This document shows positions 1 to 64,000 of a DNA stretch of 64,000 nucleotides, one piece after another. Within the stretch, counting starts at the first letter, position 1; each line of letters starts with the position of its first letter. Position numbers and translations under genes: made by a program. The notes under the pieces are model-generated. The model was given only the letters and a program-made list of their open reading frames with translations. It made no database searches and was not told the origin of the DNA. Source of the DNA: an uncultured virus (IMG/VR IMGVR_UViG_2061766007_000731) (taxonomy: Duplodnaviria; Heunggongvirae; Uroviricota; Caudoviricetes); the IMG/VR virus record IMGVR_UViG_2061766007_000731; one strand, 5' to 3'.

Positions 1-42
1 TCTAATATTTAGTTTCAAATAGTTTTAAACTATTTTACTTAT

Positions 43-985
43 CCTTCACACCACTAAAAGGTAAAAAGACCAATATGAAGGTGTAGGCTGAGTCTTGACC
101 TACTAAACTGCTATTTTCATATCTTTACGATACTTAAACACATCCTTTTGAGATAAGCAGCACACAGACGGATTAACAGGTTCCGCAACCACTACACTTG
201 ATTATATAAGATACTCCTTTCTTTAGAACTCCTTGCCAGGTTAACGAGACGCCTCCCGCTAGAACTTAAATACTCGTTTCACTTCATAAATTGCCTTGCG
301 AGCTTTTTATGTCCCCATATTACAGAGGAATAACTGTGTTGTTATCAAGTGTGAGCAACACTTTTTGCTATAATTTATATTAATAAATGTACAACATATG
401 ACCAAAATAAAGCGAGTGGTTGCTCTTTCATGGAATGCTGTCTTTTGAACAGTTTACCCATAAACTCGCTTTTGCTACTCATCTGCCAAGATTTTCACTT
501 TCGAACGAAACTCATCCTACCATTTCTGATATCTACAAGGTGGCTAACCGAGTAGTGTCCGCCAAGACATAGGGCGCTAACGTCTTATCATGTATGCTAT
601 AAGGATGGCTAATCCCGTTTGGCATATCAAGCATACTTATTGTGTCAGTGTTACCACTCAAGACAGGTTGGTCAAACCCATCCTAACTCGCTATCACATC
701 TGCCCGATGTTACACCACGAATCAGTTACAAGTATGGTCTTCTTTTAGACTGCTATTCACAGCGCGGTTTTATATGTTGATAATAAACCACTTTATCCCG
801 TTACCGGATTATCCTAACGACATGAGACTTGCCGATATGAGGACTAGTGTGTCACCTCATTGTAAGTCGCCAATCGACTCTTAGGGTCTCTATAAAGGGG
901 AGAACACCTAACCCTATATAATGTAAGCAAATAGGCTTCATATTCGACTAAAGATCGCTCTTTAGAGCTTTCATCCACCACTCTT
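43..985 (-). ncRNA. Candidate large structured ncRNA (GOLLD/ROOL-like size and architecture)
   Basis: About 950 nt with no ORF of 60 aa or more, GC-richer than its flanks, with many nested inverted repeats (43-52/72-81 with G-U pairs only on the minus strand, 336-341/356-361, 409-417/464-472). Two multibranch units each contain a UCAAAAG-loop hairpin. Boundaries are approximate. Confidence 0.55.
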
Positions 986-1138
986 TTATTTACTTATATT
1001 ATATTGTACCTAAAAAACTTCGGCGTTTAATAGGCTTTTTATATTGTTCTATAATAATTATTAATACTATAGGTGGTAATATACACATAATTATATATAA
1101 AAATGTGTATAATACTATTTCATAAATTGCATGCCACA

Positions 1139-1441
1139 TTATTTCATAATATTTTGACATGTATTAATATATTCCTGAAGCAACGTTTCAACAGGTTTTG
1201 TTAATTGTTCCTGAACTTTTTCAGAAAAATCTTTGGGAGCTACAGGAATTTCTACAGCTTCTTGAGAAATTGTAAATTTTCCTAGATTTTTTACTTCGAA
1301 ACCTTGTTTACTAAATCCTAAAGTTTTCATTGCATTCATAATAGCTGAAGAAAAAGCTCTATGTCTGTCAATGTTGGTTTTATAATAACCATCCAAATCT
1401 TTTTGAATAGCTATCGCTTGTTTGATTTTCTCTTGAAGCAT
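1139..1441 (-). CDS. Hypothetical protein (start may lie in the N gap)
   Basis: 100-aa ORF with AT-rich phage codon usage and a TAA stop. Confidence 0.65.
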   Translation of the reverse strand: MLQEKIKQAIAIQKDLDGYYKTNIDRHRAFSSAIMNAMKTLGFSKQGFEVKNLGKFTISQEAVEIPVAPKDFSEKVQEQLTKPVETLLQEYINTCQNIMK

Positions 1442-1554
1442 TTTATNNNNNNNNNNNNNNNNNNNNNNNNNNNNNNNNNNNNNNNNNNNNNNNNNNNNNN
1501 NNNNNNNNNNNNNNNNNNTTTAAGTCAGAATAATGTTACTGCAATATTAGTGTA

Positions 1555-1680
1555 TCTTGTTAGCCTGCATCATGCTTAGCAGGAGCCTTGGTTGTCAAGC
1601 CTAGGAAAACAACCAGTTGTATAGAGCTACGTATCTCTATTGACCTGGCCTGTTAAACGAATCTTAATCGTTATAACAGT
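1555..1680. ncRNA. Candidate small structured RNA
   Basis: Consecutive hairpins: cctgc/gcagg, cttg/caag, ccag..atagag/ctctat..ctgg and ctgtta..aacga/tcgtt..taacag. Confidence 0.35.
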
Positions 1681-1895
1681 AAAACTAAAGAAATATCAAA
1701 ATATATAATGATTGAGGAAGAAGTACACATCACTTACAATTCGCTCTATGAAGACAATCTCGACCAAAACCAATGAGCAAAACGTCGAGTAAATATTTCT
1801 TTAGTTATAATATGAGAGTTTACTATATATTTTAATAAGGTTAAACTTACAATTTGGTAATTATAGTTCCTACTTACTAACAGCCTTATTAATCA

Positions 1896-2828
1896 CTAGC
1901 TCTNNNNNNNNNNNNNNNNNNNNNNNNNNNNNNNNNNNNNNNNNNNNNNNNNNNNNNNNNNNNNNNNNNNNNNNNNNNNNNNNNNNNNNNNNNNNNNNNN
2001 NNNNNNNNNNNNNNNNNNNNNNNNNNNNNNNNNNNNNNNNNNNNNNNNNNNNNNNNNNNNNNNNNNNNNNNNNNNNNNNNNNNNNNNNNNNNNNNNNNNN
2101 NNNNNNNNNNNNNNNNNNNNNNNNNNNNNNNNNNNNNNNNNNNNNNNNNNNNNNNNNNNNNNNNNNNNNNNNNNNNNNNNNNNNNNNNNNNNNNNNNATT
2201 CTTCTTGTAAATAACCATGTTCTATTAAATAGTTATTATATTTTTTTACAGATGGAACAGATATTCCAAGCTTATTGGCTAAAGCTGTATTATTGAATGA
2301 ACATTTACCAACTCCTGTATCTTTATCATAAAGATATTGTTGAATGTCCATATAATATTCTTTGATATTTACTGGCATATCTAAATCTAAAAACTCATCT
2401 GTAAACATTTCAAAATGTTTATCAAATTCTGTTTTTGGAAAATAATAATAATTGGTATATTTTCCATTTGGTGCTTTTTTTTGAGCTTTTTTAATAAACC
2501 CAGCTTGTATTAATCTATCTATAGCACCAGTAATTTTCGATTGCCCGCAATGCGTTTTTTCTTTTATTTTTCTTAAAGATGGAAAACATTCACGTGTGTC
2601 ATTATTCATATATCTGCGTATAGCAGCGTAAATAACTTTATCACCAGCTTCAAGAATTCGCTGTTCGTTTTCATTGTCTATTAAAGAGACTTTACGATTA
2701 TCCAATTCATGNNNNNNNNNNNNNNNNNNNNNNNNNNNNNNNNNNNNNNNNNNNNNNNNNNNNNNNNNNNNNNNNNNNNNNNNNNNNNNNNNNNNNNNNN
2801 NNNNATCGAAAAAAGAATGGGTACGCAC
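1896..2828 (-). CDS. Double winged-HTH protein, replication-initiator-like (both ends in N gaps)
   Basis: Two HTH-like segments, FPSLRKIKEKTHCGQSKITGAIDRLIQAGFI and NNTALANKLGISVPSVKKYNNYLIEHGYL. Lies next to an iteron array. Confidence 0.65.
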   Translation of the reverse strand: MRTHSFFDXXXXXXXXXXXXXXXXXXXXXXXXXXXXXXXHELDNRKVSLIDNENEQRILEAGDKVIYAAIRRYMNNDTRECFPSLRKIKEKTHCGQSKITGAIDRLIQAGFIKKAQKKAPNGKYTNYYYFPKTEFDKHFEMFTDEFLDLDMPVNIKEYYMDIQQYLYDKDTGVGKCSFNNTALANKLGISVPSVKKYNNYLIEHGYLQEEXXXXXXXXXXXXXXXXXXXXXXXXXXXXXXXXXXXXXXXXXXXXXXXXXXXXXXXXXXXXXXXXXXXXXXXXXXXXXXXXXXXXXXXXXXXXXXXXXXXS

Positions 2829-2910
2829 ATCTTAAAAATGAGTACGCATGTTTTAAATCTGAGTACGCATATCTCATTTTTGGGTACGCAAAACTCAATT
2901 TTGGGTACCT
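2818..2910. repeat. Five iteron-like direct repeats TG(G/A)GTAC(GCA) with 21-bp period; putative replication origin
   Basis: G(G/A)GTAC cores start at 2819, 2840, 2861, 2882 and 2903. They are followed by AT-rich short repeats (aactatacttaa at 2911 and 2952). Confidence 0.75.
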
Positions 2911-2974
2911 AACTATACTTAATATACTTAATAGATTTAATAGACTTAATGAACTATACTTAACGCGCGTGAGA

Positions 2975-3048
2975 AAATCTAAGGAGAGTTGATATATACT
3001 AAGGCCATGACTGAAGAAAAATAAAAAAATTTAACTCTCCTTAGATTT
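2975..3048. repeat. 16-bp perfect inverted repeat next to the iterons
   Basis: aaatctaaggagagtt (2975-2990) and aactctccttagattt (3033-3048). Confidence 0.8.
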
Positions 3049-3269
3049 AAAAATACGATTTTAAAGGCTAATCGTGAACCAGTCAATGGATAAAATATGT
3101 GGGCTCATATCTTTTATATCCTTAGTGTTGATTTGGTTAAACAGAGTGTTTACTGTTAGGGAGTACAACATCCTTCCCATACTTTTTGACATTTACCATT
3201 CTAAATCCCATAAACGCAAAAACCTTTTGAAGTTATATAATCTTCACAGGATAAAAAATAAAAAATTGA

Positions 3270-3605
3270 TTGTAACCTTACCAAGGTAGCTCATGTTCTT
3301 ATCATATGTAGCTCTCAGCACGGATCCCGGTCGACTGTCTACAAATTTTATCAAAAGATAAAACTAAAGCGTTAATTTCATAGAAATCAACGATTCACTT
3401 TAATGATACACTATGTTACTGACATGATGATACTATACAGGTTTGTCAATCTACACGCGTTCGATTAACCTCTCTGCCCGCTTTCTCAGTCCTAGTTACG
3501 GGAAATATTTGCTTTTGTAAGAAACAATAAACTTTCTAGTCTATCCTAGATGCCTAGCAATGTCTGGAAAAAAACCTTAAAATTTAAAAGTTAAAGACAT
3601 TGCGA
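3270..3605 (-). ncRNA. Candidate structured ncRNA
   Basis: ORF-free. Hairpins gcaatgtct/agacattgc, cccg/cggg, cgttgatttc/gaaattaacg and taaagtg/cgcttta, with G-U pairs favouring the minus strand. Confidence 0.35.
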
Positions 3606-3661
3606 TAGTACATATTTTTTTCTATGATGTGATTTTTGAGCAATTTAGTTTCATATAATAT

Positions 3662-3777
3662 TGGCGGTAAGGAGGTTACACCCTCTTATCTCAATCTTTA
3701 CATTACTTATCTAGACCGCCACGTAACGGCATTACTCATGGTCTAGTGGCTGCTTGTTAACCAAGCAGTCCTTCCGC
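3662..3777 (-). ncRNA. tRNA-like RNA ending in CCA with an expanded anticodon-position arm
   Basis: 5' GCGGAAGG pairs with 3' CCTTACCGC-CA. Internal stems are CTGCTTG/CAAGCAG, CTAGACC/GGTCTAG and GAGG/CCTC. Confidence 0.45.
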
Positions 3778-4199
3778 TATAACTTCAATTATATTTAATT
3801 AATTAGTAGTCTACTCGTGCAATACTTTCGAGGTAATCAAAAATATAATCTATCAACTTGGCAATGGGAAGAAGTTAAAATCGCCTGTTCTGGTGGCGTA
3901 ACCAAAAAAAGTACTATTACTTAAACCTTAACCCAGAGTTTTGAGAATAGTAATCGCTACGGGAGTTATTATGAAATCTATTCAAACACATGTTTTTATA
4001 ATAAAAAAACAACAATTCTAAGAAATCATCTCTTTTTACTTCCATAACCACAGAAGACCGAGGACTAGTTTCTCGACGCAAGACTCGGCATTTTGTCAGC
4101 AAATCAAAAAAATGTCAGAATTACTTCTAACGTTACTGGAATTTATTTACATCTGCCCAATACAGATGTTCTATATATTACTTAAATAAATAAGATATA

Positions 4200-4239
4200 G
4201 AAAAAATAAGCTTCTAGAACCTAAATTCTAGAAGCTTAT
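4200..4239 (-). terminator. Intrinsic terminator
   Basis: 14-bp perfect inverted repeat ataagcttctagaa/ttctagaagcttat followed by a T run on the minus strand, immediately after the 4243..4752 gene. Confidence 0.8.
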
Positions 4240-4242
4240 ATG

Positions 4243-4752
4243 TTACTTTGTGCAAATTTCAATCAACTGAACTAGTTCAGAGAGTTTTAATTCTGCACAA
4301 TCGAGAATGGTTTGGAGCTTATTTTTGGCATCAATAAGTTGATGTCTACGAGCAAGCTCTTGTTCTAGTTCTTCTATCGAAAAACTAGAAAGGGTGTTAC
4401 AATGGTTTTTTGCCATAGTTTCTCTTTTCTTACGAAGCATTTCTTCTTTCTTTTCCGGAGACATAGGTCCTCCAATCTTCGTACGAATCTGATACTTATC
4501 ACAATACATAACCATATTTTCATTTGAAAACATAGTAGGCTGAACTGCGATTTTATACACCCGGCCATATTTGTGATTCTGCAAAAAGAAGTTTTCTGCC
4601 ACACATGCGTTAAACAAACGAAGAAGTTCTTGTTCATTCGCATTATGAGGTTTCTTTTTTAAAGCTTGAACAAATGCTTTTTTGTTCGTGTACTCATGCT
4701 CACGCACGTATAATGCGAGATCTTGAGCTAGTTTGTTAATATTAATACACAT
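4243..4752 (-). CDS. Hypothetical protein with basic/coiled-coil C-terminus
   Basis: 169-aa ORF with an AT-rich leader and a downstream terminator. Confidence 0.75.
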   Translation of the reverse strand: MCININKLAQDLALYVREHEYTNKKAFVQALKKKPHNANEQELLRLFNACVAENFFLQNHKYGRVYKIAVQPTMFSNENMVMYCDKYQIRTKIGGPMSPEKKEEMLRKKRETMAKNHCNTLSSFSIEELEQELARRHQLIDAKNKLQTILDCAELKLSELVQLIEICTK

Positions 4753-5116
4753 TGATTTAATTTTTATAACACTTAATATTGTCCTCTGTATTTATACTGG
4801 CTTGGAACAGTCTTTGGCTACATTACAATATTCCCTCTTTTCTATTGCCTAACTGAAAGTCAAAATAAAAGATAGCTGGTCTTTTATTTCAGTTAGCTGC
4901 AGTGCAATAGAAAAGAGAGTATAATCTTCATGACTTCAATGGGAGCCTGCTAATGTCACGTGCCATTTAGCTGCATATTCTTTGAAATTATCTCAAGTAT
5001 AAACCTCTGTACTCCTTGGAGGGGAAACATATGAGGAATACTCTCATATCTTATCCTAAGCCCTGTTTGTCAGGTAGGACTTTAGTGCCCTTAGTTCGTA
5101 NNNNNNNNNNGTTATC

Positions 5117-5269
5117 CTAAGCCCTGTTTGTCAGGTAGGACTTTAGTGCCCTTAGTTCGTAGTCGAACAACCAGCTTGTCAGGCATTTATTATTAACATA
5201 CTGAGTATCCAGTATCGGCCTGTAATAATATAGCCTTATCCCCGAAGGGAACGACAAGCAATTTTTCAT
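5117..5269 (-). CDS. Small hypothetical protein (MKNCLSFP...)
   Basis: ATG preceded by an A-rich leader within the 5117..5341 ORF. The 3' end is duplicated across the N gap. Confidence 0.35.
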   Translation of the reverse strand: MKNCLSFPSGIRLYYYRPILDTQYVNNKCLTSWLFDYELRALKSYLTNRA

Positions 5270-5636
5270 GTTTTTTATCTCGATGTTTCCGACCAAAGAA
5301 ACACCGAGGTGTTTGTAATTGGCGTGCCCTTTATGGGCCAAAAATAAAAAAACATATGCCTATGGCTAACACTACTCCTTTAGACTTACAACAATAGCTG
5401 CTATTTTCTTTCGATGCATAGGACTTATTAAAAAATTTTAAGTGTTATAAAAATCAGGTGGTTGAATACATTTAGTGATTATATAATAACCATTTCGTGT
5501 ATCATACACCTCGTAAAATCCGTGATCAGGAAATCCTTTACCGTTAACGACTTGCAGTCGATCGCCGTTAACGGTAAGTATTTCCTTGAAGGGTGGGGAG
5601 AGTCACCCTTTGAAGGTTAGCAATCTGGTATATGGA

Positions 5637-6248
5637 TTACTTAACGAAATCATACACCATTGCAGCCTGTTCCACATACTCATCCTGGATAGGCTGGCGA
5701 TTGACAAACTTCTGATAGAAGAACTTCTTGTCAGAACGTTTGGCGGTAATCGTCTTACCAGCGAGCATGTTGGTGAGCATGTTCCATGGGGACTTGCAGG
5801 CTTCAAGCTTTTTGTTAAAATCTCCCGGATCGATCACTCGCGCTGCACCCTGAATCTTGCCATTCGCATCCTTTTCGAGACCAGCGATGTCATAATGGCG
5901 ACGAAGAATTCCGCCAACATTGATGAAGTCCTGCTTCACGGCCACTTCGTCCTTGCCGTTCTTGAAGAACCGCTTTACGAGAGCATACACATTGGTAAAG
6001 GTGTTACCGTTACGAGATTTGCTCTCAGTAACAATGAGGGTGTGCTCAGGATCATTTGCATAATCCTCCATCGGAAGGAACGCGGCACATTCGCCGTCAG
6101 TAAGCGCAGAAGCGTTCATCTGACCAGCCTCTTGGACAGCCTTAATCATTTCTTCCTTGTTTTCAAATTCAACGACGTTCGTACTGTCGTTAAGGCGAGA
6201 CTCAAGACGCTCGCGTGCGGCTTCAGCCGCTTTCAAATCTACTGCCAT
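5637..6248 (-). CDS. Hypothetical early protein, 203 aa (MAVDLK...)
   Basis: ATG at 6248 after an A-rich leader; protein-like composition; TAA stop. Confidence 0.8.
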   Translation of the reverse strand: MAVDLKAAEAARERLESRLNDSTNVVEFENKEEMIKAVQEAGQMNASALTDGECAAFLPMEDYANDPEHTLIVTESKSRNGNTFTNVYALVKRFFKNGKDEVAVKQDFINVGGILRRHYDIAGLEKDANGKIQGAARVIDPGDFNKKLEACKSPWNMLTNMLAGKTITAKRSDKKFFYQKFVNRQPIQDEYVEQAAMVYDFVK

Positions 6249-6406
6249 AATGTAAAAAATATTTGGTTTCTTTTGTTTGTATACTACGGTCACGAATGTG
6301 ACAAGGGTTTTGTGTTCAGGGCCGTTAGGCCCAGTCAGTAGGTAAAAAAATAAGCCCCGCAACACACATGGAGTGTGAAGCGAGGCTTAAGACAGTTACA
6401 GGACCA

Positions 6407-6787
6407 CTATCGAATTTTGATACGATCCACCATTGTGTTGATATACTTGGCTTTAGGCATATACCTATTAGGACACACACCTTGACCAATGTAAATACGT
6501 GAATCCCAGAATCCTATGAAGAAATGCCAATCCCAGGTTCCCAAGGAAAGTTCAATGACAATTTTGTTGTCATTCCAACCTTCTGGAAGAGATTTGCGGA
6601 TATCTTTGAGGATTGAGATAAATTTCTCTTCTTCATCATTGGGATACGAACTATTTTCATAGAGCAGGTCTACAGCCATAGATTCATATCCATATACACG
6701 AAGGAGATAGATAGGTCGTTCAGGATCTGTGAGTTTCTCATAGAGATTTCCACAGTCCTTAAGATAATCTAAATCTAATTCTCTCAT
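6407..6787 (-). CDS. Hypothetical early protein
   Basis: 126-aa ORF whose Trp residues are all TGG. Confidence 0.75.
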   Translation of the reverse strand: MRELDLDYLKDCGNLYEKLTDPERPIYLLRVYGYESMAVDLLYENSSYPNDEEEKFISILKDIRKSLPEGWNDNKIVIELSLGTWDWHFFIGFWDSRIYIGQGVCPNRYMPKAKYINTMVDRIKIR

Positions 6788-6867
6788 GGCAGTGAATTTG
6801 ATTTTGTTAAATAACTTAAAGAAGCTCCCTACCCTACAATGGCAGGGAGCTGATGAGAATACACAGA

Positions 6868-7206
6868 CTAGCGAATCACCTCGCCAGTTTCGGGATCGAT
6901 GCGAGGCTCTTCCTCGAACACAGTAGCTTTATCGCCACCGTTGAGGCAGAGCTTGCGGAGGAAGATCATCACCAGATTGGCGATGTCCTCCAGTTCATCG
7001 ATCTTCGGCGCAACAGGGCGCTCATTGTTCTGACGGAACTCTTCCTGCTCATGGTAGGAAAGAGCCTGGTAGGCCCGATAAGCCTCCAAACGTTTCTGGA
7101 GCTCATCGTAGCGTTCGACCGTATGAGTAATCTCATACTGGTCCATCAGACTCAGCGTGATCTGCACGCCACAGTGACCCATGGTCTCCAAATTCTTCAA
7201 CTTCAT
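6868..7206 (-). CDS. Hypothetical early protein with DPETGEV C-terminus
   Basis: 112-aa ORF ending in IDPETGEVIR, a tail common in phage proteins. Confidence 0.75.
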   Translation of the reverse strand: MKLKNLETMGHCGVQITLSLMDQYEITHTVERYDELQKRLEAYRAYQALSYHEQEEFRQNNERPVAPKIDELEDIANLVMIFLRKLCLNGGDKATVFEEEPRIDPETGEVIR

Positions 7207-7264
7207 GACGAAATTGGGCAGTTGTTAAGGTGACTATCCTGTGGTAGTCTTTGCCAGCCAGTTA

Positions 7265-7337
7265 TGGTAGCTCCTAGTCGAATCGAACGACCCTATTTAG
7301 TATAATCATACTAATAGTACCATGTTGAATAGGAGCT
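7265..7337 (-). tRNA. Atypical tRNA-like gene with intact acceptor stem, T-arm and CCA but non-canonical D and anticodon arms
   Basis: 73 nt: AGCTCCT...GGTCG TTCGATT CGACT AGGAGCT A CCA. The central hairpin TTAGTA-TGATTA-TACTAA lacks a 7-nt anticodon loop. Confidence 0.65.
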
Positions 7338-7344
7338 AGAGAGA

Positions 7345-7443
7345 TTAATGATTTCTAGAACCTGGATCATCGGTCGCTGCACCAATGATGATAACGATAA
7401 TAAGAATCGCTCCCATTATCTCGAATAACCACCATGTACTCAT
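7345..7443 (-). CDS. Small membrane peptide, 32 aa (MSTWWLFEIMGAILIIVIIIGAA...)
   Basis: ATG overlaps the upstream TGA stop (ATGA); hydrophobic stretch; Trp is TGG. Confidence 0.5.
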   Translation of the reverse strand: MSTWWLFEIMGAILIIVIIIGAATDDPGSRNH

Positions 7444-7592
7444 CTTGAGACAATTACAGGGTTAAACATTGAGGCGTTTCCGCCATAGATCCGAGGACAT
7501 ACATATTTGCAATATGCCCAAGCAGAATCTAAGCTCCTGAAGTACTTATTTTCCTCCAGGAGTTTAGATCCGAGATAAATGTTTACTCTCAT
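7440..7592 (-). CDS. Small hypothetical protein (MRVNIYLG...)
   Basis: ATGA-coupled to neighbours at both ends; ends in TGA. Confidence 0.55.
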   Translation of the reverse strand: MRVNIYLGSKLLEENKYFRSLDSAWAYCKYVCPRIYGGNASMFNPVIVSR

Positions 7593-7879
7593 TTGCGCAT
7601 GGCTTTGAGAGTGAACATCAAGATTTCCATAGGAGCTGGAGTGTAAGGTTTTCCACAAACCTTAAGACTTTCGCTCCGTCTTTCATGGATCCATTTTCTT
7701 ACAAGCGGAAGCGCCTTTTCAAGAGGCTCCACGTTGTAAGTATATGTGAATCCATGCAGAACAGCAATTCTGCGGATGGAAAATTGATCATGCGGTATAC
7801 CGTGCATGTCGGTGATCCTCATGTATTGTCCAACGATTCGGAGGATCCGCTCATCGTAGACTTCTTTCTTTAATCTCAC
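7589..7879 (-). CDS. Hypothetical early protein
   Basis: 96-aa ORF with a GTG start; its TGA stop overlaps the next ATG. Confidence 0.6.
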   Translation of the reverse strand: MRLKKEVYDERILRIVGQYMRITDMHGIPHDQFSIRRIAVLHGFTYTYNVEPLEKALPLVRKWIHERRSESLKVCGKPYTPAPMEILMFTLKAMRK

Positions 7880-7967
7880 GACCGTAGTTTTTTATGAGAT
7901 TTAAGAATATACGCTTGTATTCACCATCGAGCAAAGCATTAACTCTTGATGGTGTAATATTACTCAT
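7851..7967 (-). CDS. Small hypothetical protein (MSNITPSR...)
   Basis: Fills the gap between neighbours; TGA stop. Confidence 0.35.
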   Translation of the reverse strand: MSNITPSRVNALLDGEYKRIFLNLIKNYGREIKERSLR

Positions 7968-8002
7968 CGCTTGGATGAGGAAATAGATACATGTCGGCAG
8001 AT

Positions 8003-8611
8003 CTACTTCTTCTCCTCGAAGAAGAGGATATCCGTGGATGTCCAATGCTCACGCTTGGAGCCCCAGTTCTCCTCCTTCTTAGAGTTGAACTTCTTCGTGT
8101 AGACCGTCTTGGAGGCGATCACACGAAGCGTGCGACCTTTGAGACCGCGAAGGCGATCCCTGCTCTCCTGACGAGAAGAGAGCTGCAGATTGAACTGCTG
8201 CGCCTCCTTCGTCAGTTTAGCGTCCGACATAATCTTGGCATAGAGCTCAGCTCCACCAAGATTGTTCATGGTCTTACCACCAGTGGTAACGCTTTCCTCA
8301 TTGCTGGGGAAGAGCTTACCAGAGCGGGCGAAGACCGCATCAGCGATGTCACCCACCAGAGTGAGTTCACCGCGCATAATGGTGCCGTTAGACACCCAAT
8401 AAACGCGGTTCCACTCACCGGGCTTCTCCTCGCTGACGAGAGCTTTGCCCATGGTGGTCAGGAAAATGTCGCCAAAGGTGACTTCATCACCCTTCTTCAG
8501 GGAGATGCCGTAACCCTTGGCAGAGGAGACTTCCTGCATCTCCTCGTTTTGGATGATCTCGTCGTACTGGGACTCGGAGATCCGTCTGATTGATGCCAGT
8601 TCAACTGCCAT
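8003..8611 (-). CDS. Hypothetical early protein, 202 aa (MAVELA...)
   Basis: GC-rich ORF with TGG-only Trp; first gene of the minus-strand block. Confidence 0.8.
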   Translation of the reverse strand: MAVELASIRRISESQYDEIIQNEEMQEVSSAKGYGISLKKGDEVTFGDIFLTTMGKALVSEEKPGEWNRVYWVSNGTIMRGELTLVGDIADAVFARSGKLFPSNEESVTTGGKTMNNLGGAELYAKIMSDAKLTKEAQQFNLQLSSRQESRDRLRGLKGRTLRVIASKTVYTKKFNSKKEENWGSKREHWTSTDILFFEEKK

Positions 8612-8629
8612 GCGAATCAGTTGGTGTTA

Positions 8630-8990
8630 AACTTCATGTTCCGCTACATGAAGACTTGGTTTCCCACGCCAAGTTTTACTGCCACATTTCTATAGTTCGT
8701 TTTCAGGTTTAACCGACAGACGTACATCGGTCTGGAGCTCTCCCACTCCATACACCGTACTCTGCGAACTTCGGTCTGCAGCAGCTGTTAATAATGCGGA
8801 TACTGTTCGACTATCAGTCAAGGGTTGACTAAACGGTCGGACAGTAGGACGAACGTTGCACAACGCGACTGCAAGCGGAGCGCAACTTTATTTTTTTCGT
8901 CCAAGAATTTGGACAAGGGTTGAACAGGAAAAACGATTTTCCCAACGGCAAAGCCGGGGGGACGTTTTTCCTGTGTATCCCCACTCGCAC
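8630..8990. other. Hairpin-dense GC-rich strand-switch region (possible genome terminus or structured RNA)
   Basis: Tandem hairpins cttcatgt/acatgaag, acttgg/ccaagt and tactgttcgac/gtcggacagta, plus a G run near 8955. Composition shifts abruptly from GC- to AT-rich at about 8990. Confidence 0.45.
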
Positions 8991-8998
8991 AACATAAA

Positions 8999-9030
8999 TT
9001 TGGAAAATTAAAATATTTTTATTATCTTTG
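8999..9030 (+). promoter_or_regulatory. Bacteroidota sigma-70 promoter
   Basis: TTTG-N20-TATCTTTG matches the TTTG(-33)/TAnnTTTG(-7) consensus. Confidence 0.75.
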
Positions 9031-9121
9031 CAAAAATAAAAGATTAAGTGTGTACAGGCAATACCTGTTGAGATTTCTACAGAATCAAATACATACTTAT
9101 ATATTCAAAAACTTATTATTT

Positions 9122-9817
9122 ATGAATGCAAAAATTGCAAAAAACAAGTCATTACTAAAAGAATACGAGTGTAATGGAACTCGTACAGTTTATTTAAAAG
9201 ATGGAGATGAGTTTCAAATTCAATTATTTAATTCTGAAACTACAGAAATTGGGGCTGAAATTTATATTAACAATGAAAGATTATCTAATATAATAATTCT
9301 TCGTCCTGGAGAACGAGTATGATTAGAAAGATTCACAGATAAACCACAAAAATTTAAATTCAGCACTTATAATATAGATATCAATGATCCACAAGTAAGT
9401 AATGCTATTAAATTTAATGGAGAAGTTACAGTAAAATTTTATAAAAAGATGTCTAATAATATTTATTATTCTCCAAACATTACTTGAACTTATTATAATT
9501 CAACAGTTCCAACATATCGTAGTACAACAACAGATTATTCTTCTATAACAGCATCATCTGTTAAATCTTCTATTTTAAGTATTAATGATGTAGAAACTGG
9601 CAGAATTGAAGAAGGTTCTCATTCTAATCAAAAATTTAATAGTATTGATATGAATTTGGAATCGTATCCTTCTTGAATAGAAACAATTAAGATATTACCA
9701 GAATCTCAAAAGCCTATATATTCTGATGATTTACATAAAATATATTGTACTAATTGTGGTAGAAAATTAAAAACTATGTATAAATATTGCCCATATTGTG
9801 GTACTAAAATAGAATAA
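9122..9817 (+). CDS. Hypothetical protein with C-terminal zinc ribbon (TGA=Trp)
   Basis: Reads through TGA at 9320 (ERVWLERF) to a TAA at 9817; ends CTNCG...CPYCG. Confidence 0.8.
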
Positions 9818-9845
9818 AATAAATTTCACAACTCAAAAAAATTAC

Positions 9846-9878
9846 AAATCCTACTAATTTATATTAGTAGGATTTTTT
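9846..9878 (+). terminator. Intrinsic terminator
   Basis: aaatcctactaat/attagtaggattt followed by a T run. Confidence 0.8.
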
Positions 9879-9879
9879 A

Positions 9880-9911
9880 TTTGCATATATAATATATTTT
9901 TACTATATTTG
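9880..9911 (+). promoter_or_regulatory. Bacteroidota sigma-70 promoter
   Basis: TTTG-N20-TATATTTG. Confidence 0.75.
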
Positions 9912-9939
9912 CCGAAATTAACGTTAATGTGTAAAAATT

Positions 9940-12229
9940 ATGAAAATAAAAAAATATCAAAACGCTGGTGTATTACCGCGATTAAAGAATTTTGGTAGAC
10001 GTGTATTTAATACAATGAATTCTGTATCACAACAAGCATCTGAAAATATGAGAGATGTTCGTACTGGTACACTTCATTCTGATATAAAAGATTTACAAGA
10101 AAAAGGTAAATATGAAGAAGCTCAAAATTTAGCTAAAAATTATTTAAAAGCTGATGCAGCTGGTATTATGTTACCTGCAATAGCTTCCGAATTTGCTACT
10201 TACGGCTTATTAGGTGGTGGATTACGTCTTGGTGCTGGAACAGCAACTGGNNNNNNNNNNNNNNNNNACTGCTGGTGATTATGCTGATAAAAAATTAGGT
10301 ACTAATTGAATAGGTAATACTGGTCGTATTGTAGGTGGATTTGCTGGATTTGGTGTTGGCAGTAATTTAGTTAATCGTGGATTAAGAGGTTTAGCTACCA
10401 GGGGTATTACTATGCATATGCCACAAGAAACTTTTATGAAATTACGTGGCGAAGGGTTGGCTAGAGCAGCTAATAAAATTTTTAATACTAAAACTGTTCC
10501 AATAGGTGGAAAAGAAATATCAATAACACCAACTTCTTCAGATAATGGCAAAACTTATTGACGTTTATTTGAAAGACCTTCTAAAATAAATACAGCTGAA
10601 ACTCAAGGTAGACCAAAAGATATGAGATTTGATTATAATCTATCTGAAGCTGACTATAAAAAAGTATTATCTGATGCTAATGATTTTGCACAAAAATACG
10701 GATATTCTGAAATAAAAGATACTCCCGACGCATTAAAACAAATACAGGATATGTATCGTAGACATAATACTTTTGGCCGAACTATTACAGATCCAGATGA
10801 ATTTAATCCGGTTAATCACCACTTTGGTCCAGAACATCGAGGTTTAACTACAGAACAAAGAGCTAAGATTGCCGCAACAAAAGGATATCCTTATACATTT
10901 GGAGAAAAAAATCCAACAGATCGAATTTTTGTTACAGGAAGTCCAGAAGCTCTAGAAGGTTATGGTGCATCAGAACAACCTACACTTGCTGTTAGAAGAA
11001 GCGTATCATTAGGTCACAATCCTCTTAAATGAAGACAAAACGCCGAATTTACTTTAGGTGATTGAAGCAGAGAGATGAAACCAAATGAAGTAAGAGCTAC
11101 TGCTAAATATCAAGGTGGGTCTCATGAATTATTTTTAGGAACTGGAAACTTATCAGCAAAACCATTAATTTCTCCCACTCAATTATCTGGTGCTTTTAAT
11201 AAACCTGTCAATAATCCACAAATAGGATGATTACAACAACAAGGTTTTCAACTTCAACGCGATAACTTCCATAATTTGAATATTAAACACGATCTTCCAC
11301 GTTTTGCTGGTAAATCTGTTGATACAACTAATCCTACTGTAAGACAAACATTAGTACAAAAATATAGTGAAAGATACCCTCAATTTCAACAAACTCCAGA
11401 AAAAGAATTTGTTACTAGTGTGGGTGGATATTATGAAGTTGGCAAAATTCCTTTTACAGAAGATTTGAAATTACATAAAGACCTAATACGTAGAAGATTA
11501 GATAATTTTAATTCAGGTTGAAGAAGCGAATATGGATATTATACAGATCCCACTACACATATGGGAAATATGTATAGTGGTGAAAGTATTTTAAATAAAG
11601 CCGGAGAAAATGGAATTACTGTTGTTGTACCAAAAGAAAAAAGAGCGGGACAATTCGGTGGATTTTATAACCCTTCTGGATCTAGAGCTGGAGAGTCTTT
11701 TACAACAGCAGATGCTTGAAGATCGAAGCCTGTTAGATTTACTCAATTACACGAATCTGTTTCTCATCCTACTGACATGTTTGTTAGAGATATTAAATCT
11801 GATGTATCTGGTAAAAGTGTTAGAGATTTATATAATAGAGTTACTCAACCTTCTGATTTGTTCCCAGATTTTAAGAACTTCTTTAAACACAATGCCTCAG
11901 AATTATGATATGAGGGAAGATCTACAAATAATGAAATGATAAAACGTATTAATGAAATTATTTCTAAGAAAACTGGAAAAAGGCTAACAGAAGTATACAA
12001 TAATCCAGAATTATTAGAAACGTATATGGATACTAATTTAAAAACTAATGAACAATTAATATCTTTCTTAGAAAGTATGGATAATGGATATTTAGCAGAT
12101 TATGCTAGTTTACTAAAAGCAAAAGCTGGTACTAAAGAAGCAAATATTTATGCAAATAGAATTCGTAATATGATAAAAATTTTATTTGGAATGTCAGTGC
12201 CAATTGCTGTAGCATCTAAACAGAAATAA
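9940..12229 (+). CDS. Large putative virion cargo protein, ~760 aa (TGA=Trp; frame joined across an N gap)
   Basis: Track fragments at 10622, 11276 and 11936 share a frame and are separated only by TGA. Has N-terminal KKYQNAG, Gly-rich hydrophobic helices and a HESVSH motif. Confidence 0.65.
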
Positions 12230-12231
12230 TC

Positions 12232-12378
12232 ATGACACAACAGGAACACAATACATTAATAGAAAATAATTTAATGTTAAAAGAAATTATAATGTATTTA
12301 GCCAAACATTCGCAAGATGATACATTAAGACAATTTATAATTAATCTTTTAGCTGATAAAGTAGCAAATCAATGATAG
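12232..12378 (+). CDS. Small hypothetical protein
   Basis: MTQQEHNTLIENNLMLKEII...; ends TGA-TAG. Confidence 0.6.
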
Positions 12379-13652
12379 TATATTCACAAACAGCAAATTC
12401 ATCTCCAGAACTTCCAGAAATTAAAGGATATAAACCACAATTTCGCTATGAAGAACCAGGGGGGGATGAACTACAACAGGTACAACAACCTATTATTATA
12501 CAAGCAACACAAGAACCTACACAAGAAGTAGTTGAAGAAAAGAAACAAGAACAATATTCTCCAAATGAATGATCTGATATTCGTTCTATTATAAAAAGAA
12601 ATGAAGGGTTTACTTCTACTGCTAAAAAATCATTTAATGAACCTAACCCAACAGTAGGATATGGATTCTTTAATATACTTCCAGATGGTACTAAAATAAC
12701 AGATGGAATGATGTTATCTAAAGCTCAAGCTGATAAACAGTTAGACATAGCTATAGAAAAAAATACAAAACAGATACAATCTTATTTAAATAAATATGGT
12801 GTATCTGTAAGCCCAGAACAATTTAATATTTTACTTGATTTAGGATATCATGGCGGAAACGGTCTTGTAGATAAACTTCTTAGACAGTCTAATGGAGATC
12901 ATAATCAAATAGCGAATCTATTACAACGATATGCTACTACTGCAAAATATGGGGACGCTTCTATTAGTAAAGGTTTGAGAGATAGAGCTAGAAGACGCGC
13001 CGAAGGATGAAGAAAATATCCAGTAAAAGGTAAATATGGTTTGAAAATACCAAATGTTTTATTAGTTAAAGGGGGAAAAAGAATTTCTAATTTTACTAAT
13101 GGAGAAAAAACATTTACTGAACAATGTGCAGAATTTCAAAATACTATGCTTCGAAACGCTGGATATAGAACAAGTGGAAGTGCTTGAAATTTAAATGACG
13201 CTGATTTAGTATATTCTGGTTATATAGCTGAGAATAAACCAACTAAATATAATAAATATAAAGTTCAAAAATATAATTGAGCTGCTGCAAAAAAATTAGC
13301 AAATGAATTTGATACTAATCAATTAGACACAAATAAAGTGTATGTAACAAATATGTATTATAACGAATCGCCGTATCAAGAAACCGCATATAACGAAGGT
13401 CGAGATTCTATAACTGGAACTCACACTGGTTATATGTGATTTAATCCTGATACTAGTCAATGAGAAGTTATACATAATATACACGGCACTGTTCATGTAG
13501 ATCCATTATCAAGCATTAAAGGAAAAAAATATGGTGTTACTGCAATATACCAACCTAAAGAAAAAAATGTTATCGATAAAGCTATTGATTTAGGAAAACG
13601 ATTATCGAAAAGTAAATTAATACAAAATATATCAAATATACAAGCAAAATAA
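12372..13652 (+). CDS. Two-domain peptidoglycan hydrolase: GH24-like lysozyme plus Cys/His (CHAP/NlpC-like) domain (TGA=Trp)
   Basis: NEGF...TVGYG lysozyme motif, then EQCAEF...GSAW...THTG...IHN. 426 aa when TGA is read through. Confidence 0.7.
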
Positions 13653-13683
13653 AAGCCAACTCTAAATAGAGCTGGCTTTTTTT
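13651..13683. terminator. Bidirectional terminator between convergent genes
   Basis: aaaagccaactcta/tagagctggctttt. Confidence 0.7.
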
Positions 13684-14270
13684 ATTGCATTTATATGTAT
13701 TTGTGATATTATCGCTCGTCCTTGATTTGATTTAAGAAAATCTAAATCTTGTTTATTATCATAGAAAAGATTTTCTGTTAATATTGCTGGACATCGGGAT
13801 TGATATAATACTGTAAAATTTTCTTCTCAATCGGGATCTCCATCAGATCAATCTGCTCTTAATTTTTGTCCATACGATGGAAGTAATAATTGTGCTTCAT
13901 TAAAAAATAAAGTAGCATATTTATCACTATTAGTCAAACCTTTAGTTGTATATACACTTCAACCTCTGGCATTCATTCAATTTCCATTTCCTGCAGCATT
14001 AGCGTGAACTGAAATTAATAAACAATTGTTTCTATCATATTGATTACAATATCTATTTATACGATTTACTCTTTCTGATAGACTAATATCAGTAGTTTCT
14101 GGATTAATGATATGGTGGGAAATATTGTTTAATTTTAATGCCATATCAATCCGATTAACAATATCTTTATTAAATTCGTATTCATAAAATGAACTATCTG
14201 GTGATCTTTTACCAGATGTATTAGATCCATGTCCGGCATCTAATAATATAACCAATTTATTTAAATCCAT
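13662..14270 (-). CDS. N-acetylmuramoyl-L-alanine amidase (Amidase_3) endolysin (TGA=Trp)
   Basis: DAGHG, SVHANAAGNGN-W-MNARG-W-SVY and PAILTENLF motifs. 202 aa only if TGA is read through. Confidence 0.9.
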
Positions 14271-14271
14271 A

Positions 14272-15150
14272 TTATTTTCTTTTTAATCTTGGATAAGCTG
14301 AGAAATCATCTTGACTATACTCAGATCTTCACCGTCTACCTTCTGGCGACATAGTTTCTCAAGCTTGTTCATACATCATGGTTGGATGTCATCTGTGCTT
14401 TAAATACTGATAATCTCCATTATTTAACTCTATGCCGCTTGGTAAATGATTAACTTCTGGATTACGTCTTCACATTTCCATTTCTTCATACGAAAGATTA
14501 TTAAACGCAGATTCTAAATCATAATATTGAGTATTATTATATTCTTGTGGAACAGTATTATATCAATTACTATATTTAGGTTTTTCCTTAAAATAATAAG
14601 GAGATGCTTTTCAATCTTGTTTTCCTACTTTTTTATTTGGGTCTAATGCTCTGCCATAAGCATCGACTTTAGCTGGATTTCAATCATAAACATCTCTAGC
14701 CATTGCTCTTCTGGCAGCAGATCGTATCCCCAATCATCCATTTTCAGCAGAACCATGATCTAAGTGTTCTGCAATTTTAATAGGATCTGTTTCTCCACTA
14801 TCCAATATAGTCATTAATTTTGGAGATTTGTTGATAAGCTTATTTACACCTATATTGTATGCTGTTTCTAATAAAGCTCTTCTAACACCAAGAGATAAAT
14901 TGTCTCAATTCTTTATTCTTTGTTTTAGTACTTTTTCATTACTATTATAGTCTTTAACTATTTGAGCATCAGCTTCTTCTTTAGTAATACTACCTTTTGC
15001 TATTAAAGCAGGATCAGCAGATCCTCAACCAATTAGTTTTTGTCCTCTAACTGTAATTACTTTAGGAGAAAATGTTTCAAAAGATTTAGTAAAATTGATT
15101 AAATCTGTATCTAATCCAGCTTGTGCTTTATATATTCTTTTTAATTTCAT
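14272..15150 (-). CDS. Lysozyme-like (GH24-type) protein with C-terminal extension (TGA=Trp)
   Basis: FETF...LIGWG...ITKEEAD...ALLETAYNIG. 292-aa frame broken only by TGA and absent from the ORF track. Confidence 0.7.
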
Positions 15151-15154
15151 TTAT

Positions 15155-15379
15155 TTATTTCTTTTTACTATGATTTCAATGTCTTGCATTGAGTTCAAAC
15201 ACAGCCATTTTCTTCTGCGCAGGTGTACCATTTTTCTTAAATCAGCTTGCAGAATGGCCTGTCCTTTTCTTTAATCTCGTAAACTTACCACGATTTTCTG
15301 GTTTAATGTAAATTTTAGACTTACCACCTTTCTTTAATAACAAAACTACATTATTTAAATTTTTAATTATTGTTTCCAT
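15155..15379 (-). CDS. Small basic protein (KKGGK...IKPENRGKFT...NARHW) (TGA=Trp)
   Basis: 74 aa with two TGA-Trp codons; first gene after the minus-strand promoter. Confidence 0.7.
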
Positions 15380-15405
15380 ATTACACTATTTTTTTAAATT
15401 TGTTG

Positions 15406-15437
15406 CAAATTTAACAATTTATTTCTACTTTTGCAAA
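15406..15437 (-). promoter_or_regulatory. Bacteroidota sigma-70 promoter driving the minus-strand lysin cassette
   Basis: TTTG-N20-TAAATTTG on the minus strand. Confidence 0.7.
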
Positions 15438-15442
15438 ATTAA

Positions 15443-15474
15443 TTTGCAATTGTTAATTATTTTAAGTAAATTTG
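15443..15474 (+). promoter_or_regulatory. Bacteroidota sigma-70 promoter (divergent partner)
   Basis: TTTG-N20-TAAATTTG. Confidence 0.7.
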
Positions 15475-15528
15475 CAGTTGCAAATTTACTAGAAGATATA
15501 AAAATAATCATTTTAAATAAATTTAAAG

Positions 15529-15966
15529 ATGAATATAACATGAGCAACATTATTAATTAATGCTGTAATAGCACTAATGTCGGCTGGTAGCGTAGGATGA
15601 ATTGTTACTGTTCGTGAAGACAAAAGAGCCAAAAGATTAGAAAATAAACGAAAAGAATTAGAAATAGAAGAACATAAAAAAGATGAAATAATTAAGGATT
15701 GAAAAGATATAGCAGAAGAAAGACAAAAAGCAATTATTGATTTAAAAGAAGAAGGAAAAACAAAAGATACGAAAATTAACGAAAAAGACGCTTTAATTTC
15801 AGATCTTAAAGCTAAATTAGACGATAGAAACACTTATTGTGCTGTTTCAGAATTAATGAAATGTACAGATATACAATGTGCTTCTAGAAAACCACCTTTT
15901 GCTTCTTCTATTGTTACTTCTGATAAAGCTATTGATAACTATATCAAATCTTTAAATCAAGATTAA
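15529..15966 (+). CDS. Protein with N-terminal TM helix and coiled coil (holin/spanin-like) (TGA=Trp)
   Basis: MNITWATLLINAVIALMSAGSVGWIV followed by a charged coiled coil; 145 aa. Confidence 0.7.
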
Positions 15967-16002
15967 TAGATATAAATTAAATATGATAATGTTAATGTAA
16001 AT

Positions 16003-16950
16003 ATGCCGAAATTAAAAAATATTGAGGAAAAGTATATTAATGGTATTAAAGTAGATAAAGAAAACAGTTATGTGTTTTTTAATGACGAAACTCATAAATA
16101 TTACGATAAAGAAACAATGCAAGAATATGTTTCTGTAACTACTTTAATTCATAATTATACTCAAGAATTTANNNNNNNNNNNNNNNNNNNNNNNGCATTA
16201 GAAATGTTTTTAGAGCCAGAAATTTTTTATCCCGTAAAGAAAACATTGCTTGCTACTAAAAAAGTAAATAAAAAATTGATTAAAAAACTTAATCTTAATG
16301 AAGAAGAATTTTTAGCTAAGCAAGAAGAAATAAAAGCTGAATACGCACGTAAAAGGGAAGAATCGTGTATTAGAGGTACAAATATACATGCAATTTTTGA
16401 GAACTCTTTTTACGGAAAAACACATTTTGATTTTACTAAATTTGGTTATAAAGATCTTGTAGGTGATTTTATTTGTAATGAAAATTATTATAAATTAGAT
16501 TTAGAAAAAGGAGTTTATCCAGAATTTTTAATATCTGTGGCATCGAAAGATAATATATTACGAGTTAGTGGACAAATTGATTTACTTGTTGTAGATGGTT
16601 ATGATATAATAATTATAGATTATAAAACTAATAAATCTATTGATAAAACAAGTTATTACGATAAATCTAAAAAATCTAACATAATGATGAAATATCCGTT
16701 AGATAATCTACAAGATTGCAACTTTAATCATTATCAGTTACAATTAAGTTTATATGCATACATGCTTCAACAAATTAATCCAGAATATAATATAAAATCT
16801 TTAAAAATTATTCACATAGATCATGATAACAAACAACACGAATATGAATGTGAATATTTAAAAAATGATGTTGAACGTATGCTTAAACATTACAAAAAAC
16901 AAATTAAAGTAAAACAAGAATTAGAAAAATTAAAACCAGTGATATGTTAG
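16003..16950 (+). CDS. PD-(D/E)XK exonuclease (Cas4/RecB-like)
   Basis: GTNIHA, GQIDLL, IIDYKT and YQLQLSLY motifs. Confidence 0.85.
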   Translation: MPKLKNIEEKYINGIKVDKENSYVFFNDETHKYYDKETMQEYVSVTTLIHNYTQEFXXXXXXXXALEMFLEPEIFYPVKKTLLATKKVNKKLIKKLNLNEEEFLAKQEEIKAEYARKREESCIRGTNIHAIFENSFYGKTHFDFTKFGYKDLVGDFICNENYYKLDLEKGVYPEFLISVASKDNILRVSGQIDLLVVDGYDIIIIDYKTNKSIDKTSYYDKSKKSNIMMKYPLDNLQDCNFNHYQLQLSLYAYMLQQINPEYNIKSLKIIHIDHDNKQHEYECEYLKNDVERMLKHYKKQIKVKQELEKLKPVIC

Positions 16951-17153
16951 AGGATAGATTAAAAATATGTGAAAAATGTCCTCTTTGGAAAGATACTTTA
17001 AATGGTCCTATATGTAATCCTAACAAATGGATAAACCCCAAAGATGGTAAATCTTCTTTCTTTCCCAAAGATGGATATATAAAAGGCTGCGCTTGTTTAT
17101 TAAAACAAAAAGCTGCTAAAAAAGAATCTCATTGTATCATTGGTAAATGATAA
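16944..17153 (+). CDS. Small Cys-rich zinc-binding protein
   Basis: CEKCP...GCAC...HCIIGK followed by TGA-TAA, giving a C-terminal GKW. Confidence 0.75.
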
Positions 17154-17157
17154 TACT

Positions 17158-17340
17158 ATGAAAATTATAAATATAATAGAAGGGTGGTATCGTAGATTAT
17201 TTAAACCACTTAATGAACATGAAAAGCACAGATTAATAATTTGTAATAATTGTGAAAAAAGGCAAAAACTTATAGGTAATGAATATATTTGTTCTATTTG
17301 TGGATGTCCTATAANNNNNNNNNNNNNNNNNNNNNNNNNN
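17158..17340 (+). CDS. Small Cys-rich protein (end in N gap)
   Basis: RLIICNNC...CSICGCP. The track fuses it to the next gene only through the Ns. Confidence 0.55.
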
Positions 17341-17344
17341 NNNN

Positions 17345-17721
17345 NNNNNGAAAATATTTTAAATAATAGTTTAAAAAATATAAATAATGATGATGTAGAG
17401 ATAGTTCCATGTAATACTAATGTAATTGTCAAATTTTATGAGGAAAATCCGTATAGATATGTAGAAACTACTGAAAATGGATTAATTCTTGGAATTGAGG
17501 CAATAAATCACAAATCTAATGATTCTGGAGAGATAGAAGAAAATCAACCAGGAATTGTGTGTGCTAAAGTTATAGCGATAGGGCCTGATTGTAAAAATGT
17601 GCAAATTGGAGAAGATGTATATATATCTACTTTTACTTCTGTTCCAGTTCCTTTTAGAAACAAAGGATATAGAGCTATTACTGAACAAAATATTATATGC
17701 AGATTAGTTAAAAATGAATAA
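17345..17721 (+). CDS. GroES-like co-chaperonin (start in N gap)
   Basis: PCNTNVIVK...TENGLIL...AKVIAIGPDCKNVQIGEDV...EQNIIC. Confidence 0.7.
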
Positions 17722-17947
17722 TATTGAAGATAAAATTTATTTTAATGCAGGAGATATGGTAAAAGTAAAACATTTTAAAAATGCTCCCGCAATGTATATT
17801 ACTGAAAAAGTTACTAAAACCATTAATCATAAATATGGAGATTCAGAATCTTTATTTTTAGGTATGAAATGTAGATGGTTTGATAAAGATAATAAATTGC
17901 AAGAAGCGATTTTTTCAACTAAAGACTTAGAACATATCAATGAATAA
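17714..17947 (+). CDS. Small SH3-like protein (YodC/DUF2158-like)
   Basis: FNAGDMVKVK...PAM...CRWF...FSTKDL. Confidence 0.65.
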   Translation: MNNIEDKIYFNAGDMVKVKHFKNAPAMYITEKVTKTINHKYGDSESLFLGMKCRWFDKDNKLQEAIFSTKDLEHINE

Positions 17948-19370
17948 CGAATTAGAACAACAGGCCATTGAAACCTTTGCAGCAGTCCCAGAAATATATC
18001 AACAAGCTTTTAGAGATGCTGGTGCAGACTTTCCAGATAAATTAGTTGAAGAAATTAAAAAAGATCCAAATCAGGCTGTAAATTTAGTTAATTCTGATAA
18101 GAATTTAAAATCTGCTGTAATTAGTATATTTAAATCAAATAAAGAAGCTATACTTAATGCTGTTCAACAAATGTCGTCTATGTTTAAAGATGGCGGTAAA
18201 TTTGATTATTTAAATAAATTACAACAAGGTGGTCAGTTAACTCGTAAACAAGCTTTTGATGAAGCTCAAAAAAATAGAGGATTTAATAGATCTCAAGTAA
18301 GAACCGCATACAGAAATGCAAGAAACGCTGGTTTAGATAAACAAGCGGCATTAGCGGCTATTATCGGTCAACCACAAGAGATAGAAGCTGTCGAAAGACC
18401 TACATTAATTGATAAAATTGCAGCTCCTATTGATAGACTAACTACACAATCAGAAACGATATCCACAAGACCAACTACCAATTACGATAATGTTGATTTT
18501 GGTGTATTTAGTTTTAATGATGCTTTTGGTAGAGCTCGTGAATATGGTTTAAATGAATTTACCTGAAACGGTAAAAGATATACTACAAATCTTGCTATTC
18601 CCGCTTTGGGTCCAGACGGTAAAAATTATAGTATTGCTGATACATTATTACAAAATGGAAACATTTCTGCTCCAGACTGATGAATTTCTAAACAATGGGA
18701 ACCAGCTACCGTTTTAAGTGGTAACGGTGTAAATCCTTGACCAGCAATACACGCTAGAGAAATTAATCCTCCTTTGAAACGTGAAGGTGGTAAACTCTCC
18801 AAAGAAAACGAAGTTAATAAGAAATACATTAAAGACTCAGAAAAAGCTGGAGCTAAAGCTTCTAAAGAAATGAGTGATTTGAAAGCTAAACACGAAGCTG
18901 AATTAAAAAGAATTAGAAAGGGACAGGAGGGTTTGAAAACTTATGTAAAACGTAAATACAACGAAGCTGCTGGACCTATTCATAGAGGTTGAAATAATTT
19001 TAAACAATCTGCTCCAGGACAAGTGATGGGAGCATTACTTCCTGTACAAACTAATATGATTAGTACAGACGAAACCGGTAATCAAATGTATGCAGCTTCA
19101 CCTATGTTTGGTGGACCAGGAAAATCTGGTAGAATGTTAGATGCAGATATTGATAAACTATATATAAATATGGACAATTCTCTAAAAGGTTTATTTAAAG
19201 ATTTAGAAAAAGTTATTCCTGGAGAAGCATCCAAATATAGAATACCAAAAGGTAATGTATATAATTTTTCCACACCCGATTATAGCAAAATACTTGAAGG
19301 AGCTGTGTTTACTAAACCAACATTAAAAGGTAGAATATTAAATTTTGTTGATAAACTTAAGAAAAAATAA
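17940..19370 (+). CDS. Putative virion cargo protein, 476 aa (TGA=Trp)
   Basis: Three in-frame track fragments joined by TGA. Motif FNDAFGRAREYGLNEFT-W-NGKRYTT and repeated KxGGK/QQGG motifs. Confidence 0.75.
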
Positions 19371-19949
19371 TGCAATTCTTTATATTTAATAATACAACTA
19401 ATTCATTAGAAATAGATGNNNNNNNNNNNNNNNNNNNNNNNNNNNNNNNNNNNNNNNNNTAAAGAACGCAATAAATGCAAGGAAGATAAAACAGGAAAGT
19501 TGAGATTAAGAGCTTTTAAGGAACTTACTTATATATATTTAGTTCTAGATTTTAAATCTCCTTATTTCCAATATAAAGAGAAAGAAAAACATGATGCTGC
19601 TATGTACGATTCTGGTATGACAGAAGACATGTTAGAAGATAAAACTTTTCTTGCTGCGTTTAGAAAGTATAAAGAAATACAAGACTCTGATCCAATTCTT
19701 TCACTAATAAAAACATCTTTGAATACTTTATTTAAATTGCAAATATTCTTAGATAATATAGATTTCGAAGAAGATGTAGACGAAGAGGGTAGGTTATTAT
19801 ATAAGCCAAAAGATATCTTTGATAGTATAGCAAGTATTGATAAAATGAGAGATCAGTTACAAGCTTTAGAAATAAAACATAAAAAGAATCTTGCTACTTC
19901 TGGCAATTCTGTTCGTGGAGACGTTCAGTTAGGTTTCAAAGATAGTTAA
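19370..19949 (+). CDS. Hypothetical protein upstream of TerL (candidate small terminase subunit)
   Basis: ATG overlaps the previous TAA; contains an N gap; lies directly before the large terminase. Confidence 0.6.
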
Positions 19950-19951
19950 TT

Positions 19952-22162
19952 ATGGCTAAAAAAGAAAAATGAGAAACTCCTTTAGAAAAAAAGGAGCGAG
20001 AAAATAAACTTATTTCGTTTAGCGAACGTTGAGAAGAAGAATTAAAACAGAGTCTTTTTGATACAGAAAGTAAATCTGAGGAAGTTCATACAGTTGTTCA
20101 AGAGAAATATGAATGACACAATCCACGTCCTAATGAAGAATGAGATGTTCCTATTACAGAAGAAATTAAATATTTTGATCCAGAGTTATCTTATGAACTA
20201 ACAGGTTATAGACCAATTACAATGGATAAAGGATTAGATTTTAATCCGGAATTATTTAGAGAAAGGGCTATAACATTTGAAAGAACTCATAAGTATACTG
20301 AATATCCAGCTGGTACTAAACCTTATAATGATTTTTGGGATGAAGAATATCGCAGATGCCAAAATGGTTTAACTATTGGAAAATATAGATTGACTGGGGA
20401 TCATTATTTTTTCTTGAACTATTATAGAATGTTTACTATTCTTGAAAGTAGTACTTCTGGTTCTGGACGTTTTGAAAATTTTCCAAGTTTTTTGTCTAAA
20501 CAATATGAATTTTTTCATTATGTTGAAATGGCAGAAAAACTTGGAAAAGATATATGTATATTAAAGGCTCGTGGTATTGGACTTTCTGAAATCGTTGCAT
20601 GTTTAGTTGTTAGACCATATACAACTAATCGTGGTTATCACGCTATGATAACTTGTGCTGCAGAAGCTAAATTAATTCCTTTAAAAAATAAGTGTTGGAA
20701 GCAGTTAGATTGGCTGAACATTAATACTCAAGGTGGAATGCGGCATGTACGATTAGTAGTAAATAATAACGATACTAAAAGAGCTTCTATTAAAACTCCA
20801 GATGGTGTTGAATATGGTTGAGGATCAGAAATAACATCTGTAGTTGCAGATACATCTGATAAGATTCGTGGCGATCGTATTGATAGACTTATATATGAAG
20901 AAGCTGGATCTAATAAAGTGTTAACTAGTTCGTGAATTAAAGGTGATGCTTTAGTAGCACTAGGCGGTAAACATTTTGGTAGTCGTATTGCATTAGGAAC
21001 TGGTGGCGATGATATGAGTTTGCAAGGATTAACTAATATGTTTGGTAATCCAGAAGCATATAACATATTACCGTTTAAAAATTATGATACTGATGATGGT
21101 AAACCAGAATTAACGTCATTTTTTATACCAGCTCATAAATTTGCTCTAACATCAGAATATCTTGATAATAGAGGAGTAACTAATTATAAAGAATTTAAAA
21201 AGTTTTATTTAAAGCAAAGAGAAAAACTTACTGACAAAGACTTTTTAAACGAATGTGCTGAACACTGTTTTACTCCTCGTGAAGCTTTATCAAAGCATGG
21301 CGATAATATATTTGATACAGTTGCAATATCTGAACGATTAGTACAAATAAAAGTTCAAGGTAATTATACTAAACCTAAACATATGGCTTTATTCTGAGAT
21401 CCTCAACCTGGAGGAGCAAAAAGAGTTAGAGCTGTAGAACATCCTGATTCGCATTTATTAGTTGTTGAACCACCAGTATTAGATGAATCTGGGCAACCGT
21501 TTAAAAATTTATATGTTGCTGGAATTGACGCTATTGATATGGGTAAAAGTGATTCTGCTACAGATTATGATGTATCTGATTTTTGTGTTGTAGTTAAAAA
21601 ACGACAATTTGGACAGAATGAACCAAAATACGTAGCATTATATAGATTTAGGCCAAACAACATTCGAGAAGCTTTTGAAATTACTATGAGATTATTAGTA
21701 TGATATAATTGTAAAGCTGTTCTTGAATATACTAAAATATCCATACAGACTTATTTTAAAGAACACGGAATGGGTCATCTGTTTATGTCTAGACCGAAAG
21801 TTGCATTACAAGGAGGTATTAAAAGACCTGGTAAAAATTTAATTGGTATTCCAGGCACTCCAAGTATAATTCAACATGGTTTAGAATTAATACAAAATTT
21901 TTTAAGCGATTATTGATATACAATAGATTTTGAAGAAATTTTAGATGAGATGTTAAATTATTCATATGAAAATAAACGCAAATTTGATATTATTGCTGCA
22001 ATGCAATGCTGTGAAATTGGAGACGAAGATATGACTGGTTTATCACCATCGGTAGTAGAATCTATTAAAAATCAATGAAGAGATATTGGCTATTACATTG
22101 ATGAAAATGGCTATAGACGTAAAGGAGTAATACCAAATGACAGAAATTGAAAAGCATATTAA
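19952..22162 (+). CDS. terL: Terminase large subunit, 736 aa (TGA=Trp)
   Basis: KARGIGLSE (Walker A), RGDRIDRLIYEEAG (Walker B), GTGG and YVAGIDAID (RNase H-like) motifs in a single frame with only TGA interruptions. Confidence 0.92.
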
Positions 22163-22430
22163 AGAAATCATTGAAGAAGTAACAAATAGTAAATATATTG
22201 GTAAATTAAAAGTAATTGAAGAGCCAATCAATGATAGCACACTTTGAATGTTACTCCTTTATTTAGATTTGGAAATAACTCCTATGATTCTTGCATATGA
22301 AGGTACAGAAAATGATTTTATAGAATTTATTACAAAAGAATTAAAATTGAGAAAACTTCATACAGTAAAATTTTGAAAAGCTATTCAAGAATCTCATAGG
22401 AACGAATTTATAGAATGCGATGGATCGTAA
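22137..22430 (+). CDS. Hypothetical protein between TerL and portal (TGA=Trp)
   Basis: 97 aa with two TGA codons; overlaps both neighbours. Confidence 0.7.
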
Positions 22431-24618
22431 TAAAGAAATTGAAAAAATAAACAATTGTATTAACGATTTAATTTACGAGAAAATTCAGTTAAAGAAGGCG
22501 TATAATTATTATCATTGTCTTCGTGACGCGGAACAGTTTAAACATCTTGAAGAAAATTTTGGCATTGGAACTCCAACTTCAGTTACATTTACACCTCTTA
22601 TTAAGAAACATATTGATGTTCTTGTTGGTGAATATCTAGAATTGGATCCAGATCTACAAGTATCGTGTAAAGATGAAAAGACAATATCCGATATTATGCG
22701 TGATAAACAACTTAAGATACATGAAGCTGTATTTAAGAAATTTAAAGAAAAACTTCAAAATAGTATAGTACAAATAATTCTTGAAAATAAAGAAAGTGTA
22801 AATGATCCATTTTTTGATCAAGAATTAGAACGTATTAAAAAAGAAGTTGCTGATAGTTATATATCAGAATTTGAAATAGCTGCACAAAACATTTTAAATT
22901 ATATAAAAAATTCTCGCGATATTGATTTAAAAAATAAAATGCGAGAATTATTAACCGATTTGTTAATTGGCGGTATATGCTATTATAGAGTACGTCCTTC
23001 TGGTGGTAAAAATAATTTAAAATTAGAAATATTAAATCCTCTTGATACTTTTGTTGAACGAAATTATAATGAATTTTATTTAAATCGTTCTCCTAGAGCA
23101 TTTACAAGACGTTGACTTACTATAGATCAAATATTAAATGAATATGACGAAGAATTAACAGCAGAAGCTCGTAAGAAATTATTAGACGATGTGCATCCTA
23201 TACATAGAGAAAATAGACACATGTATATTAGAGTTCCTGCCGGAGATGGATATAATAAAATACCTAGAGGTCAAACTCCAGGATTACTTGGAGGTTTAGA
23301 AGTTCATCCTATTCGTCAAGTTGCAGATCCTTATTACAACTATAATGCTAATGTTTTTCCAGTTTATGAATGTGAATGATTGGAATATGACAAAGATAAA
23401 TTAGTTAGACACGAAGGTGTTAAAATTGGCGAAGAAATTTATATCTGCAGAGGAGAATCTGAAAATATTGTTCGAAGTATATCGAATCCAAAAGATTGTA
23501 CTTTATCTATTAATGGTATTTTCTTTATGGATAAAAATGGAGCGCCTTTTAGTATTGTAGTGCATACTATGGATTTACAAGATCGTTACGATCTTTGTAT
23601 ATATTATCGTGATAGTTTAATCGCAAATAGTGGTACTATTGGCGATTGACTTGACGTAAATCATTTACCTACATTTCTTGGAGAAGAGTTGCCAGAAAGA
23701 ATTCAAAAATGACTTGCATATAAAAAACAGGGAATGGGTTTGTTTGATTCTTCACAAGAAGGTGCCCAGTTATTAAATACTACATTTAACGGTTTTGACG
23801 ATACTCTTAAAGCTCAAATGATTCAGGCGTTTGATTTAGTATTACAAAGTATTGAAGGACAAGCTAGTTCTATTACTGGAGTTTTTGCAGAAAAATTAGG
23901 CGGTATTCAACAACGAGATGCAGTTAGTAATGTTAAAGTTGGTATTAGACAATCTACATTATTGACAAAACAGTATTTTTCCGCAATGGATTTACTTTAT
24001 AAAGAAGTAAATTACGATTTATTAAATCTTGCAAAAATAGTATATAAAAATGGTATATGTGGTACTTTAATTAATGGCAATAAACTTAATCAAATTTTTA
24101 CCGCATTACCGAAATATTACACAATGACTGATTTTGATATTCATATTCAAGATAGTACTGAATTATTTCAAGCAAAAGAAAATCTTCGTGCATCTAGCAT
24201 GGAACTAATTAAATCTGGTCAAGCAGATCCAACGATGATCGTTAATATTATGCTTGCTCGTAATATTACTGAACTTAGAAATTATATTTCTGATGCTGTT
24301 AAAACACAAAAACAAGAAAATAACACACTTGGGCAGTTGCAACAACAACTACAAGAATTACAACAGCAATTACAACAAGCTAGTAAACAAACTAATCAAC
24401 TTCAAGAAGAAAATAACAATCTCAAAAAGCAACTTGAGAAAAATAGTAACGCTAAGATTGAAATTGAACGTCAGCGTGTGGCTATAGAAGAACAAGAGAT
24501 GAGGAATAAGAAGGAATACGATGATAGAATTGCTAAGGCTAAAGAACGTCAAGTTGATGTTGAATTCTTACAAATTACAGATGGTAATCCTTATAATGAT
24601 AAAATAAAAGACATATAA
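22420..24618 (+). CDS. Portal protein, 732 aa (TGA=Trp)
   Basis: Four in-frame fragments joined by TGA. TPLIKKHIDVLVGE, SSITGVFAEKLGGIQQRDAVSNV and a C-terminal Q-rich coiled coil; follows TerL. Confidence 0.88.
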
Positions 24619-24619
24619 T

Positions 24620-25351
24620 ATGGATAGTAGATTAACAATTCAATTAAATATTGAGAATACAACATTTACCGCAGTTGACACATCGCCATATACAAATTGA
24701 ATTAGTAATAATACTTTTGATAATAATCATAAACACGCTATAGTTCATAGACTTACTTTTATCGGAAATGATAAAAATACTTTAAAAAGTATTAATATTA
24801 CAACTTCTAATAGTATTGATGATTTTGAACGTTCTTATATTGTAGATGATATAACAAACGGTTTATATTATTATCAAAAACTATTAATTCCTACAGAATC
24901 GCACGATGCAAACGCAAACGAAATTTTATGATATGATGAAAATGATAATTTAGTTTATTATTATGATACTGATGCTAATACTACAAAAAGTTATAGTTTA
25001 GAATCCGATTTTGATGAAATTTATGATTTGGTAAGTATCGACACTCCAATTAATTGTTTTTATTTTGGAGAATATTCAATGACCATTTATGGATTAATTG
25101 AATGTTATGTATTATTAGCAGAAGATAGAATTAATGGTTTTCTAAGAAACAATTGTAAACAGAATTGTGATGAACCTTGCAGTGATTATAAATTAGACAT
25201 TTTACTTGCTGCAATTTTAGTATTAAATAATCTTATTGCAAAAGGAGAATATTTTGAGGCACATAGAATACTTAATAATTTAAATACATGTGGTAGTTTG
25301 TGCAGCGAATATATAACAGAATTAAAAGGATGCGGCTGTGGAAAATCTTAG
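24620..25351 (+). CDS. Virion structural protein with Cys-rich C-terminus (TGA=Trp)
   Basis: Extends the 25028 fragment upstream in frame; ends CGSLC...GCGCGKS. Confidence 0.7.
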
Positions 25352-25538
25352 TGCAACTTTATTTAGACTATTAAAAGACGAACTTGACGATTTGGCAATT
25401 GGTAAATCTTATAATAAAAATAGATTACGATTAATGAAAGAAATTTGTTATATATTAGTATATGAACAATTTGTCACATTAAGCCCAACAGACGCATTGA
25501 AAATTTCAAAATTATTTAAATATAAAAAATGGCAATAA
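25338..25538 (+). CDS. Small hypothetical protein
   Basis: 66-aa ORF coupled to its neighbours. Confidence 0.6.
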   Translation: MENLSATLFRLLKDELDDLAIGKSYNKNRLRLMKEICYILVYEQFVTLSPTDALKISKLFKYKKWQ

Positions 25539-28500
25539 AATCTAAAATANNNNNNNNNNNNNNNNNNNNNNNNNNNNNNNNNNNNNNNNNNNNNNNNNNN
25601 NNNNNNNNNNNNNNNNCACCAATTGATAATATTCCTGTACAATCAGTAATTAGTTATTTAGAAACTACAAACATTACTCCTAGAGATTATTATAAAGGAA
25701 CTTCGTTTAGATATTCTGGAGAATGATTAACTGGGACACATTATTTAAATGATCAATACTTTGTAGATTTTGTAGTTATTAATAATGTACTATTATGTTG
25801 TAAGAAGAGTCATTTGTCTTCATTAGAATCAAAACCAGTAAGATTTATATACGACGATAAAGGTAATATAGTTGGTATAGATTCTGAATATTGAGATTTT
25901 GTTTTATCTGGATTTAATGTAATTGGTGGTAATTTTCAACGCTATTATGAAGGAAATACTAGTGATATAACAAATCCTGGTGAAGGCGATATATGTACAG
26001 TTCCTAATTCTAATACTAGTTATATATATTATAAAGGTGAATGACATCCTTGATTATATATATCTTTAGATAATATAACTAATTGAAATAATAAAGCAGA
26101 TAAAGTTCATTCTGCCGTTGCAGGTCACATTGCTACCCTCGATTCTTCCGGCAACCTTGTTGACTCCGGTAAGGGTATTAGCGACATAAACCCTTTGTGG
26201 GGCAACATCCAGGGCTCTCTCGAGAATCAGACGGACTTGATGTCCGCACTTGGAGATAAATATGAGAAACCTTCTACCGGCATTCCCGCTTCGGACTTGG
26301 CAAGCGGCGTGATCCCCGACGTGAGCAACTTCATCACGGCATCTGTCGATAACCTCGTCAACTACTACCTCAAATCCGAGACTTACACGAAGGCGGAGGT
26401 ACAGGCCCTCATTGGTGCTATCCAGTCATTCCACTACGAGATTTACGCTTCGACAAGTGCGGTGACGAATCCGCAAGGGAATGTGCTTTATCTCATCGGC
26501 CCTACAGGAAGCGGTAGTGACAAATATGAAGAGTATGTGTATGATGTAACCAAGCAGAATCCTTGGATAAAGTTTGGTGACACGAGCATAAATTTATCGG
26601 ATTATGTAACGATAACCGCTCTCAATACGTCCCTCTCTGCTTACACCACGACCGCCGATCTCAATACGCTCCTTGCCGCCAAGCAGGATGTCATTGATGA
26701 CCTTGCTGCTATTCGTAGCGGTGCTTCTGCTGGAGCAACGGCATACCAAAAGCCAGCGAATGGCATACCCGCATCTGATTTGGCAGCAGGTGTTGTTCCT
26801 GACGTGTCCGGCAAGGAAGACAAGACAAATAAAGTAAGTGCTTTTCAAGTAACACCCGATGATACACACTATCCAACTGAAAAACTTGTCAAGGACAGTC
26901 TTGATGCCAAGCAACCGACTATTGACGCGAATCATAAGTTGGACTACTCATTGCTGAGTAATACGCCTACTATTCCGACGGTTCCTACGGATATAGTCAA
27001 GTACACGGCACAATCGCTTACGGATGCCCAAAAGACGCAGGCGCGTACCAACATAGGCGCAGGAACTTACTCGATGCCGTCTGGTGGCATCCCAAAGACC
27101 GATTTGGCACAAGCCGTCAGCACGTCTCTCAATCGTGCAGATGCGGCCATCATCTATACCGACCTTGGCGAGCCGGATTGGGAGGAGTATGATTATGATA
27201 CTTCTGCGTTCTTGACTACGCTCCGAACGACTGGGTATTACTCCTTTACGATGGACGAGGAGTTTGTGTATTACGTCACGGTGCAGGCGATAGAAATGGG
27301 TTCATATACCTATGTGCTCCAGCAGTATTGGGGCTCTGAGGAAGGACCCGGAAGTGTCTATTATAGAGGCTTCGTCTGGGACAACGACAACGACGAGGTT
27401 GTCTCGGACAACGATATGTCGTATATGACTATCCAGCAGGCGAGTGACCTTTTTGCCAATAAAAACCACAACCACTACAAGAACGAACGGGACACCGCGC
27501 CTGTATGGTCGTACTGTGACACGATGCAGACGCTGGATGCTACGAGTGAGGTAGTATATACCGATACGACAACCTCGACCCAGTGGCTTATCGAAGGGGC
27601 ATACTCGATATACCAACCAGCGGTTAGGTATCAAAAGGTGACGCCACTGCAAGGTGGGACTTGCTATTATCAAAGGTGTGGTACCGTGGCTTCGAACACT
27701 GTGACGTGGGGGCCTTGGTATCGCTTCGATACGGTCGAGGCGAACCCTACCGTCCCTGCCGGTACGACGCCGACCTCGCTCACTGGGTTGAAGATTGGAA
27801 GCGACTATTACGACATAGAGGCTGGCGGCGGCACGGTTACTGACGTGACCGTTGGCGGGACTTCCGTCGTTGATGGCAACGGCGTGGCGGTCGTCCCCGC
27901 AATTCCTACGGTCAACGATGCGACGCTGACGATTAAGATGAACAATGCCAGCAAGGGCACGTTCTCGGCCAACGCAGCGTCGAATACTGAAATCGACCTC
28001 GGCACGGTAATCACCTCGCATCAGGACATATCGGGCAAGGCCGACAAGGTAAGCGGCGCTACAAACGGACATTTCGCCGGGTTGGATAGTAACGGCAACC
28101 TTACGGACAGCGGAAAGGGCGCAAGCGACTTCGGAACGTACAGCAAGCCGTCGGGCGGTATTCCGGCTTCGGACTTGGATTCTGCCGTACAGACGAGCTT
28201 GGGAAAGGCTGACACGGCGCTCCAATCGTTCACGGAGACTGACCCTACCGTTCCATCCTGGGCTAAGGCATCGAGCAAGCCGAGTTACGACTACTCCGAG
28301 ATTGGCAACACGCCGTCTCTGGCTACCGTAGCGACCAGCGGTTCGTACAACGATTTGAGCAACACGCCTACCATCCCCACACTCAATCTGTTCATCGTGA
28401 CCGTCGGCTACGATAGTGAGGAGGATGAATACTCCATCACTAACGATGTGTCATTTGCCGACCTGTGCGCCGCTTACGAAGCAGGCAAGGCACTAATCCT

Positions 28501-31500
28501 TATCTATACCGACGATGGTGGCTATGCACAAGAGTACACTTTGTCCGATTATGCGGCAGACGATGACTATATAGCGTTTTCATCATCCTCTGTCCCGGAG
28601 ATAACTAAAATATTTTCGATTGGTAGCGATGGGTCTGTAGGATATTCGGAACAAGTGGCGAGGATGAGCAGTATTACCAATGATGTCCTTTTTGTAAGAG
28701 GGCACAATGCAATATGGAGAGGAACTTGCGCGACCTCGGCATCTACGGCAGCAAAATATGCCAGCTGCTCGTCGTTCCTTCCAGAAGACCTTGCCGTGGG
28801 CGTGATGGTGGTCGTCACGTTCTCCAACACAAACATAGCTGCGCCGAACAACCTCACGCTAAATATCGCCGCTCGCGGCGCGAAGCCCATCAAGCGGTGG
28901 GTAAACGGCGGCTTGGCGGATATAGACAAGCCAGAAAACCTCACGGGGACGATGGCTTTTGTTTATGATGGGACGAACTGGGTGACTTGGTACGAGTCAT
29001 TCGACAATGATGACGGCAACTGCTTGGATGCTAAATTCGGCAATGTTACCCTCCATCAGTGGAAGCCCGACTACACTATGACGGAAGGCTCGTATGTAAA
29101 GGGCGCGGACGGGTTGCTTTACGAATATAGCGGCTCCAAGTATGTGGAAGTTGCTGTCGGCGACGCGGAGCGGGTGCGATTCCTTGGGATTTATCCTAAA
29201 TACTCCTCTTGGACGAATGGCTTTGCCTTCGGAAAATACGAGAACGACCAATGGGTTACGATTGAGAGTGAGAAGTTCGGCTACGACACCTCGCAAGATG
29301 CAAGTATTACTATGGAGTATATCCGTGCCGTCCCTTCCGGGGCGACGCATTTCCGCACATCGAGCGCAACATCGTCGCTGCTTGCTCTTGAGCGGAACTT
29401 CTACCTCTATTTCCAAACGGGCAAGCCTGCCGTCAGTCAGGAGGAATTAGAAACAGCACTTACTAATAAATATGAAAAACCTTCAAGTGGAATTCCTGCT
29501 AGTGATATTGCTTCTGGAGTAATTCCAGCGGCATCTAATGATAATCCATCTATGGATGGAACAGCTTCTGCTGGAACTGCATCTACATATTCAAGAGGCG
29601 ATCATATACATCCTACTGATACATCAAGAGCCCCATTAGCATCTCCATCGTTTACTGGTACTCCTACAGCACCTACTGCATCGTCTGGTACTAATACTAC
29701 TCAAATTGCAACAACAGAATTTGTAGCAGGAGAACTATTACCATATCAACAATTAGTAATACAAATAACTGGTAGTGGGAATACTTTAGTAGAATCAAAT
29801 ATAATTTCAGATATTATTCCTGGGCATTTTTACAGATTTTGAATAAAAGATTGAGATGTTAGCGGTGTTACTGTAACAGGTTCTACTTATATAAAATTAC
29901 GTATTAATTATCTTAATTCTAATAATACTAGCACTTCATTAATTACAAAATATGTAAATAACTCGTTAGCAGATTATTATGATATTGAAATTCCTAGTTC
30001 TGCTGTATCTGTTGTTGTTAAAGGTCGTGTTTCTAGTGGATCAATTGGTAAAATATTTATAGAAGATATTACTTCTATAATAGAAAATAATGGAAATTAT
30101 ATAGTACCACAAATTGATGAATCTCCGTTACTAAAAATAGAGAATGAGATAAAACCTTTGTTGTTTCTACAGGGGCAGCGTCTTTTGACGGAGGGTGGAA
30201 CGGAACAAGCCGGTACAATCGCAGCGACAATCAATATCTACAAGAACATTACTTCGAACACTAAATACTATATTACCGCATACTCTCCGAGCCTCGCTAC
30301 CGTCTGTGCCGCACAACACACTAAATCAAGCGGCGACTTGTTGCAAGCATATACGCTCGGCAACACGGGGACCTATAAATATAGGCAGGAGATAACGACG
30401 GCTACGACAAGCCCCAATGCCTCAAAACTCCTCGTATATGGTTCGGATACGCAACCCATCTTGCACCGTGTCCTCCGCGTCCTGCTTATAGGCAGTTCCT
30501 GGCACATGAACACCTGGTGGTATCTGAACAAGATGTTCGCCGATGCGAACGTCGTAGCCGACCTTCACGCATACTATATGGGCCATTCGCAATTCTACGA
30601 ATGAACACAATTATATGATAATAATTTAACACCATTGACAGGAGATGAAGCATCTCGTGACGCTCGTTATTGTATATCGTTAAATGGGGCAAATTGAACT
30701 TCACATGTATTTAATGATGCATTTGGAAATGAAACTTCTACACTAACGGCTCAACAATATAGAGACGCTTTTTATAATGATTTGACATCTGGTAATTGAG
30801 ATATTATAGCATATCAACAAGGTGCAAAAGAAAGTATAACATGAGAAGCTTGATCTTATTATTCAGATTTAGTTTCTATTTTAAAACGTCATTTAAATTC
30901 AAATGGTTTTCTTGCATTTAATGCAACATGAACTCCCGGTATTAATTGAACTTCAATGTCTACATATGGCTATGATAATACAATTAATGGGCAAAGAAAT
31001 TGACAAGAAGACGCAAATGTTAATACAAGAAAATTTATGATACTTTCTGGACAAAATAAAGTGGCACCTAATGGCGAACTTATATGAAAAATGCGCAGAG
31101 ATGATACTTTAAATACTTCGGGTGATTTAACGTCAGATAACTTGCATTTGGCTAACGGATTACCTATGTATGCTGCTGCAGGATGTTGATGAGAAACATT
31201 CATATCTCCATCTATGGGTATCCCATTTGATACTTTAAGTTGATTACCAGATAGTAATACTCAAAAAATACATTTTAATGGGAGTGAATTTATGAGTATT
31301 AGTTCTGCACAACAAGCTTTAGTGCGTAAATATATAAAAGAAGCTTTATCTGATAGATTTGGCGCCGATTATTATGATATATCTAAAGCTTCTGTTGCGT
31401 CAATAACTGTTCCTGCAATTTCAAATAATATAGCTGCCGATAAANNNNNNNNNNNNNNNNNNNNTATAATGAAGTGCATCCTGTTGTTTGTACTACAGAA

Positions 31501-31761
31501 CCTACTGGAGGAATGTTGCCAAATATTATGTATAATTTTGGAGAATTATCTGGAAATACAACATTTACAATGGCTTCTCCAACAGACGCTGGTATTATAA
31601 ATCATTGATATTGAACTTTTAGCACTTCTAGTACAGCTCCAACAATTACATGGCCTTCTAATATAACAAGTTGATTTGATGGATCTGCGCCTACTATCGC
31701 AGCAAATAAGTATTATGAAATTAGTGTATTAAATGGAATTGCTATTTATTTAGAAATATAA
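25529..31761 (+). CDS. Giant mosaic tail fibre/receptor-binding protein, ~2070 aa, with an SGNH-hydrolase-like domain (TGA=Trp)
   Basis: Fragments at 25529, 26195, 30158 and 31292 are in frame; the C-terminus after the N gap near 31450 is in another frame. Contains KPxxGIPASD repeats, SPSFTGTPTAPT and RVLLIGSS...WDIIAYQQG...DNLH. Confidence 0.8.
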
Positions 31762-31762
31762 T

Positions 31763-34174
31763 ATGAGACCAATACAATTAGTTCAAAATGGAAATTTTAA
31801 AGAATGTTCTAATGGACTTACTGGATGGAGTAGAGTAAATGAAACTTATACATCTTCATTATCATTAGTAAATGGAGCATTAAAAATACAGAAATCTAGT
31901 ACTGGAGGCATTTGTGCCGTAAAATCTGTTTCTACTAATGGCGCTTTAAATCCAACTCATATATATTACATGAGTGCTGAAATAAAAGCTGAAAATGGTA
32001 CAACGTATTTGCATTTTGGATCTGCCGATGGACAACTTTCTAATAATACAGAAATTTATACTTCAGATTCATCTCAATTTGTAAAATTAGATCAAATCAG
32101 TTATCCAAATGCAAATACCGATGTACTAATTATTAGATTAGGAATTCAATCAACTGCATCTGGATCATATAGTTATGTTCGTAATATATTCTGTATTGAT
32201 TTGACAGCTACATTTGGTTCTGGAAATGAGCCCGAACTTTCAGAATGTAGAGAATTATTTACAGATGATTATTATTGATATAACATCTTTTCTATATATC
32301 CTGCTAATGACGGCATGCTATTAATGAAAAGAAGAATAATGATAAAATCTAGCCCTCAATATAAATATATTCGTTTTGCAGATCCTACTGTAGAGAATAT
32401 TTGTATAACAAATTGATCATCTGATGGCATTGGATTATCTTATTCTGATGCCGCTGCCGTGACGAACTTGAACAACAAGTTTAAAGGGGACACAAGCATC
32501 GTTTCGTTTGACGAACTACAATACTTTACGTCGTTGACCTCTCTTAACGGTTCGAACAACAATTCAACGGGAGAGTTTAATGGTTGTTCAAACCTTGTGT
32601 CCATCACATTCCCTTCTTCGCTTACGACAATAAGTGGACACGCATTTTACGGTTGTACATCGTTGGAGTCTGCTCTTGGCGGCAATGTGACTTATTTTGG
32701 CTATGCGTGTTTTAGAGAGTGTTCCGCACTTCTCGATATAGATATTTCTCACGCTATATCTATATATGGTTATGCTTTCTATTATACTGCTTTAATTGGT
32801 AAGGAACTAAGTATGCCAAATCTAACATATTTGGCTGGAGTTACATTTACTGGGACTGGCATATCGAAAATTTTGGACCTCGGAAGTATTACGACACTGC
32901 CTGACCATACTTATGGTGTTGGCCCTTTCGGTTATTGCACATCTCTTACGCAGGTAACGCTTCCATCGACTTGCGGAACAATTAACCGTTACAGTTTTTT
33001 GGGATGCACCTCCCTAACAACCGTAACGAACAATTCTTCCTCGTTTATAGTAAAAGACTATGCATTTGACGGATGTACATCTCTCACGAGCATAAATCTT
33101 AATAATGTAACATCCATCGAATCTTATGTGTTTAGAGGAACCGCGTTGACAAGTGCGGCACTTTCTTATGTCACTGCTGTTGGTAGAGCAGCGTTTGCTG
33201 GTGTCCCGCTTCAAACGGTTACTTTTGGTTCTTCTGCATTGTCTGTCGGTAGGGAGGCGTTCTATAACTGTACTTCTCTCGAAAGCGTTACTTTTGGAGG
33301 AACGACTACTATTGATATAAATGCTTTCCAAAATTGTACTGCTCTTGAAGAGTGTATCGGAGGAACTATAACATCGTTTGGGAATTATAGTTTCAAAGAT
33401 TGTTCTTCGTTAGTTGATATAGATATTTCTAATGCAACTACTGTTGGTAACGAAGCATTTAGAGGTGCGAGTTTGAGCGGTATGACATTAAGCATACCGA
33501 ACTTAACATCGCTTGGTACTAACGCTTTTATGGGAACGGCAATCTCGTCTATTACTTCATTAGGTAGTATAACATCTATACCGGGTGGAAATTCAACTAA
33601 TGGAACTGGCGTATTTGCGAATTGCACAAGTCTTGCCAGCGCCGTTCTGCCAAATACATTGACATCTATCGGCTCAGTCGCATTTCGAGATTGTACTTCG
33701 TTGACTGCCGTCAATATCCCCGTCAGCGTAACAAGCATTGGTGGACAAGCGTTTAGGCTTTGTCCGCTTTCCGGTACATTAACTATTACGCAAGGAATTA
33801 CCTTGGACTCCGCATCCTTCCTTGGTAATAACTTCACTAAAATTACCTTTGGCGGTGATGTGGCGGGTCTTTCGGGTTCACTTAACGGATGGCTGGCTTC
33901 TCTCTATGGCCCGAATCTTCTTGAACTTGATTTTTCCGAGAACCAAACGAGTGGACTTGGCGCTTATATCGTAAACAGACCTTCGGGTTATTCGGATTGC
34001 CCGCTAACAACGATTATTATAAGGGCTACAACGCCGCCAACTGCGAGTGCCTACACATTTGCTGGTATGAACGCACTTGCTCATATTTATGTACCAGCAT
34101 CGGCTGTTGATACCTATAAAGCCGCAAGTGGTTGAAGTAATAAAGCAAGTATAATAGAAGCAATCCCTTCATAA
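31763..34174 (+). CDS. Carbohydrate-binding-like N-domain plus BspA-type leucine-rich repeat protein, 803 aa (TGA=Trp)
   Basis: Repeated IxxxAFxxCxSL units. FADPTVENICITN-W and the C-cap YKAASG-W both use TGA. Confidence 0.85.
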
Positions 34175-34190
34175 AACAATTTAAATAATT

Positions 34191-34757
34191 ATGTATTATA
34201 AAATTATTAACGACAGAATGGTTTTTTCTGATTGTAAAACTATTCGACTAGACAATGGACAATGAATAAGTAATCCTGACTCTACTATTATCGCAGCTGC
34301 TGGTTGACTTCCGTATACACCTCCACCAGTAGTTCCTATTCCTCAGACAGAACCAGATTATGACGCAATTCTTCAAGCAGTAAAAATAATGCTAGCTTCA
34401 TCTACAGAAGATCTTTCGGATGAAGATGCGTTAGAAGTAGCAGCATTATTTCCCACTTGAGCTAGTAAAATTGGTGAACAAGTTGCTGTTGGAGAGCGTC
34501 TTTGATATGATGGTAAACTTTATAAAGTTATACAATCACATATTGAACAAGAAGATTGAAAACCAGATATAACTACTTCATTGTATGTAGAAGTTAGTAT
34601 CGAAGAATGACCGGAATGAGTACAACCTGTTGGTGCGCATGATGCTTATAATACTGGAGATAAAGTTACTTTTGAAAATAAACATTATATAAGTTTAATA
34701 GATAATAATATTTGAAGTCCTGCTACATATCCAGCTGGATGGCAAGAACAATCATAA
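34191..34757 (+). CDS. CBM5/12 (chitin-binding-like) domain protein, 188 aa (TGA=Trp)
   Basis: FPTW...YDGKLYKVIQSH...WPEWVQPVGAHDAYNTGDKV...NIWSP...GW. 8 of 9 Trp codons are TGA; missing from the ORF track. Confidence 0.85.
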
Positions 34758-34758
34758 C

Positions 34759-35301
34759 ATGAACATTTTCTTTATTCTTTCGCTTACAGGTTGAATATTT
34801 TTTTCAATCTGTTTATCTTTGCTTATTATTAAATTTAATATTCCACCATCTTTATCTGAAAGTTATTATAATTTAGGTGGAAATAAAAAATATGGTGCGT
34901 TGTTTTATTTAATGCTGGCTATTACGGCTTTTNNNNNNNNNNNNNNNNNNNNNNNNNNNNNNNNNNNNNNNNNNNNNNNNNNNNNNNNNNNNNNNNNNNN
35001 NNNNNNNNNNNNNNNNNNNNNNNNNNNNNNNNNNNNNNNNNNNNNNNNNNNNNNNNNNNNNNNNNNNNNNNNNNNNNNNNNNNNNNNNNNNNNNNNNNNN
35101 NNNNNNNNNNNNNNNNNNNNNNNNNNNNNNNNNNNNNNNNNNNNNNNNNNNNNNNNNNNNNNNNNNNNNNNNNNNNNNNNNNNNNNNNNNNNNNNNNNNN
35201 NNNNNNNNNNNNNNNNNNNNNNNNNTGGTATTTTTTGATTAGAGATGATTGCATTTTATTCTATATTTATAGGAATGATGTTTTTCTTTATTTAATGAGT
35301 A
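34759..35301 (+). CDS. Membrane protein (mostly N gap)
   Basis: Hydrophobic N- and C-terminal segments with an IPPSLSESYY motif. Confidence 0.6.
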
Positions 35302-35327
35302 ATGTGTTATTTATATAATATACATTT

Positions 35328-35370
35328 AACCCTCTGTAAGATAGATTCTTACAGAGGGTTTTTGTTTTTT
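35328..35370 (+). terminator. Intrinsic terminator
   Basis: aaccctctgtaag/cttacagagggtt followed by a T run. Confidence 0.85.
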
Positions 35371-35463
35371 GAGTAATATGTGTTATCTGCCAACGATATT
35401 ATAGATCTTTGCATTGTGATCACAAGAAATAATAGATTTTTTAAAATTTAAAACTTTATTAAA

Positions 35464-36381
35464 ATGGCAGAAGAAACTAAAACTTATGTATTTGGTAACG
35501 AGCCTAGTACTGGATTTGGTACTGGTTTTGTTCCTGGTATGTTAATGGGTGCGAATAATAGCGGTTTCGGTGGTTTTGGTAATGGCATTGGTGATTTAAT
35601 CGGTTTAGCTATTGTTGCTTCAATCTTTGGTTGAGGTGGTAATGGTTGGGGTGGTTGAGGAGGCTTTGGCGGTGGAAATAATTCTGGCGCAGCTGGTTTC
35701 CTTAGCAATCAGATTTCTGAAACTTCTACAAGAGATCTTATTATGCAGGCTATTAATGGTACTGATGCTGATGTTCGTCAATTGGCTAGTACTTTAAATG
35801 TAGATGTTGAATCTCTTAAAACTAGTCTTAATGGCGTTAGTGCCGCTATTGCTAGTGTTGGTGCTCAGAATGGCATGACTGGTTTACAAGTAATTAATGC
35901 TATTCAGGCAGGTAATGCTTCATTAGCTGCTCAGTTTGCTCAATGTTGCTGCGAAAATCGTCTTTTAACTACTCAACAGGGGTATGAGGCTCAGATTCGT
36001 ACATTAGAACAAACTAATTTACTTGGCTCTCAGGCAGATCGTAATACCAATGCTTTATTAAGCGCGATTAATGCTCAGACTGTAGCAATGAACGATGGTT
36101 TCTGTGAAATAAAAGAGCGTGAATTACAAGATAAAATTGATGCTCTTACAGCACAGAATACAACTTTAAGAGGACAGATAGATAATGCATCTCAGACAGC
36201 TCAGATTGCAGCTTTATTAGCTCCAATTAAAAGTGAAGTTGATGCTATCAAAGCTAGTCAACCTAATACTGTACCAGTAACTTGGCCTAACATTACTGCA
36301 GTTAGTACAACTCCTTATGCAGGTTACTATGCTGGTTTTAATGGATGGGGTTACGGTAATAGCGGTTCGTACTGGGGTTAA
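35464..36381 (+). CDS. Gly-rich/coiled-coil protein with QCCCEN motif, 305 aa (TGA=Trp)
   Basis: FGWGGNGWGGWGG contains two TGA codons; in frame with the 35743 fragment. Confidence 0.8.
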
Positions 36382-36401
36382 TTGATAAGGAGGACTGTAA
36401 A

Positions 36402-36728
36402 ATGGCACGCTTTCCTTACCAATATATAAATATTAATGGTATCCCAACTTTGGAGGTACGTAGAATAACTATTACTGAAACTTCAGTAGATTTTCAATTT
36501 AGACCTGATTTTGATAACAATCCATTTCGTGGATTATTATTAATCTACGTTCCTGAGACAATTCCGGAAGGAACTACAACAACTTTGCCTATTAGATTAT
36601 CTATGGCTGGAAATACGCAAGTACTTACTAATACTGGCGGCACTCCTATTACCGTAGCTGATTTTGAAGGTGTTGGGGTCTATCTTGTTTATTATGATAG
36701 ATATGCTAACCTTTTACAAATAATATAG
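36402..36728 (+). CDS. Hypothetical beta-rich protein
   Basis: 108-aa ORF within the operon. Confidence 0.75.
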   Translation: MARFPYQYININGIPTLEVRRITITETSVDFQFRPDFDNNPFRGLLLIYVPETIPEGTTTTLPIRLSMAGNTQVLTNTGGTPITVADFEGVGVYLVYYDRYANLLQII

Positions 36729-36729
36729 T

Positions 36730-37272
36730 ATGTTTCAATCACTTAGACCAAACAATCAATTGTTTATTCTTCAAAAAGATAAACCAGAATTAGTAGTAGG
36801 TTCTGTAATAAGTGTATCTACTCCTATACCTAAATATCAAATGCAACCAGCTTTTGGTCCACATCAAGAAATGGTAGTTGATATAATAGCTAAAGTAAAC
36901 AATGAAGATGTCACATATCAAAAAATCCCAGCTTCTGCAGATATTGCTGATTTTGGAACTAATGGTGTTGTTATATCTGACAATAGAGAAGCTATGAATT
37001 CTGAAATATTAAGTCTTAAAAAGAAGAGTAATGATATTATTAGTAGTATCGAATACCATAAAAATGTTATACTTAATTGTGATAAAATTCTCGGAGAATT
37101 AAATCCCGAAATTGCTGAAAAACAAGCTCAACAGAAAGAGATTGATGAGTTACGTGATCAAGTTAGCGAAATGACTAAAAATATGGCGGCATTAATGGAG
37201 GCTAATAAACAATTGATTGCGCAGTTTAAGGTAACTAAAAAGGAGAAAAACAATGAGAATGTGAGAAATTAG
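36730..37272 (+). CDS. Hypothetical protein with C-terminal coiled coil
   Basis: 180-aa ORF within the operon. Confidence 0.75.
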   Translation: MFQSLRPNNQLFILQKDKPELVVGSVISVSTPIPKYQMQPAFGPHQEMVVDIIAKVNNEDVTYQKIPASADIADFGTNGVVISDNREAMNSEILSLKKKSNDIISSIEYHKNVILNCDKILGELNPEIAEKQAQQKEIDELRDQVSEMTKNMAALMEANKQLIAQFKVTKKEKNNENVRN

Positions 37273-37450
37273 AGAAAATACTGGTAAATACGATTCTGAT
37301 TACAGAATTGGTATGAAAGACCATAAACTTCAAGAAGCTTATGACTGTGGGTACGAAGATGGTTATAAAGATGCTATGGAGGAAATAGAAGAGCATAAGA
37401 ATAGCGAACGTCGCGGTTCTTATCGTGAAGGTTTTAGAAGAATGCGATAA
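37253..37450 (+). CDS. Small charged protein (MRMWEIRE...) (TGA=Trp)
   Basis: 65 aa with an EAYDCGYEDGY motif; aaggag upstream. Confidence 0.7.
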
Positions 37451-37860
37451 TGAGATTAGATGCAAGAGATGAGTTTCCTTCTGGAATGGAGGAATATTTA
37501 GCTCATAATGGATGACATTTTAGTAAAAAAATGTTTGAATGGGCAATATCAAATATGTATAAAACAGATGCTTCTGGTAAACGTAATTACGTGTCTCCTT
37601 TATCTAAAGAAGTTGTCGATGATATGCTTCGTAGATATGGTATTATTTTAGAAAATAAACACGGATACGATTATGTTTATGCGGCAAATATGGGTAAAGC
37701 AGATTATTTAGGATCATCAATTATTGATGAACAACACTTAGTTTTATTCATTAAAGATTATGTTGATGATAAAGACGGATATCCTGAATTACCATTTACT
37801 AGATTTTATGCAGATTGTATTGGAACTGGAACTCCAATAGAATGGGAGGATATGATTTAA
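37450..37860 (+). CDS. Hypothetical protein (YLAHNGWHFSKK) (TGA=Trp)
   Basis: TAATG coupling; extends the 37531 fragment in frame. Confidence 0.8.
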
Positions 37861-37861
37861 T

Positions 37862-38284
37862 ATGCTAGTACAGAACATTTACTTGGAGGACTATGATTGA
37901 TGTGTGAAAATATTCTATGCTGTTAGTACTTATTATGTTGGAGAAATTTTAGGTGAACTTGAATCTATCGGATGTAATAATGAAGAACTAGAAAAGGCTG
38001 AAGATATATTATCAACAGGGGATTATAATATAGGATTAACTTACTCAAGTCTTCTAAGAAGATGTTCTGTAATAGTTATTGGATTGACAACATCTCCTGC
38101 TGAATTTCAAAATACATTTGATCATGAAAAAGGACATTTAGCTATGCATATATCTCAAGAATTAAAAATTGATCCTTTTAGTGAAGAATATCAATATTTA
38201 GTTGGAGAAATTGGATTGCGAATGTTTTCAGTAGCGAAATATTTTTTATGCGAACATTGTAGAAAATTTTTAAAAATTTTTTAG
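37862..38284 (+). CDS. HExxH putative metallopeptidase (TGA=Trp)
   Basis: FDHEKGHL plus a downstream EE; extends the 37904 fragment. Confidence 0.7.
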
Positions 38285-38312
38285 AAGGCGAAGAGTAATC
38301 TTCGCCTTTTTT
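38285..38312 (+). terminator. Intrinsic terminator
   Basis: aaggcgaaga/tcttcgcctt followed by a T run. Confidence 0.85.
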
Positions 38313-38313
38313 A

Positions 38314-38345
38314 TTTGTATTTATCGATATATTTTTGTATATTTG
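38314..38345 (+). promoter_or_regulatory. Bacteroidota sigma-70 promoter
   Basis: TTTG-N20-TATATTTG. Confidence 0.75.
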
Positions 38346-38387
38346 CCGGTTGATGAACTAATTTAAAATTTTAATAGTTAATGATTT

Positions 38388-38642
38388 ATGAAGAAGACTA
38401 AAAAAGAACAAAATTGGCAAAATGTTCCAAAAAGAGGAGCAAAAACTATTAAGCAATCTGTAATTATTGCAGATAAACCAGAACATATAAAAGAAAAAGA
38501 AGAACAAGAAAAGAAAAAGGAAAAAGATGATAAAGAGCAATTAGGTATTAAGCCTTTTGTTGCAGCATATAATGGTAGAAATGCAAGAAGAATTAATAAA
38601 GGTGGTATAATAAGATTAAAACGAAGGAATGAAAAACAGTAA
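38388..38642 (+). CDS. Small basic protein
   Basis: 84-aa Lys-rich ORF following the promoter. Confidence 0.65.
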   Translation: MKKTKKEQNWQNVPKRGAKTIKQSVIIADKPEHIKEKEEQEKKKEKDDKEQLGIKPFVAAYNGRNARRINKGGIIRLKRRNEKQ

Positions 38643-39004
38643 ATATAAATTATTTTTATTTACTATTAAATATATTCCTTGAGTTTTAGCCATATTTTAT
38701 TTTTTAGGATCATTATTAATGTATTTTAATATATATGTATCTATACTTNNNNNNNNNNNNNNNNNNNNNNNNNNNNNNNNNNNNNNNNNNNNNNNNNNNN
38801 NNNNNNNNNNNNNNNNNNNATAGATTACCTTTATATTACGTATTATTATGTAATATTTTAAATTTATTAAGTTGATTAGGGTATACATTTTTGTTTGGAT
38901 TTTGATTTCACATTATTACATTAGGAATAATATCACTATTGGGAGCGTATTTAAAAAATAGATATAATGAGCAAAATAATATTATTAAAAACTTGTCTTC
39001 TTAA
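38629..39004 (+). CDS. Multi-TM membrane protein, holin candidate (TGA=Trp; N gap)
   Basis: KYIP-W-VLAIFYFLG...RLPLYY...; hydrophobic throughout. Confidence 0.55.
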
Positions 39005-39272
39005 TTTAATAGATCGAATTGATTCTGGAAATAGTAATATAGAAGAAGATCAATGTGAAGAGATTATCGAAATGATTAATAAAATGACTGTGGCTAAAAA
39101 TAAATATAGTAAATATCAATCATATAAATATTTAGGATTAAGTAGAGCTACATTTGATAGATATGTTAAAGATGGTTTAATTCCAGAAGGAAGAAAAGAA
39201 TCTGGATTTACTGAAAAATTTTGATATAAAAATGATTTAGATGTTGCAAAATATAAAATTTTGGATTGGAAT
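38967..39272 (+). CDS. Excisionase/AlpA-like HTH DNA-binding protein (TGA=Trp; end in N gap)
   Basis: YLGLSRATFDRYVKDGLIPEG...EKF-W-YKNDLD. Confidence 0.75.
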
Positions 39273-39846
39273 NNNNNNNNNNNNNNNNNNNNNNNNNNNN
39301 NNNNNNNNTCAATACTACACTATAACAAATTTACGAGATGATTTATCTACAGCGGTAATTAATAATAAAGCGTATGAGGCTGAGAACGATAGTTTAATTA
39401 ATAAAAATATTGAGTTTAATTATACGGTAGCACAATTAAATCAGAGTGCAGATTCTNNNNNNNNNNNNNNNNNNNNNNNNNNNNNNNNNNNNNNGAATAT
39501 AAAAGAATTACAATATATAGCATCTCATTTACAAAAAATTGATAGTATTTACGTAAGAGATACGATTTTTAGAGATAGTAATTTTATTTTAGATACTATA
39601 ATATCAGATGAATGGGCTAAATTACAATTACATTTACAATATCCAAATGAAATAGCAGCTGGATATTCTTTTAGAAATGAGACGGTTATAGTATCTTCTT
39701 CTAAAAAAGAAACAATTAATCCTCCGAATAAATGTTGGTTAATTAGATTATTCCAACGAAAACATAAAATTATTGAAGTAGAAGTAATTCAAAATAATCC
39801 ATATTGTGAAAACGATATGCACAAACATATAAAAATTGTAGAATAA
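39241..39846 (+). CDS. Spanin-like (Rz-type) membrane-anchored coiled-coil protein
   Basis: Hydrophobic N-terminus (partly in gap), coiled coil and RDTIF motif. Confidence 0.55.
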   Translation: MLQNIKFWIGXXXXXXXXXXXXXQYYTITNLRDDLSTAVINNKAYEAENDSLINKNIEFNYTVAQLNQSADSXXXXXXXXXXXXXNIKELQYIASHLQKIDSIYVRDTIFRDSNFILDTIISDEWAKLQLHLQYPNEIAAGYSFRNETVIVSSSKKETINPPNKCWLIRLFQRKHKIIEVEVIQNNPYCENDMHKHIKIVE

Positions 39847-42800
39847 TGAGCACACTCGATAATGTATCTAAAATTGGTAAACAAAATCAAAATTTAATTC
39901 TTGAAACAGCTGGACGTATTTGAATTAAAGTACAAGATAAGTTTTATGAATTAGATTTTAGACAACAAAATAAAGGTTTTAATAAATCTTTAGCAACTAA
40001 TACAAGTGATTCAGAGTTAACTGCTGAAAACACTCCTGATTTAAGTAATTATGTTACAAAGAAATATTTAAGAGCTAGTTTATCTGAATATGTAACTAAA
40101 AGAACGTGGAGTGGTATTAAAGAAACTACCGATATGCTACAAAATTCTTTATTGGAAGGTTTTACTGAAGCTATTAATCCTATTACAATTAATACAATGC
40201 AATTGGTTGTAGGTTCAGAACAACTTCAGTATGATTTTATTACAAATTTTACCTCAAGTACTGTTGTAGCAGCTCCGATAGTAAATTTAAATAGAAATAC
40301 AGTAGAACTTAGTGATAGTTTTATAAAACATTATACAATTGATGGGCCAACTACAGCAAGAGGAGAAGGTTCATGGATAGAAAATGGAGTTACTGTTAAT
40401 AATGTAGATGAATTACAAACACAATATTGTCGTTGGCATATTAAAGGTACAACGTTAAATATTGGAGACGAAGGATATTACTTATATTTAAAAGTACCAG
40501 TGCTTAATGTTGAAGATGATTATCCACAAATAGATCGATCTACTGGGAATTATAAATTAACTTCTACTGGCAGTTATACCGCTTCTATAACACAAGCTTT
40601 ATATTGAAAAACTAACGCAGAAGGTGCTACAGATTCTAATGGAGATTTACTATACCCTAGTTATGAGTCTCTTGGAAATGAGGATGGAGAATATATAGTA
40701 TCAGAAACTGCCATTCCTTTATCATCCGATAGCGATTCCACACATTATTATTTTCTATTAGCAATTATTAATAGTGTTAATGAGGATGGGGAAAGAGAAT
40801 ATACGACAATGAATGGGTTTACAGAAATTACTCCAGGACGTGTCACAGCATATAGATTTATGAGTCCAGACGGTCAGCAATATTTAAATTTTTTAAATAA
40901 AACTTTCCACTTAGGGGACAATTATAGTTATATTGATTTTGATGCTAGTACTGGTATTTTTTATCTTAAAGGCACTCTTGTGCAATCTCCATCTGGTGAT
41001 ACTGAATTTCCATTACCTTGCTACAGAGGTGAATTTGATCCAAATAAAGTTTATTATAAAGGAGATATGGTCACATATGATGGCAGATCATGAATATATG
41101 TATATAACACTCCTTCAAAAACTGTTCCAGGAACTACTTTAAAAGTAGCCGATAGTAATTATAATATAATTTTAGATGGAGAGGGCAATCCTATAGAAGT
41201 TTTAGACGACAATAACAATCCTATCTATCCATGAGATCTTTATGCAGAAAAGGGTAGAGGAGTTACAACTTTTACTAGTTATATATTTACAAGAATTCCA
41301 GAAGGATATGATATAAGTAATCTTCCACCTTCTGGAAATGATGGTAGTTATAATAGTCCAGTTCCTTCAAATACTTATCATTATAATAATGGAAATACTT
41401 CTGCAGATTCGTTTATTTGATATGATTCTATACCAGATACAAATGGTATTATATGAATGTCTACTAGATTATTTTCTGCAGATGGTGGAACGCCTCAACA
41501 AGCAACATGAACGAATCCAACAACAGCTATGGATTCTGCCGATATTGATTATGAATGAAGTGAAGTTGCAATAATACCAACTACTGGAAAAGGTAGCAGT
41601 CCTTCTAATGATTATAATTATGCTACCGATGGTATTTATCCATATTGGTCTAATACTGCAACTTCTGATACTATTTGAATGGCAGTTAGAAAAAAGACTG
41701 GAGGGGAATGAAGTTCGTGATCTATCATTAAAGTGAAAGGTGAAAACGGTTTAGATGGAGAGGGTAGTTTAATTATTGATTTAGATAATGAAGTTGATGC
41801 TTTAGGTATTGGTGATGACAATGTATTAGATTTAAGCGATAGTTATCCATTAGATTCTAATAATAATACTAGATATGTTGAATTAGAAACTAATGTGAGT
41901 CTTGCATATGGATTAGATCCACAAACAATAACTAATATTACTTTAAGCGGTAGTGCAATTGGAGTGTCTGGTTTTATTACTCCAATTATAGAAGATAATG
42001 GTTTATCTGGAGATAGTAGAGTTTGTACTGGTAATATAAAATTTAAAATTTACGATGGTGCTACTATTCCAGAAAATACTGTAATTACAATTACTGCTTA
42101 TTGTATTATCGAAAATGTTCAGCGATATAAATCTATATCGTATACATTAGTTGGTGTAAAAGGCGGCAAAGACGGAGTTGTATATAAGTTACTACCATCT
42201 GTAGATTATGTGAAAAAATATAAAGATGGTACATATTCTAGTGGATCTGTTACCTGTACACGTATGCAAAGAAGTGGGGATGGGTTATTAACAGATGCTA
42301 GTAGTGTTGGTAATCTTTATGTTATTAAAAATGACACAGATCAAACTACATTTGATGAAGTTACTAATAGAAGTACACTGTTGTATAACGGAGGAATTAA
42401 TCCTTCTGGATTAGAAAAAATAATTTTTATTTGAACTACTACTAGCGGGTATTTATTAGATAGAGAAACTGTTCCTATAATTGAAGATGGATTAGATGGA
42501 TTTGATACATTTACTTCTATAGTATTTACTCGTAGTAATACTACTCCTGCTCAACCAGTTGGCGGTGATTATTCCGATCCAATACCAACTAATGTAGATG
42601 CTACTACTGGAAACTTAATATGAAGTGACGGCATTCCTTCTGGATCTGCAAAATTATGATCCTCTTCAAGAGTATTTTCTAGTAATCCTAATTTTAGTAT
42701 TACTACTTGAGATGCGCCTAGCCAGATGACAGATACTGCAACTTATGATGTAGAATTTGCATATAAACAAGTAGATGACGCTACTCCAGCAAATCCTAGC

Positions 42801-45800
42801 GATAGTCCTAATAATAGACACGATGATTCTCATCCATATGGATACGTTAATCAGATATGATTTGATCCGGAAAAAGATAAATATTCTGCATTAAATACTT
42901 TACGTGATTTTACTTCTATTTATTGAAGAGCTGAAAGATTTTGTAAAAATGGAGAATGAAGCGATTGAGTTATTATTCGTGTAAAAGGAGAGGCTGGAAA
43001 TGATGGATTATCTGCAGATTTAAGTAATGAGATAGACGCTATAGAAGTTGGAACAGATGGAATTTTAAATTCTACAGTTACTAATTTAAGTACTGTAGCA
43101 TCTTTACAGATAGCATCGTTTCCTGTAGAATTGAATTCCACCACTCCTTGTAGTATTAATGTATCTCCATTATATAATGCTTCAACCTGTCCTAAAGGAT
43201 TTACATGAAGTACTACAGCTAATGACACAAGTAGTAATTTTGTTATAGTTGCATCTAGAGATTCTATTAATACTAATAAATTAAATGTTAGTATTAAGAT
43301 TAATAGTAATACAGACTTTACTGAATATTCAACTGTTAACATTAGATTTACATTACATCCTGCGGATGGTTCTGATGATAAAGATGTAACATACACTGTT
43401 GTAGCTTTACGTAAAGGAGAAGATGGTTCTGTATATAAATTAATACCATCCTCGGATTTAATATTATACGATAAAACTGATAATAGTTATTATGATAATA
43501 CTAGTACTATTTCTTGTTGTAGATATAAAAGAAGTGGTAATGGTAATTTAGCTGTAAGTACAGAAGGTTATTTCTATTATGAAAATGCAAGTAGTGTTAA
43601 AACCCCGTATACAAATAATACATCTATAAATGTTAATCCGTTTATATCTAGTGGTAAAAAAGAAATTGTATTTTATTGAACATCTGTAGAAAATTCGTTC
43701 TCACAAATAAATTTATTAGATAGAGAATCTATTCCTATTATATCGGATGGAGAGGATGGCACTAGTCCTTTTTATATAGATGTAGACAATGAAATGATTT
43801 CATTTAGTGTTGGTGAAAATAAAACACTTGATACTACTATAACAGACACAATTAATTTAGAAGCGTATGTTGGTAGAGAAGCACAAGATATAGGTACTTC
43901 TCAGGTAACAGTTAATATTCCTAATACATATAGTGGTTATATTACAGCATCAAAAACTGCATCTTCTGTTGGAGATTATGCTGTTGCTATTAATTTTACT
44001 TTTAGATCTGGTTTATCATTTGATACTATCTCTGTAATTAGTATTCCTATTCAAGTTACCGTTAATGGTAAATCTGCATTTTTTGTATATAAAGTAAATG
44101 GTATTAGAGACGGTGTAGATGGCGAAACTTATTCGTTAATCCCCAATCCATCTGCTGTTCATTATAATCCAAATGCATCTTCTGGTAATGAATTTGATGG
44201 AGTATCTTATGTTACTTGTACTACAAATACGACAGGATATAATATTTGATATACGTTAGATAATTCTACAGTTAGAACTGCATATAGTAATCCTGGTATT
44301 GCAGTTACATCTTTTACAAAAAGAATAATATTTTATTTATATAAGGATACTTATAATAGTACTGCTGTTAATGGCACACATGTTAATGATTATGTTGACG
44401 TAGAAACTGTATTAAGAATTTCTGATGGAGCGAACGGAAACGCTGTTAAAGTAGATTTAACTAATGAATTTGATATGTTATTGTATGATAGTAGCGGGCA
44501 GACTTGTCTTGAAACAAATGGTGTAACCACTACAGCTAGTATATATGATGGAATTGATGTATCTAATAGTGTAAGTGTAACAGAATGAGAATGATCTGAA
44601 CAAGGATGTACTATAAGTGGATCTAGTAATGGTAAAAAATATGGAAGAAGTATTACAATTACTGGGATATCTGGAACATCTGGATATGCAGAGTTAAAAG
44701 TTACATATGACGAGAAACCATATTATGCAAGATTTAATGTTAAAAAGCTTATAGGACAAAGTAAATACCAAATTTTAGTAGAACCTACTAGAATAGGTTA
44801 CAATGAAGGAACTAACACTGGATCATCAAGTTCTATAAATGTTAAAGTTTATCATACTTATCAAAATAGTTCTGGAGTTTTGACTACAGAATTTGTGAGT
44901 AATTTGCCAAATAATTATAAACTTAAACAATATGTTGTCGACTCTACTGGTAATTCTACATCTTCTAATGTAACTAGCAGTTATAATAGTAGCACTGGCT
45001 ATACAATTCATTCTGGTAGTGGAGGTTCTTTATCGTATAGCAATAGACAATATTCTTATGAATTGTTAGATGCAAATAACGTTCGTTTAGATTATGAAAC
45101 TATACCTATCGATAAAGTTACGTCTGGCAGAAACATAGTAGTATTACATTTATATACAAGAAATAGTACAACAGCAGCTTCCGCTCCTTTATTTACAAGT
45201 GGTTCTACTTATACATTTAGTACAGACACTTTAACAGGAATTCCTAGTAATTGAAGTAGAACTATTCCAGCTTCTAGTAACAACGGAATGTGTTATTATA
45301 GTTGTGCAACCGCAAATGCTTTAGTTGATATTATTGATGCAACTACTTTAACTTGAACAACTCCTGTTGTATATACTTTTGACGGCAATAGTATTGGAAA
45401 TGTTACATTATACCAAAGATATGCATCTCCGGAGATAGCAGCTAAACCGAGTGCAACGATATACTATAAAATTTCAAATAATACGTTTTATAGTGATTCT
45501 GCCGCTACTATTGCATATGATAGTAGTACTGCAATTCCAAGCGGCTGATATCCAAATATAGATTGAGCTACTACTGTAAATACTCCTGCAGCTTGACCGT
45601 TATATATAACTACACAATCTATAAGTTCGTCTAATGATATTGTAACACTTACTTCAAGTAATTGAAGTACGCCTGAAAAGTTTACAGGCAATGATGGTCA
45701 AATTGGACCTCAAGGTAAGATTATGAGAGGTGTTAATGTATGAACTAAAGATGGTATTAATATTGAAGGAGATCATAACTGATATGGTATAACAGATCCT

Positions 45801-46805
45801 AATTCAATTTTTTATGATGTTGTATCATATACATCTAATGGTAATACAAATCTTTATTATTGTCAAACAACACATCAAGCTAGTACTAGTAATTATCCTG
45901 GAAGTAACGATGGGGCTAATCTTTGAGTTGCTGCAAATAAATTTAAATTTGTAGCTACAGATATACTATGAGCGGATAATGCTAAAATTAATCTTACTGC
46001 CGGATATGGCTTTTATGCGTTAGATTCAAACAGTAATGTAGTAGCTGGTATGCTTGGTAGAGAAAATGGCAATAGTGTTAATGGAGATATTAACTTTTTT
46101 GCTGGAGCTAGTGAAAATAATATAGCAAATGCTCCATTTAGAGTATATTATGATGGTAGTATGACGGCGACTAATGCAAATATTACGGGTAATATTACTG
46201 CAAGTACTGCTACATTTAGTGGTTGAGAAAGAACTTATTACGAAAGTATGTCATTAAATGATGNNNNNNNNNNNNNNNNNNNNNNNNNNNNNNNNNNNNN
46301 NACAGTTAGAACAGATTCTGCTGGAATTCCAAAATATAGTAATTTATTATTTGATGGAGATTCTTCCCGTTTACTTTATTCTTATGCAGATAATCATATA
46401 TTAAATTTTCCAGCCGCGTCTGCATTACTAAATGGATTTACTTTTAAAATTATTATATCCCCAAGACTCACCAAGAGTGTGGGTGAACCGGGATATTTAA
46501 TTTTACATCCTATTAGTGGAGATATTATAGATTTTACAACATCGGATTTTAATAATGCCCATATTGTTTCCGCTAAATATATAGGTTGTTATTCTGGTAT
46601 TATAGAACTGGTATGCTGTTCTTGGATGGGTTCAAATACATATGATTGGTGTATAACATATACAACATGTAGAAAAGATTATATATCTGCTATATCTGGA
46701 AGTAATATTACATATTCTGATAGTAATAGCTATAACATTCAGACAGCGGTAGGTTCATCCGCCGGTTCAAATAGTAATATATTATATTTTATAACAGAAA
46801 GTTAA
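39846..46805 (+). CDS. Giant tail protein, ~2320 aa (TGA=Trp)
   Basis: Fragments at 40134, 40809, 41733, 43794, 44880 and 46248 share one frame. Repeated GxDG...DLxNE...LDRExxP units and a NAPFRVYYDG motif. Confidence 0.82.
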
Positions 46806-46806
46806 T

Positions 46807-49800
46807 ATGAATATTGATGATGTTACTCAAATAAAAATTGGAAATGTAAATGTTACCGCTGTATATTATCAAGGAGAATTAATATGACCTAAATCACTTA
46901 GTTATGAAATTGTAGTTTCTAGTATAACTATATTTTATTCTAATAATGAAAGTCAAATATTAGCAGATGGTTCAAATTATGCACAAGCGATTGGTGATGT
47001 AAAAGTTTACCAAAATAATGTTTTAAAAACAACGTTGGTTGGAGAGGTGCTAACTCCAGTTACATTATCTGGTACTTACGCTAATCAATTTTATATTAGT
47101 AATAATACCATAAGGGGGTATGATAGGGAAGCTATTTCGGCTAATATAGGCACATCGTCTAATCCAAGAGGGTATTATTGTAGTCCTACTAAATTTCAGT
47201 ATTCTGGTACTTCCGCTAATGTTAATAATTTAACTGTACAGCAGCAATATAATATTATTGAAAGTCAAGTTCCAGAAGATGTTTATGATGCATATGAAGT
47301 TGAATTAAGTGACGATGAATTACCAGCTACCGGTGGTGTTATTACAGTTACAAGTAATAGAGCTTGATATGAACGTACTTGAACTTATACGTGAACGTCT
47401 GGTAGTAATTCTTATTCAGAACAATATGTAGGTTCTACTAAGAATCCTACTGCTATTACGGTTACTCCTAGTACTGGAATTCAAATAAATGTATCTCAGA
47501 AAAAAATTACATTTCCTGTAAATACTTCTTCTAGTGATAAAAATTATTCTGTTAAAGTATCTTATACAGAAGATGGAATTACTAAATACGATGATAGCAA
47601 TAGTGTAACCGTATTACAAGCTACAATTGAATATGAAGCGCCTGTTATTACAGTATCTTATCCATTGGTTAGTGGACAAAGTTATCATATTCCTGCTACT
47701 GGTGGTACAGTGTATCCTACGGTGAACTTCTCCCAGCGGTGGAAGTACAGCACCGATACAAATTACACAAATAGTAGAAAAATGACTTGTACTATTACAA
47801 ATGGAGCGGAAGGCGGTACAGCATCAGATGGAACTCAATCTGTAGAAGTTACAATGCATTATTCTGGTGCCAATGTTAATTATGGTGGAGTGCAAGCTCC
47901 AAATAGAGGAACTGATGAATACACAGATCCTGTATTTGCGGAAGTGGAAGTTTATGCAACTGGTGGTGGAAATTTAACATCAAACGCACCTGTTATTGAT
48001 ATTAAACAACAATCTAACGTTATTGTTGGTACTCCGGAAGAATTAAATGTTTCTTACTATATAACTGGGCTTAGTGTTGTATTCCGTAATGGAAATGGAA
48101 ACACTTCTACTTCTGCCGCAGATATTGGAGATATATCTTATACAGAATGTAAGAAGAAGTATAAGGAAAGATATACATGGACTACTGGACAAAAATCTAT
48201 AAGTGAAGATTGATTATATACAGATATTACACCAACCTATACTACAACTCTTACTGGAGCGAGTATAAATGGAAGTACAGTTAGAACATCTAAGCGTGGA
48301 AAAACGGATACTTCTACTATTGACGGAAATGTTACAGCTCATTTTGGAGTAAATTCTACAGCAAGTTATACTATTTATCAAGCTGGTACGCAACAAGGAT
48401 GGTCATTGACATCTAACTATGCTAATGGACTTTTATTACATGCATATGCAGAAACTATAACTCCTGTATTTACTGGCGCAATCACATACGATAATGGAGA
48501 CTCAGGTGATACTATTTCAAATCCTAACGTATTATTTAAATCTGGTAGCGCAATTACTGGACGAATTAGTTATAGCGGTCTGACTATTTCTTCTACAAAT
48601 CTTGGAACTGATCCGTACGATCCTATTAGTACAACATTTACTTATAAATGAGTGGTAGATAATCAGATTGTAGATACAACAGAAATACTAGTAACACAAG
48701 AAGGTAATGAACCAAAAACCTATGGCACACTTACTTTATCTGCGTCAAGTACTACAATTCCAGCATCTGGTACTAGCAGTAATATAATTTTTACTCCATT
48801 GTGTACTGTTACGTGAACTAGTGGTGAATCTGGTCCTTTAACGACTGGTTATTCATATTCTATAACATCGTATGGTAATAGCGGAAAACGAGATTATAAT
48901 CTTTCCGATAATCAACTTTCCGTTGGTAGTTTAGGTAAAAACAAGGTTACTACAACTAAGACAACTACTGTACGTGTTTCACATACTAAGGCAGGAAATG
49001 CAACAGTAAACTTAACAGAAGCTAAGAATGAACCATCTTATGGAGCTATTAACGTTAATACTAATACAGGCAATTATAATATACAACCTTATGAATACAT
49101 TATTGGAGTTGGTGTTACTTGCACCATAACATGAGATAGCGGTGCTCCAGACGGTTTAACTGCTACTAATTTTAGTTATTCTTGAAGAAGTAAGGGTAAT
49201 AATGGAAAACGTGGTTATACACTTGGTGCTATAGATAGTAATGGTAGAAAAGAGATTACTTTTGGAACGCTTGGCACTAATATACGTAGTGAAACTACTA
49301 GTACTTTAAGAGCGTCACATAGTGTAGCTGGTTACGTAGATATTGTATTTACAGAACTTGAAAACGCAATGTTAGGCAAAACTTTGAACGTTTCCTGAGA
49401 TATTTCTGGTTCACCAATATCTGGATATGGTGGTACTGCTAGAGTTTTCATCGATGATGCTACATTAGTTACTTCATACTCGTCTAATTATCCATCTTCA
49501 AACTCCATAGATCCTGAAATTCTTTTAGCTAGTATTCAGTGCTCTGGTACAGGCTTTTCATATGATTACACTAATGGACGAGAATATGGTGTTGTTACAG
49601 CAACAAGAAATCCTAGTAATGTAAATAGTCGTAGTTGTACATTAACTGTTGAATATAGTAATGCATCTGCTTCTACACAAGTTTCACAAGATGCATATGT
49701 TGTAGTTGTAGTTACGCAAGCTTATCAACTTACTGGATGGTCTGGACAACCTACTTTTGGAATTAATACATTTACTCAAGATAGATATATATTAGAGTGC

Positions 49801-50112
49801 GATGGCGCAATTCTAAAAGTTCGATTCTCCTCTATTGCTTCCAATGCTGCTGGCAGACGATATAGAATTCGCATTGATATATTAGGTAATGGAACAACTG
49901 CCATTGGTGGTGGTACTCGTTATGAAAGTGAATGATACGGAATTCCTTCATCATCTGGTACACAATATGAATCAATGACTAGTTCTTTCTCGTTCGATAA
50001 AGATGAAGTAGAACAATATAACTTTATAAGATTTAGATTCTCATTAGAGGGAGCGTCTGGTGAAGATCTTACGATGAGTGGTAATTATCTTGATATTGAT
50101 TTTAATGTATAA
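46807..50112 (+). CDS. Ser/Thr-rich beta-repeat (BACON/Ig-like) adhesin or tail protein, 1101 aa (TGA=Trp)
   Basis: Fragments at 47035, 47665 and 48406 are in frame; repeated PAxGG...Q and TWTSG units. Confidence 0.72.
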
Positions 50113-50115
50113 GTT

Positions 50116-50577
50116 ATGCTAACAATAAAAAATCTTACATGCACACTTAATTTTGCTAAAATTGATAAACTTTTACATTTTGCTTTAGATAATATTTTAA
50201 ACAACAATGTAGAAATTATCATTATTGAACAAGATAAAACACTTGATAAATTAAGTAATGCTGATTATGAACTTCAAGCGTTACTTTATAAATCAGTTCT
50301 TCCGCATGTATATTCTCTTATTATTAGAAGCAATGCGCGTGATTTAACATCAATTGTATTTCACGAATCTGTTCATTTACGTCAGTATGAGTCAGGTCGT
50401 TTAGATATAAATCCTATAACTGGTAATACAAAGTGAGAAAATAAGAATTATGATGCGAAAATTCCATATATGGATAGACCATGAGAAAAGGAAGCTTTTA
50501 AAGAACAAGGGAATATATTTAAAATGTGGAGAAATTGTAAACATAACGAAATAGATAAATACACTCCTTTTTTATAA
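50116..50577 (+). CDS. Zincin-like metallopeptidase (TGA=Trp)
   Basis: FHESVHLRQ followed by YMDRP-W-EKEA, where the Trp is TGA. Confidence 0.8.
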
Positions 50578-50579
50578 AA

Positions 50580-50630
50580 AATAATAAATAATTGACAAGA
50601 ATACACAAAACTTGTCAATTATTTATTATT
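50580..50630. repeat. 20-bp perfect inverted repeat upstream of the capsid operon promoter
   Basis: aataataaataattgacaag/cttgtcaattatttattatt. Confidence 0.75.
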
Positions 50631-50633
50631 AAA

Positions 50634-50665
50634 TTTGCGTAAATAAAAAATTATTATTATATTTG
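50634..50665 (+). promoter_or_regulatory. Bacteroidota sigma-70 promoter of the capsid operon
   Basis: TTTG-N20-TATATTTG. Confidence 0.75.
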
Positions 50666-50707
50666 CGGCTAAATTAAGAGATTTAATATGGACTAATATG
50701 TTTTATT

Positions 50708-51790
50708 ATGGAACAAACGCTAAATGGAAATTTTGATGCATTATTAGACGATGATATTTCAAATAGTGAAATTATCGATAATAATGAAACAGAATCTAAT
50801 GAAGATCAAACTAACGTAGAAATTGAAGAAGAGGAATCTGCTACACCTACGGAAGATAAAAATGAGGATGAAAATCCTATTTATACATTTTTAAAAGAAA
50901 AAGGTATAAAAGATCCTTCTAAAATTCAATTTACTAATGAAGATGATTCTGTTGAAGAAATAGATTTTAATTCTTTAAGTAAAGATGAACAATTAGAAGT
51001 ATTGCGAACAATTTCAGATCCAGGTTTAACCGAAAATGAAATTAATACAATTAATTATCTACGTCAGAATAATGCAACTTTAGAGCAAGTAGTTGAATAT
51101 TTTGCTCAGAAAAGATTAGACGATTACTTAAAAGAAAATCCAGATAAAGTACATCAAAAAGTATATTCTATTGATGATTATACAGATGATGATTTATTTA
51201 TTTATGATTTAAAACAAAGATATCCTGATTTTACAGATGAAGAGTTAACAACCGAATTAGATAAAGCTAAAGAAGATGAAGAACTTTTCAAACGTAAAAC
51301 AGAAATAATTAGAAATGCTTTTAAAGCACAGGAAGATCAGGCTGAAGCTCAACGAATTGAACTTGAGAAACAGCAAGTAGAAGATTTAAGGAATAACTTA
51401 ATGAACGCTGCTGGCAAATTTAATGAAATTCAGCTTGATTATACAGACGACGAAAGTGATTCATTAATTATAGACGATGAAGATAAAAGAGAGATGATGT
51501 CTTATATATTAGATCAAGATCAAGAAGGTAAATCTCAACTTATTCATGATTTAGAAGATCCTGATAGACTTATAGAACTTGCGTGGTTTGCTACACAAGG
51601 TCCAAAGATGTTATCTGAATTAAATAAACATTGAAAAAAGCAATTAAGCGATCTTCGAGCAGAAAATAAGAAATTACAATCTAAACTTGATAAAGCAAAT
51701 AATAAGGCAAGTACTTTTGTTGTCCCCCCTACTAAACAAGAAGAACCAAAAGCATATAAATCTGCCTGGGACAACTCAGGACTAATATAA
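50708..51790 (+). CDS. Acidic scaffold-like protein upstream of the MCP, 360 aa (one TGA)
   Basis: Highly acidic with coiled coil; reads through TGA at 51632 to TAA at 51790. Confidence 0.72.
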
Positions 51791-51819
51791 TCTAACAATT
51801 AATTAAAATTTAAATTATT

Positions 51820-53256
51820 ATGAGAATATCAGGTTTTACTACCACTCGGCCTAATATGGCCAGTACACGTCTTGCAGAAGATTTTATGAAATTTCTTGGT
51901 ACGAAACCACAGCGTTTAGGTATTGTTTCTACATTATACGATCAATATACGGCTACTCATCTTACTGAGTCTTTAATGAATACCTATACCATGGAGCGTG
52001 GCAAGAAGGGATTTCAATCTATTAATTCATTCTTAATTGAATGGGATCTTCAAGTAAATAAGATTAAGAAACTCCCTATTATCGCCGCTCCTGAAGGAAC
52101 TGGTGTTAATGGTTGTGATGTTAAGTTCTACTTTGGTGAGAACTATTATCAGATGTATGATACGTTTGTGGTTGAAAAGACTCGTCAGCAGTTCTTTGTA
52201 ACTAGCATGCCTCAGAGACTTCGTGATAATTGCTTCCTTGTTATTGCTAAGATTCTTGATAACAACTATGATTCTGTTGTTGATTACGGTGGAGCTACTG
52301 CTGATGCCATGATTGGTCTTCAAACTCGTTTCGTTACTAACTACCATCCAGAAATGCACGATCGTGGTTATGTCAAATATCAGAGCAATGTAGAAAAGAT
52401 GCGTACACATATTAGTACTCATCGTGTTGATGTTGACATGTCTGCTCAGTATCAGGCTATGGAAGATATCTTTATTCAGATTGGTAAAGGTCAGGACGAT
52501 GACCCTGTTTACAAAATGAATACTGCTGAGAAAGATTGTTTAGATTCTTTCATGGAAGCTCGTAACAACGCTTTACTTTATGGTAAATGTGATGTTGATG
52601 AAACTGGCAAACCTAAGATTTACGATGAAATCGGTCGTCCTATCATAACTGGTGATGGTGTACTTCCTCAGATTGAACGTTTTGCTACCAAGTTCGTCTT
52701 TAATAAGATGAACGTTAACTACTTCGAGAAAGCTCTTCAGACAATGGTAGCTAAGAGTGAAAAGGCTCAAGGTAACAGCTATGTTTTACTTTGCAATAGT
52801 GCTTTCTATCATGAGTGGCAACGTGTAATGTCTGCTTGGATTGGTGACAAGAAGACTGATGGCGCTTTCTTATATTCTAAGGGTGCTAATGGTTACATGA
52901 ATCTTGGTGCTACATATGAAGGTTATGAATATGGTGGCAATAAGATTATTGTTAAGATTGAGCGTTCACTTGATGTAGAGTTTGCAAATCGTAAATATGC
53001 TGTAATGCTTGACCTCACTGCTGATGCAGCTACTGGTAAGCCAGCTATTGCTTACTTTACTTTCAAGGGTGGTGATTTCATCCACAACTTTATTAACGGT
53101 GTTGGCGGCAGCACTGGTTTAGCTTCTGGTGAAGTTTCCAGCCCTGTTGCAGCTCGTAAATTAATCAACTGGGGCTATGCCGGAGTTGGTGTATTTAATC
53201 CTTATAGAAGCGTTATCCTCATGTCTGAGGAAAATCGTGATAGCTTCTGGGCTTAA
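51820..53256 (+). CDS. Major capsid protein (crAss-like)
   Basis: 478 aa with strongly biased codon usage, follows the scaffold gene; IITGDGVLPQIE and GVGVFNPYRS motifs. Confidence 0.85.
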   Translation: MRISGFTTTRPNMASTRLAEDFMKFLGTKPQRLGIVSTLYDQYTATHLTESLMNTYTMERGKKGFQSINSFLIEWDLQVNKIKKLPIIAAPEGTGVNGCDVKFYFGENYYQMYDTFVVEKTRQQFFVTSMPQRLRDNCFLVIAKILDNNYDSVVDYGGATADAMIGLQTRFVTNYHPEMHDRGYVKYQSNVEKMRTHISTHRVDVDMSAQYQAMEDIFIQIGKGQDDDPVYKMNTAEKDCLDSFMEARNNALLYGKCDVDETGKPKIYDEIGRPIITGDGVLPQIERFATKFVFNKMNVNYFEKALQTMVAKSEKAQGNSYVLLCNSAFYHEWQRVMSAWIGDKKTDGAFLYSKGANGYMNLGATYEGYEYGGNKIIVKIERSLDVEFANRKYAVMLDLTADAATGKPAIAYFTFKGGDFIHNFINGVGGSTGLASGEVSSPVAARKLINWGYAGVGVFNPYRSVILMSEENRDSFWA

Positions 53257-53350
53257 TTTTTAATTTAGAATATATAATTCCCCTCTCTTTAATCCCTCTA
53301 TAAAAAGGGAGGGGATTTATATATAATTAGTTTTTTATTAGATAAAATAT

Positions 53351-54208
53351 ATGACAGATAAAATTATACTCCGTAATGTATATGGTAAGATGAAGGAAAT
53401 TCATATTCAGCCTGGTAAACAGCCTAATGGAAATAGATGGCCATTTGTAAAACCAGTACGTTATGATTCAATGGGTAATGCTGAAATGATTTTAAGTCAA
53501 GATGAATTAAATGATCCTGGTCGTGAATTCTTCCTTCCAGAAGACATGGATATTGTTCTTGTAGATGGTAAGGTATTTGATCTTACAAACCCTCTTGAAA
53601 AGAATATTTGGACATCGATTCAGTATTCTGATTTGATTGCTCCTACTCGTGGATCTAGAGATAAAAACGGCAATCTTTATATCGATGGCAGTAAAACTCG
53701 ATATGGTACTGCTGAATTCTATGTAGATATTCCTGGTGAAGAATCTGCTAGAATTGTAAAGAAAAGACAAAAAATTACCGAAGCTTGGACTTTGATTGGT
53801 CAGGATTCTGAATCTGGTAGATTAACAAAGACTAAACTTTTAGGTAAAGTTATGATTAATGCTCCTGCTACAGATGTTGAAAAATTCTTGTATGACAGGG
53901 CTACAGACAATCCTGATGAAGTTATTGAATTATATAAGGGGAGTGATGCTGGATTGAAACTTCTTCAGATTGATGCTAAAGATAAGGCTATAATTATCAA
54001 GAAAGACGGTATGTATGTATATGGTGATACTATTCTAGGTGCTACCGATTCTGCTGTTTTACTCTTTTTTAAAGAGCCTCAGAATCAAAGAATACTACAG
54101 TTAATTAAAAATGAAACTTATCCAGAATATGCCGCCAGATTGACTCCTATTACAGAATCAATTGAACCTACTACAACCGTTAAAAAGACTACTACTTCGA
54201 AAAAGTAA
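53351..54208 (+). CDS. Conserved crAss-like protein downstream of the MCP
   Basis: 285-aa ORF at the syntenic position after the MCP. Confidence 0.75.
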   Translation: MTDKIILRNVYGKMKEIHIQPGKQPNGNRWPFVKPVRYDSMGNAEMILSQDELNDPGREFFLPEDMDIVLVDGKVFDLTNPLEKNIWTSIQYSDLIAPTRGSRDKNGNLYIDGSKTRYGTAEFYVDIPGEESARIVKKRQKITEAWTLIGQDSESGRLTKTKLLGKVMINAPATDVEKFLYDRATDNPDEVIELYKGSDAGLKLLQIDAKDKAIIIKKDGMYVYGDTILGATDSAVLLFFKEPQNQRILQLIKNETYPEYAARLTPITESIEPTTTVKKTTTSKK

Positions 54209-54265
54209 TAAAAATAAATATAGAGATAGGCATAGTCCTCGTAATTAATTGATATTAAACTTGTT

Positions 54266-55222
54266 ATGACGGCAAGGGAAATGTATGAATACGCTCTTAT
54301 TGAGCTTAATAAACTTGAGGCGCCTAGTCTTTTACTTGAGGACTATAATTATTTTATAAATAAGGCGGTTCAGCAATATATTAATTTGATATATGCTAAA
54401 CTTGAACTTGATCAACAAAGTGTAGATGATTTACGTGTATTAAAAACTTCTACAATACTTATTCCAGCTCCATTAACAGATGCTGTTGTTGGTAGTTCTG
54501 GATTAATTCAAAATAGTTTATTAGGGCAATCCTATTATGCAGATTTACCTAATGATTATTTTCATTTAATTAATTGTATTGTAGAATATCAAGTACAAAA
54601 TAATTTTAAATGTTATAATAATGGTGATGCAGTATTTTTTGCCGCTCGTAGATTAACTTCTGATATGTATGCTCAAATTATTAATAATGCATATTTAAGA
54701 CCTACGTATAAAAGACCTTATTATTATTTAAATAATATAAATCAACGCATTACACCTCTTCCTACAGATTCTACTATGGATACTAATATATTAAATTATA
54801 ATAATGGTAGTGCCGATAAAGGAACTGTTGGGACGCACGGCAGTAATTATTCTAGCGGTAGTTATAATTCTTCTAATCTATTAGATTCTGAAAATACAGC
54901 TGGAGATAGATTAGCAAATCCTTCTATTGTACGATTAGAACTTAGATTTGGAAAAGATGCCAGTATATTTACTCCAACCCGTCTTTATGTAGACTATGTA
55001 AAAGCTCCTATGTATATTAGACTAACACAGGAACAAATTGATGCTACACTTGATTATTCTCAAGTTCTTGAATTTCCAGATTACGTTTGTTTTGAAATTG
55101 TAAATATTTTTACTAGATTATTAATGGAGAACGCTAGTGACCCTAGATTACAAACAAATATGCCTATTAATAATACTATTGTAAATCCTGCTTTACAACA
55201 ACAGCAAACACAACAAAAATAA
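54266..55222 (+). CDS. Tail ring/neck protein-like
   Basis: FINKAVQQYI...DDLRVLK...ELRFG...DYVKAP...LEFPD. Confidence 0.7.
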   Translation: MTAREMYEYALIELNKLEAPSLLLEDYNYFINKAVQQYINLIYAKLELDQQSVDDLRVLKTSTILIPAPLTDAVVGSSGLIQNSLLGQSYYADLPNDYFHLINCIVEYQVQNNFKCYNNGDAVFFAARRLTSDMYAQIINNAYLRPTYKRPYYYLNNINQRITPLPTDSTMDTNILNYNNGSADKGTVGTHGSNYSSGSYNSSNLLDSENTAGDRLANPSIVRLELRFGKDASIFTPTRLYVDYVKAPMYIRLTQEQIDATLDYSQVLEFPDYVCFEIVNIFTRLLMENASDPRLQTNMPINNTIVNPALQQQQTQQK

Positions 55223-55239
55223 ATAAATAGAAAATAATT

Positions 55240-56298
55240 ATGTTTAATTATATTAAAGACGTTATTATTAACGACGTTACGAATACTGTCGTTAAAGATA
55301 GTTCCACTAATACTCTTGTTATCAAACGTGGTGCTAATTATAAATTTGATAATATTATAGATAAAAAGGTTTATAAAACCGTCGGTGTTCAGGGTAGTGT
55401 TGCTACTTTAACAATTCCTTTTGTTGCTACTACTGCTACCTATGATTATTATCAGTTTGCAATTTTTGTATCTACTCCTAGTCAGCAACTTTCTGATTAT
55501 GCTCTTGCTAATTGGCATGAATTTGGCAAACCTATTCTTTTCGAATCTGCTGCTGCTGATGTTAACGCATTATGTGAAACCTTTAAGCTTATGCTTCAGC
55601 CAGATAACGAAATGTATACAGCTGAAGTTGAGAGCTCTAGTGTAAAACTTACATTTGCTGAGCCTTGGATGAAGGTTGCAGAAGTTAGTATTTTCAAGCA
55701 CAATGCTACTACCGGTGAATTAGAGGCTGATACTCGTGAAATTACTAAAGTTGATAATGTTGAAGATTTTGCTACTGCTAAATGGCTTGTTGAAAACTTA
55801 CGCTTCCCTAGCTATCCTAATCTTCGTTACAACCGTTTATATTCTGATGAAGCTCCTGTATCTGGTACAGTTTATGATCAGTATGCTTTCCAATATGGTG
55901 TTAAACATTATATTGAAGGTGGTTTAAGTGGTGTTGGTCAAAATGTTGATTCCATTACCACTCATGTATTCTACGTGCCTCATGCTCAGGCTTCTACATT
56001 TGAAGGTAAATTTGACGGTTGTGAATTTGTAACCGATAAGAGTATTGTTTCTAGCATGAATGTTTATGCAAATGAAACTAACGCTGTTGCTTCTGCAGCA
56101 TCTGCTGCTGCTTCTACAGCATCTGCTGCTAGTACAAGTACTGCTGCAACCAGTGCTCCAACGTCTACGACTATTGGTAAGGTTGGTGATACGATTGTAT
56201 ATAATGGTGACATTTATACTTGTACAGCGGTTACTCCAGCTGAAGGTACTACCCCTGCATCTTATACTTGGACTAAGACTTACGATCATAACGCCTAG
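55240..56298 (+). CDS. Abundant structural protein (auxiliary capsid/decoration-like) with Ala/Ser/Thr linker
   Basis: 352 aa with MCP-like codon bias, followed by a terminator. Confidence 0.7.
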   Translation: MFNYIKDVIINDVTNTVVKDSSTNTLVIKRGANYKFDNIIDKKVYKTVGVQGSVATLTIPFVATTATYDYYQFAIFVSTPSQQLSDYALANWHEFGKPILFESAAADVNALCETFKLMLQPDNEMYTAEVESSSVKLTFAEPWMKVAEVSIFKHNATTGELEADTREITKVDNVEDFATAKWLVENLRFPSYPNLRYNRLYSDEAPVSGTVYDQYAFQYGVKHYIEGGLSGVGQNVDSITTHVFYVPHAQASTFEGKFDGCEFVTDKSIVSSMNVYANETNAVASAASAAASTASAASTSTAATSAPTSTTIGKVGDTIVYNGDIYTCTAVTPAEGTTPASYTWTKTYDHNA

Positions 56299-56320
56299 TA
56301 TAGAAATAAAGAATAAAATA

Positions 56321-56362
56321 GAAAAGAGCGAGTGAGAGAATATCTCGCCCGCTCTTTTATTT
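56321..56362 (+). terminator. Intrinsic terminator
   Basis: aaaagagcgagtgaga/tctcgcccgctctttt. Confidence 0.7.
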
Positions 56363-56376
56363 TAAATACATATGCT

Positions 56377-57033
56377 ATGACACTATCCGAAATAAGTTCC
56401 GCTGTATTTAATGACCTTTTTGGAGGCGCTATGATTCCTCCATCTAATCGATCATTAATATCATTAGAACAGCTTGAAGATGAAGCTATTGAAATACGAA
56501 AGTCTATAATTAAGGAGTTTTATCACAGAAATATGCTTTCCTTTAATGACATTGCATATAGTATAAATTGTATAGAAATTGATTGCAAGGATATGAACAT
56601 GTGTCCTTGTAAATCATTACCTGGTAAAATTGCCCAACATTTTGAAATTCCTAGATTATTGGATGGGTTGGGAAATAATGCAATTTTATTTATAGGTAGC
56701 GTGGATAGAAGCGTATCTTATAAAGTTTATAATAGTATAAGTACCGCAAATTATCAAATTTATAAAAAAAGAAGTTCTACAAAACCATATGTTTATATTA
56801 ACAGAACTCCAAATGAAAATGGAATGTTGGATGGTTGGATAATGAACGCTCCTTTTGTAAAATATATTTCTATTACAGCTATATTTGCAGATCCTAGAGA
56901 TTTGGAAGGTTTTAACTGTTGCCAATCTGAGCAATATTTAGAAATGGGATCTTTAAGTCATGAAATTNNNNNNNNNNNNNNNNNNNNNNNNNNNNNNTTT
57001 ATCGTACTATCGTTCCTCCTGCATCTCAATTAA
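56377..57033 (+). CDS. Tail ring protein-like (end uncertain, N gap)
   Basis: MTLSEIS...ITAIFADPRD. Confidence 0.65.
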   Translation: MTLSEISSAVFNDLFGGAMIPPSNRSLISLEQLEDEAIEIRKSIIKEFYHRNMLSFNDIAYSINCIEIDCKDMNMCPCKSLPGKIAQHFEIPRLLDGLGNNAILFIGSVDRSVSYKVYNSISTANYQIYKKRSSTKPYVYINRTPNENGMLDGWIMNAPFVKYISITAIFADPRDLEGFNCCQSEQYLEMGSLSHEIXXXXXXXXXXFIVLSFLLHLN

Positions 57034-57042
57034 CATCATAAT

Positions 57043-57738
57043 ATGAGTAAATTATATCATTTTAATTCGGCGTTTTCTTTAGTAAAAACTTTATATGATC
57101 TTGAGCCAGACGTAGAAGATTTTGAGGATTTGGCGCTTACTGCTTATGATTTAATAGGAAATAAACATACTAGATTATATAGATATGTTGCTGATACACA
57201 ACATAGAGAATTAGAATTACCTTGTAACGCGTACGATATTGAATCCGTGCATATTCCAATTGTAGATGCACAAGTAACTAGTAATAAAGATATTTATCAT
57301 AATTTTGATTCTATTGCAATAGAGCGTTATATTGATGCTTGAAAAATGTTAGAAGATCCTTTTAATCAACGTGGTAAATTAGTTAAATATACAGAAGGTG
57401 GAGATAAATTATATTTTAATCGCGATTATCATAGAGTTATGGTTGTTTATCATGGAATTCTTGTAGACGAAGAAGATGGTTTGCCAATGATAAATGACCG
57501 TGAAATGAGAGCTATTGCTGCGTATATTGCTTATGCGTTATATTTTAAAGAAGCGTTGAGAACTAAGAATAAAGATACTATGGCTTTTGTTCAAATGTTA
57601 AAAGAAGATTGACTTCGTAAATGCAATGCGGCTAGAATGGTTGATCATTTAAGCCAAAATGATATGAATAAAATACTTGATGTAAAAAGTAGATGAGATA
57701 GAAAACATTTTGGTTTTTCGTATAAGCCGATACTTTAA
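57043..57738 (+). CDS. Tail tubular/ring protein-like, 231 aa (TGA=Trp)
   Basis: ELPCN...YHGILVDEEDGLPMIND...AIAAYI...ED-W-LRKC; fragments in frame. Confidence 0.75.
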
Positions 57739-57741
57739 TAT

Positions 57742-58191
57742 ATGAGTTTTATAAATTCTAGTTTTTGTTTTACATCATACGATATATTTAGTACATTTAA
57801 TTTAAAACAATTAAAAATTAAGAGAACTACTGTTCAAGATAAATACGGATGTAATAAAAAACAATCTTTTTGTGCAACAGTGTTTACATATTGTTGCTAT
57901 CTAATTCTTTTGGATATTATTCAAAATAATGCTACCTTTGTGTTACCGCTTTTTAATAGTAGATTTGCTTGTATACATATAATACCTATTAAAGGAGAAC
58001 GTCTTCAAAAAGCAAGACAAGCTGGAGCCTTTCAAGATATTGATTTGTTAATGAGTAATTTTACCGGATATCAATTAAATTTTACTTGAGAAAATAAATA
58101 TAATTCAAGGCAAAATAAACCTATACATATTAATAAGCGATTTAAAGATGTATTAATAAAATATATAAATGAAGGTAAACAATATTATTAA
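57742..58191 (+). CDS. Hypothetical protein, possibly IHF/HU-like (TGA=Trp)
   Basis: LDIIQNNATFVLP; reads through TGA at 58087 to TAA at 58191. Confidence 0.65.
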
Positions 58192-58703
58192 TGGAAATTA
58201 AACGTATTGAAGATTATTACGATAAGATAAAAGAAAAATATCCAGATTTAGAAACTTGAGAAATTGAAAAAATATTAAAACACGGATTTCAATCATTATA
58301 CACATTAAATAATTCCGGAGCAGATGTTATGATCAAATCAAGTACTGGTTTTTTAATGNNNNNNNNNNNNNNNNNNNNNNNNNNNNNNNNNNNNNNNNTT
58401 AATTATTTACATAAAAAACCAATTTGAGACGGCAATTATTACTTTGGATTGACAGAAGAAGATTACAATGAGCTAATTCCAAAAAAGCGTGGTAGATATA
58501 AACGTAAGATAACTTTTTTAGAATTAAAAGCTTATAAAATTAGAGAAGAAGCTTGTCTATATTATAAAGTAAAATATTTGTTTAAATTAACTGGTGAACA
58601 AGATCGCGGTTTAATATTTAAAGAAAAGAATTACTCTACTAGGAACATAGAACTTGTTGCAATTAGAGAAAAAAATGGAAAATTTAAAGACATAAATGGC
58701 TAG
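58191..58703 (+). CDS. Hypothetical basic protein (TGA=Trp; N gap)
   Basis: TAATG coupling; in frame with the 58449 fragment. Confidence 0.65.
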
Positions 58704-61700
58704 AAAAGAAGCTATAAATACATTTTCTGATGGATTGGTGTTGGACTTAAATCCAATAAATACACCTAATACAGTACTTACAGATTGTCTTAACGGCACT
58801 TTGATAACATACGATGGAAATGAGCAAAGTTTGCAAAATGATAAAGGTAATTATCCTTTAAAAGATTGCAAACTTCCTGCCAATTATATACCTGTTGGTG
58901 TAAAGGAGTATGGAGATATATTATATATTGTATCTTATAATCCTATCACCAATCATGTTCAAATAGGATCCTATCCTTCTCCAGAAACTATTTTTGATGA
59001 ATTTGATATTCAAGGAAATGATTCTACTGCATCAACTTATGACAATAATTTAAAATATACTGTAAGTTCTTTATGAAACCAAATTGCTGAATCTCCATAT
59101 AACGGTATAATTAATTATTCAGAATTAGCAGAAGTTTTAGAAATTTTAAAATTATTTTATGGATCTGTACCAGAAAATTATAAAATAAATCCTGGAGATA
59201 AATATAAAATTGCTATAACAAATGGAGCTGCAAATAATCCATCATTTATTAATAATTTAGATTTACAAACATTTGAGGGTATTGAATTTTATATATTTGA
59301 TGAAAATCGTAAACCATATGATATCACAAAAGACATTGAAATAAATACTCAAAATCATATATATACAAACTGAAAAATACCAGGATATTTGGCAACTAAA
59401 CTTAGATTTGCGCAAGTTGATGATTTTAAAGTTAATGTTCGCAAGATTATTGTACCAACATATCATGTTCAAGGACAAAGTGCAGTAAAAGAATTATCTT
59501 TAAATTTTCAATATTTTATATCCGATTATTTATATAATGATCATATTAATGCGGCGAAAGATGCATTAAAAATTAAAATTGAAATTTTTGATCAAAATGG
59601 ATCTAAAGGCGATCCTATAATTTGATCAATTAACGATACTGTTGATTTAAAAAACAACACAATTTGTTATTATAGTAATTGAACAATGGAAAATGTATCA
59701 TTTAATTCAAATGATATAATTACATTAATAATTACACCTTTTGTACAATATACTAATAAAAAAGTATTTTATGATAAATTTAAAAGAACTTTAACGTTTG
59801 ATTTGTCTCAAAAAGGTAATGTATCTGATTTTGAAATTGGTGAAGGTATATGGCGTTACACTGTAGATGATCAGTTAACTCTATATTTTGATACAATCGG
59901 TATTCAGGAATCTTCTGTTATGTCTGAAGATNNNNNNNNNNNNNNNNNNNNNNNNNNNNNNNNNNNGAATTTGCAAATCAAGCCGCTGTACAATCTTGAA
60001 TAGAAAATAATACAGGTTGAAATACTGTTTACGATTGAAATGTTATTGGAGATACAATATTAAAAATCGATTTTGATGCATGAACTGGTATAATTGAATC
60101 TGGAAAAATATATGCAGAAGATTATTATAGAATAGCTTTTAGATTTATTGATCCTAATTCTAATGGAGTATTACGTTCTGATATAACAAAAACAATATTA
60201 GCTACAGAATTATTAAATGGAAATTCTGCAAAAAAATATGATAAAATTTACTTCGACGAATGAATAAATAATTATTCAAATCATATTAAAAATAAATCTA
60301 TTACTATAAGTGCCAATATTGATCAAAATAGTATTACAACCGACCCATTAGTTCAATATGATGAAACTTATAATAATTGATATTATAATTCAGAACTCGA
60401 TGATTATCCAACGTATATCAATTATACAAAAATAAATTCTGACAATGGAATTCCAAGTTTTAATGTATCTTCCGAATTAAAATTTAATACTAATATATCA
60501 TATGGATCTGATATTGAATTACTTAAAGGTCCTTTGTGGAATAATCTTACGTCTCAATTAAATTATACTGATACAAAATCTACAAATATAAATAGTTCTA
60601 CTGGAAAAGTTGTAGACGCTACTGTTTCCGCATCTTCCGTAGGCTCTGTTAAAAAAACATTGAATTATAAATTAATTCAACAAGCTGGCCCTGATCGAAT
60701 TGTTGCAATAGAATCGACAGATCTTAATGTGCCTAAAGAAGAAGATATAAAAATAACAGCAGATGGTTTATATGAAGATAAAATAAGCAAAAAGGGTTTA
60801 CCTACACCTGATTTAGAAATTACTATTAATGGTTTTCCTGCAGATACTTATATAGTTAGTTCTAAAACATATAACATTTCTACTGCTACTAAACTTTTAG
60901 GAATGTTTAATGATAAAGATGTTTTATTTTGTACATTAGAAATACCTAATCAAGTTCGTGGTGATGATACTAATCCAAATAACGATAATCATAACGTATT
61001 AAAGTTTAAAACAGGAGAGGATTTAGAAGAAGGCGGATACGTTTATGCTGCCGCTGATGGGACTACAACATCGAATACATATTACGCCGTATTTAAATAT
61101 CCCGCAAGAAGTTCGGAAGATCAAACAAAATTATTATTTGTTAGAGTTGGAAATTTAAGTGGAACTAATAATAATATTACTTCAAGTAGTGCTAGTGTAC
61201 ACTCTGCATATGTATTTTTTGAAAATTGGGCGTCTAGAATTAAACATCGTAAAGGATTAGGATATTCTATTATTGGAAATTTTTATAAAGCAGAACAATC
61301 TACATCTTCTACTAGNNNNNNNNNNNNNNNNNNNNNNNNNNNNNNNNNNNNNNNNNNNNNNNNNNNNNNNNNATGTTTGATACTATAGCTCGTTCTAATA
61401 TTAGCGATAATGACAATTTTTTTAAGTTATCAGATACTTCAAATAATATAGACTTATTTTCTGGAATTTCTTTAGAAAAAGGAATATTAGAAATACCTTA
61501 TNNNNNNNNNNNNNNNNNNCTGTTTTAAGCCAAGTTCAACAAAATATTAGTGATAGAAATTCTTTAGTTGAAAGTAATATTATAAGTTGAAATGCAGATA
61601 CTTTTATTAGGGCACATTCTAGCGAAAGTGATGAAAATATAAATGAGTATTACTATGAAACAACATCATTAAATGCAAATGATGGCCCATTATTACAAAT

Positions 61701-61848
61701 GTTAAACAAAACTTGAGTTTGTGATACTCCTGTTATGTTTTTAACTTCAGATAACTGATTTGTAAGTGGTTATGGGCATAATCTTCCTTATAGATATACT
61801 CAATTAAATTATATAGGTATTGCTCAAATAGATATAGCTATAACATAG
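58696..61848 (+). CDS. Tail stabilisation/muzzle-like protein, ~1050 aa (TGA=Trp; joined across N gaps)
   Basis: N-terminus NTFSDGLVLDLNP...LTDCLNGTLIT.DGNEQSLQNDKGN; TAG stop at 61848. Confidence 0.65.
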
Positions 61849-61849
61849 T

Positions 61850-64000
61850 ATGGACATAACATTAGAATTAAAAAAATATAATCAGGAAGGTGATATGGCT
61901 CATGAGTACAATCCTTTAAGAAATATACTTAATGAGGAAAATCAAATTGTTGATTTTGATACAGATGAGCTTGGAATCGATTTAAATCACCCTTTAAATT
62001 TAGAATGCCAACCTTCCTATGATGGTACCGTTAATTTAATAATTAATGACGATNNNNNNNNNNNNNNNNNNNNNNNNNNNNNNNNGGACGATCATTATAA
62101 AATTATAAATCGTAATCAAAAAGAGCAAACAAATCTTTATAAAGTTGGAAAGATTGATCAACAAACAAGATTATTTAGAAACATAAACTCTATTCCTAAA
62201 ATTGATTTAATCAATGTAACTAATGTTGGTCAATTAATGGGAGGTAATTATACATTTTATATTAAGTTTGCTGATAACGATTATAATAAAACCGATGTGG
62301 TTGCAGAATCCGGAATAGTTTCTATATTTAAAGGCTACAGTAATAGAATACACACTATATCTGGAACAATTTTTAATGAACGTACGGATAAAGCGATCAA
62401 ACTTCGTATATCTAATGTAGATACATCTTTTTCTAAAGTATATATATATTATATAAGAGAGACTTGTGATCAAAATGGAGTTAGAATAACTACAGCTGGA
62501 ATGTATAAGCAGCCGTATGAGATTCGCGATAAGATTTTAGATGTTGTCATCAATGGATTTGAAGATGAAGAAACGTTAACTCCAGAAGAAATTAATATAC
62601 AGTATAACATTGTCACTGCTGTTAAAACGCAAGCTCAAGTTCAAAATATGTTATTTTTTGGAAATGTTCAAAGTAATATCTTGGATGTTAAAAATTTACA
62701 GAACATTTCTTATTTTATTCCTGTTACATTAAAACAAAAAGAAAACATAGGTTGAATTAGCGCTAAAGATTATNNNNNNNNNNNNNNTCAAACAGAATAT
62801 TATAGTACTAATAATATATATTATAATCTTGGATATTGACCGGATGAAATATATAGATTGGGCGTAGTATATATATTAAAAGATGATTCTTTAACTCCTG
62901 TATTTAATTTAAGAGGGCATAATTTTACTAAAGTTTCTGGAGATAATAATATAGAATGAAACTTTGATCGTACTGAGGAATTGTATACAGATGGTAAAAT
63001 GAATTATCTTGAACGTGATGAATTTTTAACAACAAAAAAGTTTCTCGATAATACTTTTGGAGTATTTAAAACACCGGACGCTACAATTATTAATTACGAA
63101 GAAACTAGCGTTTATAATAGTCAATCTGTAAAACCGTTATATTTTCATATAGAAATTACAAATGAAATTAAAAACGCATTAAAAGAATTTAATGTAAAAG
63201 GGTTATTTTTTGTAAGACAAAAACGCATACCTACTAATTTAGCACAAGGATTTTCAATTGGTATTGATCGTATTAGTTATACACCTATTATTTGAGATAG
63301 TACTAGAAATAGTGGACAAGGTGCTTATATTGCAGAAAGTTTTTTAACTGAAGATAATACTTTAAGTACTAGTTTCGAATCTCATATCATTGAAACTCAA
63401 AATTCGCAGTGTTCAGGTTTGTTGTGTGTAGACGCAATGGTAAATCCACAATTACAGTCAAACTTTGATGGAAGCGAATTTATATTAAAACCTCAATTTA
63501 GATCAAGAAACGGTAATACTTTAACTAGAAATAAAAGACATTATTATATTAAAGATACCGCCGCNNNNNNNNNNNNNNNNNNNNNNNNNNNNNTATGTTG
63601 ATTCTGGTACACCAATGAAGTACATTAATGGTTTAGGATATTCTACTAAATGTGGTATGGCAGAGGATGTTAGTAAGTTTTCATTTTTTTCTGAAACAAA
63701 TAAACGTGATGCTACTAATAAAATTTTAAGAGGTGTCTATTGTCCATTTTTAGGAACTAATCAAAATTTAGATAAAAATGTTGTATATACTATAAAAGTT
63801 CCTAATTATTCTGGAGCTTTAATTAAAGATTATTTTTCTATTAGAGGGAAAGATACTACTCCATTTTTTGCTATATCTGATAGATATAGTATTGATAATA
63901 ATTTTACAGTAGACTGTTTTAGAGGTGATTGTTATTCTAATACAGTAACTGTTAGAATAAATAGAAATTTTGTTGATTCTGAAGTTCCAGTAACTGATAT
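61850..64000 (+). CDS. Large tail (muzzle-like) protein, runs off the window (TGA=Trp)
   Basis: GNYTFYIK, QVQNMLFFGNV, LGY-W-PDEIYRLGVVY and FRGDCY motifs. Confidence 0.75.

Follow-up and report, generated by a model that had tools for sequence, protein, structure and literature searches.

The window, by which we mean the whole stretch of 64,000 nt of phage DNA analysed here, begins with an RNA locus on the minus strand, in the early/replication arm of a distantly crAss-like phage that recodes TGA and occurs in bovine gut metagenome runs. The RNA is located ~1.4 kb from a gene for a DnaD-like, replication-initiator-like protein (2198-2828, minus strand). Genes on the plus strand from ~8.8 kb on fuse into long frames when TGA is read as Trp, and they break up under code 11 and with TAG=Q; among the proteins encoded by the fused frames are a terminase (phrog_6681, E 2.6e-71), a portal (phrog_6547) and tail proteins. 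The terminase (19952-22162) contains 11 in-frame TGA codons and is 49% identical to that of an unannotated 117-kb faecal phage record and ~29% identical to the terminases of crAss-like phages, in agreement with the initial annotation, which had placed the locus in a recoded crAss-like phage. In the unmasked window, no suppressor tRNA was detected. The recoding is split by module, the late genes (8800-64000, plus strand) needing TGA=Trp and the early genes (1100-4800, minus strand) being open in the standard code. Under code 4, very large late proteins of 2023, 2333 and 1101 aa are encoded at 25529-31600, 39804-46805 and 46807-50112 (plus strand), with tail or tail-fibre PHROG matches or none. 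The stretch is contained in bovine gut metagenome runs, and two DNA contigs from another study are at least 99% alike.

Large phage RNAs of this kind had been expected to lie often near tRNAs, which does not seem to apply at this locus: ARAGORN found no tRNA in the unmasked window, a statement that cannot cover 1447-1518, one of two parts that read N (the other is 1904-2197), since these 72 nt are tRNA-sized. Between the masked parts, 1519-1903 (~385 nt) has no long ORF, a G+C content of ~0.29-0.34 and weak Rfam matches only (E 4.8).

The RNA was delimited with two alignments of relatives, A3 (53 sequences of the 3' domain) and A4 (14 full-length sequences). It is conserved and covarying over ~750 nt, and its plan consists of a 5' domain, a long hairpin with an invariant CAAAAG loop, a variable A/U-rich linker, a pseudoknotted 3' core and a CUCAGCC hairpin. 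The features are as follows:

836..985, minus strand: upstream flank, hairpin-rich, unconserved, outside the conserved RNA (unaligned in relatives; fold z -1.05)
82..835, minus strand: entire conserved RNA of ~754 nt, probably a divergent GOLLD-family non-coding RNA (blastn, A4 conservation, 211-pair covariation)
474..835, minus strand: 5' domain (nhmmer 5'-domain profile matches in the family; A4 helices 1-20)
817-835, minus strand: 5'-terminal hairpin UCGGCAAGUCUCAUGUCGU (start of A4 conservation)
789-816, minus strand: conserved 5'-domain motif UAGGAUAAUCCGGUAACGGGAUAAAGUG (related motif at a fixed place in 10/20 classical GOLLD 5' regions)
474-498, minus strand: small covarying hairpin, part of the 5' domain (A4 helices)
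409..472, minus strand: long hairpin closed by AAAGCGAG/CUCGCUUU, Rfam GOLLD model positions 1-65 (Rfam alignment)
438-452, minus strand: stem-loop CUGU-UCAAAAG-ACAG inside the first long hairpin (Rfam alignment, A3)
363..408, minus strand: A/U-rich variable inter-domain linker ending in conserved AGCAAAA (differs in length and sequence across A3 and A4)
353..425, minus strand: pseudoknot helix of GAGCAAC (within 417-425) with GUUGCUC (within 353-362), which crosses the helix that closes the first hairpin (covariation)
107..362, minus strand: 3' core, Rfam model positions ~136-398 (Rfam alignment; A3 helices 5-15; A4 helices 24-38)
344-354 with 191-202, minus strand: long-range helix of the 3' core
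312-329, minus strand: 3'-core hairpin CUGUAAUAUG
285-311, minus strand: 3'-core hairpin CUCGCAAGG
162-190, minus strand: pseudoknotted hairpin of the 3' core
107-161, minus strand: closing helix GCUGCU/AGCAGU, enclosing the second CAAAAG hairpin and the GUAAA hairpin
141-155, minus strand: second CAAAAG hairpin
119-133, minus strand: GUAAA hairpin
81..105, minus strand: 3'-terminal hairpin UAGUAGGUC..CUCAGCCUAC, Rfam model positions 399-416 (Rfam alignment)
43..81, minus strand: downstream flank, unconserved, with no terminator-like site or ribozyme detected (A4; terminator and ribozyme scans)

A conserved and covarying RNA of about 750 nt

Relatives were collected from IMG/VR by pattern scans and then with nhmmer profiles made from a 12-sequence alignment (A2). 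The first 15-mer scan returned 118 mostly chance-like stretches, among which only L005 and L075 were nhmmer-significant against the window RNA and L044 and L097 were marginal. In IMG/VR, 88 loci had a 5' and a 3' domain in colinear order on the same strand, and they gave 52 usable distinct sequences of 674-783 nt; one further entry, L144/L218, was dropped because it ran off its contig. Scanning metagenomes with a pattern tailored to the window's subclade yielded 16 loci, some of them fragments, all of which matched the 3'-domain profile and 10 of which matched the 5'-domain profile. The clade comprises at least 68 loci. The closest metagenome relative (L338) is 75.6% identical over 782 nt (window 838..83), and four others (L351, L343, L349 and L347) have the same start and end points.

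These alignments revise the extent of the gene, which had been proposed to span 43-985 (~950 nt). The closest relatives align by blastn to window 838..83 with 72-76% identity across the RNA, and the conservation in A4 starts at the hairpin UCGGCAAGUCUCAUGUCGU and ends after CUCAGCCUAC (~82). In these closest relatives no conservation was detected in 836-985 and 43-81, and 836-1000 folds like shuffled sequence (z -1.05; 24 of 200 shuffles equally good). Since the flanks are unaligned and the upstream region folds like shuffles, the gene is ~754 nt long, and the earlier span was ~190 nt too long.

The RNA strand is the minus strand, as the initial annotation had read from the G-U pairs. On this strand, 82-835 has a minimum free energy of -202.5 kcal/mol (z -2.27; 1 of 20 shuffles equally good), compared with -161.9 kcal/mol (z -0.80) on the plus strand; G-U makes up 12-15% of the paired cells, and the pairing drops from 92-96% to ~81% when the opposite strand is read. 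The G+C content is 0.34-0.445 over 1-1000 versus 0.215-0.30 over 1001-1500.

The recoding of TGA in the late genes speaks for another reading, in which the stretch encodes protein under an alternative genetic code, and we consider this next to impossible. Long ORFs are absent as first described, the longest frame overlapping 43-985 being 53 aa under code 11 and 73 aa from stop to stop under code 4; reading through TAG gives a longest frame of 85 aa. When the 14 A4 sequences were assessed under code 11, code 4 and TAG read-through, no conserved ORF was found, and the longest frames (48-182 aa) vary in position, strand and length. Moreover, the substitutions are compensatory in helices and follow no codon pattern.

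RNAalifold predicted 71 pairs on A3, 65 of them with compensatory double changes, and the addition of two hairpins and one pseudoknot by eye from A3 brought the structure to 83 pairs. In this structure 91.8% of the cells are paired, compared with 67.5 +/- 0.5% in 500 shuffles and 39-46.5% when the partners are slid by 1-3 columns. Double changes occur in 75 of the 83 pairs (shuffles 59.8 +/- 2.3; slid 39-50), and the covariation score is 0.708 (shuffles 0.244; slid 0.10-0.14); none of the 500 shuffles equalled the observed values. The full-length alignment A4 contains 211 pairs in 39 helices, 95.8% paired versus 37-43% when slid, with double changes in 124 of the 211 pairs (shuffles 81.6 +/- 4.2; slid 26-45), although in both alignments the agreement is inflated relative to the slid controls because the structures were derived from the same alignments in which they were counted. 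The covariation among homologues, which had been suggested as a check, is strong. Four long-range helices of A4 (columns 51-54/856-859, 148-151/832-835, 245-248/643-646 and 259-262/634-637) have almost no covariation and are distrusted.

A column-pair screen of A3 revealed two covarying helices, one of 7 bp (columns 92-98/224-230) and one of 5 bp (284-288/484-488), which cross other helices and thus form pseudoknots. The former consists of seven stacked column pairs with pairing of 0.83-1.0 and covariation of 0.85-1.21; the window pairing GAGCAAC with GUUGCUC was read by eye from the strand sequence, the window row being offset by one column in A3. The pseudoknot columns 458-460/470-472 of A3 are 78.8% paired, with GC, AU and GU exchanges. 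RNAalifold predicted almost nothing on the unpaired sub-blocks of A3, and the extra helices came from column-pair covariation and inspection by eye.

The initial annotation had pointed to two recurring motif blocks, and both are present with helices that covary in relatives: AAAGCGAG..CUGU-UCAAAAG-ACAG..CUCGCUUU at 409-472 and GCUGCU..AUC-UCAAAAG-GAU..UAUC-GUAAA-GAUA..AGCAGU at 107-161 (both minus strand). The CAAAAG loop of the first hairpin is invariant in 53/53 A3 sequences, and the stems that flank it covary (A3 helices 2-4; A4 helices 21-23). The CUCA of the 3'-terminal hairpin is likewise invariant in A3, where all six pairs of helix 16 show double changes. The second hairpin with a (U/C)CAAAAG loop (window 141-155; A3 columns 496-517) occurs in A3 in the window, L123, L151, L153 and L189, and the remaining 48 sequences have a UGYAGWAAURCA hairpin, which is replaced by the CAAAAG-loop hairpin in the window's subclade. 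The RNA of this subclade therefore carries the same A-rich loop twice.

Relation to GOLLD and ROOL

GOLLD RNA was reportedly described by Weinberg et al. in 2009, and we know of no established biological role for either GOLLD or ROOL. The initial annotation had proposed a GOLLD- or ROOL-type RNA or a new class, and had named the two families and group I and II introns for an Rfam scan. In the e-value mode over window 1-1900, the whole of the GOLLD model RF02032 (1-416/416) aligned with 472..85 of the minus strand, at 79.9 bits and E 1.5e-20. This score is about half the curated gathering cut-off of RF02032 (150 bits), and the gathering mode gave no match in the whole window. The other seven of the eight Rfam matches at E<=10 in window 1-1900 are weak (E 0.39-8.6). 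ROOL (RF03087) has no match at E<=10 in window 1-1900, and group I and group II introns have none at E<=10 in the same region and none in the gathering mode, so of the named families GOLLD alone was borne out.

The model behaves similarly with the relatives. When six family-bearing records were searched with the GOLLD model alone, four matched over the full model with 117.8, 76.1, 64.1 and 64 bits, and two, among them the contig of L131, a close relative from the window's subclade, had no match at E<=1. An Rfam e-value search on 32.8 kb missed L075, because the filters depend on the input size, and this locus reached 64 bits once its contig was searched with the GOLLD model alone. End-to-end alignments to RF02032 were obtained in five sequences, the window included, with E values from 1e-17 to 1e-34. 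None of the 56 family loci (40 from IMG/VR and 16 of the subclade) reached the cut-off of 150 bits.

A classical GOLLD set was assembled from 47 loci fetched by a pattern from the Rfam consensus, 20 of which were tested with the model. All 20 score 270-323 bits, above the cut-off, and 48 tRNAs and 4 tmRNAs lie around them; the family loci have two tRNAs in 40 IMG/VR loci and five in 16 subclade loci. Published settings of classical GOLLD include prophages, Lactobacillales and Mycobacterium. The family nhmmer profiles matched 0/47 classical-pattern loci at E<=0.01, and with the filters off they gave weak, individually non-significant matches (E 0.013-0.9) at two consistent places upstream of the classical 3' domain. 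Two short 5' motifs are shared. By regular expression, motif 1 (UAAACC-loop-GGGAUAAAGU) was found in 10/20 classical and 25/53 family sequences, and motif 2 (UUGAG-hairpin-CAAUAAGAA) in 9/20 and 14/53, respectively. Both are at fixed positions and colinear, with a spacing of 171-185 versus ~176 nt. The window contains a variant of motif 1 (789-816), lacks motif 2 and fails both regular expressions.

According to PMC12990946 and 10.1101/2024.12.08.627333, the 3' domain of GOLLD is conserved and its 5' domain varies, and the linker J13/15 faces the cage interior; tRNAs are embedded in this linker (PMC12990946). A 5' domain of ~350-420 nt, less conserved and attached through a variable linker, is characteristic of GOLLD, and the window RNA agrees with this layout, with covarying helices in 474-835 and the linker at 363-408. 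In our family, tRNA-Lys(CUU) is located inside the inter-domain linker in two relatives (L340:1378-1450, minus strand, and L339:609-681, plus strand). In a third relative, tRNA-Ile(GAU) at L342:1579-1650 (plus strand) follows the first hairpin, with the 3'-domain profile alignment resuming beyond it, and thus probably also lies within the linker. The linker of the window (363-408) has no tRNA.

The window RNA and GOLLD are alike in being phage-borne RNAs of ~750-830 nt with two domains, a variable linker able to carry tRNA, a UCAAAAG-loop hairpin and a 3' core with pseudoknots, terminated by a CUCAGCC hairpin. The order of the elements is also the same: the CAAAAG hairpin, the linker, the long-range helix, the CGCAAG hairpin, the A-rich and GNRA-like hairpins in the closing helix, and CUCAGCC. 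Meanwhile, the window RNA differs from classical GOLLD as follows: First, it scores 79.9 bits, whereas classical loci score 270-323, and no flanking tRNA array was found. Second, the carriers are ~100-119-kb phages with crAss-type terminases in contrast to the classical tRNA-array loci. Third, several hairpins are rebuilt; for example, CUGUAAUAUG replaces a longer hairpin. Finally, the 5'-domain element UUGAG-hairpin-CAAUAAGAA has been replaced in the window's subclade. With ROOL the RNA shares its character as a large, ornate, phage- and rumen-associated RNA, and the bovine gut habitat fits the name, but the lack of a match to RF03087 in window 1-1900 at E<=10 sets it apart. ROOL is itself described in 10.1101/2024.12.08.627333 as an RNA-only cage whose sequence and secondary structure are distinct from those of GOLLD, with intertwined 5' and 3' parts.

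These differences could also mean that the RNA belongs to a new class of large ornate phage RNAs, which resembles GOLLD in parts through convergence or module sharing and is no homologue of it. All 56 family loci are below the gathering cut-off, a score gap separates the family (64-118 bits) from the classical loci (270-323 bits), the family profiles miss 47/47 classical-pattern loci, and the gene neighbourhood differs, with no tRNA arrays. We regard this explanation as improbable nonetheless, since five sequences align to the Rfam model over its entire length (E 1e-17 to 1e-34), the element order is identical to that of GOLLD, tRNAs are inserted at the same linker, and the 5' motifs are colinear with equal spacing. 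From these sequence comparisons we conclude that the RNA is most likely a deeply diverged homologue of classical GOLLD, probably over both domains, with the note that the shared 5' motifs are short and that the window fails both of their regular expressions. Taken as a whole, window 82-835 on the minus strand is, with a probability of about 0.88, the gene for a phage-encoded, large structured non-coding RNA of a far-diverged GOLLD branch. This makes it a further branch of an established family rather than a novel kind of RNA: the full-length match to RF02032, the two-domain plan, the tRNA-bearing linker and the 5' motifs favour the GOLLD part of the original proposal, and its ROOL and new-class parts fall away.

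A blastn search of GenBank phages with three queries (the window RNA, L133 and L139) returned no match, and the clade is below the Rfam threshold. The published survey of GOLLD applied the Rfam model to NCBI bacterial genomes and GenBank phages only, and it probably missed the clade owing to this limited scope. A literature search returned no paper combining "GOLLD RNA" with crAss terms, and in a wider search "GOLLD" did not appear among the matches listed. The motif CUGUAAUAUG has no occurrence in the accessible part of Supplement 4 of PMC12286853, in which gapped alignments could hide it. The clade brings a major group of phages from the gut and the environment into the GOLLD family, and indicates which features survive deep divergence, namely the CAAAAG loop, the linker, the pseudoknots and the terminal hairpin.

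Carriers, transcripts and RNA ends

Five family-bearing IMG/VR contigs of 102-119 kb, 91-100% complete by the collection's estimate, were examined, and all five encode a terminase of 730-765 aa. These terminases are 22-30% identical to that of the window and open in the standard code. Their presence in 5/5 carriers ties the family to ~100-kb phages with crAss-type terminases. Pattern matches in genome contigs were mostly spurious, 49 of 51 being ruled out as family members; of the two members, one is on a 4.6-kb contig from an Alphaproteobacteria MAG and the other on a 48.8-kb contig from a Bacteroidia MAG, which does not suffice to assign a host.

Contigs from the RNA run X3 match the window RNA over 282 nt with one difference and over 161 nt with one difference and two gaps, and those of the RNA library X9, from another study, contain related pieces. 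These contigs show the presence of the sequence in RNA libraries, which is not proof of transcription and gives no strand. Neither the contigs from RNA libraries nor those from DNA cover 1-80 and 817-1440, and one contig continues with unlike sequence at 816; since contigs cannot show ends, we draw nothing from the uncovered parts.

A scan of the window for sigma-70 promoters and terminators yielded nothing above shuffles. This lack of a recognisable promoter or terminator, together with the initiator-like gene (2198-2828, minus strand) ~1.4 kb away, would suit a dependent element, either part of the early transcripts (a structured leader or trailer) or an element acting at the level of DNA, for instance an origin by the DnaD-like gene. 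Several observations make this explanation very improbable. Conservation and covariation end sharply at 82 and 835, and the G-U pairs fix one strand as RNA. The close relative L131 has an intrinsic terminator directly after the RNA (L131:1252-1283, minus strand, which is the RNA strand), with a 12-bp stem with 6 GC and a T-run, 9 nt past the conserved end; no intrinsic terminator was found in the window or in L338. Furthermore, two 165-kb contigs that are related to the window via the DnaD-like protein (L001 and L002) have no GOLLD match in the flanks or in the whole records, so the RNA is not tied to the initiator gene. In some relatives a self-cleaving Pistol ribozyme lies at or near the 3' end, which again argues for an independent RNA gene.

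The ribozymes adjoining family RNAs are as follows. Pistol ribozymes were found at L140:872-933 (minus strand), 5 nt after the RNA 3' end, and at L139:1965-2026 (plus strand), ~280 nt downstream, and a Hatchet ribozyme was found at L207:292-425 (plus strand), ~850 nt upstream of the family RNA. They suggest that some members are trimmed by self-cleavage. A ribozyme scan of window 1-140, which includes the 3' end, found none.

A possible RNA cage

GOLLD and ROOL were recently shown to be RNA-only cages larger than the ribosome. In the cryo-EM study of env-38 GOLLD by Kretsch et al. (10.1101/2024.12.08.627333 / PMC12286853) and in related work, env-38 forms a 14-mer and the S. agalactiae 3' domain mainly a 10-mer (10.1101/2024.12.08.627333; PMC12990946). 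The intermolecular A-minor bridge of GOLLD is described there as involving conserved A-rich positions flanked by covarying stems, and kissing loops as closing the cage (10.1101/2024.12.08.627333; PMC12990946).

By homology, copies of the window RNA may assemble into a protein-free closed shell, as do env-38 and the S. agalactiae 3' domain. The shell contacts would be A-minor contacts of the conserved A-rich loops and loop-loop pairings, and the linker would face the shell interior. In this scheme the CAAAAG loop would correspond to L14 of the cryo-EM papers, an assignment of our own, and the RNA would act in infection as a candidate scaffold or container. The scarcity of tRNAs at the family loci marks tRNA arrays as dispensable, which constrains functional hypotheses, and the clade provides new sequences for structural work.

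A more specific reading is that the RNA represents a crAss-phage lineage of cage RNAs that became separated from tRNA arrays, with a stoichiometry or contacts unlike those of env-38 and a linker that presents or sequesters cargo during translation takeover. The rebuilt hairpins and the second CAAAAG loop of the subclade are what would point to a stoichiometry or contact set unlike that of env-38; we hold this reading to be tentative and somewhat doubtful. If it were true, a cargo-handling linker, sometimes tRNA-bearing, would be especially relevant in a TGA-recoded phage. Among the six phages examined (the window and the five contigs), only that of the window needs TGA recoding in its terminase.

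Follow-up and report, generated by a model that had tools for sequence, protein, structure and literature searches.

A GC-rich gene island of standard-code architecture, probably of imported type, in a TGA-recoded crAss-like phage

The window analyzed here is a 64,000-nucleotide stretch of DNA from an uncultured tailed virus (Caudoviricetes; IMG/VR record IMGVR_UViG_2061766007_000731). Its left part contains a minus-strand gene group in which a conserved gene for a 202-aa protein is followed by four short ORFs (ORF1 to ORF4; Table 1). The original prediction was that three consecutive minus-strand ORFs of this group end in TGA, and this is the case for ORFs of 38 aa (7967 to 7851), 96 aa (7879 to 7589) and 50 aa (7592 to 7440). 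Direct reading of the minus strand places the tetranucleotide ATGA at 7854-7851, 7592-7589 and 7443-7440. The two stop/start overlaps that had been singled out as a sign of translational coupling, at 7592-7589 and 7443-7440, are present; in fact, each of the three TGA codons is part of an ATGA, although the ATG at 7854 has no support as a start, the 96-aa gene starting upstream of it at GTG 7879. These are the only TGA stops among 50 delimited ORFs, and all three belong to neighboring ORFs. In total, the island uses TAG three times, TGA three times and TAA twice, and the other 42 ORFs use TAA 31 times and TAG 11 times, with the proviso that ORFs outside the island were delimited under table 4, where a TGA stop is impossible by construction. 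The tight gene junctions of the recoded part have the form TAAnATG, TAGnATG or TAATG.

Table 1. Positions of the island, its genes and the other features discussed in the text
Feature	Position	Strand	Properties
Compositional island	5500..8990		GC 0.463 vs 0.336 (left) and 0.292 (right); ~3.5 kb, including non-coding leader 8612-8990
ORF4, 32-aa hydrophobic candidate ORF	7345..7443	-	TAA stop; start overlaps ORF3 stop
ORF3, conserved 50-aa gene	7440..7592	-	Stop TGA 7442-7440 overlaps ATG of next ORF (ATGA 7443-7440)
ORF2, conserved 96-aa gene	7589..7879	-	GTG start; stop TGA 7591-7589 overlaps ORF3 ATG (ATGA 7592-7589)
ORF1, 38 aa	7851..7967	-	TGA 7853-7851; DNA conserved, reading frame not
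Conserved 202-aa gene	8003..8611	-	First gene of island; GC3 0.70; TAG stop
Promoter-like motif TTTG-N20-TAnnTTTG	8999..9030	+	Right edge of island, upstream of first TGA-containing plus-strand gene
Zn-ribbon protein gene	9122..9817	+	3 in-frame TGA
Lysis genes	12372..15150	+, -, -	Lysozyme-like (+), amidase (-), lysozyme-like (-); 6 + 4 + 10 in-frame TGA, no TGG
TGA-free tail-fibre core	26087..29842	+	GC 0.50; 17 TGG, 0 TGA
Capsid module, crAss major capsid protein to ring protein 2	51820..57033	+	5 late genes; 1666 codons; 0 TGA, 13 TGG

The gene group lies in a compositional island where the GC content at third codon positions (GC3) is up to 0.70, compared with about 0.12 outside, and the non-coding leader is GC-rich as well. 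The right edge of the island is sharp, with the GC content dropping from 0.475 to 0.235 within 200 nt at about 8990, and the code boundary, at about 8990-9120, is also a change of the coding strand. The architecture of the island is that of the standard code, with TGG as the only Trp codon, all three stop codons in use and 4-nt overlaps; none of the 11 ORFs on the minus strand between 1139 and 8611 has an in-frame TGA. The right edge carries a match to TTTG/TAnnTTTG, a promoter-like motif corresponding to the Bacteroidota consensus. This motif has 14 matches in the window compared with 4.2 expected, a number that none of 100 shuffles reaches, and its enrichment would be an indirect hint of a standard-code host. 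Upstream of the island on the minus strand, there is no exact copy of this host-type motif, and a one-mismatch copy lies over the bases 8999-9030.

The 202-aa protein has, besides itself, 14 homologues with 38-88% identity. Its predicted model (pLDDT 80) has no convincing fold match: Foldseek returned no PDB match at E<=0.001, and a wide VIA search gave nothing at Z>=5, the best match being the Pf3 ssDNA-binding protein (Z 3.4, 73 residues aligned, rmsd 3.3), a similarity insufficient for assigning a fold. Pfam and PHROGs contain no matches for the eight island ORFs, a 242-aa island protein is linked only to unnamed viral clusters in the ESM Atlas, and blastn of 5400-9000 detected no related DNA in GenBank phages. 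Neither relatives of the 202-aa or 96-aa proteins nor the DNA pattern of the 50-aa gene were found in IMG/VR, and the 202-aa profile had no relative among GTDB species genomes. Searches of viral, metagenome and genome contigs with both proteins and with the 202-aa profile produced pattern matches only, none of which was confirmed by tblastn. Two metagenome-contig loci, L001 and L002, were identified with a degenerate DNA pattern. Parts of the island are carried by relatives that are 8-25% apart in nucleotide sequence, so an import would not be recent; the GC content of the island is undecayed although it is shared by relatives of this divergence, and its gene content differs from relative to relative.

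The window comes from a cattle gut metagenome and, as judged from its genes, belongs to a crAss-like phage, the late and lysis genes of which require TGA to be read as Trp. In particular, it encodes a crAss-type major capsid protein (PF23898, Crass_capsid; E 6e-11, 41.8 bits against a cutoff of 27), with 49% and 44% identity to the nearest GenBank major capsid proteins, as well as proteins matching CrAss_Ring_1 (36 bits, above its cutoff) and CrAss_Ring_2 (24.6 bits, slightly below its cutoff of 27) and, by family search, a P22-like portal among the structural genes. Neither the giant virion RNA polymerase nor the DNA polymerase modules were recognized among the ORFs scanned in this 64-kb partial genome. 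The TerL protein matches phrog_6681 (E 2.6e-71) across 11 in-frame TGA codons, and family matches likewise span such codons in the genes for the portal (4), the amidase (4) and the two lysozyme-like proteins (6 and 10). The density of TGA is highest in the lysis genes, reaching 10 in 292 codons at 14272-15150. ORFs of at least 150 aa add up to 12,151 aa with table 11, compared with 21,574 aa when TGA is read as W.

Comparison with L002 provides aligned positions at which the meaning of TGA can be read. Two of the three TGA codons of the Zn-ribbon gene correspond to TGG (Trp) in L002 and the third one to AGG, and in the lysozyme-like gene a TGA of the window lies opposite a TGA of L002 at a conserved Trp position. 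By this comparison, which involves a small sample of aligned Trp positions, TGA is a Trp codon in the late genes. Relatives of the Zn-ribbon protein with 33-44% identity are encoded in 18 IMG/VR loci; five of these 18, namely those listed (L009, L011, L013, L015 and L016), have long main-strand ORFs with 0-2 in-frame TGA codons and a gene order unlike that of the window, and were left out of the comparison. For MT835470.1, the closest complete relative in GenBank, the ORF sums are 36,143 aa under table 11, 40,328 aa with TGA=W and 38,942 aa with TAG=Q; it has no tRNAs and shows no clear recoding, which makes it uninformative here. ARAGORN detects no suppressor or other tRNA in the 64 kb of the window, and Rfam no family at its gathering threshold; with 1,403 masked bases in a window that covers just part of the genome, the mechanism of UGA decoding is not seen in it. 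Detectable suppressors are reported for only 35% of code-4 phage genomes in the portion of the Borges preprint considered here (10.1101/2021.08.26.457843).

All Trp codons in the 5.6-8.6 kb genes had been described as TGG, and the eight ORFs of 5637-8611 (898 codons) indeed contain 13 TGG and no in-frame TGA. Once the island, the left arm and the capsid module are set aside, the remaining 34 ORFs contain 167 TGA vs 53 TGG codons (Fisher p = 3e-8 vs the island). The exclusive use of TGG nevertheless fails as a marker of early genes, because it is found also in the late capsid module and in the GC-rich core of a tail-fibre-like gene (25529-31600, 2023 aa), where all 19 TGA codons are confined to the low-GC flanks of the core. 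The distribution of Trp codons indicates that TGG-only use tracks GC mosaicism, reflecting base composition and ancestry and not timing.

Homologues support the prediction that the 96-aa and 50-aa genes are real and have their true C-termini at TGA. The alignment of the 96-aa protein includes three of five matches and leaves out P0018 (2285 aa, 24% identity in five stretches) and P0020 (a 308-aa repeat protein) as unrelated repeat matches. Among the three, P0016 (66% identity) has identical start and end positions, and P0017 and P0019 end two residues short of the end of the 96-aa protein; the GTG start at 7879 occupies the position of an ATG start in P0016 and in the L002 gene. The L002 locus, which is itself TGA-recoded (four in-frame TGA codons in the lysozyme-like ORF), keeps the TGA-in-ATGA end of this gene, with 63 of 96 residues identical and 29 of those codons differing synonymously. 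The AlphaFold model of the 96-aa protein (pLDDT 92) consists of four helices, the last one formed by residues 83-95, and has no Foldseek match in PDB at E<=0.001. For the 50-aa gene, the C-terminus falls at residue 50 or 49 in all four homologue clusters (71-92% identity), and the L001 homologue has TAG at the same residue, 50, with 38 of 50 residues identical and seven synonymous differences. The proposed check of homologue C-termini thus came out in favor of termination, given that an extension with Trp past the TGA is seen in none of three homologues of the 96-aa gene and in none of four of the 50-aa gene.

The ATGA junction between these two homologue-supported genes is kept in L001 and L002, and as a 4-nt overlap between real genes it points to a translationally coupled pair, the coupling itself being predicted. 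All five terminating TGA codons, three in the window and one each in L001 and L002, sit in ATGA. Since a start codon ends in TG, a 4-nt start/stop overlap is possible with TGA only, and the two TGA terminators cannot drift to TAA because the start codon of the next gene would be lost. The original prediction also anticipated read-through extensions of the early proteins, and these turn out to be minute for the real genes: the 96-aa protein would gain two residues (W-E, then TAA; ...KAMRK becoming ...KAMRKWE) and the 50-aa protein eight (...VIVSR becoming ...VIVSRWVHGGYSR), with TAA after seven sense codons, and the one long extension, from 38 to 101 aa, belongs to the doubtful ORF1. The next TAA or TAG is 2 codons from the TGA of the 96-aa gene in the window and 27 codons in L002, and the sequences after the TGA differ; since the backup TAA is not kept in L002, there is no sign of selection limiting read-through.

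ORF1 itself is probably not a protein gene, as suggested by its alignment with L002, which requires indels of -8, +1 and -2 nt and in which the frame opened by the L002 ATG runs for 22 codons before a stop. Its exact sequence was not found in the protein collection, and its 101-aa table-4 reading had no homologue among proteins of 55-177 aa. That reading (+63 aa) overlaps the conserved 96-aa gene out of frame for about 190 nt. A hairpin common to the window and L002 in this stretch was no better than in shuffles (z -1.1 and -1.4). At the other end of the group, ORF4 has no family match and is missing from L001, where ORF3 stops with TAG.

TGA stops and NTGA overlaps gathered in one island suggest that the host uses the standard code or that this part of the genome descends from standard-code DNA. 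The interpretation that we favor, with a probability of about 0.7, is that an imported-type island with standard-code architecture resides in a TGA-recoded crAss-like phage and that its two conserved genes truly end at TGA. Under this scenario, the native AT-rich genes (terminase, portal, tail fibres and lysis enzymes) would be translated with UGA as tryptophan, and the island, presumably of foreign origin, would consist of small accessory genes that keep the gene architecture of the standard code. The two TGA terminators would be held in place by the downstream start codon in the 4-nt overlap. They might be tolerated because reading them as Trp would add just 2 or 8 residues before TAA, and because the island appears to head a leftward transcription unit next to a host-type promoter region. 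The island would presumably be translated by unmodified host machinery, with RF2 stopping at UGA, before suppressor activity suffices. We infer early expression of the island from its position, and we likewise infer a temporal switch of the code.

The view that early genes are read in the host code and late genes only after a code switch is in line with the C-termini at TGA and with the requirement of the late genes for TGA=Trp, but it is not a new model: an early-standard, late-recoded switch has been published for crAss-like and other recoded phages, as far as the parts of these sources considered here extend (PMC7886860; 10.1101/2021.08.26.457843; 10.1101/2022.06.29.495998). It is possible, and we put this forward tentatively, that UGA has two working meanings in a single infection, as the terminator at coupled early ATGA junctions and as the main Trp codon of lysis and virion genes. 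Equally tentative is the suggestion that at least two recoded phages, diverged from one another, have kept this arrangement. If so, the proportion of terminated to extended 96-aa and 50-aa gene products would be a built-in, measurable read-out of the timing and completeness with which the phage reprogrammes the code of its host.

The constraint of the 4-nt overlap fully accounts for the TGA stops, which argues against an adaptive timer in which early UGA stops were selected as a clock, with post-switch extensions altering or inactivating early proteins as late genes become translatable. We consider such a timer unlikely, even though the TGA stops are confined to a minus-strand island adjoining a strand switch, a second recoded phage (L002) retains the ATGA at the end of the 96-aa gene, and the lysis genes are the most TGA-dense, as the consulted passages of the Borges preprint report for lysis-gene recoding (10.1101/2021.08.26.457843). 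The extensions of the real genes are too modest for this role (+2 and +8 aa), and in L002 the extension differs in both length and sequence. The sole long extension is that of the non-conserved 38-aa ORF, the TAG of L001 indicates that TGA is dispensable for the function of the 50-aa gene, and the late capsid genes are TGA-free as well. Still less probable is that TGA means Trp everywhere, the small ORFs being either mis-delimited, with the longer table-4 readings as the real products, or no genes at all. In its favor, table 4 opens the 96-aa and 50-aa frames by just 2 and 8 codons, so that the proteins are near-identical, the 38-aa ORF looks spurious, and short code-11-only predictions are treated as mostly false positives in the part of the Mgcod preprint considered (10.1101/2022.06.29.495998). 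However, the extension occurs in no homologue, and in L001 the 50-aa gene is closed at this residue by TAG, which leaves no ambiguity. Where residues are identical, many codons of both genes differ synonymously. In the predicted model of the 96-aa protein, four helices form a compact fold that has reached completion by residue 95, and the 38-aa ORF, if read with table 4, would run out of frame through the 96-aa gene.

Two further explanations are, in our estimate, exceedingly improbable. An assembly chimera, in which a recoded contig wrongly received a fragment of some standard-code phage or bacterium and the two codes were never on one molecule, could account for the abrupt GC jump at about 8990 and for the failure to find related DNA in GenBank phages. 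Against this, the island and its flanks (4200-10200) are present without a single difference on one 14,151-nt contig of run X1, an independent assembly that possibly comes from the source sample, and an X6 contig, from another study, bridges the right junction (8391-9801) with about 93% identity. Moreover, L002 has the 96-aa gene, the Zn-ribbon gene and the TGA-recoded lysozyme-like gene on one contig, in the same synteny as the window. The remaining alternative is context-dependent decoding, with UGA read as stop or Trp according to local context (UGA-G or a start overlap) independently of time. It draws on the G that follows all five terminating TGA codons (ATGAG), but this G is explained by AGN second codons of the overlapping genes, and G follows 38 of 165 sense TGA codons as well (23% vs a background of 29.8%, p = 0.06), so TGAG is commonly read as Trp.

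The favored reading, an imported-type island with working TGA stops, has several practical implications. Mis-annotation is widespread among recoded gut phages, and genes such as those described here would be extended or fused by gene callers working with a single code for the whole genome or for each large block. Short code-11-only predictions are not always false positives, and TGG-only or TGA-free status is not to be read as a sign of early expression, given that it marks imported GC-rich segments and capsid genes too. To our knowledge, the proposed code switch of phages has never been timed; two short conserved genes that end at the reassigned codon, on the same molecule as genes with TGA=Trp, could serve as natural probes of suppression efficiency over time.

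In Mycoplasma and Spiroplasma, which use code 4 (NCBI table 4), UGA encodes Trp. The native genes of the window resemble this state, with TGA making up 167 of 220 Trp codons; by the code table, however, a uniform code-4 genome leaves no room for TGA as a gene terminator or for 4-nt NTGA overlaps. Closer parallels are the crAss-like blocks described by Yutin et al. 2021 (PMC7886860) and in the Borges preprint. As in those blocks, to the extent that the consulted passages describe them, the late structural genes and the lysis genes depend on TGA=Trp, the opposite strand has genes that lack in-frame TGA, the code boundary is a strand switch, and the lysis genes are the most recoded. These passages deal with the in-frame location of the reassigned codon, to which the window adds two conserved genes with TGA as a working terminator. 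Unlike the blocks described there, TGA-free status in the window extends to the capsid module and to a GC-rich segment inside a late gene.

The 'dual-coded' early blocks of Mgcod (Pfennig, Lomsadze, Borodovsky, 10.1101/2022.06.29.495998), as presented in the part of the preprint considered here, yield near-identical proteins under either code. The predicted genes of the island behave in the same way, with no in-frame TGA, a boundary at the strand switch and lengths of 96 vs 98 aa and 50 vs 58 aa, the 38-aa ORF being the exception. In contrast to the view of short code-11-only predictions in that part of the preprint, two such genes are backed here by homologues, synonymous divergence and a TAG-terminated orthologue. 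The zeta crAss-like phage Lera, which carries a suppressor tRNA for TAG, has this codon only at ORF ends with another stop soon after, according to the section of the source that we refer to (PMC12386605). The TGA stops of the window similarly are followed by TAA after one and seven sense codons, although the backup TAA is not kept in L002. Whereas TAG of Lera gives no sign of sense use in that section (PMC12386605), TGA in the window is both the main Trp codon of late genes and the terminator in the island. Taken as a whole, the window follows the published picture of crAss-like phages, in which two codes are used block by block; it adds a small nuance that refines this picture without changing it.

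The summed length of ORFs of at least 150 aa in the window is 12,151 aa under table 11, in which TGA is a stop, 21,574 aa when TGA is read as W and 13,351 aa when TAG is read as Q, and the large plus-strand genes are broken under table 11. The case for recoding is not made from ORF length alone, because dropping TAA as a stop inflates the sum too, as expected in such AT-rich DNA. Family matches, in contrast, span in-frame TGA codons in TerL (phrog_6681, E 2.6e-71; 11 TGA), a P22-like portal (4), an Amidase_3 gene (4) and two lysozyme-like genes (6 and 10). Two of the three TGA codons in the Zn-ribbon gene at 9122-9817 are located opposite TGG in L002, a related, itself TGA-recoded metagenome locus, and in a lysozyme-like gene a TGA is opposite an L002 TGA at a conserved Trp. 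Judging from these alignments, TGA encodes Trp in the recoded genes of the window. Matches to PF23898 (crAss major capsid) and to crAss ring proteins identify a crAss-like phage, whose major capsid protein shares only 49% and 44% identity with its closest counterparts in GenBank; the sequencing runs with matching DNA carry the label of bovine gut metagenomes. The 64-kb window, a partial genome with 1,403 masked bases, yielded neither a tRNA nor an Rfam family.

The minus strand at 7000-8700 was read directly, and the coordinates were confirmed by script (Table). ATGA occurs at 7854-7851, 7592-7589 and 7443-7440, and the eight ORFs of 5637-8611, 898 codons in all, encode Trp by 13 TGG codons and lack in-frame TGA. 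The original prediction was correct in both observations, namely three neighbouring minus-strand ORFs with TGA stops, two of them in ATGA overlaps, and the exclusive use of TGG in the 5.6-8.6 kb genes.

Table. Minus-strand ORFs of 7345-8611 and genes without any Trp codon
Feature	Coordinates	Strand	Description
202-aa ORF	8611->8003	-	stop TAG; four tightly packed small ORFs downstream
ORF1	7967->7851	-	38 aa; stop TGA
ORF2	7879->7589	-	96 aa; GTG start; stop TGA
ORF3	7592->7440	-	50 aa; stop TGA
ORF4	7443->7345	-	32 aa, hydrophobic; stop TAA
Trp-free genes	1139-4752	-	three left-arm genes, 579 codons, including a DnaD/HTH_36 replication-initiator-like gene
Trp-free gene	16003-16950		315-aa PD-(D/E)XK exonuclease
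Trp-free gene	36402-37272		
Trp-free gene	54266-55222		318 aa, within the capsid module

An exhaustive profile-free search with ORF2 yielded five hits, three of them related (P0018 and P0020 were dropped as repeat proteins). P0016 has 96 aa and 66% identity to ORF2, with coincident first and last residues, and P0017 and P0019 end two residues before the ORF2 end. L002 bears a P0016-like gene with an ATG start and a TGA stop inside an ATGA that opens a truncated ORF3-like frame; 63 of the 96 residues are identical to those of ORF2, with a synonymous difference in 29 of those codons. The AlphaFold model of ORF2 (pLDDT 92) consists of four helices, the last of which comprises residues 83-95. All four ORF3 homologue clusters (71-92% identity) stop at residue 50 or one earlier, and the orthologue in a second related locus, L001 (38 of 50 residues identical), has a TAG stop exactly at residue 50. 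L001 lacks ORF4, and upstream of ORF3 it has another gene, of 127 aa, whose TGA stop is again part of the ATGA at the ORF3 start. The refuting outcome named in the original prediction, a homologue extending past the TGA with Trp, was sought for ORF2 and ORF3 and found for neither; TGA thus stands as the true end of both.

The third TGA-ending ORF fares differently. The DNA of ORF1 is well conserved in L002, yet indels of -8, +1 and -2 nt shift the frame, the frame opened by the corresponding ATG in L002 is closed after 22 codons, and the 101-aa table-4 reading of ORF1 has no homologue among proteins of 55-177 aa. ORF1 is therefore probably not a protein gene on this comparison, which leaves two of the three predicted TGA-ending genes. 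Across the ORF1 stretch (window 7880-7967, L002 4336-4420), the DNA is more conserved than the adjacent coding sequence and includes 15- and 25-base identical runs. Possibly, this stretch serves as a regulatory leader for ORF2; the hairpin predicted in both loci was no better than shuffles.

Start codons end in TG, so that a stop overlapping a start by 4 nt is necessarily TGA. All five terminating TGAs found (three in the window and one each in L001 and L002) are within ATGA, and tight junctions in the recoded part take the form TAAnATG, TAGnATG or TAATG. The stops of ORF2 and ORF3 are fixed by the ATG of the next gene because a TAA there would destroy that ATG, and hence their persistence is explained without selection for UGA as a timer; ATGA-embedded TGA stops are a hallmark of standard-code architecture. 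The predicted read-through extensions exist formally, given that all three frames lengthen under table 4, but ORF2 gains only W-E before a TAA and ORF3 eight residues, the sole substantial growth (from 38 aa to 101 aa, overlapping ORF2 in another frame) being that of the doubtful ORF1. In L002, the frame past the ORF2 TGA runs for 27 codons unrelated to the window sequence, and conservation is lacking both for the extension and for a backup stop. Local context was also tried as a discriminator of stop from sense TGA and rejected: among 165 sense TGA codons tested for the following base, 38 are followed by G (p = 0.06), which means that TGAG commonly encodes Trp.

The use of TGG alone does not mark early genes, contrary to what the original prediction implied. 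The late capsid module at 51820-57033 (five genes for the crAss major capsid protein, three unnamed proteins and ring protein 2) has 13 TGG and no TGA in 1,666 codons; a suppression-dependent codon is perhaps avoided in the genes with the highest expression. Similarly, in the tail-fibre-like gene at 25529-31600 (2023 aa), the core at 26087-29842 (GC 0.50; 1,251 codons) has 17 TGG and no TGA, and all 19 TGA codons are in the low-GC flanks. This core looks like a module swapped in from a standard-code source, and in this gene Trp codon choice follows ancestry, not timing. Given that the capsid module and the tail-fibre core are also TGG-only, Trp codon choice tracks local composition. An 803-aa BspA-type leucine-rich-repeat protein (31763-34174; PF13306, E 3e-74) encoded among the tail genes likewise has a GC-richer part, 32417-34135, without TGA. 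Several low-GC genes, some with masked bases, contain neither TGA nor TGG (Table). Two table-4 ORFs at 58696-61388 overlap by 154 nt around the masked run 59932-59966 and are probably a single gene, or reflect frame uncertainty from masking.

The TGA-ending ORFs belong to a compositional island, 5500-8990, with a GC content of 0.463 compared to 0.336 and 0.292 in the left and right flanks; at approximately 8990, GC falls from 0.475 to 0.235 inside 200 nt. GC3 is as high as 0.70 in the gene for the 202-aa protein, versus about 0.12 in native genes. Because the 380-nt non-coding leader (8612-8990) is GC-rich as well, ancestry is favoured over codon selection. The island stops are three TAG, three TGA and two TAA, compared to 31 TAA and 11 TAG in the other 42 ORFs, which were delimited under table 4. 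An assembly artefact is ruled out by a 14,151-nt contig that spans 4200-10200 with no difference and comes from run X1 (which may be the source sample), by a contig of X6, from another study, that bridges 8391-9801, and by L002, in which genes for ORF2, the Zn-ribbon protein and a TGA-recoded lysozyme-like protein share one contig. Outside the island, a direct repeat of about 50 nt flanks a masked 10-nt run at 5051-5162, where the X1 Logan contig omits 61 nt and thus has a single repeat copy, reflecting either copy-number variation or assembly duplication.

Among the differences listed, 6407-6787 (a 126-aa gene) is absent in run X4 and replaced in X6, 7592-7906 (ORF1/ORF2) is swapped for 291 other letters in X8, and 7259-7813 (ORF4, ORF3 and most of ORF2) for 477 letters in X6, a cassette-like turnover with breakpoints near gene junctions. 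By these comparisons, the island behaves like a hypervariable accessory region. Its proteins had no match in Pfam or PHROGs, and the predicted folds of the 202-aa and 96-aa proteins no convincing structural match. The equivalent early block of L002 encodes two proteins not present in the island, a DHH-family phosphoesterase-like protein (4724-5728, minus strand; PF01368, E 1.1e-6) and one that bears an ExoX-like motif at its C-terminus (2641-3087, minus strand; PF20600, E 6e-10).

The motif TTTG-N17-23-TAnnTTTG, which we take to be the Bacteroidota promoter consensus, is enriched in the window (14 matches versus 4.2 expected). It precedes both TGA-rich genes (9122, 9940 and, on the minus strand, 15150) and TGA-poor genes (16003 and 50708). 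The two classes are not distinguished by their transcription signals, and gating, if any, would be translational, as in the published model. Two copies of the element, 8998-9051 and 9879-9932, are 74% identical over 54 nt, and the second is preceded by a 20-nt inverted repeat with a terminal T run (9839-9882). These 40 nt are matched, with loose ends, by many unrelated contigs from four runs, which fits a generic host-type promoter consensus.

Taken together, we consider it likely, with a probability of roughly 0.7, that this is a mosaic genome in which an imported or exchanged standard-code accessory island forms the head of the leftward unit, with two real TGA stops that are fixed by 4-nt overlaps and cheap to read through, in a phage for which UGA otherwise means Trp. 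Plausibly, the island would be expressed early, under host termination. The locus is of value mainly because it offers natural probes with which to follow the code switch and because it calls for caution in the annotation of recoded phages.

In a non-exhaustive search of literature passages and listings, we found no explicit account of a reassigned codon that still terminates genes at ATGA overlaps with support from homologues. In the Mgcod preprint (10.1101/2022.06.29.495998), the code changes between blocks together with the coding strand, the early block is called "dual-coded", and short code-11-only predictions are taken as mostly false positives. Suppressible stops with a TAA close behind are described for Zeta crAss-like phages (PMC12386605). 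The coexistence of two codes is upheld here insofar as ORF2 and ORF3 end at TGA beside recoded late genes, but it is not new: an early/late code switch has already been proposed, so the interpretation in the original prediction is the published model. Specifically, Yutin et al. (2021; PMC7886860) limit reassignment in crAss-like phages mostly to late genes, and the Borges preprint (10.1101/2021.08.26.457843) proposes that early genes are translated in the host code and that a code change gates structural and lysis genes, and reports preferential recoding of lysis genes.

Follow-up and report, generated by a model that had tools for sequence, protein, structure and literature searches.

The window, as we call the whole 64,000-nt stretch of DNA analysed, is AT-rich and consists of a left arm free of in-frame TGA codons and a right arm that is fragmented under translation table 11 and rejoined under table 4. 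Its 23 masked N-runs (1,403 nt in total) break some frames, so that the borders between 9940-10290 and 10214-12229 and between 58696-60003 and 59850-61388 are uncertain. The features are listed below with in-frame TGA and TGG counts.

1139..8611, minus strand: left arm, eight ORFs; 0 TGA, 10 TGG
8612..9000: intergenic border between the TGA-free and the recoded arm; 389 nt, predicted to fold strongly
8999..9030, plus strand: Bacteroidota-type promoter (TTTG, 20-nt spacer, TAnnTTTG) preceding the first recoded gene
9122..9817, plus strand: zinc-ribbon protein, the first recoded gene; 3 TGA, 0 TGG
10214..12229, plus strand: 671-aa protein; 8 TGA, 0 TGG
12372..13652, plus strand: Phage_lysozyme-domain protein; 6 TGA, 0 TGG
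13662..14270, minus strand: Amidase_3 endolysin (Pfam, 87.9 bits); 4 TGA, 0 TGG
14272..15150, minus strand: second Phage_lysozyme-domain protein; 10 TGA, 0 TGG
16003..17721, plus strand: PD-(D/E)XK nuclease and GroES-like protein; together 0 TGA, 1 TGG
19952..22162, plus strand: large terminase (TerL), 736 aa (phrog_6681, E = 2.6e-71); 11 TGA, 3 TGG
22420..24618, plus strand: portal protein (phrog_6547, E = 3.2e-51); 4 TGA, 0 TGG
25529..31600, plus strand: mosaic tail-fibre gene, 2023 aa; 19 TGA
31763..34174, plus strand: BspA-type leucine-rich-repeat protein (LRR_5, 249.6 bits); 3 TGA, 2 TGG
34191..34757, plus strand: CBM_5_12-domain protein; 8 TGA, 1 TGG
39804..50112, plus strand: two giant structural proteins (39804-46805, 2333 aa, 36 TGA; 46807-50112, 1101 aa, 11 TGA); together 47 TGA, 10 TGG
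51820..57033, plus strand: capsid block of five genes (Crass_capsid major capsid protein (MCP), ring-protein-2-like gene, three others); 0 TGA, 13 TGG
57043..63628, plus strand: six further structural or tail genes; 24 TGA, 4 TGG

Gene matches support the assignment to a crAss-like phage. The MCP scores 41.8 bits with PF23898 Crass_capsid, whose cut-off is 27, TerL and portal both hit PHROGs of crAss type, and TerL is 27–30% identical to that of named crAss-like phages, with a best match of 49.3% identity in the phage collection searched. The seven left-arm ORFs searched, all but 1896-2828, gave no Pfam or PHROG match, and no giant RNA polymerase gene was recognised in the window. Complete relatives measure 167–177 kb and have direct terminal repeats and 9–25 Rfam tRNA matches; the MCP gene lies in pieces in relatives G001-G003 and is intact in the window, G004 and G005. 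Zeta-type phages are characterised by genomes of 145–192 kb with many introns, for example in the MCP gene, and the window represents 64 kb only; we infer Zeta-type membership from size, the intron-split MCP of the relatives and distant crAss similarity, not from a tree.

In-frame TGA codons correspond to tryptophan

Opening TGA raises the cover of positions 9001-64000 by long frames (stop to stop, at least 300 aa) from 0.249 under code 11 to 0.722; if TAG or TAA is opened instead, the cover is 0.253 or 0.300, respectively. The 49 ORFs listed (18,534 codons) contain 170 TGA and 80 TGG in frame and no TAA or TAG, both of which are plentiful in the off-frames. Together TGA and TGG account for 1.35% of these codons and TGG alone for 0.43%, so that Trp frequency is normal only when TGA is counted as Trp. 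Terminators of the 48 complete ORFs are TAA (33), TAG (14) and TGA (one, at 7589-7879 on the minus strand, with a TAA two codons downstream), and TGA is not required to terminate any ORF of the window. An earlier note had described frames split only by TGA and joined genes ending in TAA or TAG, which 47 of the 48 ends bear out, and had proposed the comparison of coding density between tables 4 and 11, which agrees with its reading.

Four window genes were aligned codon by codon with IMG/VR relatives. Aligned cells at window TGA sites hold TGG or TGA in 622 of 973 cases, against 380 of 74,459 elsewhere; Trp codons form the majority at 15 of the 25 alignable sites and Gly codons at none, and the pairing with TGG extends to relatives that have no in-frame TGA in the gene concerned. 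The amidase TGA codons at aa 98, 104 and 148 correspond to TGG in 80, 78 and 79 of 80 loci, the fourth site, aa 141, being variable. TerL W64 is TGG in 38/38 loci, and across 48 closer homologues W leads at eight of the 11 TerL TGA sites, being invariant at four. Among distant TerL relatives, a Trp-codon majority is missing from eight of nine alignable sites, where codons for Phe, Tyr, Ile, Cys, Leu and Asn are the most frequent; at aa 655, Cys codons occupy 35 of 37 distant loci, and the 48 closer homologues have W in 26, Y in 14 and C in eight. Across 46 relatives TGG or TGA predominates at all four portal sites, and 35 of these relatives have in-frame TGA in the portal themselves, with TGA at the same sites as in the window. 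The CBM_5_12 protein shows a TGG/TGA majority at seven of eight sites in up to 35 relatives, and the IMG/VR search with the second Phage_lysozyme protein gave no relative. At the level of aligned codons, this comparison supports the reading of UGA as Trp in the recoded genes of the window.

The enrichment of Trp at homologous columns had been anticipated in the earlier note, as had the individual motifs: TGA does stand at the W of ARG-W in the amidase, YKAASG-W in the BspA-type protein, RP-W-EKEA (50116-50577) and NG-W-HFSKK (37450-37860), and the eight of nine Trp read from TGA in the CBM5/12 protein are recovered as eight TGA and one TGG. The view of ARG-W as a Trp column holds in the wider relative set, where alone Trp is seen, but not in the single PDB amidase, which has Ile.

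TGA usage is patchy

Trp is encoded by TGA in 0/13 cases in the capsid block and 0/10 in the left arm, compared with 170/227 in the other right-arm genes (Fisher p = 4.7e-8 for the capsid block; p = 7.5e-6 for the left arm against the rest), while the three lysis genes combined have 20 TGA and no TGG. The MCP genes of G004 and G005, about 60% identical to that of the window, are also without internal stops. Being TGA-free, the capsid block and the left arm read equally well under the standard code; since no ORF needs a TGA stop, the window alone cannot show any gene to be read under that code. The proposal that late genes are recoded stood for lysis, packaging and tail genes and failed for the five capsid genes, and a simple rule of this kind does not fit the TGA-free capsid block. 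The capsid genes are the most strongly expressed of the late genes, and their avoidance of TGA, both here and in two relatives, points to suppression being costly or slow.

Within a single gene, the tail fibre, the use of TGA or TGG parallels local GC content. All Trp codons of its GC-rich stretches (aa 224-1242 and 1658-1664) are TGG (20), and its AT-rich flanks use TGA (19), with one additional TGG at aa 2015 behind an N-run. From its composition the GC-rich module looks like an import from a standard-code donor, and the mosaic suggests retention of TGG in imported standard-code modules and a shift to TGA in the AT-rich resident DNA.

The border at 8612-9000 is predicted to fold strongly on both strands (z = -7.09 on plus, -5.24 on minus; 0/100 shuffles equally good). 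It yielded no tRNA and no notable Rfam match, and a 78-nt part of it shares 81% identity with G005. Sites like the promoter at 8999-9030 precede 9940, 15529 (two sites) and 50708, and the promoter stretch itself recurs in multiple copies in each of G001-G005. The host-type promoters claimed earlier hold for intergenic DNA, where TAnnTTTG is roughly threefold enriched (17 observed, 5.6 +/- 2.5 expected), but not for the whole window, where the motif shows no enrichment (100 vs 87.7).

Decoding capacity of the relatives

No tRNA of any kind was detectable in the 64-kb window by searches that included ARAGORN, in line with the earlier report of no tRNA-Trp(UCA) there. Among relatives collected via the portal, five of six large ones carry a Trp-type tRNA(UCA), of 72–73 nt in G002 and G033:C111 and 93–94 nt in G004, G005 and G025. 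In all five the discriminator base is G and the body is Trp-like, and ARAGORN labels them 'SeC'. Relative G003 is complete, with direct terminal repeats, and has a portal with six TGA and eight or nine tRNAs, none with UCA. Relatives G017, G022 and G032 also have tRNA-Trp(CCA). Neither an RF-1 domain nor a class Ib synthetase (release factor, TrpRS) was found in G001-G005. The MAG labels of three related contigs conflict on the host, naming Phocaeicola, Roseburia and Oscillospiraceae.

Discussion

The window very probably represents some 64 kb of a large Zeta-type crAss-like phage whose lysis, packaging, tail and fibre genes read UGA as Trp and stop at TAA or TAG only. Most likely the decoder would be a tRNA-Trp derivative with a UCA anticodon, encoded by the phage outside the window, that is charged by the host TrpRS and, once accumulated, outcompetes host RF2. 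Genes containing TGA would then be completed only after such accumulation, while the TGA-free genes (left arm, nuclease, GroES-like protein and capsid block) could be read with either code. TGG would largely have given way to TGA, by drift or selection, in the AT-rich resident DNA. The host would probably be a standard-code bacterium, and recoding may have a role in timing; the timing model fits poorly because the capsid genes are late genes yet TGA-free. For annotation, table 11 breaks about half of the window, and the right arm requires TGA to be read as Trp.

That the TGA codons are real stops, left by broken genes or assembly errors, has a practically negligible chance of being true: nothing was found in its support, and it runs against 170 TGA with no TAA or TAG in 18,534 codons, the wealth of TAA and TAG in the off-frames and the TGA shared with relatives at portal sites. 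A residue other than Trp, whether Gly (code 25), Cys or selenocysteine, is barely credible. The Cys codons of distant loci at TerL aa 655 and the 'SeC' label would suit it, but the closer homologues favour W at that position, 15 of 25 sites have a Trp-codon and none a Gly majority, 170 sites in structural proteins are unlike selenocysteine, and the two-armed tRNA(UCA) considered below matches annotated tRNA-Trp genes in each of its halves. The Gly-majority count of 0/25 also speaks against a code 25 phage of Absconditabacteria or Gracilibacteria. In Mycoplasma and Spiroplasma, UGA is read as Trp by tRNA-Trp(UCA), and a host with such a code 4, which the phage would simply follow without any switch, would account for the AT-rich genome and the lack of any ORF that needs a TGA stop; two of the three related contigs come from MAGs labelled Bacillota. 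UGA means Trp in both cases, but the Mycoplasma/Spiroplasma code is genome-wide and cellular whereas the recoding here is patchy and viral, as the TGA-free capsid block and left arm demonstrate. The relatives' own tRNA(UCA) genes, the additional tRNA-Trp(CCA) in three of them, the enrichment of Bacteroidota-type promoters in intergenic DNA and published host predictions of standard-code bacteria for such phages further make a code-4 host highly improbable.

Distinctly unlikely, too, is a decoding of UGA as Trp in which no tRNA(UCA) of the phage takes part, through near-cognate tRNA-Trp(CCA) of host or phage, an RF2-weakening phage factor or a non-canonical RNA missed by the finders. The tRNA-free window and the complete, recoded, UCA-less G003 would fit it, as would accounts of a detectable suppressor in only ~35% of code-4 phages (bioRxiv 10.1101/2021.08.26.457843) and of UGA-reading tRNA-Trp(CCA) with 4-bp anticodon stems (PMC13092985). 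On the other side, a tRNA(UCA) is present in five of six large relatives, roughly two-thirds of the genome lie outside the window if its size equals that of the complete relatives, and 23 stretches of the window are masked. A phage-encoded tRNA(UCA) beyond the window is preferred.

Recoding itself is already published, including cases confined to certain genome regions and cases in which no suppressor is detectable (PMC7886860, PMC12386605, bioRxiv 10.1101/2021.08.26.457843), and the reported cases substantiate the earlier statement that recoded crAss-like phages exist (PMC7886860, PMC12386605). Closest are the opal-recoded Zeta-group crAss-like phages, described for phage Lera and ct1yV3, in which TGA likewise breaks TerL, structural and lysis genes, table 4 repairs them and relatives have Trp at the TGA sites (PMC12386605). 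Their genomes are given as ~160–190 kb with tRNA blocks, some including tRNA-Sup(TCA), a size comparable to that of the complete relatives; unlike them the window has no tRNA, Lera being compared by its published description only, and the list of opal-recoded genomes given with it includes others in which no suppressor was detected (PMC12386605). Yutin et al. 2021 report, for circular human-gut assemblies where ours is one genome fragment, that TGA-to-Trp recoding in crAss-like phages falls mostly in late-gene parts of the genome, that suppressor tRNAs track it imperfectly and that a Zeta MCP gene, like that of the window, has no in-frame stops (PMC7886860). Borges et al. describe the code-4 phages Agate and Jade, with suppressors detected in only about 35% of such phages, and a model in which recoding times lysis; structural and lysis genes are recoded there as here, with the lysis genes heavily biased, but the capsid block of the window avoids TGA, and Jade phages encode RF1 and TrpRS, neither of which was found in five relatives of the window (bioRxiv 10.1101/2021.08.26.457843).

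The tRNA(UCA) of G004, G005 and G025 contains two tandem anticodon-type arms, the first with UCA, which would read UGA, and the second with the Trp loop UCCA, an arrangement for which no published description was found. TrpRS requires a CCA anticodon. It is unlikely, though by no means far-fetched, that UGA decoding in this clade bypasses an ordinary suppressor, either through the two-armed tRNA, with arm 2 as a handle for TrpRS, or, as in G003, through some other decoder. The phage of the window could be of either kind; in the second case the 8612-9000 RNA would be a candidate decoder. If true, a two-armed tRNA-Trp(UCA) would represent a viral solution to the problem of charging a suppressor tRNA. 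Across 27 distinct genes of the two-armed type, the stem of arm 2 covaries and its loop is near-invariant.

Open frames and the meaning of TGA

Translated with table 11, the window yields 72 ORFs of at least 100 aa, mostly short, while under table 4 long genes appear in the right arm, the recoded part from 9122 on. These include:

19952-22162, TerL, 736 aa, 11 in-frame TGA
22420-24618, portal, 732 aa, 4 in-frame TGA
25529-31600, fibre protein, 2023 aa, 19 in-frame TGA
39804-46805, giant protein, 2333 aa, 36 in-frame TGA
46807-50112, giant protein, 1101 aa, 11 in-frame TGA

Cover by stop-to-stop frames of at least 300 aa across 9001-64000 rises from 0.249 under code 11 to 0.722 when TGA is opened, compared with 0.253 and 0.300 in controls with TAG or TAA opened. 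In 49 ORFs, a list of 18,534 codons compiled by hand from several ORF scans, 170 TGA and 80 TGG stand in frame and no TAA or TAG does so, these two occurring dozens of times per gene in both off-frames. The ORFs end in TAA (33), TAG (14) or TGA (one), and one leaves the window; the sole TGA-ended ORF has a TAA two codons downstream, and no gene in the window strictly needs TGA as a stop. Trp content is 1.35% when TGA is counted with TGG, against 0.43% from TGG alone. The 23 masked N-runs in the window (1,403 nt) blur a few of the gene borders.

Four genes (amidase, CBM_5_12 protein, portal and TerL) were compared codon by codon with the DNA of IMG/VR relatives. Summed by hand over the four, TGG or TGA occupies 622 of 973 aligned codons at the window's TGA sites and 380 of 74,459 codons at its non-Trp sites. 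A Trp-codon majority is found at 15 of the 25 alignable TGA sites and a Gly majority at none of them. Against the best 80 of 151 amidase relatives, TGA codons 98, 104 and 148 of the window's gene are matched by TGG in 80/80, 78/80 and 79/80 loci, with TGA at aa 104 in two loci, and the site at aa 141 is variable (Asn or Tyr). The CBM_5_12 protein (35 loci) has a Trp-codon majority at seven of eight TGA sites; at site 105 just 3 of 34 loci have a Trp codon. The four portal sites are mainly TGG or TGA among 46 loci (29/46, 40/46, 35/40 and 34/40), the remaining codons being chiefly Tyr or Phe, and 35 of these relatives themselves use TGA in frame.

TerL could be compared at codon level with 38 distant loci whose own TerL genes lack TGA. 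Here W64 is TGG in 38/38, and sites 290, 328, 482 and 709 are TGG in 10, 8, 14 and 4 of 35-37 loci, the other codons being mostly Phe, Tyr, Ile or Leu. Trp never occurs at sites 584 (Tyr/Met) and 655 (Cys), nor at sites 27 and 733, alignable in 10 and 2 loci only; sites 7 and 55 do not align with the distant loci. The IMG/VR scan for TerL returned only relatives 39-62% identical over the best segment, all TGA-free in TerL; its search words included W, for which presumably TGG alone was used in back-translation. The portal scan reached relatives up to 83% identical. In 48 closer TerL homologues (56-88% identical, chosen from the best 120 of 834 matches), 8 of the 11 TGA sites have W as their most frequent residue, and 4 have W throughout; this protein count is weaker than the codon counts because some homologues may be table-4 translations.

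The earlier note's observation of in-frame TGA in the late genes is real, and its reading of TGA as tryptophan is right. Every motif that it quoted carries TGA at the W position. For one of these, the amidase ARG-W, the sole PDB relative has Ile in the W column, which speaks neither for nor against Trp.

Genes with and without TGA

All 20 Trp codons of three lysis genes are spelled TGA:

12372-13652, Phage_lysozyme-domain protein
13662-14270, Amidase_3
14272-15150, Phage_lysozyme-domain protein, for which no IMG/VR relative was found

The packaging, fibre and tail genes likewise spell Trp mainly as TGA. Two regions are free of it. The block 51820-57033, comprising the major capsid protein (MCP) gene, three unknown genes and a ring-protein-2-like gene, has 0 TGA and 13 TGG (Fisher p = 4.7e-8). 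The MCP matches Crass_capsid with 41.8 bits (cut-off 27), and the ring-protein-2-like gene scores under its family cut-off. Internal stops are also absent from the MCP genes of two relatives (G004 and G005, 59-60% identical). In three others (G001, G002 and G003; loci L331-L333) the MCP gene is in 3-7 pieces, hundreds of bases apart, as is known for Zeta-group phages from Yutin et al. (PMC7886860); in the window it is intact. The second region is the left arm, where eight minus-strand ORFs (1139-8611) have 0 TGA and 10 TGG (p = 7.5e-6). None of the seven scanned matches a Pfam or PHROG family, and to call these ORFs early is a guess.

Within the fibre gene (25529-31600), the choice of Trp codon tracks local GC. 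Residues 224-1242 and 1658-1664 are encoded at a GC of 0.46-0.58 with 20 TGG and 0 TGA, and the AT-rich flanks (GC 0.23-0.43) hold 19 TGA; one more TGG, at aa 2015, follows an N-run and probably falls outside the true frame. We infer that a standard-code donor supplied the GC-rich module, whose codons are so far unconverted. Across the window, GC-rich islands (0.44-0.58, against 0.23-0.35 elsewhere) comprise the middle of this gene and several left-arm ORFs (5637-8611), and both look like imported modules.

Relation to published recoded phages

Recoding of this kind is already in print, and the window's phage is a further case of it. Yutin et al. (2021) describe 243 crAss-like phages with TGA recoded to Trp or TAG to Gln; the recoding is mostly limited to late-gene parts of the genome and agrees imperfectly with suppressor tRNAs (PMC7886860). 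A 2025 account of Zeta phages describes opal-recoded TerL, structural and lysis genes together with a tRNA-Sup(TCA), and mentions several opal genomes in which no suppressor was detected (PMC12386605). Borges et al. propose a model in which recoding times lysis, and give suppressors as detected in 35% of code-4 genomes (bioRxiv 10.1101/2021.08.26.457843). The best TerL match to the window among 50,697 phage records, which do not include Lera (PV725988), is 49.3% identical. To known recoding, the window and its relatives add a capsid block free of TGA, a tie between codon choice and base composition within one gene, and the lead of a two-armed tRNA in relatives.

The search for a decoder

The earlier note saw no tRNA-Trp(UCA) in the window, and ARAGORN agrees, finding no tRNA at all. 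Rfam likewise yields no tRNA in the window, whether at gathering scores or with E relaxed to 1, and a covariance model built from the two-armed tRNA(UCA) described below, run with filters off, finds no copy in it; two tRNA-sized masked runs (1447-1518 and 38749-38819) lie outside the reach of these searches. At lowered thresholds ARAGORN returns implausible long-intron calls only, with no UCA among the calls listed, which cover the first 40 at each of the two loosest settings.

Relatives found through the portal were searched for a tRNA(UCA), the Trp-type opal suppressor that reads UGA.

Relatives found through the portal (portal identity; size; tRNA(UCA))
G001: 83%; 100 kb fragment; no tRNA of any kind
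G002: 68%; 146.8 kb; 72 nt
G033 contig 111: 64%; 143 kb; 73 nt
G003: 62%, 6 TGA in portal; 176.9 kb, terminal repeats; none among 8-9 tRNAs
G005: 59%; 166.9 kb, terminal repeats; 93 nt
G004: 58%; 176.8 kb, terminal repeats; 94 nt
G025: 56%; 163.7 kb; 94 nt

The surroundings of these tRNA(UCA) genes lack synteny with the window, so the place where such a gene would be expected cannot be fixed. Since relatives carry tRNA(UCA), and G001-G005 encode neither an RF-1 domain nor a class Ib synthetase, the decoder in the window's phage would by analogy likely be a tRNA(UCA) that the phage encodes and the host TrpRS charges.

The best match to the covariance model in the window (17.5 bits) is a tRNA-like element whose anticodon-type arm lacks UCA:

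7265-7337, minus strand, 73 nt, tRNA-like element

The acceptor stem, of 7 bp, is perfect, the T arm is canonical (GTTCGATTC) and ACCA is encoded; the D stem is absent, and a long hairpin forms the anticodon-type arm. The element escapes both Rfam and ARAGORN at the default threshold of the latter, and it was not found in G001-G005.

A two-armed tRNA(UCA) in relatives

The longer tRNA(UCA) genes, of 93-97 nt, contain a tandem pair of anticodon-type hairpins:

L231:2188-2281, minus strand, two-armed tRNA(UCA)
L235:13970-14062, plus strand, two-armed tRNA(UCA)
L264-L293, loci from a pattern scan of IMG/VR

Arm 1, whose loop is CUUCAAA, occupies the normal position after the D arm. Arm 2 follows after a 5-9-nt linker, with a 5-bp stem and a 7-nt loop containing UCCA, and is followed on its 3' side by a normal 4-nt variable loop, the T arm and a discriminator G. 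The pattern scan, which covered only the 3' half of the D stem and arm 1, gave 30 loci, comprising one chance match and 29 two-armed tRNAs; these reduce to 27 distinct sequences, all with an arm 2 containing UCCA. With the sequence of G004 added (28 sequences), arm 2 shows compensatory changes in four of five pairs and 91.9% of its cells pair; for the whole structure the figure is 98.1% against 78.9% in shuffles, matched by 0/500, and kinship among the sequences may inflate these values.

A window-like portal occurs in one of the 27 carrier records searched (all but that of G005), and the two-armed design is therefore distributed over several phage lineages. In three complete carriers, long-frame cover rises when TGA is opened, from 0.247 to 0.506 (G022), 0.348 to 0.514 (G032) and 0.504 to 0.563 (G017), and all three also carry an ordinary tRNA-Trp(CCA). 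In G017 the arm-1 stem is identical to the stem in the adjacent tRNA-Trp. Each half of the two-armed tRNA matches annotated tRNA-Trp genes among 50,697 GenBank phage records, none of which matches at least 80% of the query. Among the papers listed by full-text searches, none describes such a tRNA in its title or the opening of its abstract.

Promoters and host

TAnnTTTG is the Bacteroidota -7 consensus. As a test of the earlier note's host-type promoters, this motif shows no enrichment over the window as a whole (100 occurrences against 87.7 +/- 9.7 expected) and is enriched in intergenic DNA: the 3,969 intergenic nt right of 8600 contain 17, against 5.6 +/- 2.5, a number reached by 0/500 shuffles. 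Complete TTTG-N17-23-TAnnTTTG sites lie upstream of 9122, 9940, 15529 and 50708. MAG labels of three related contigs name Phocaeicola, Roseburia and Oscillospiraceae, and are given no weight because they are contradictory. A standard-code Bacteroidota host is plausible.

A promoter-like stretch at 8991-9046 consists of TTTG, an AT-rich spacer, TAnnTTTG and then GCAAAAATAA. Several copies occur in each of five relatives, and it is probably the clade's common promoter.

Other RNA-like elements

A match to the type-P1 twister ribozyme (RF03160) at 4778-4829 on the minus strand (51.4 bits, E = 1e-9; gathering score 67.2 not reached) lies immediately upstream of the minus-strand ORF 4243-4752, for which no IMG/VR relative was found. 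At 85-472 on the minus strand there is a full-length match to GOLLD RNA (RF02032; E = 4e-20; 79.9 bits, short of the 150 required for gathering), with several conserved GOLLD motifs in the alignment. GOLLD RNAs are frequent neighbours of phage tRNA genes, so a tRNA block may lie immediately left of the window. A GOLLD search of relatives gave no match and is uninformative, as control genomes were equally silent.

The 389-nt intergenic region 8612-9000, where the TGA-free arm meets the recoded one, folds much better than shuffles (z = -7.09 and -5.24) and matches no Rfam family; 78 nt of it are 81% identical to a stretch of G005 that likewise lies upstream of a similar promoter. An 81-nt non-coding segment at 1529-1609, adjoining the masked run 1447-1518, shares 87.7% identity with a stretch of G004 (L233:489-569).
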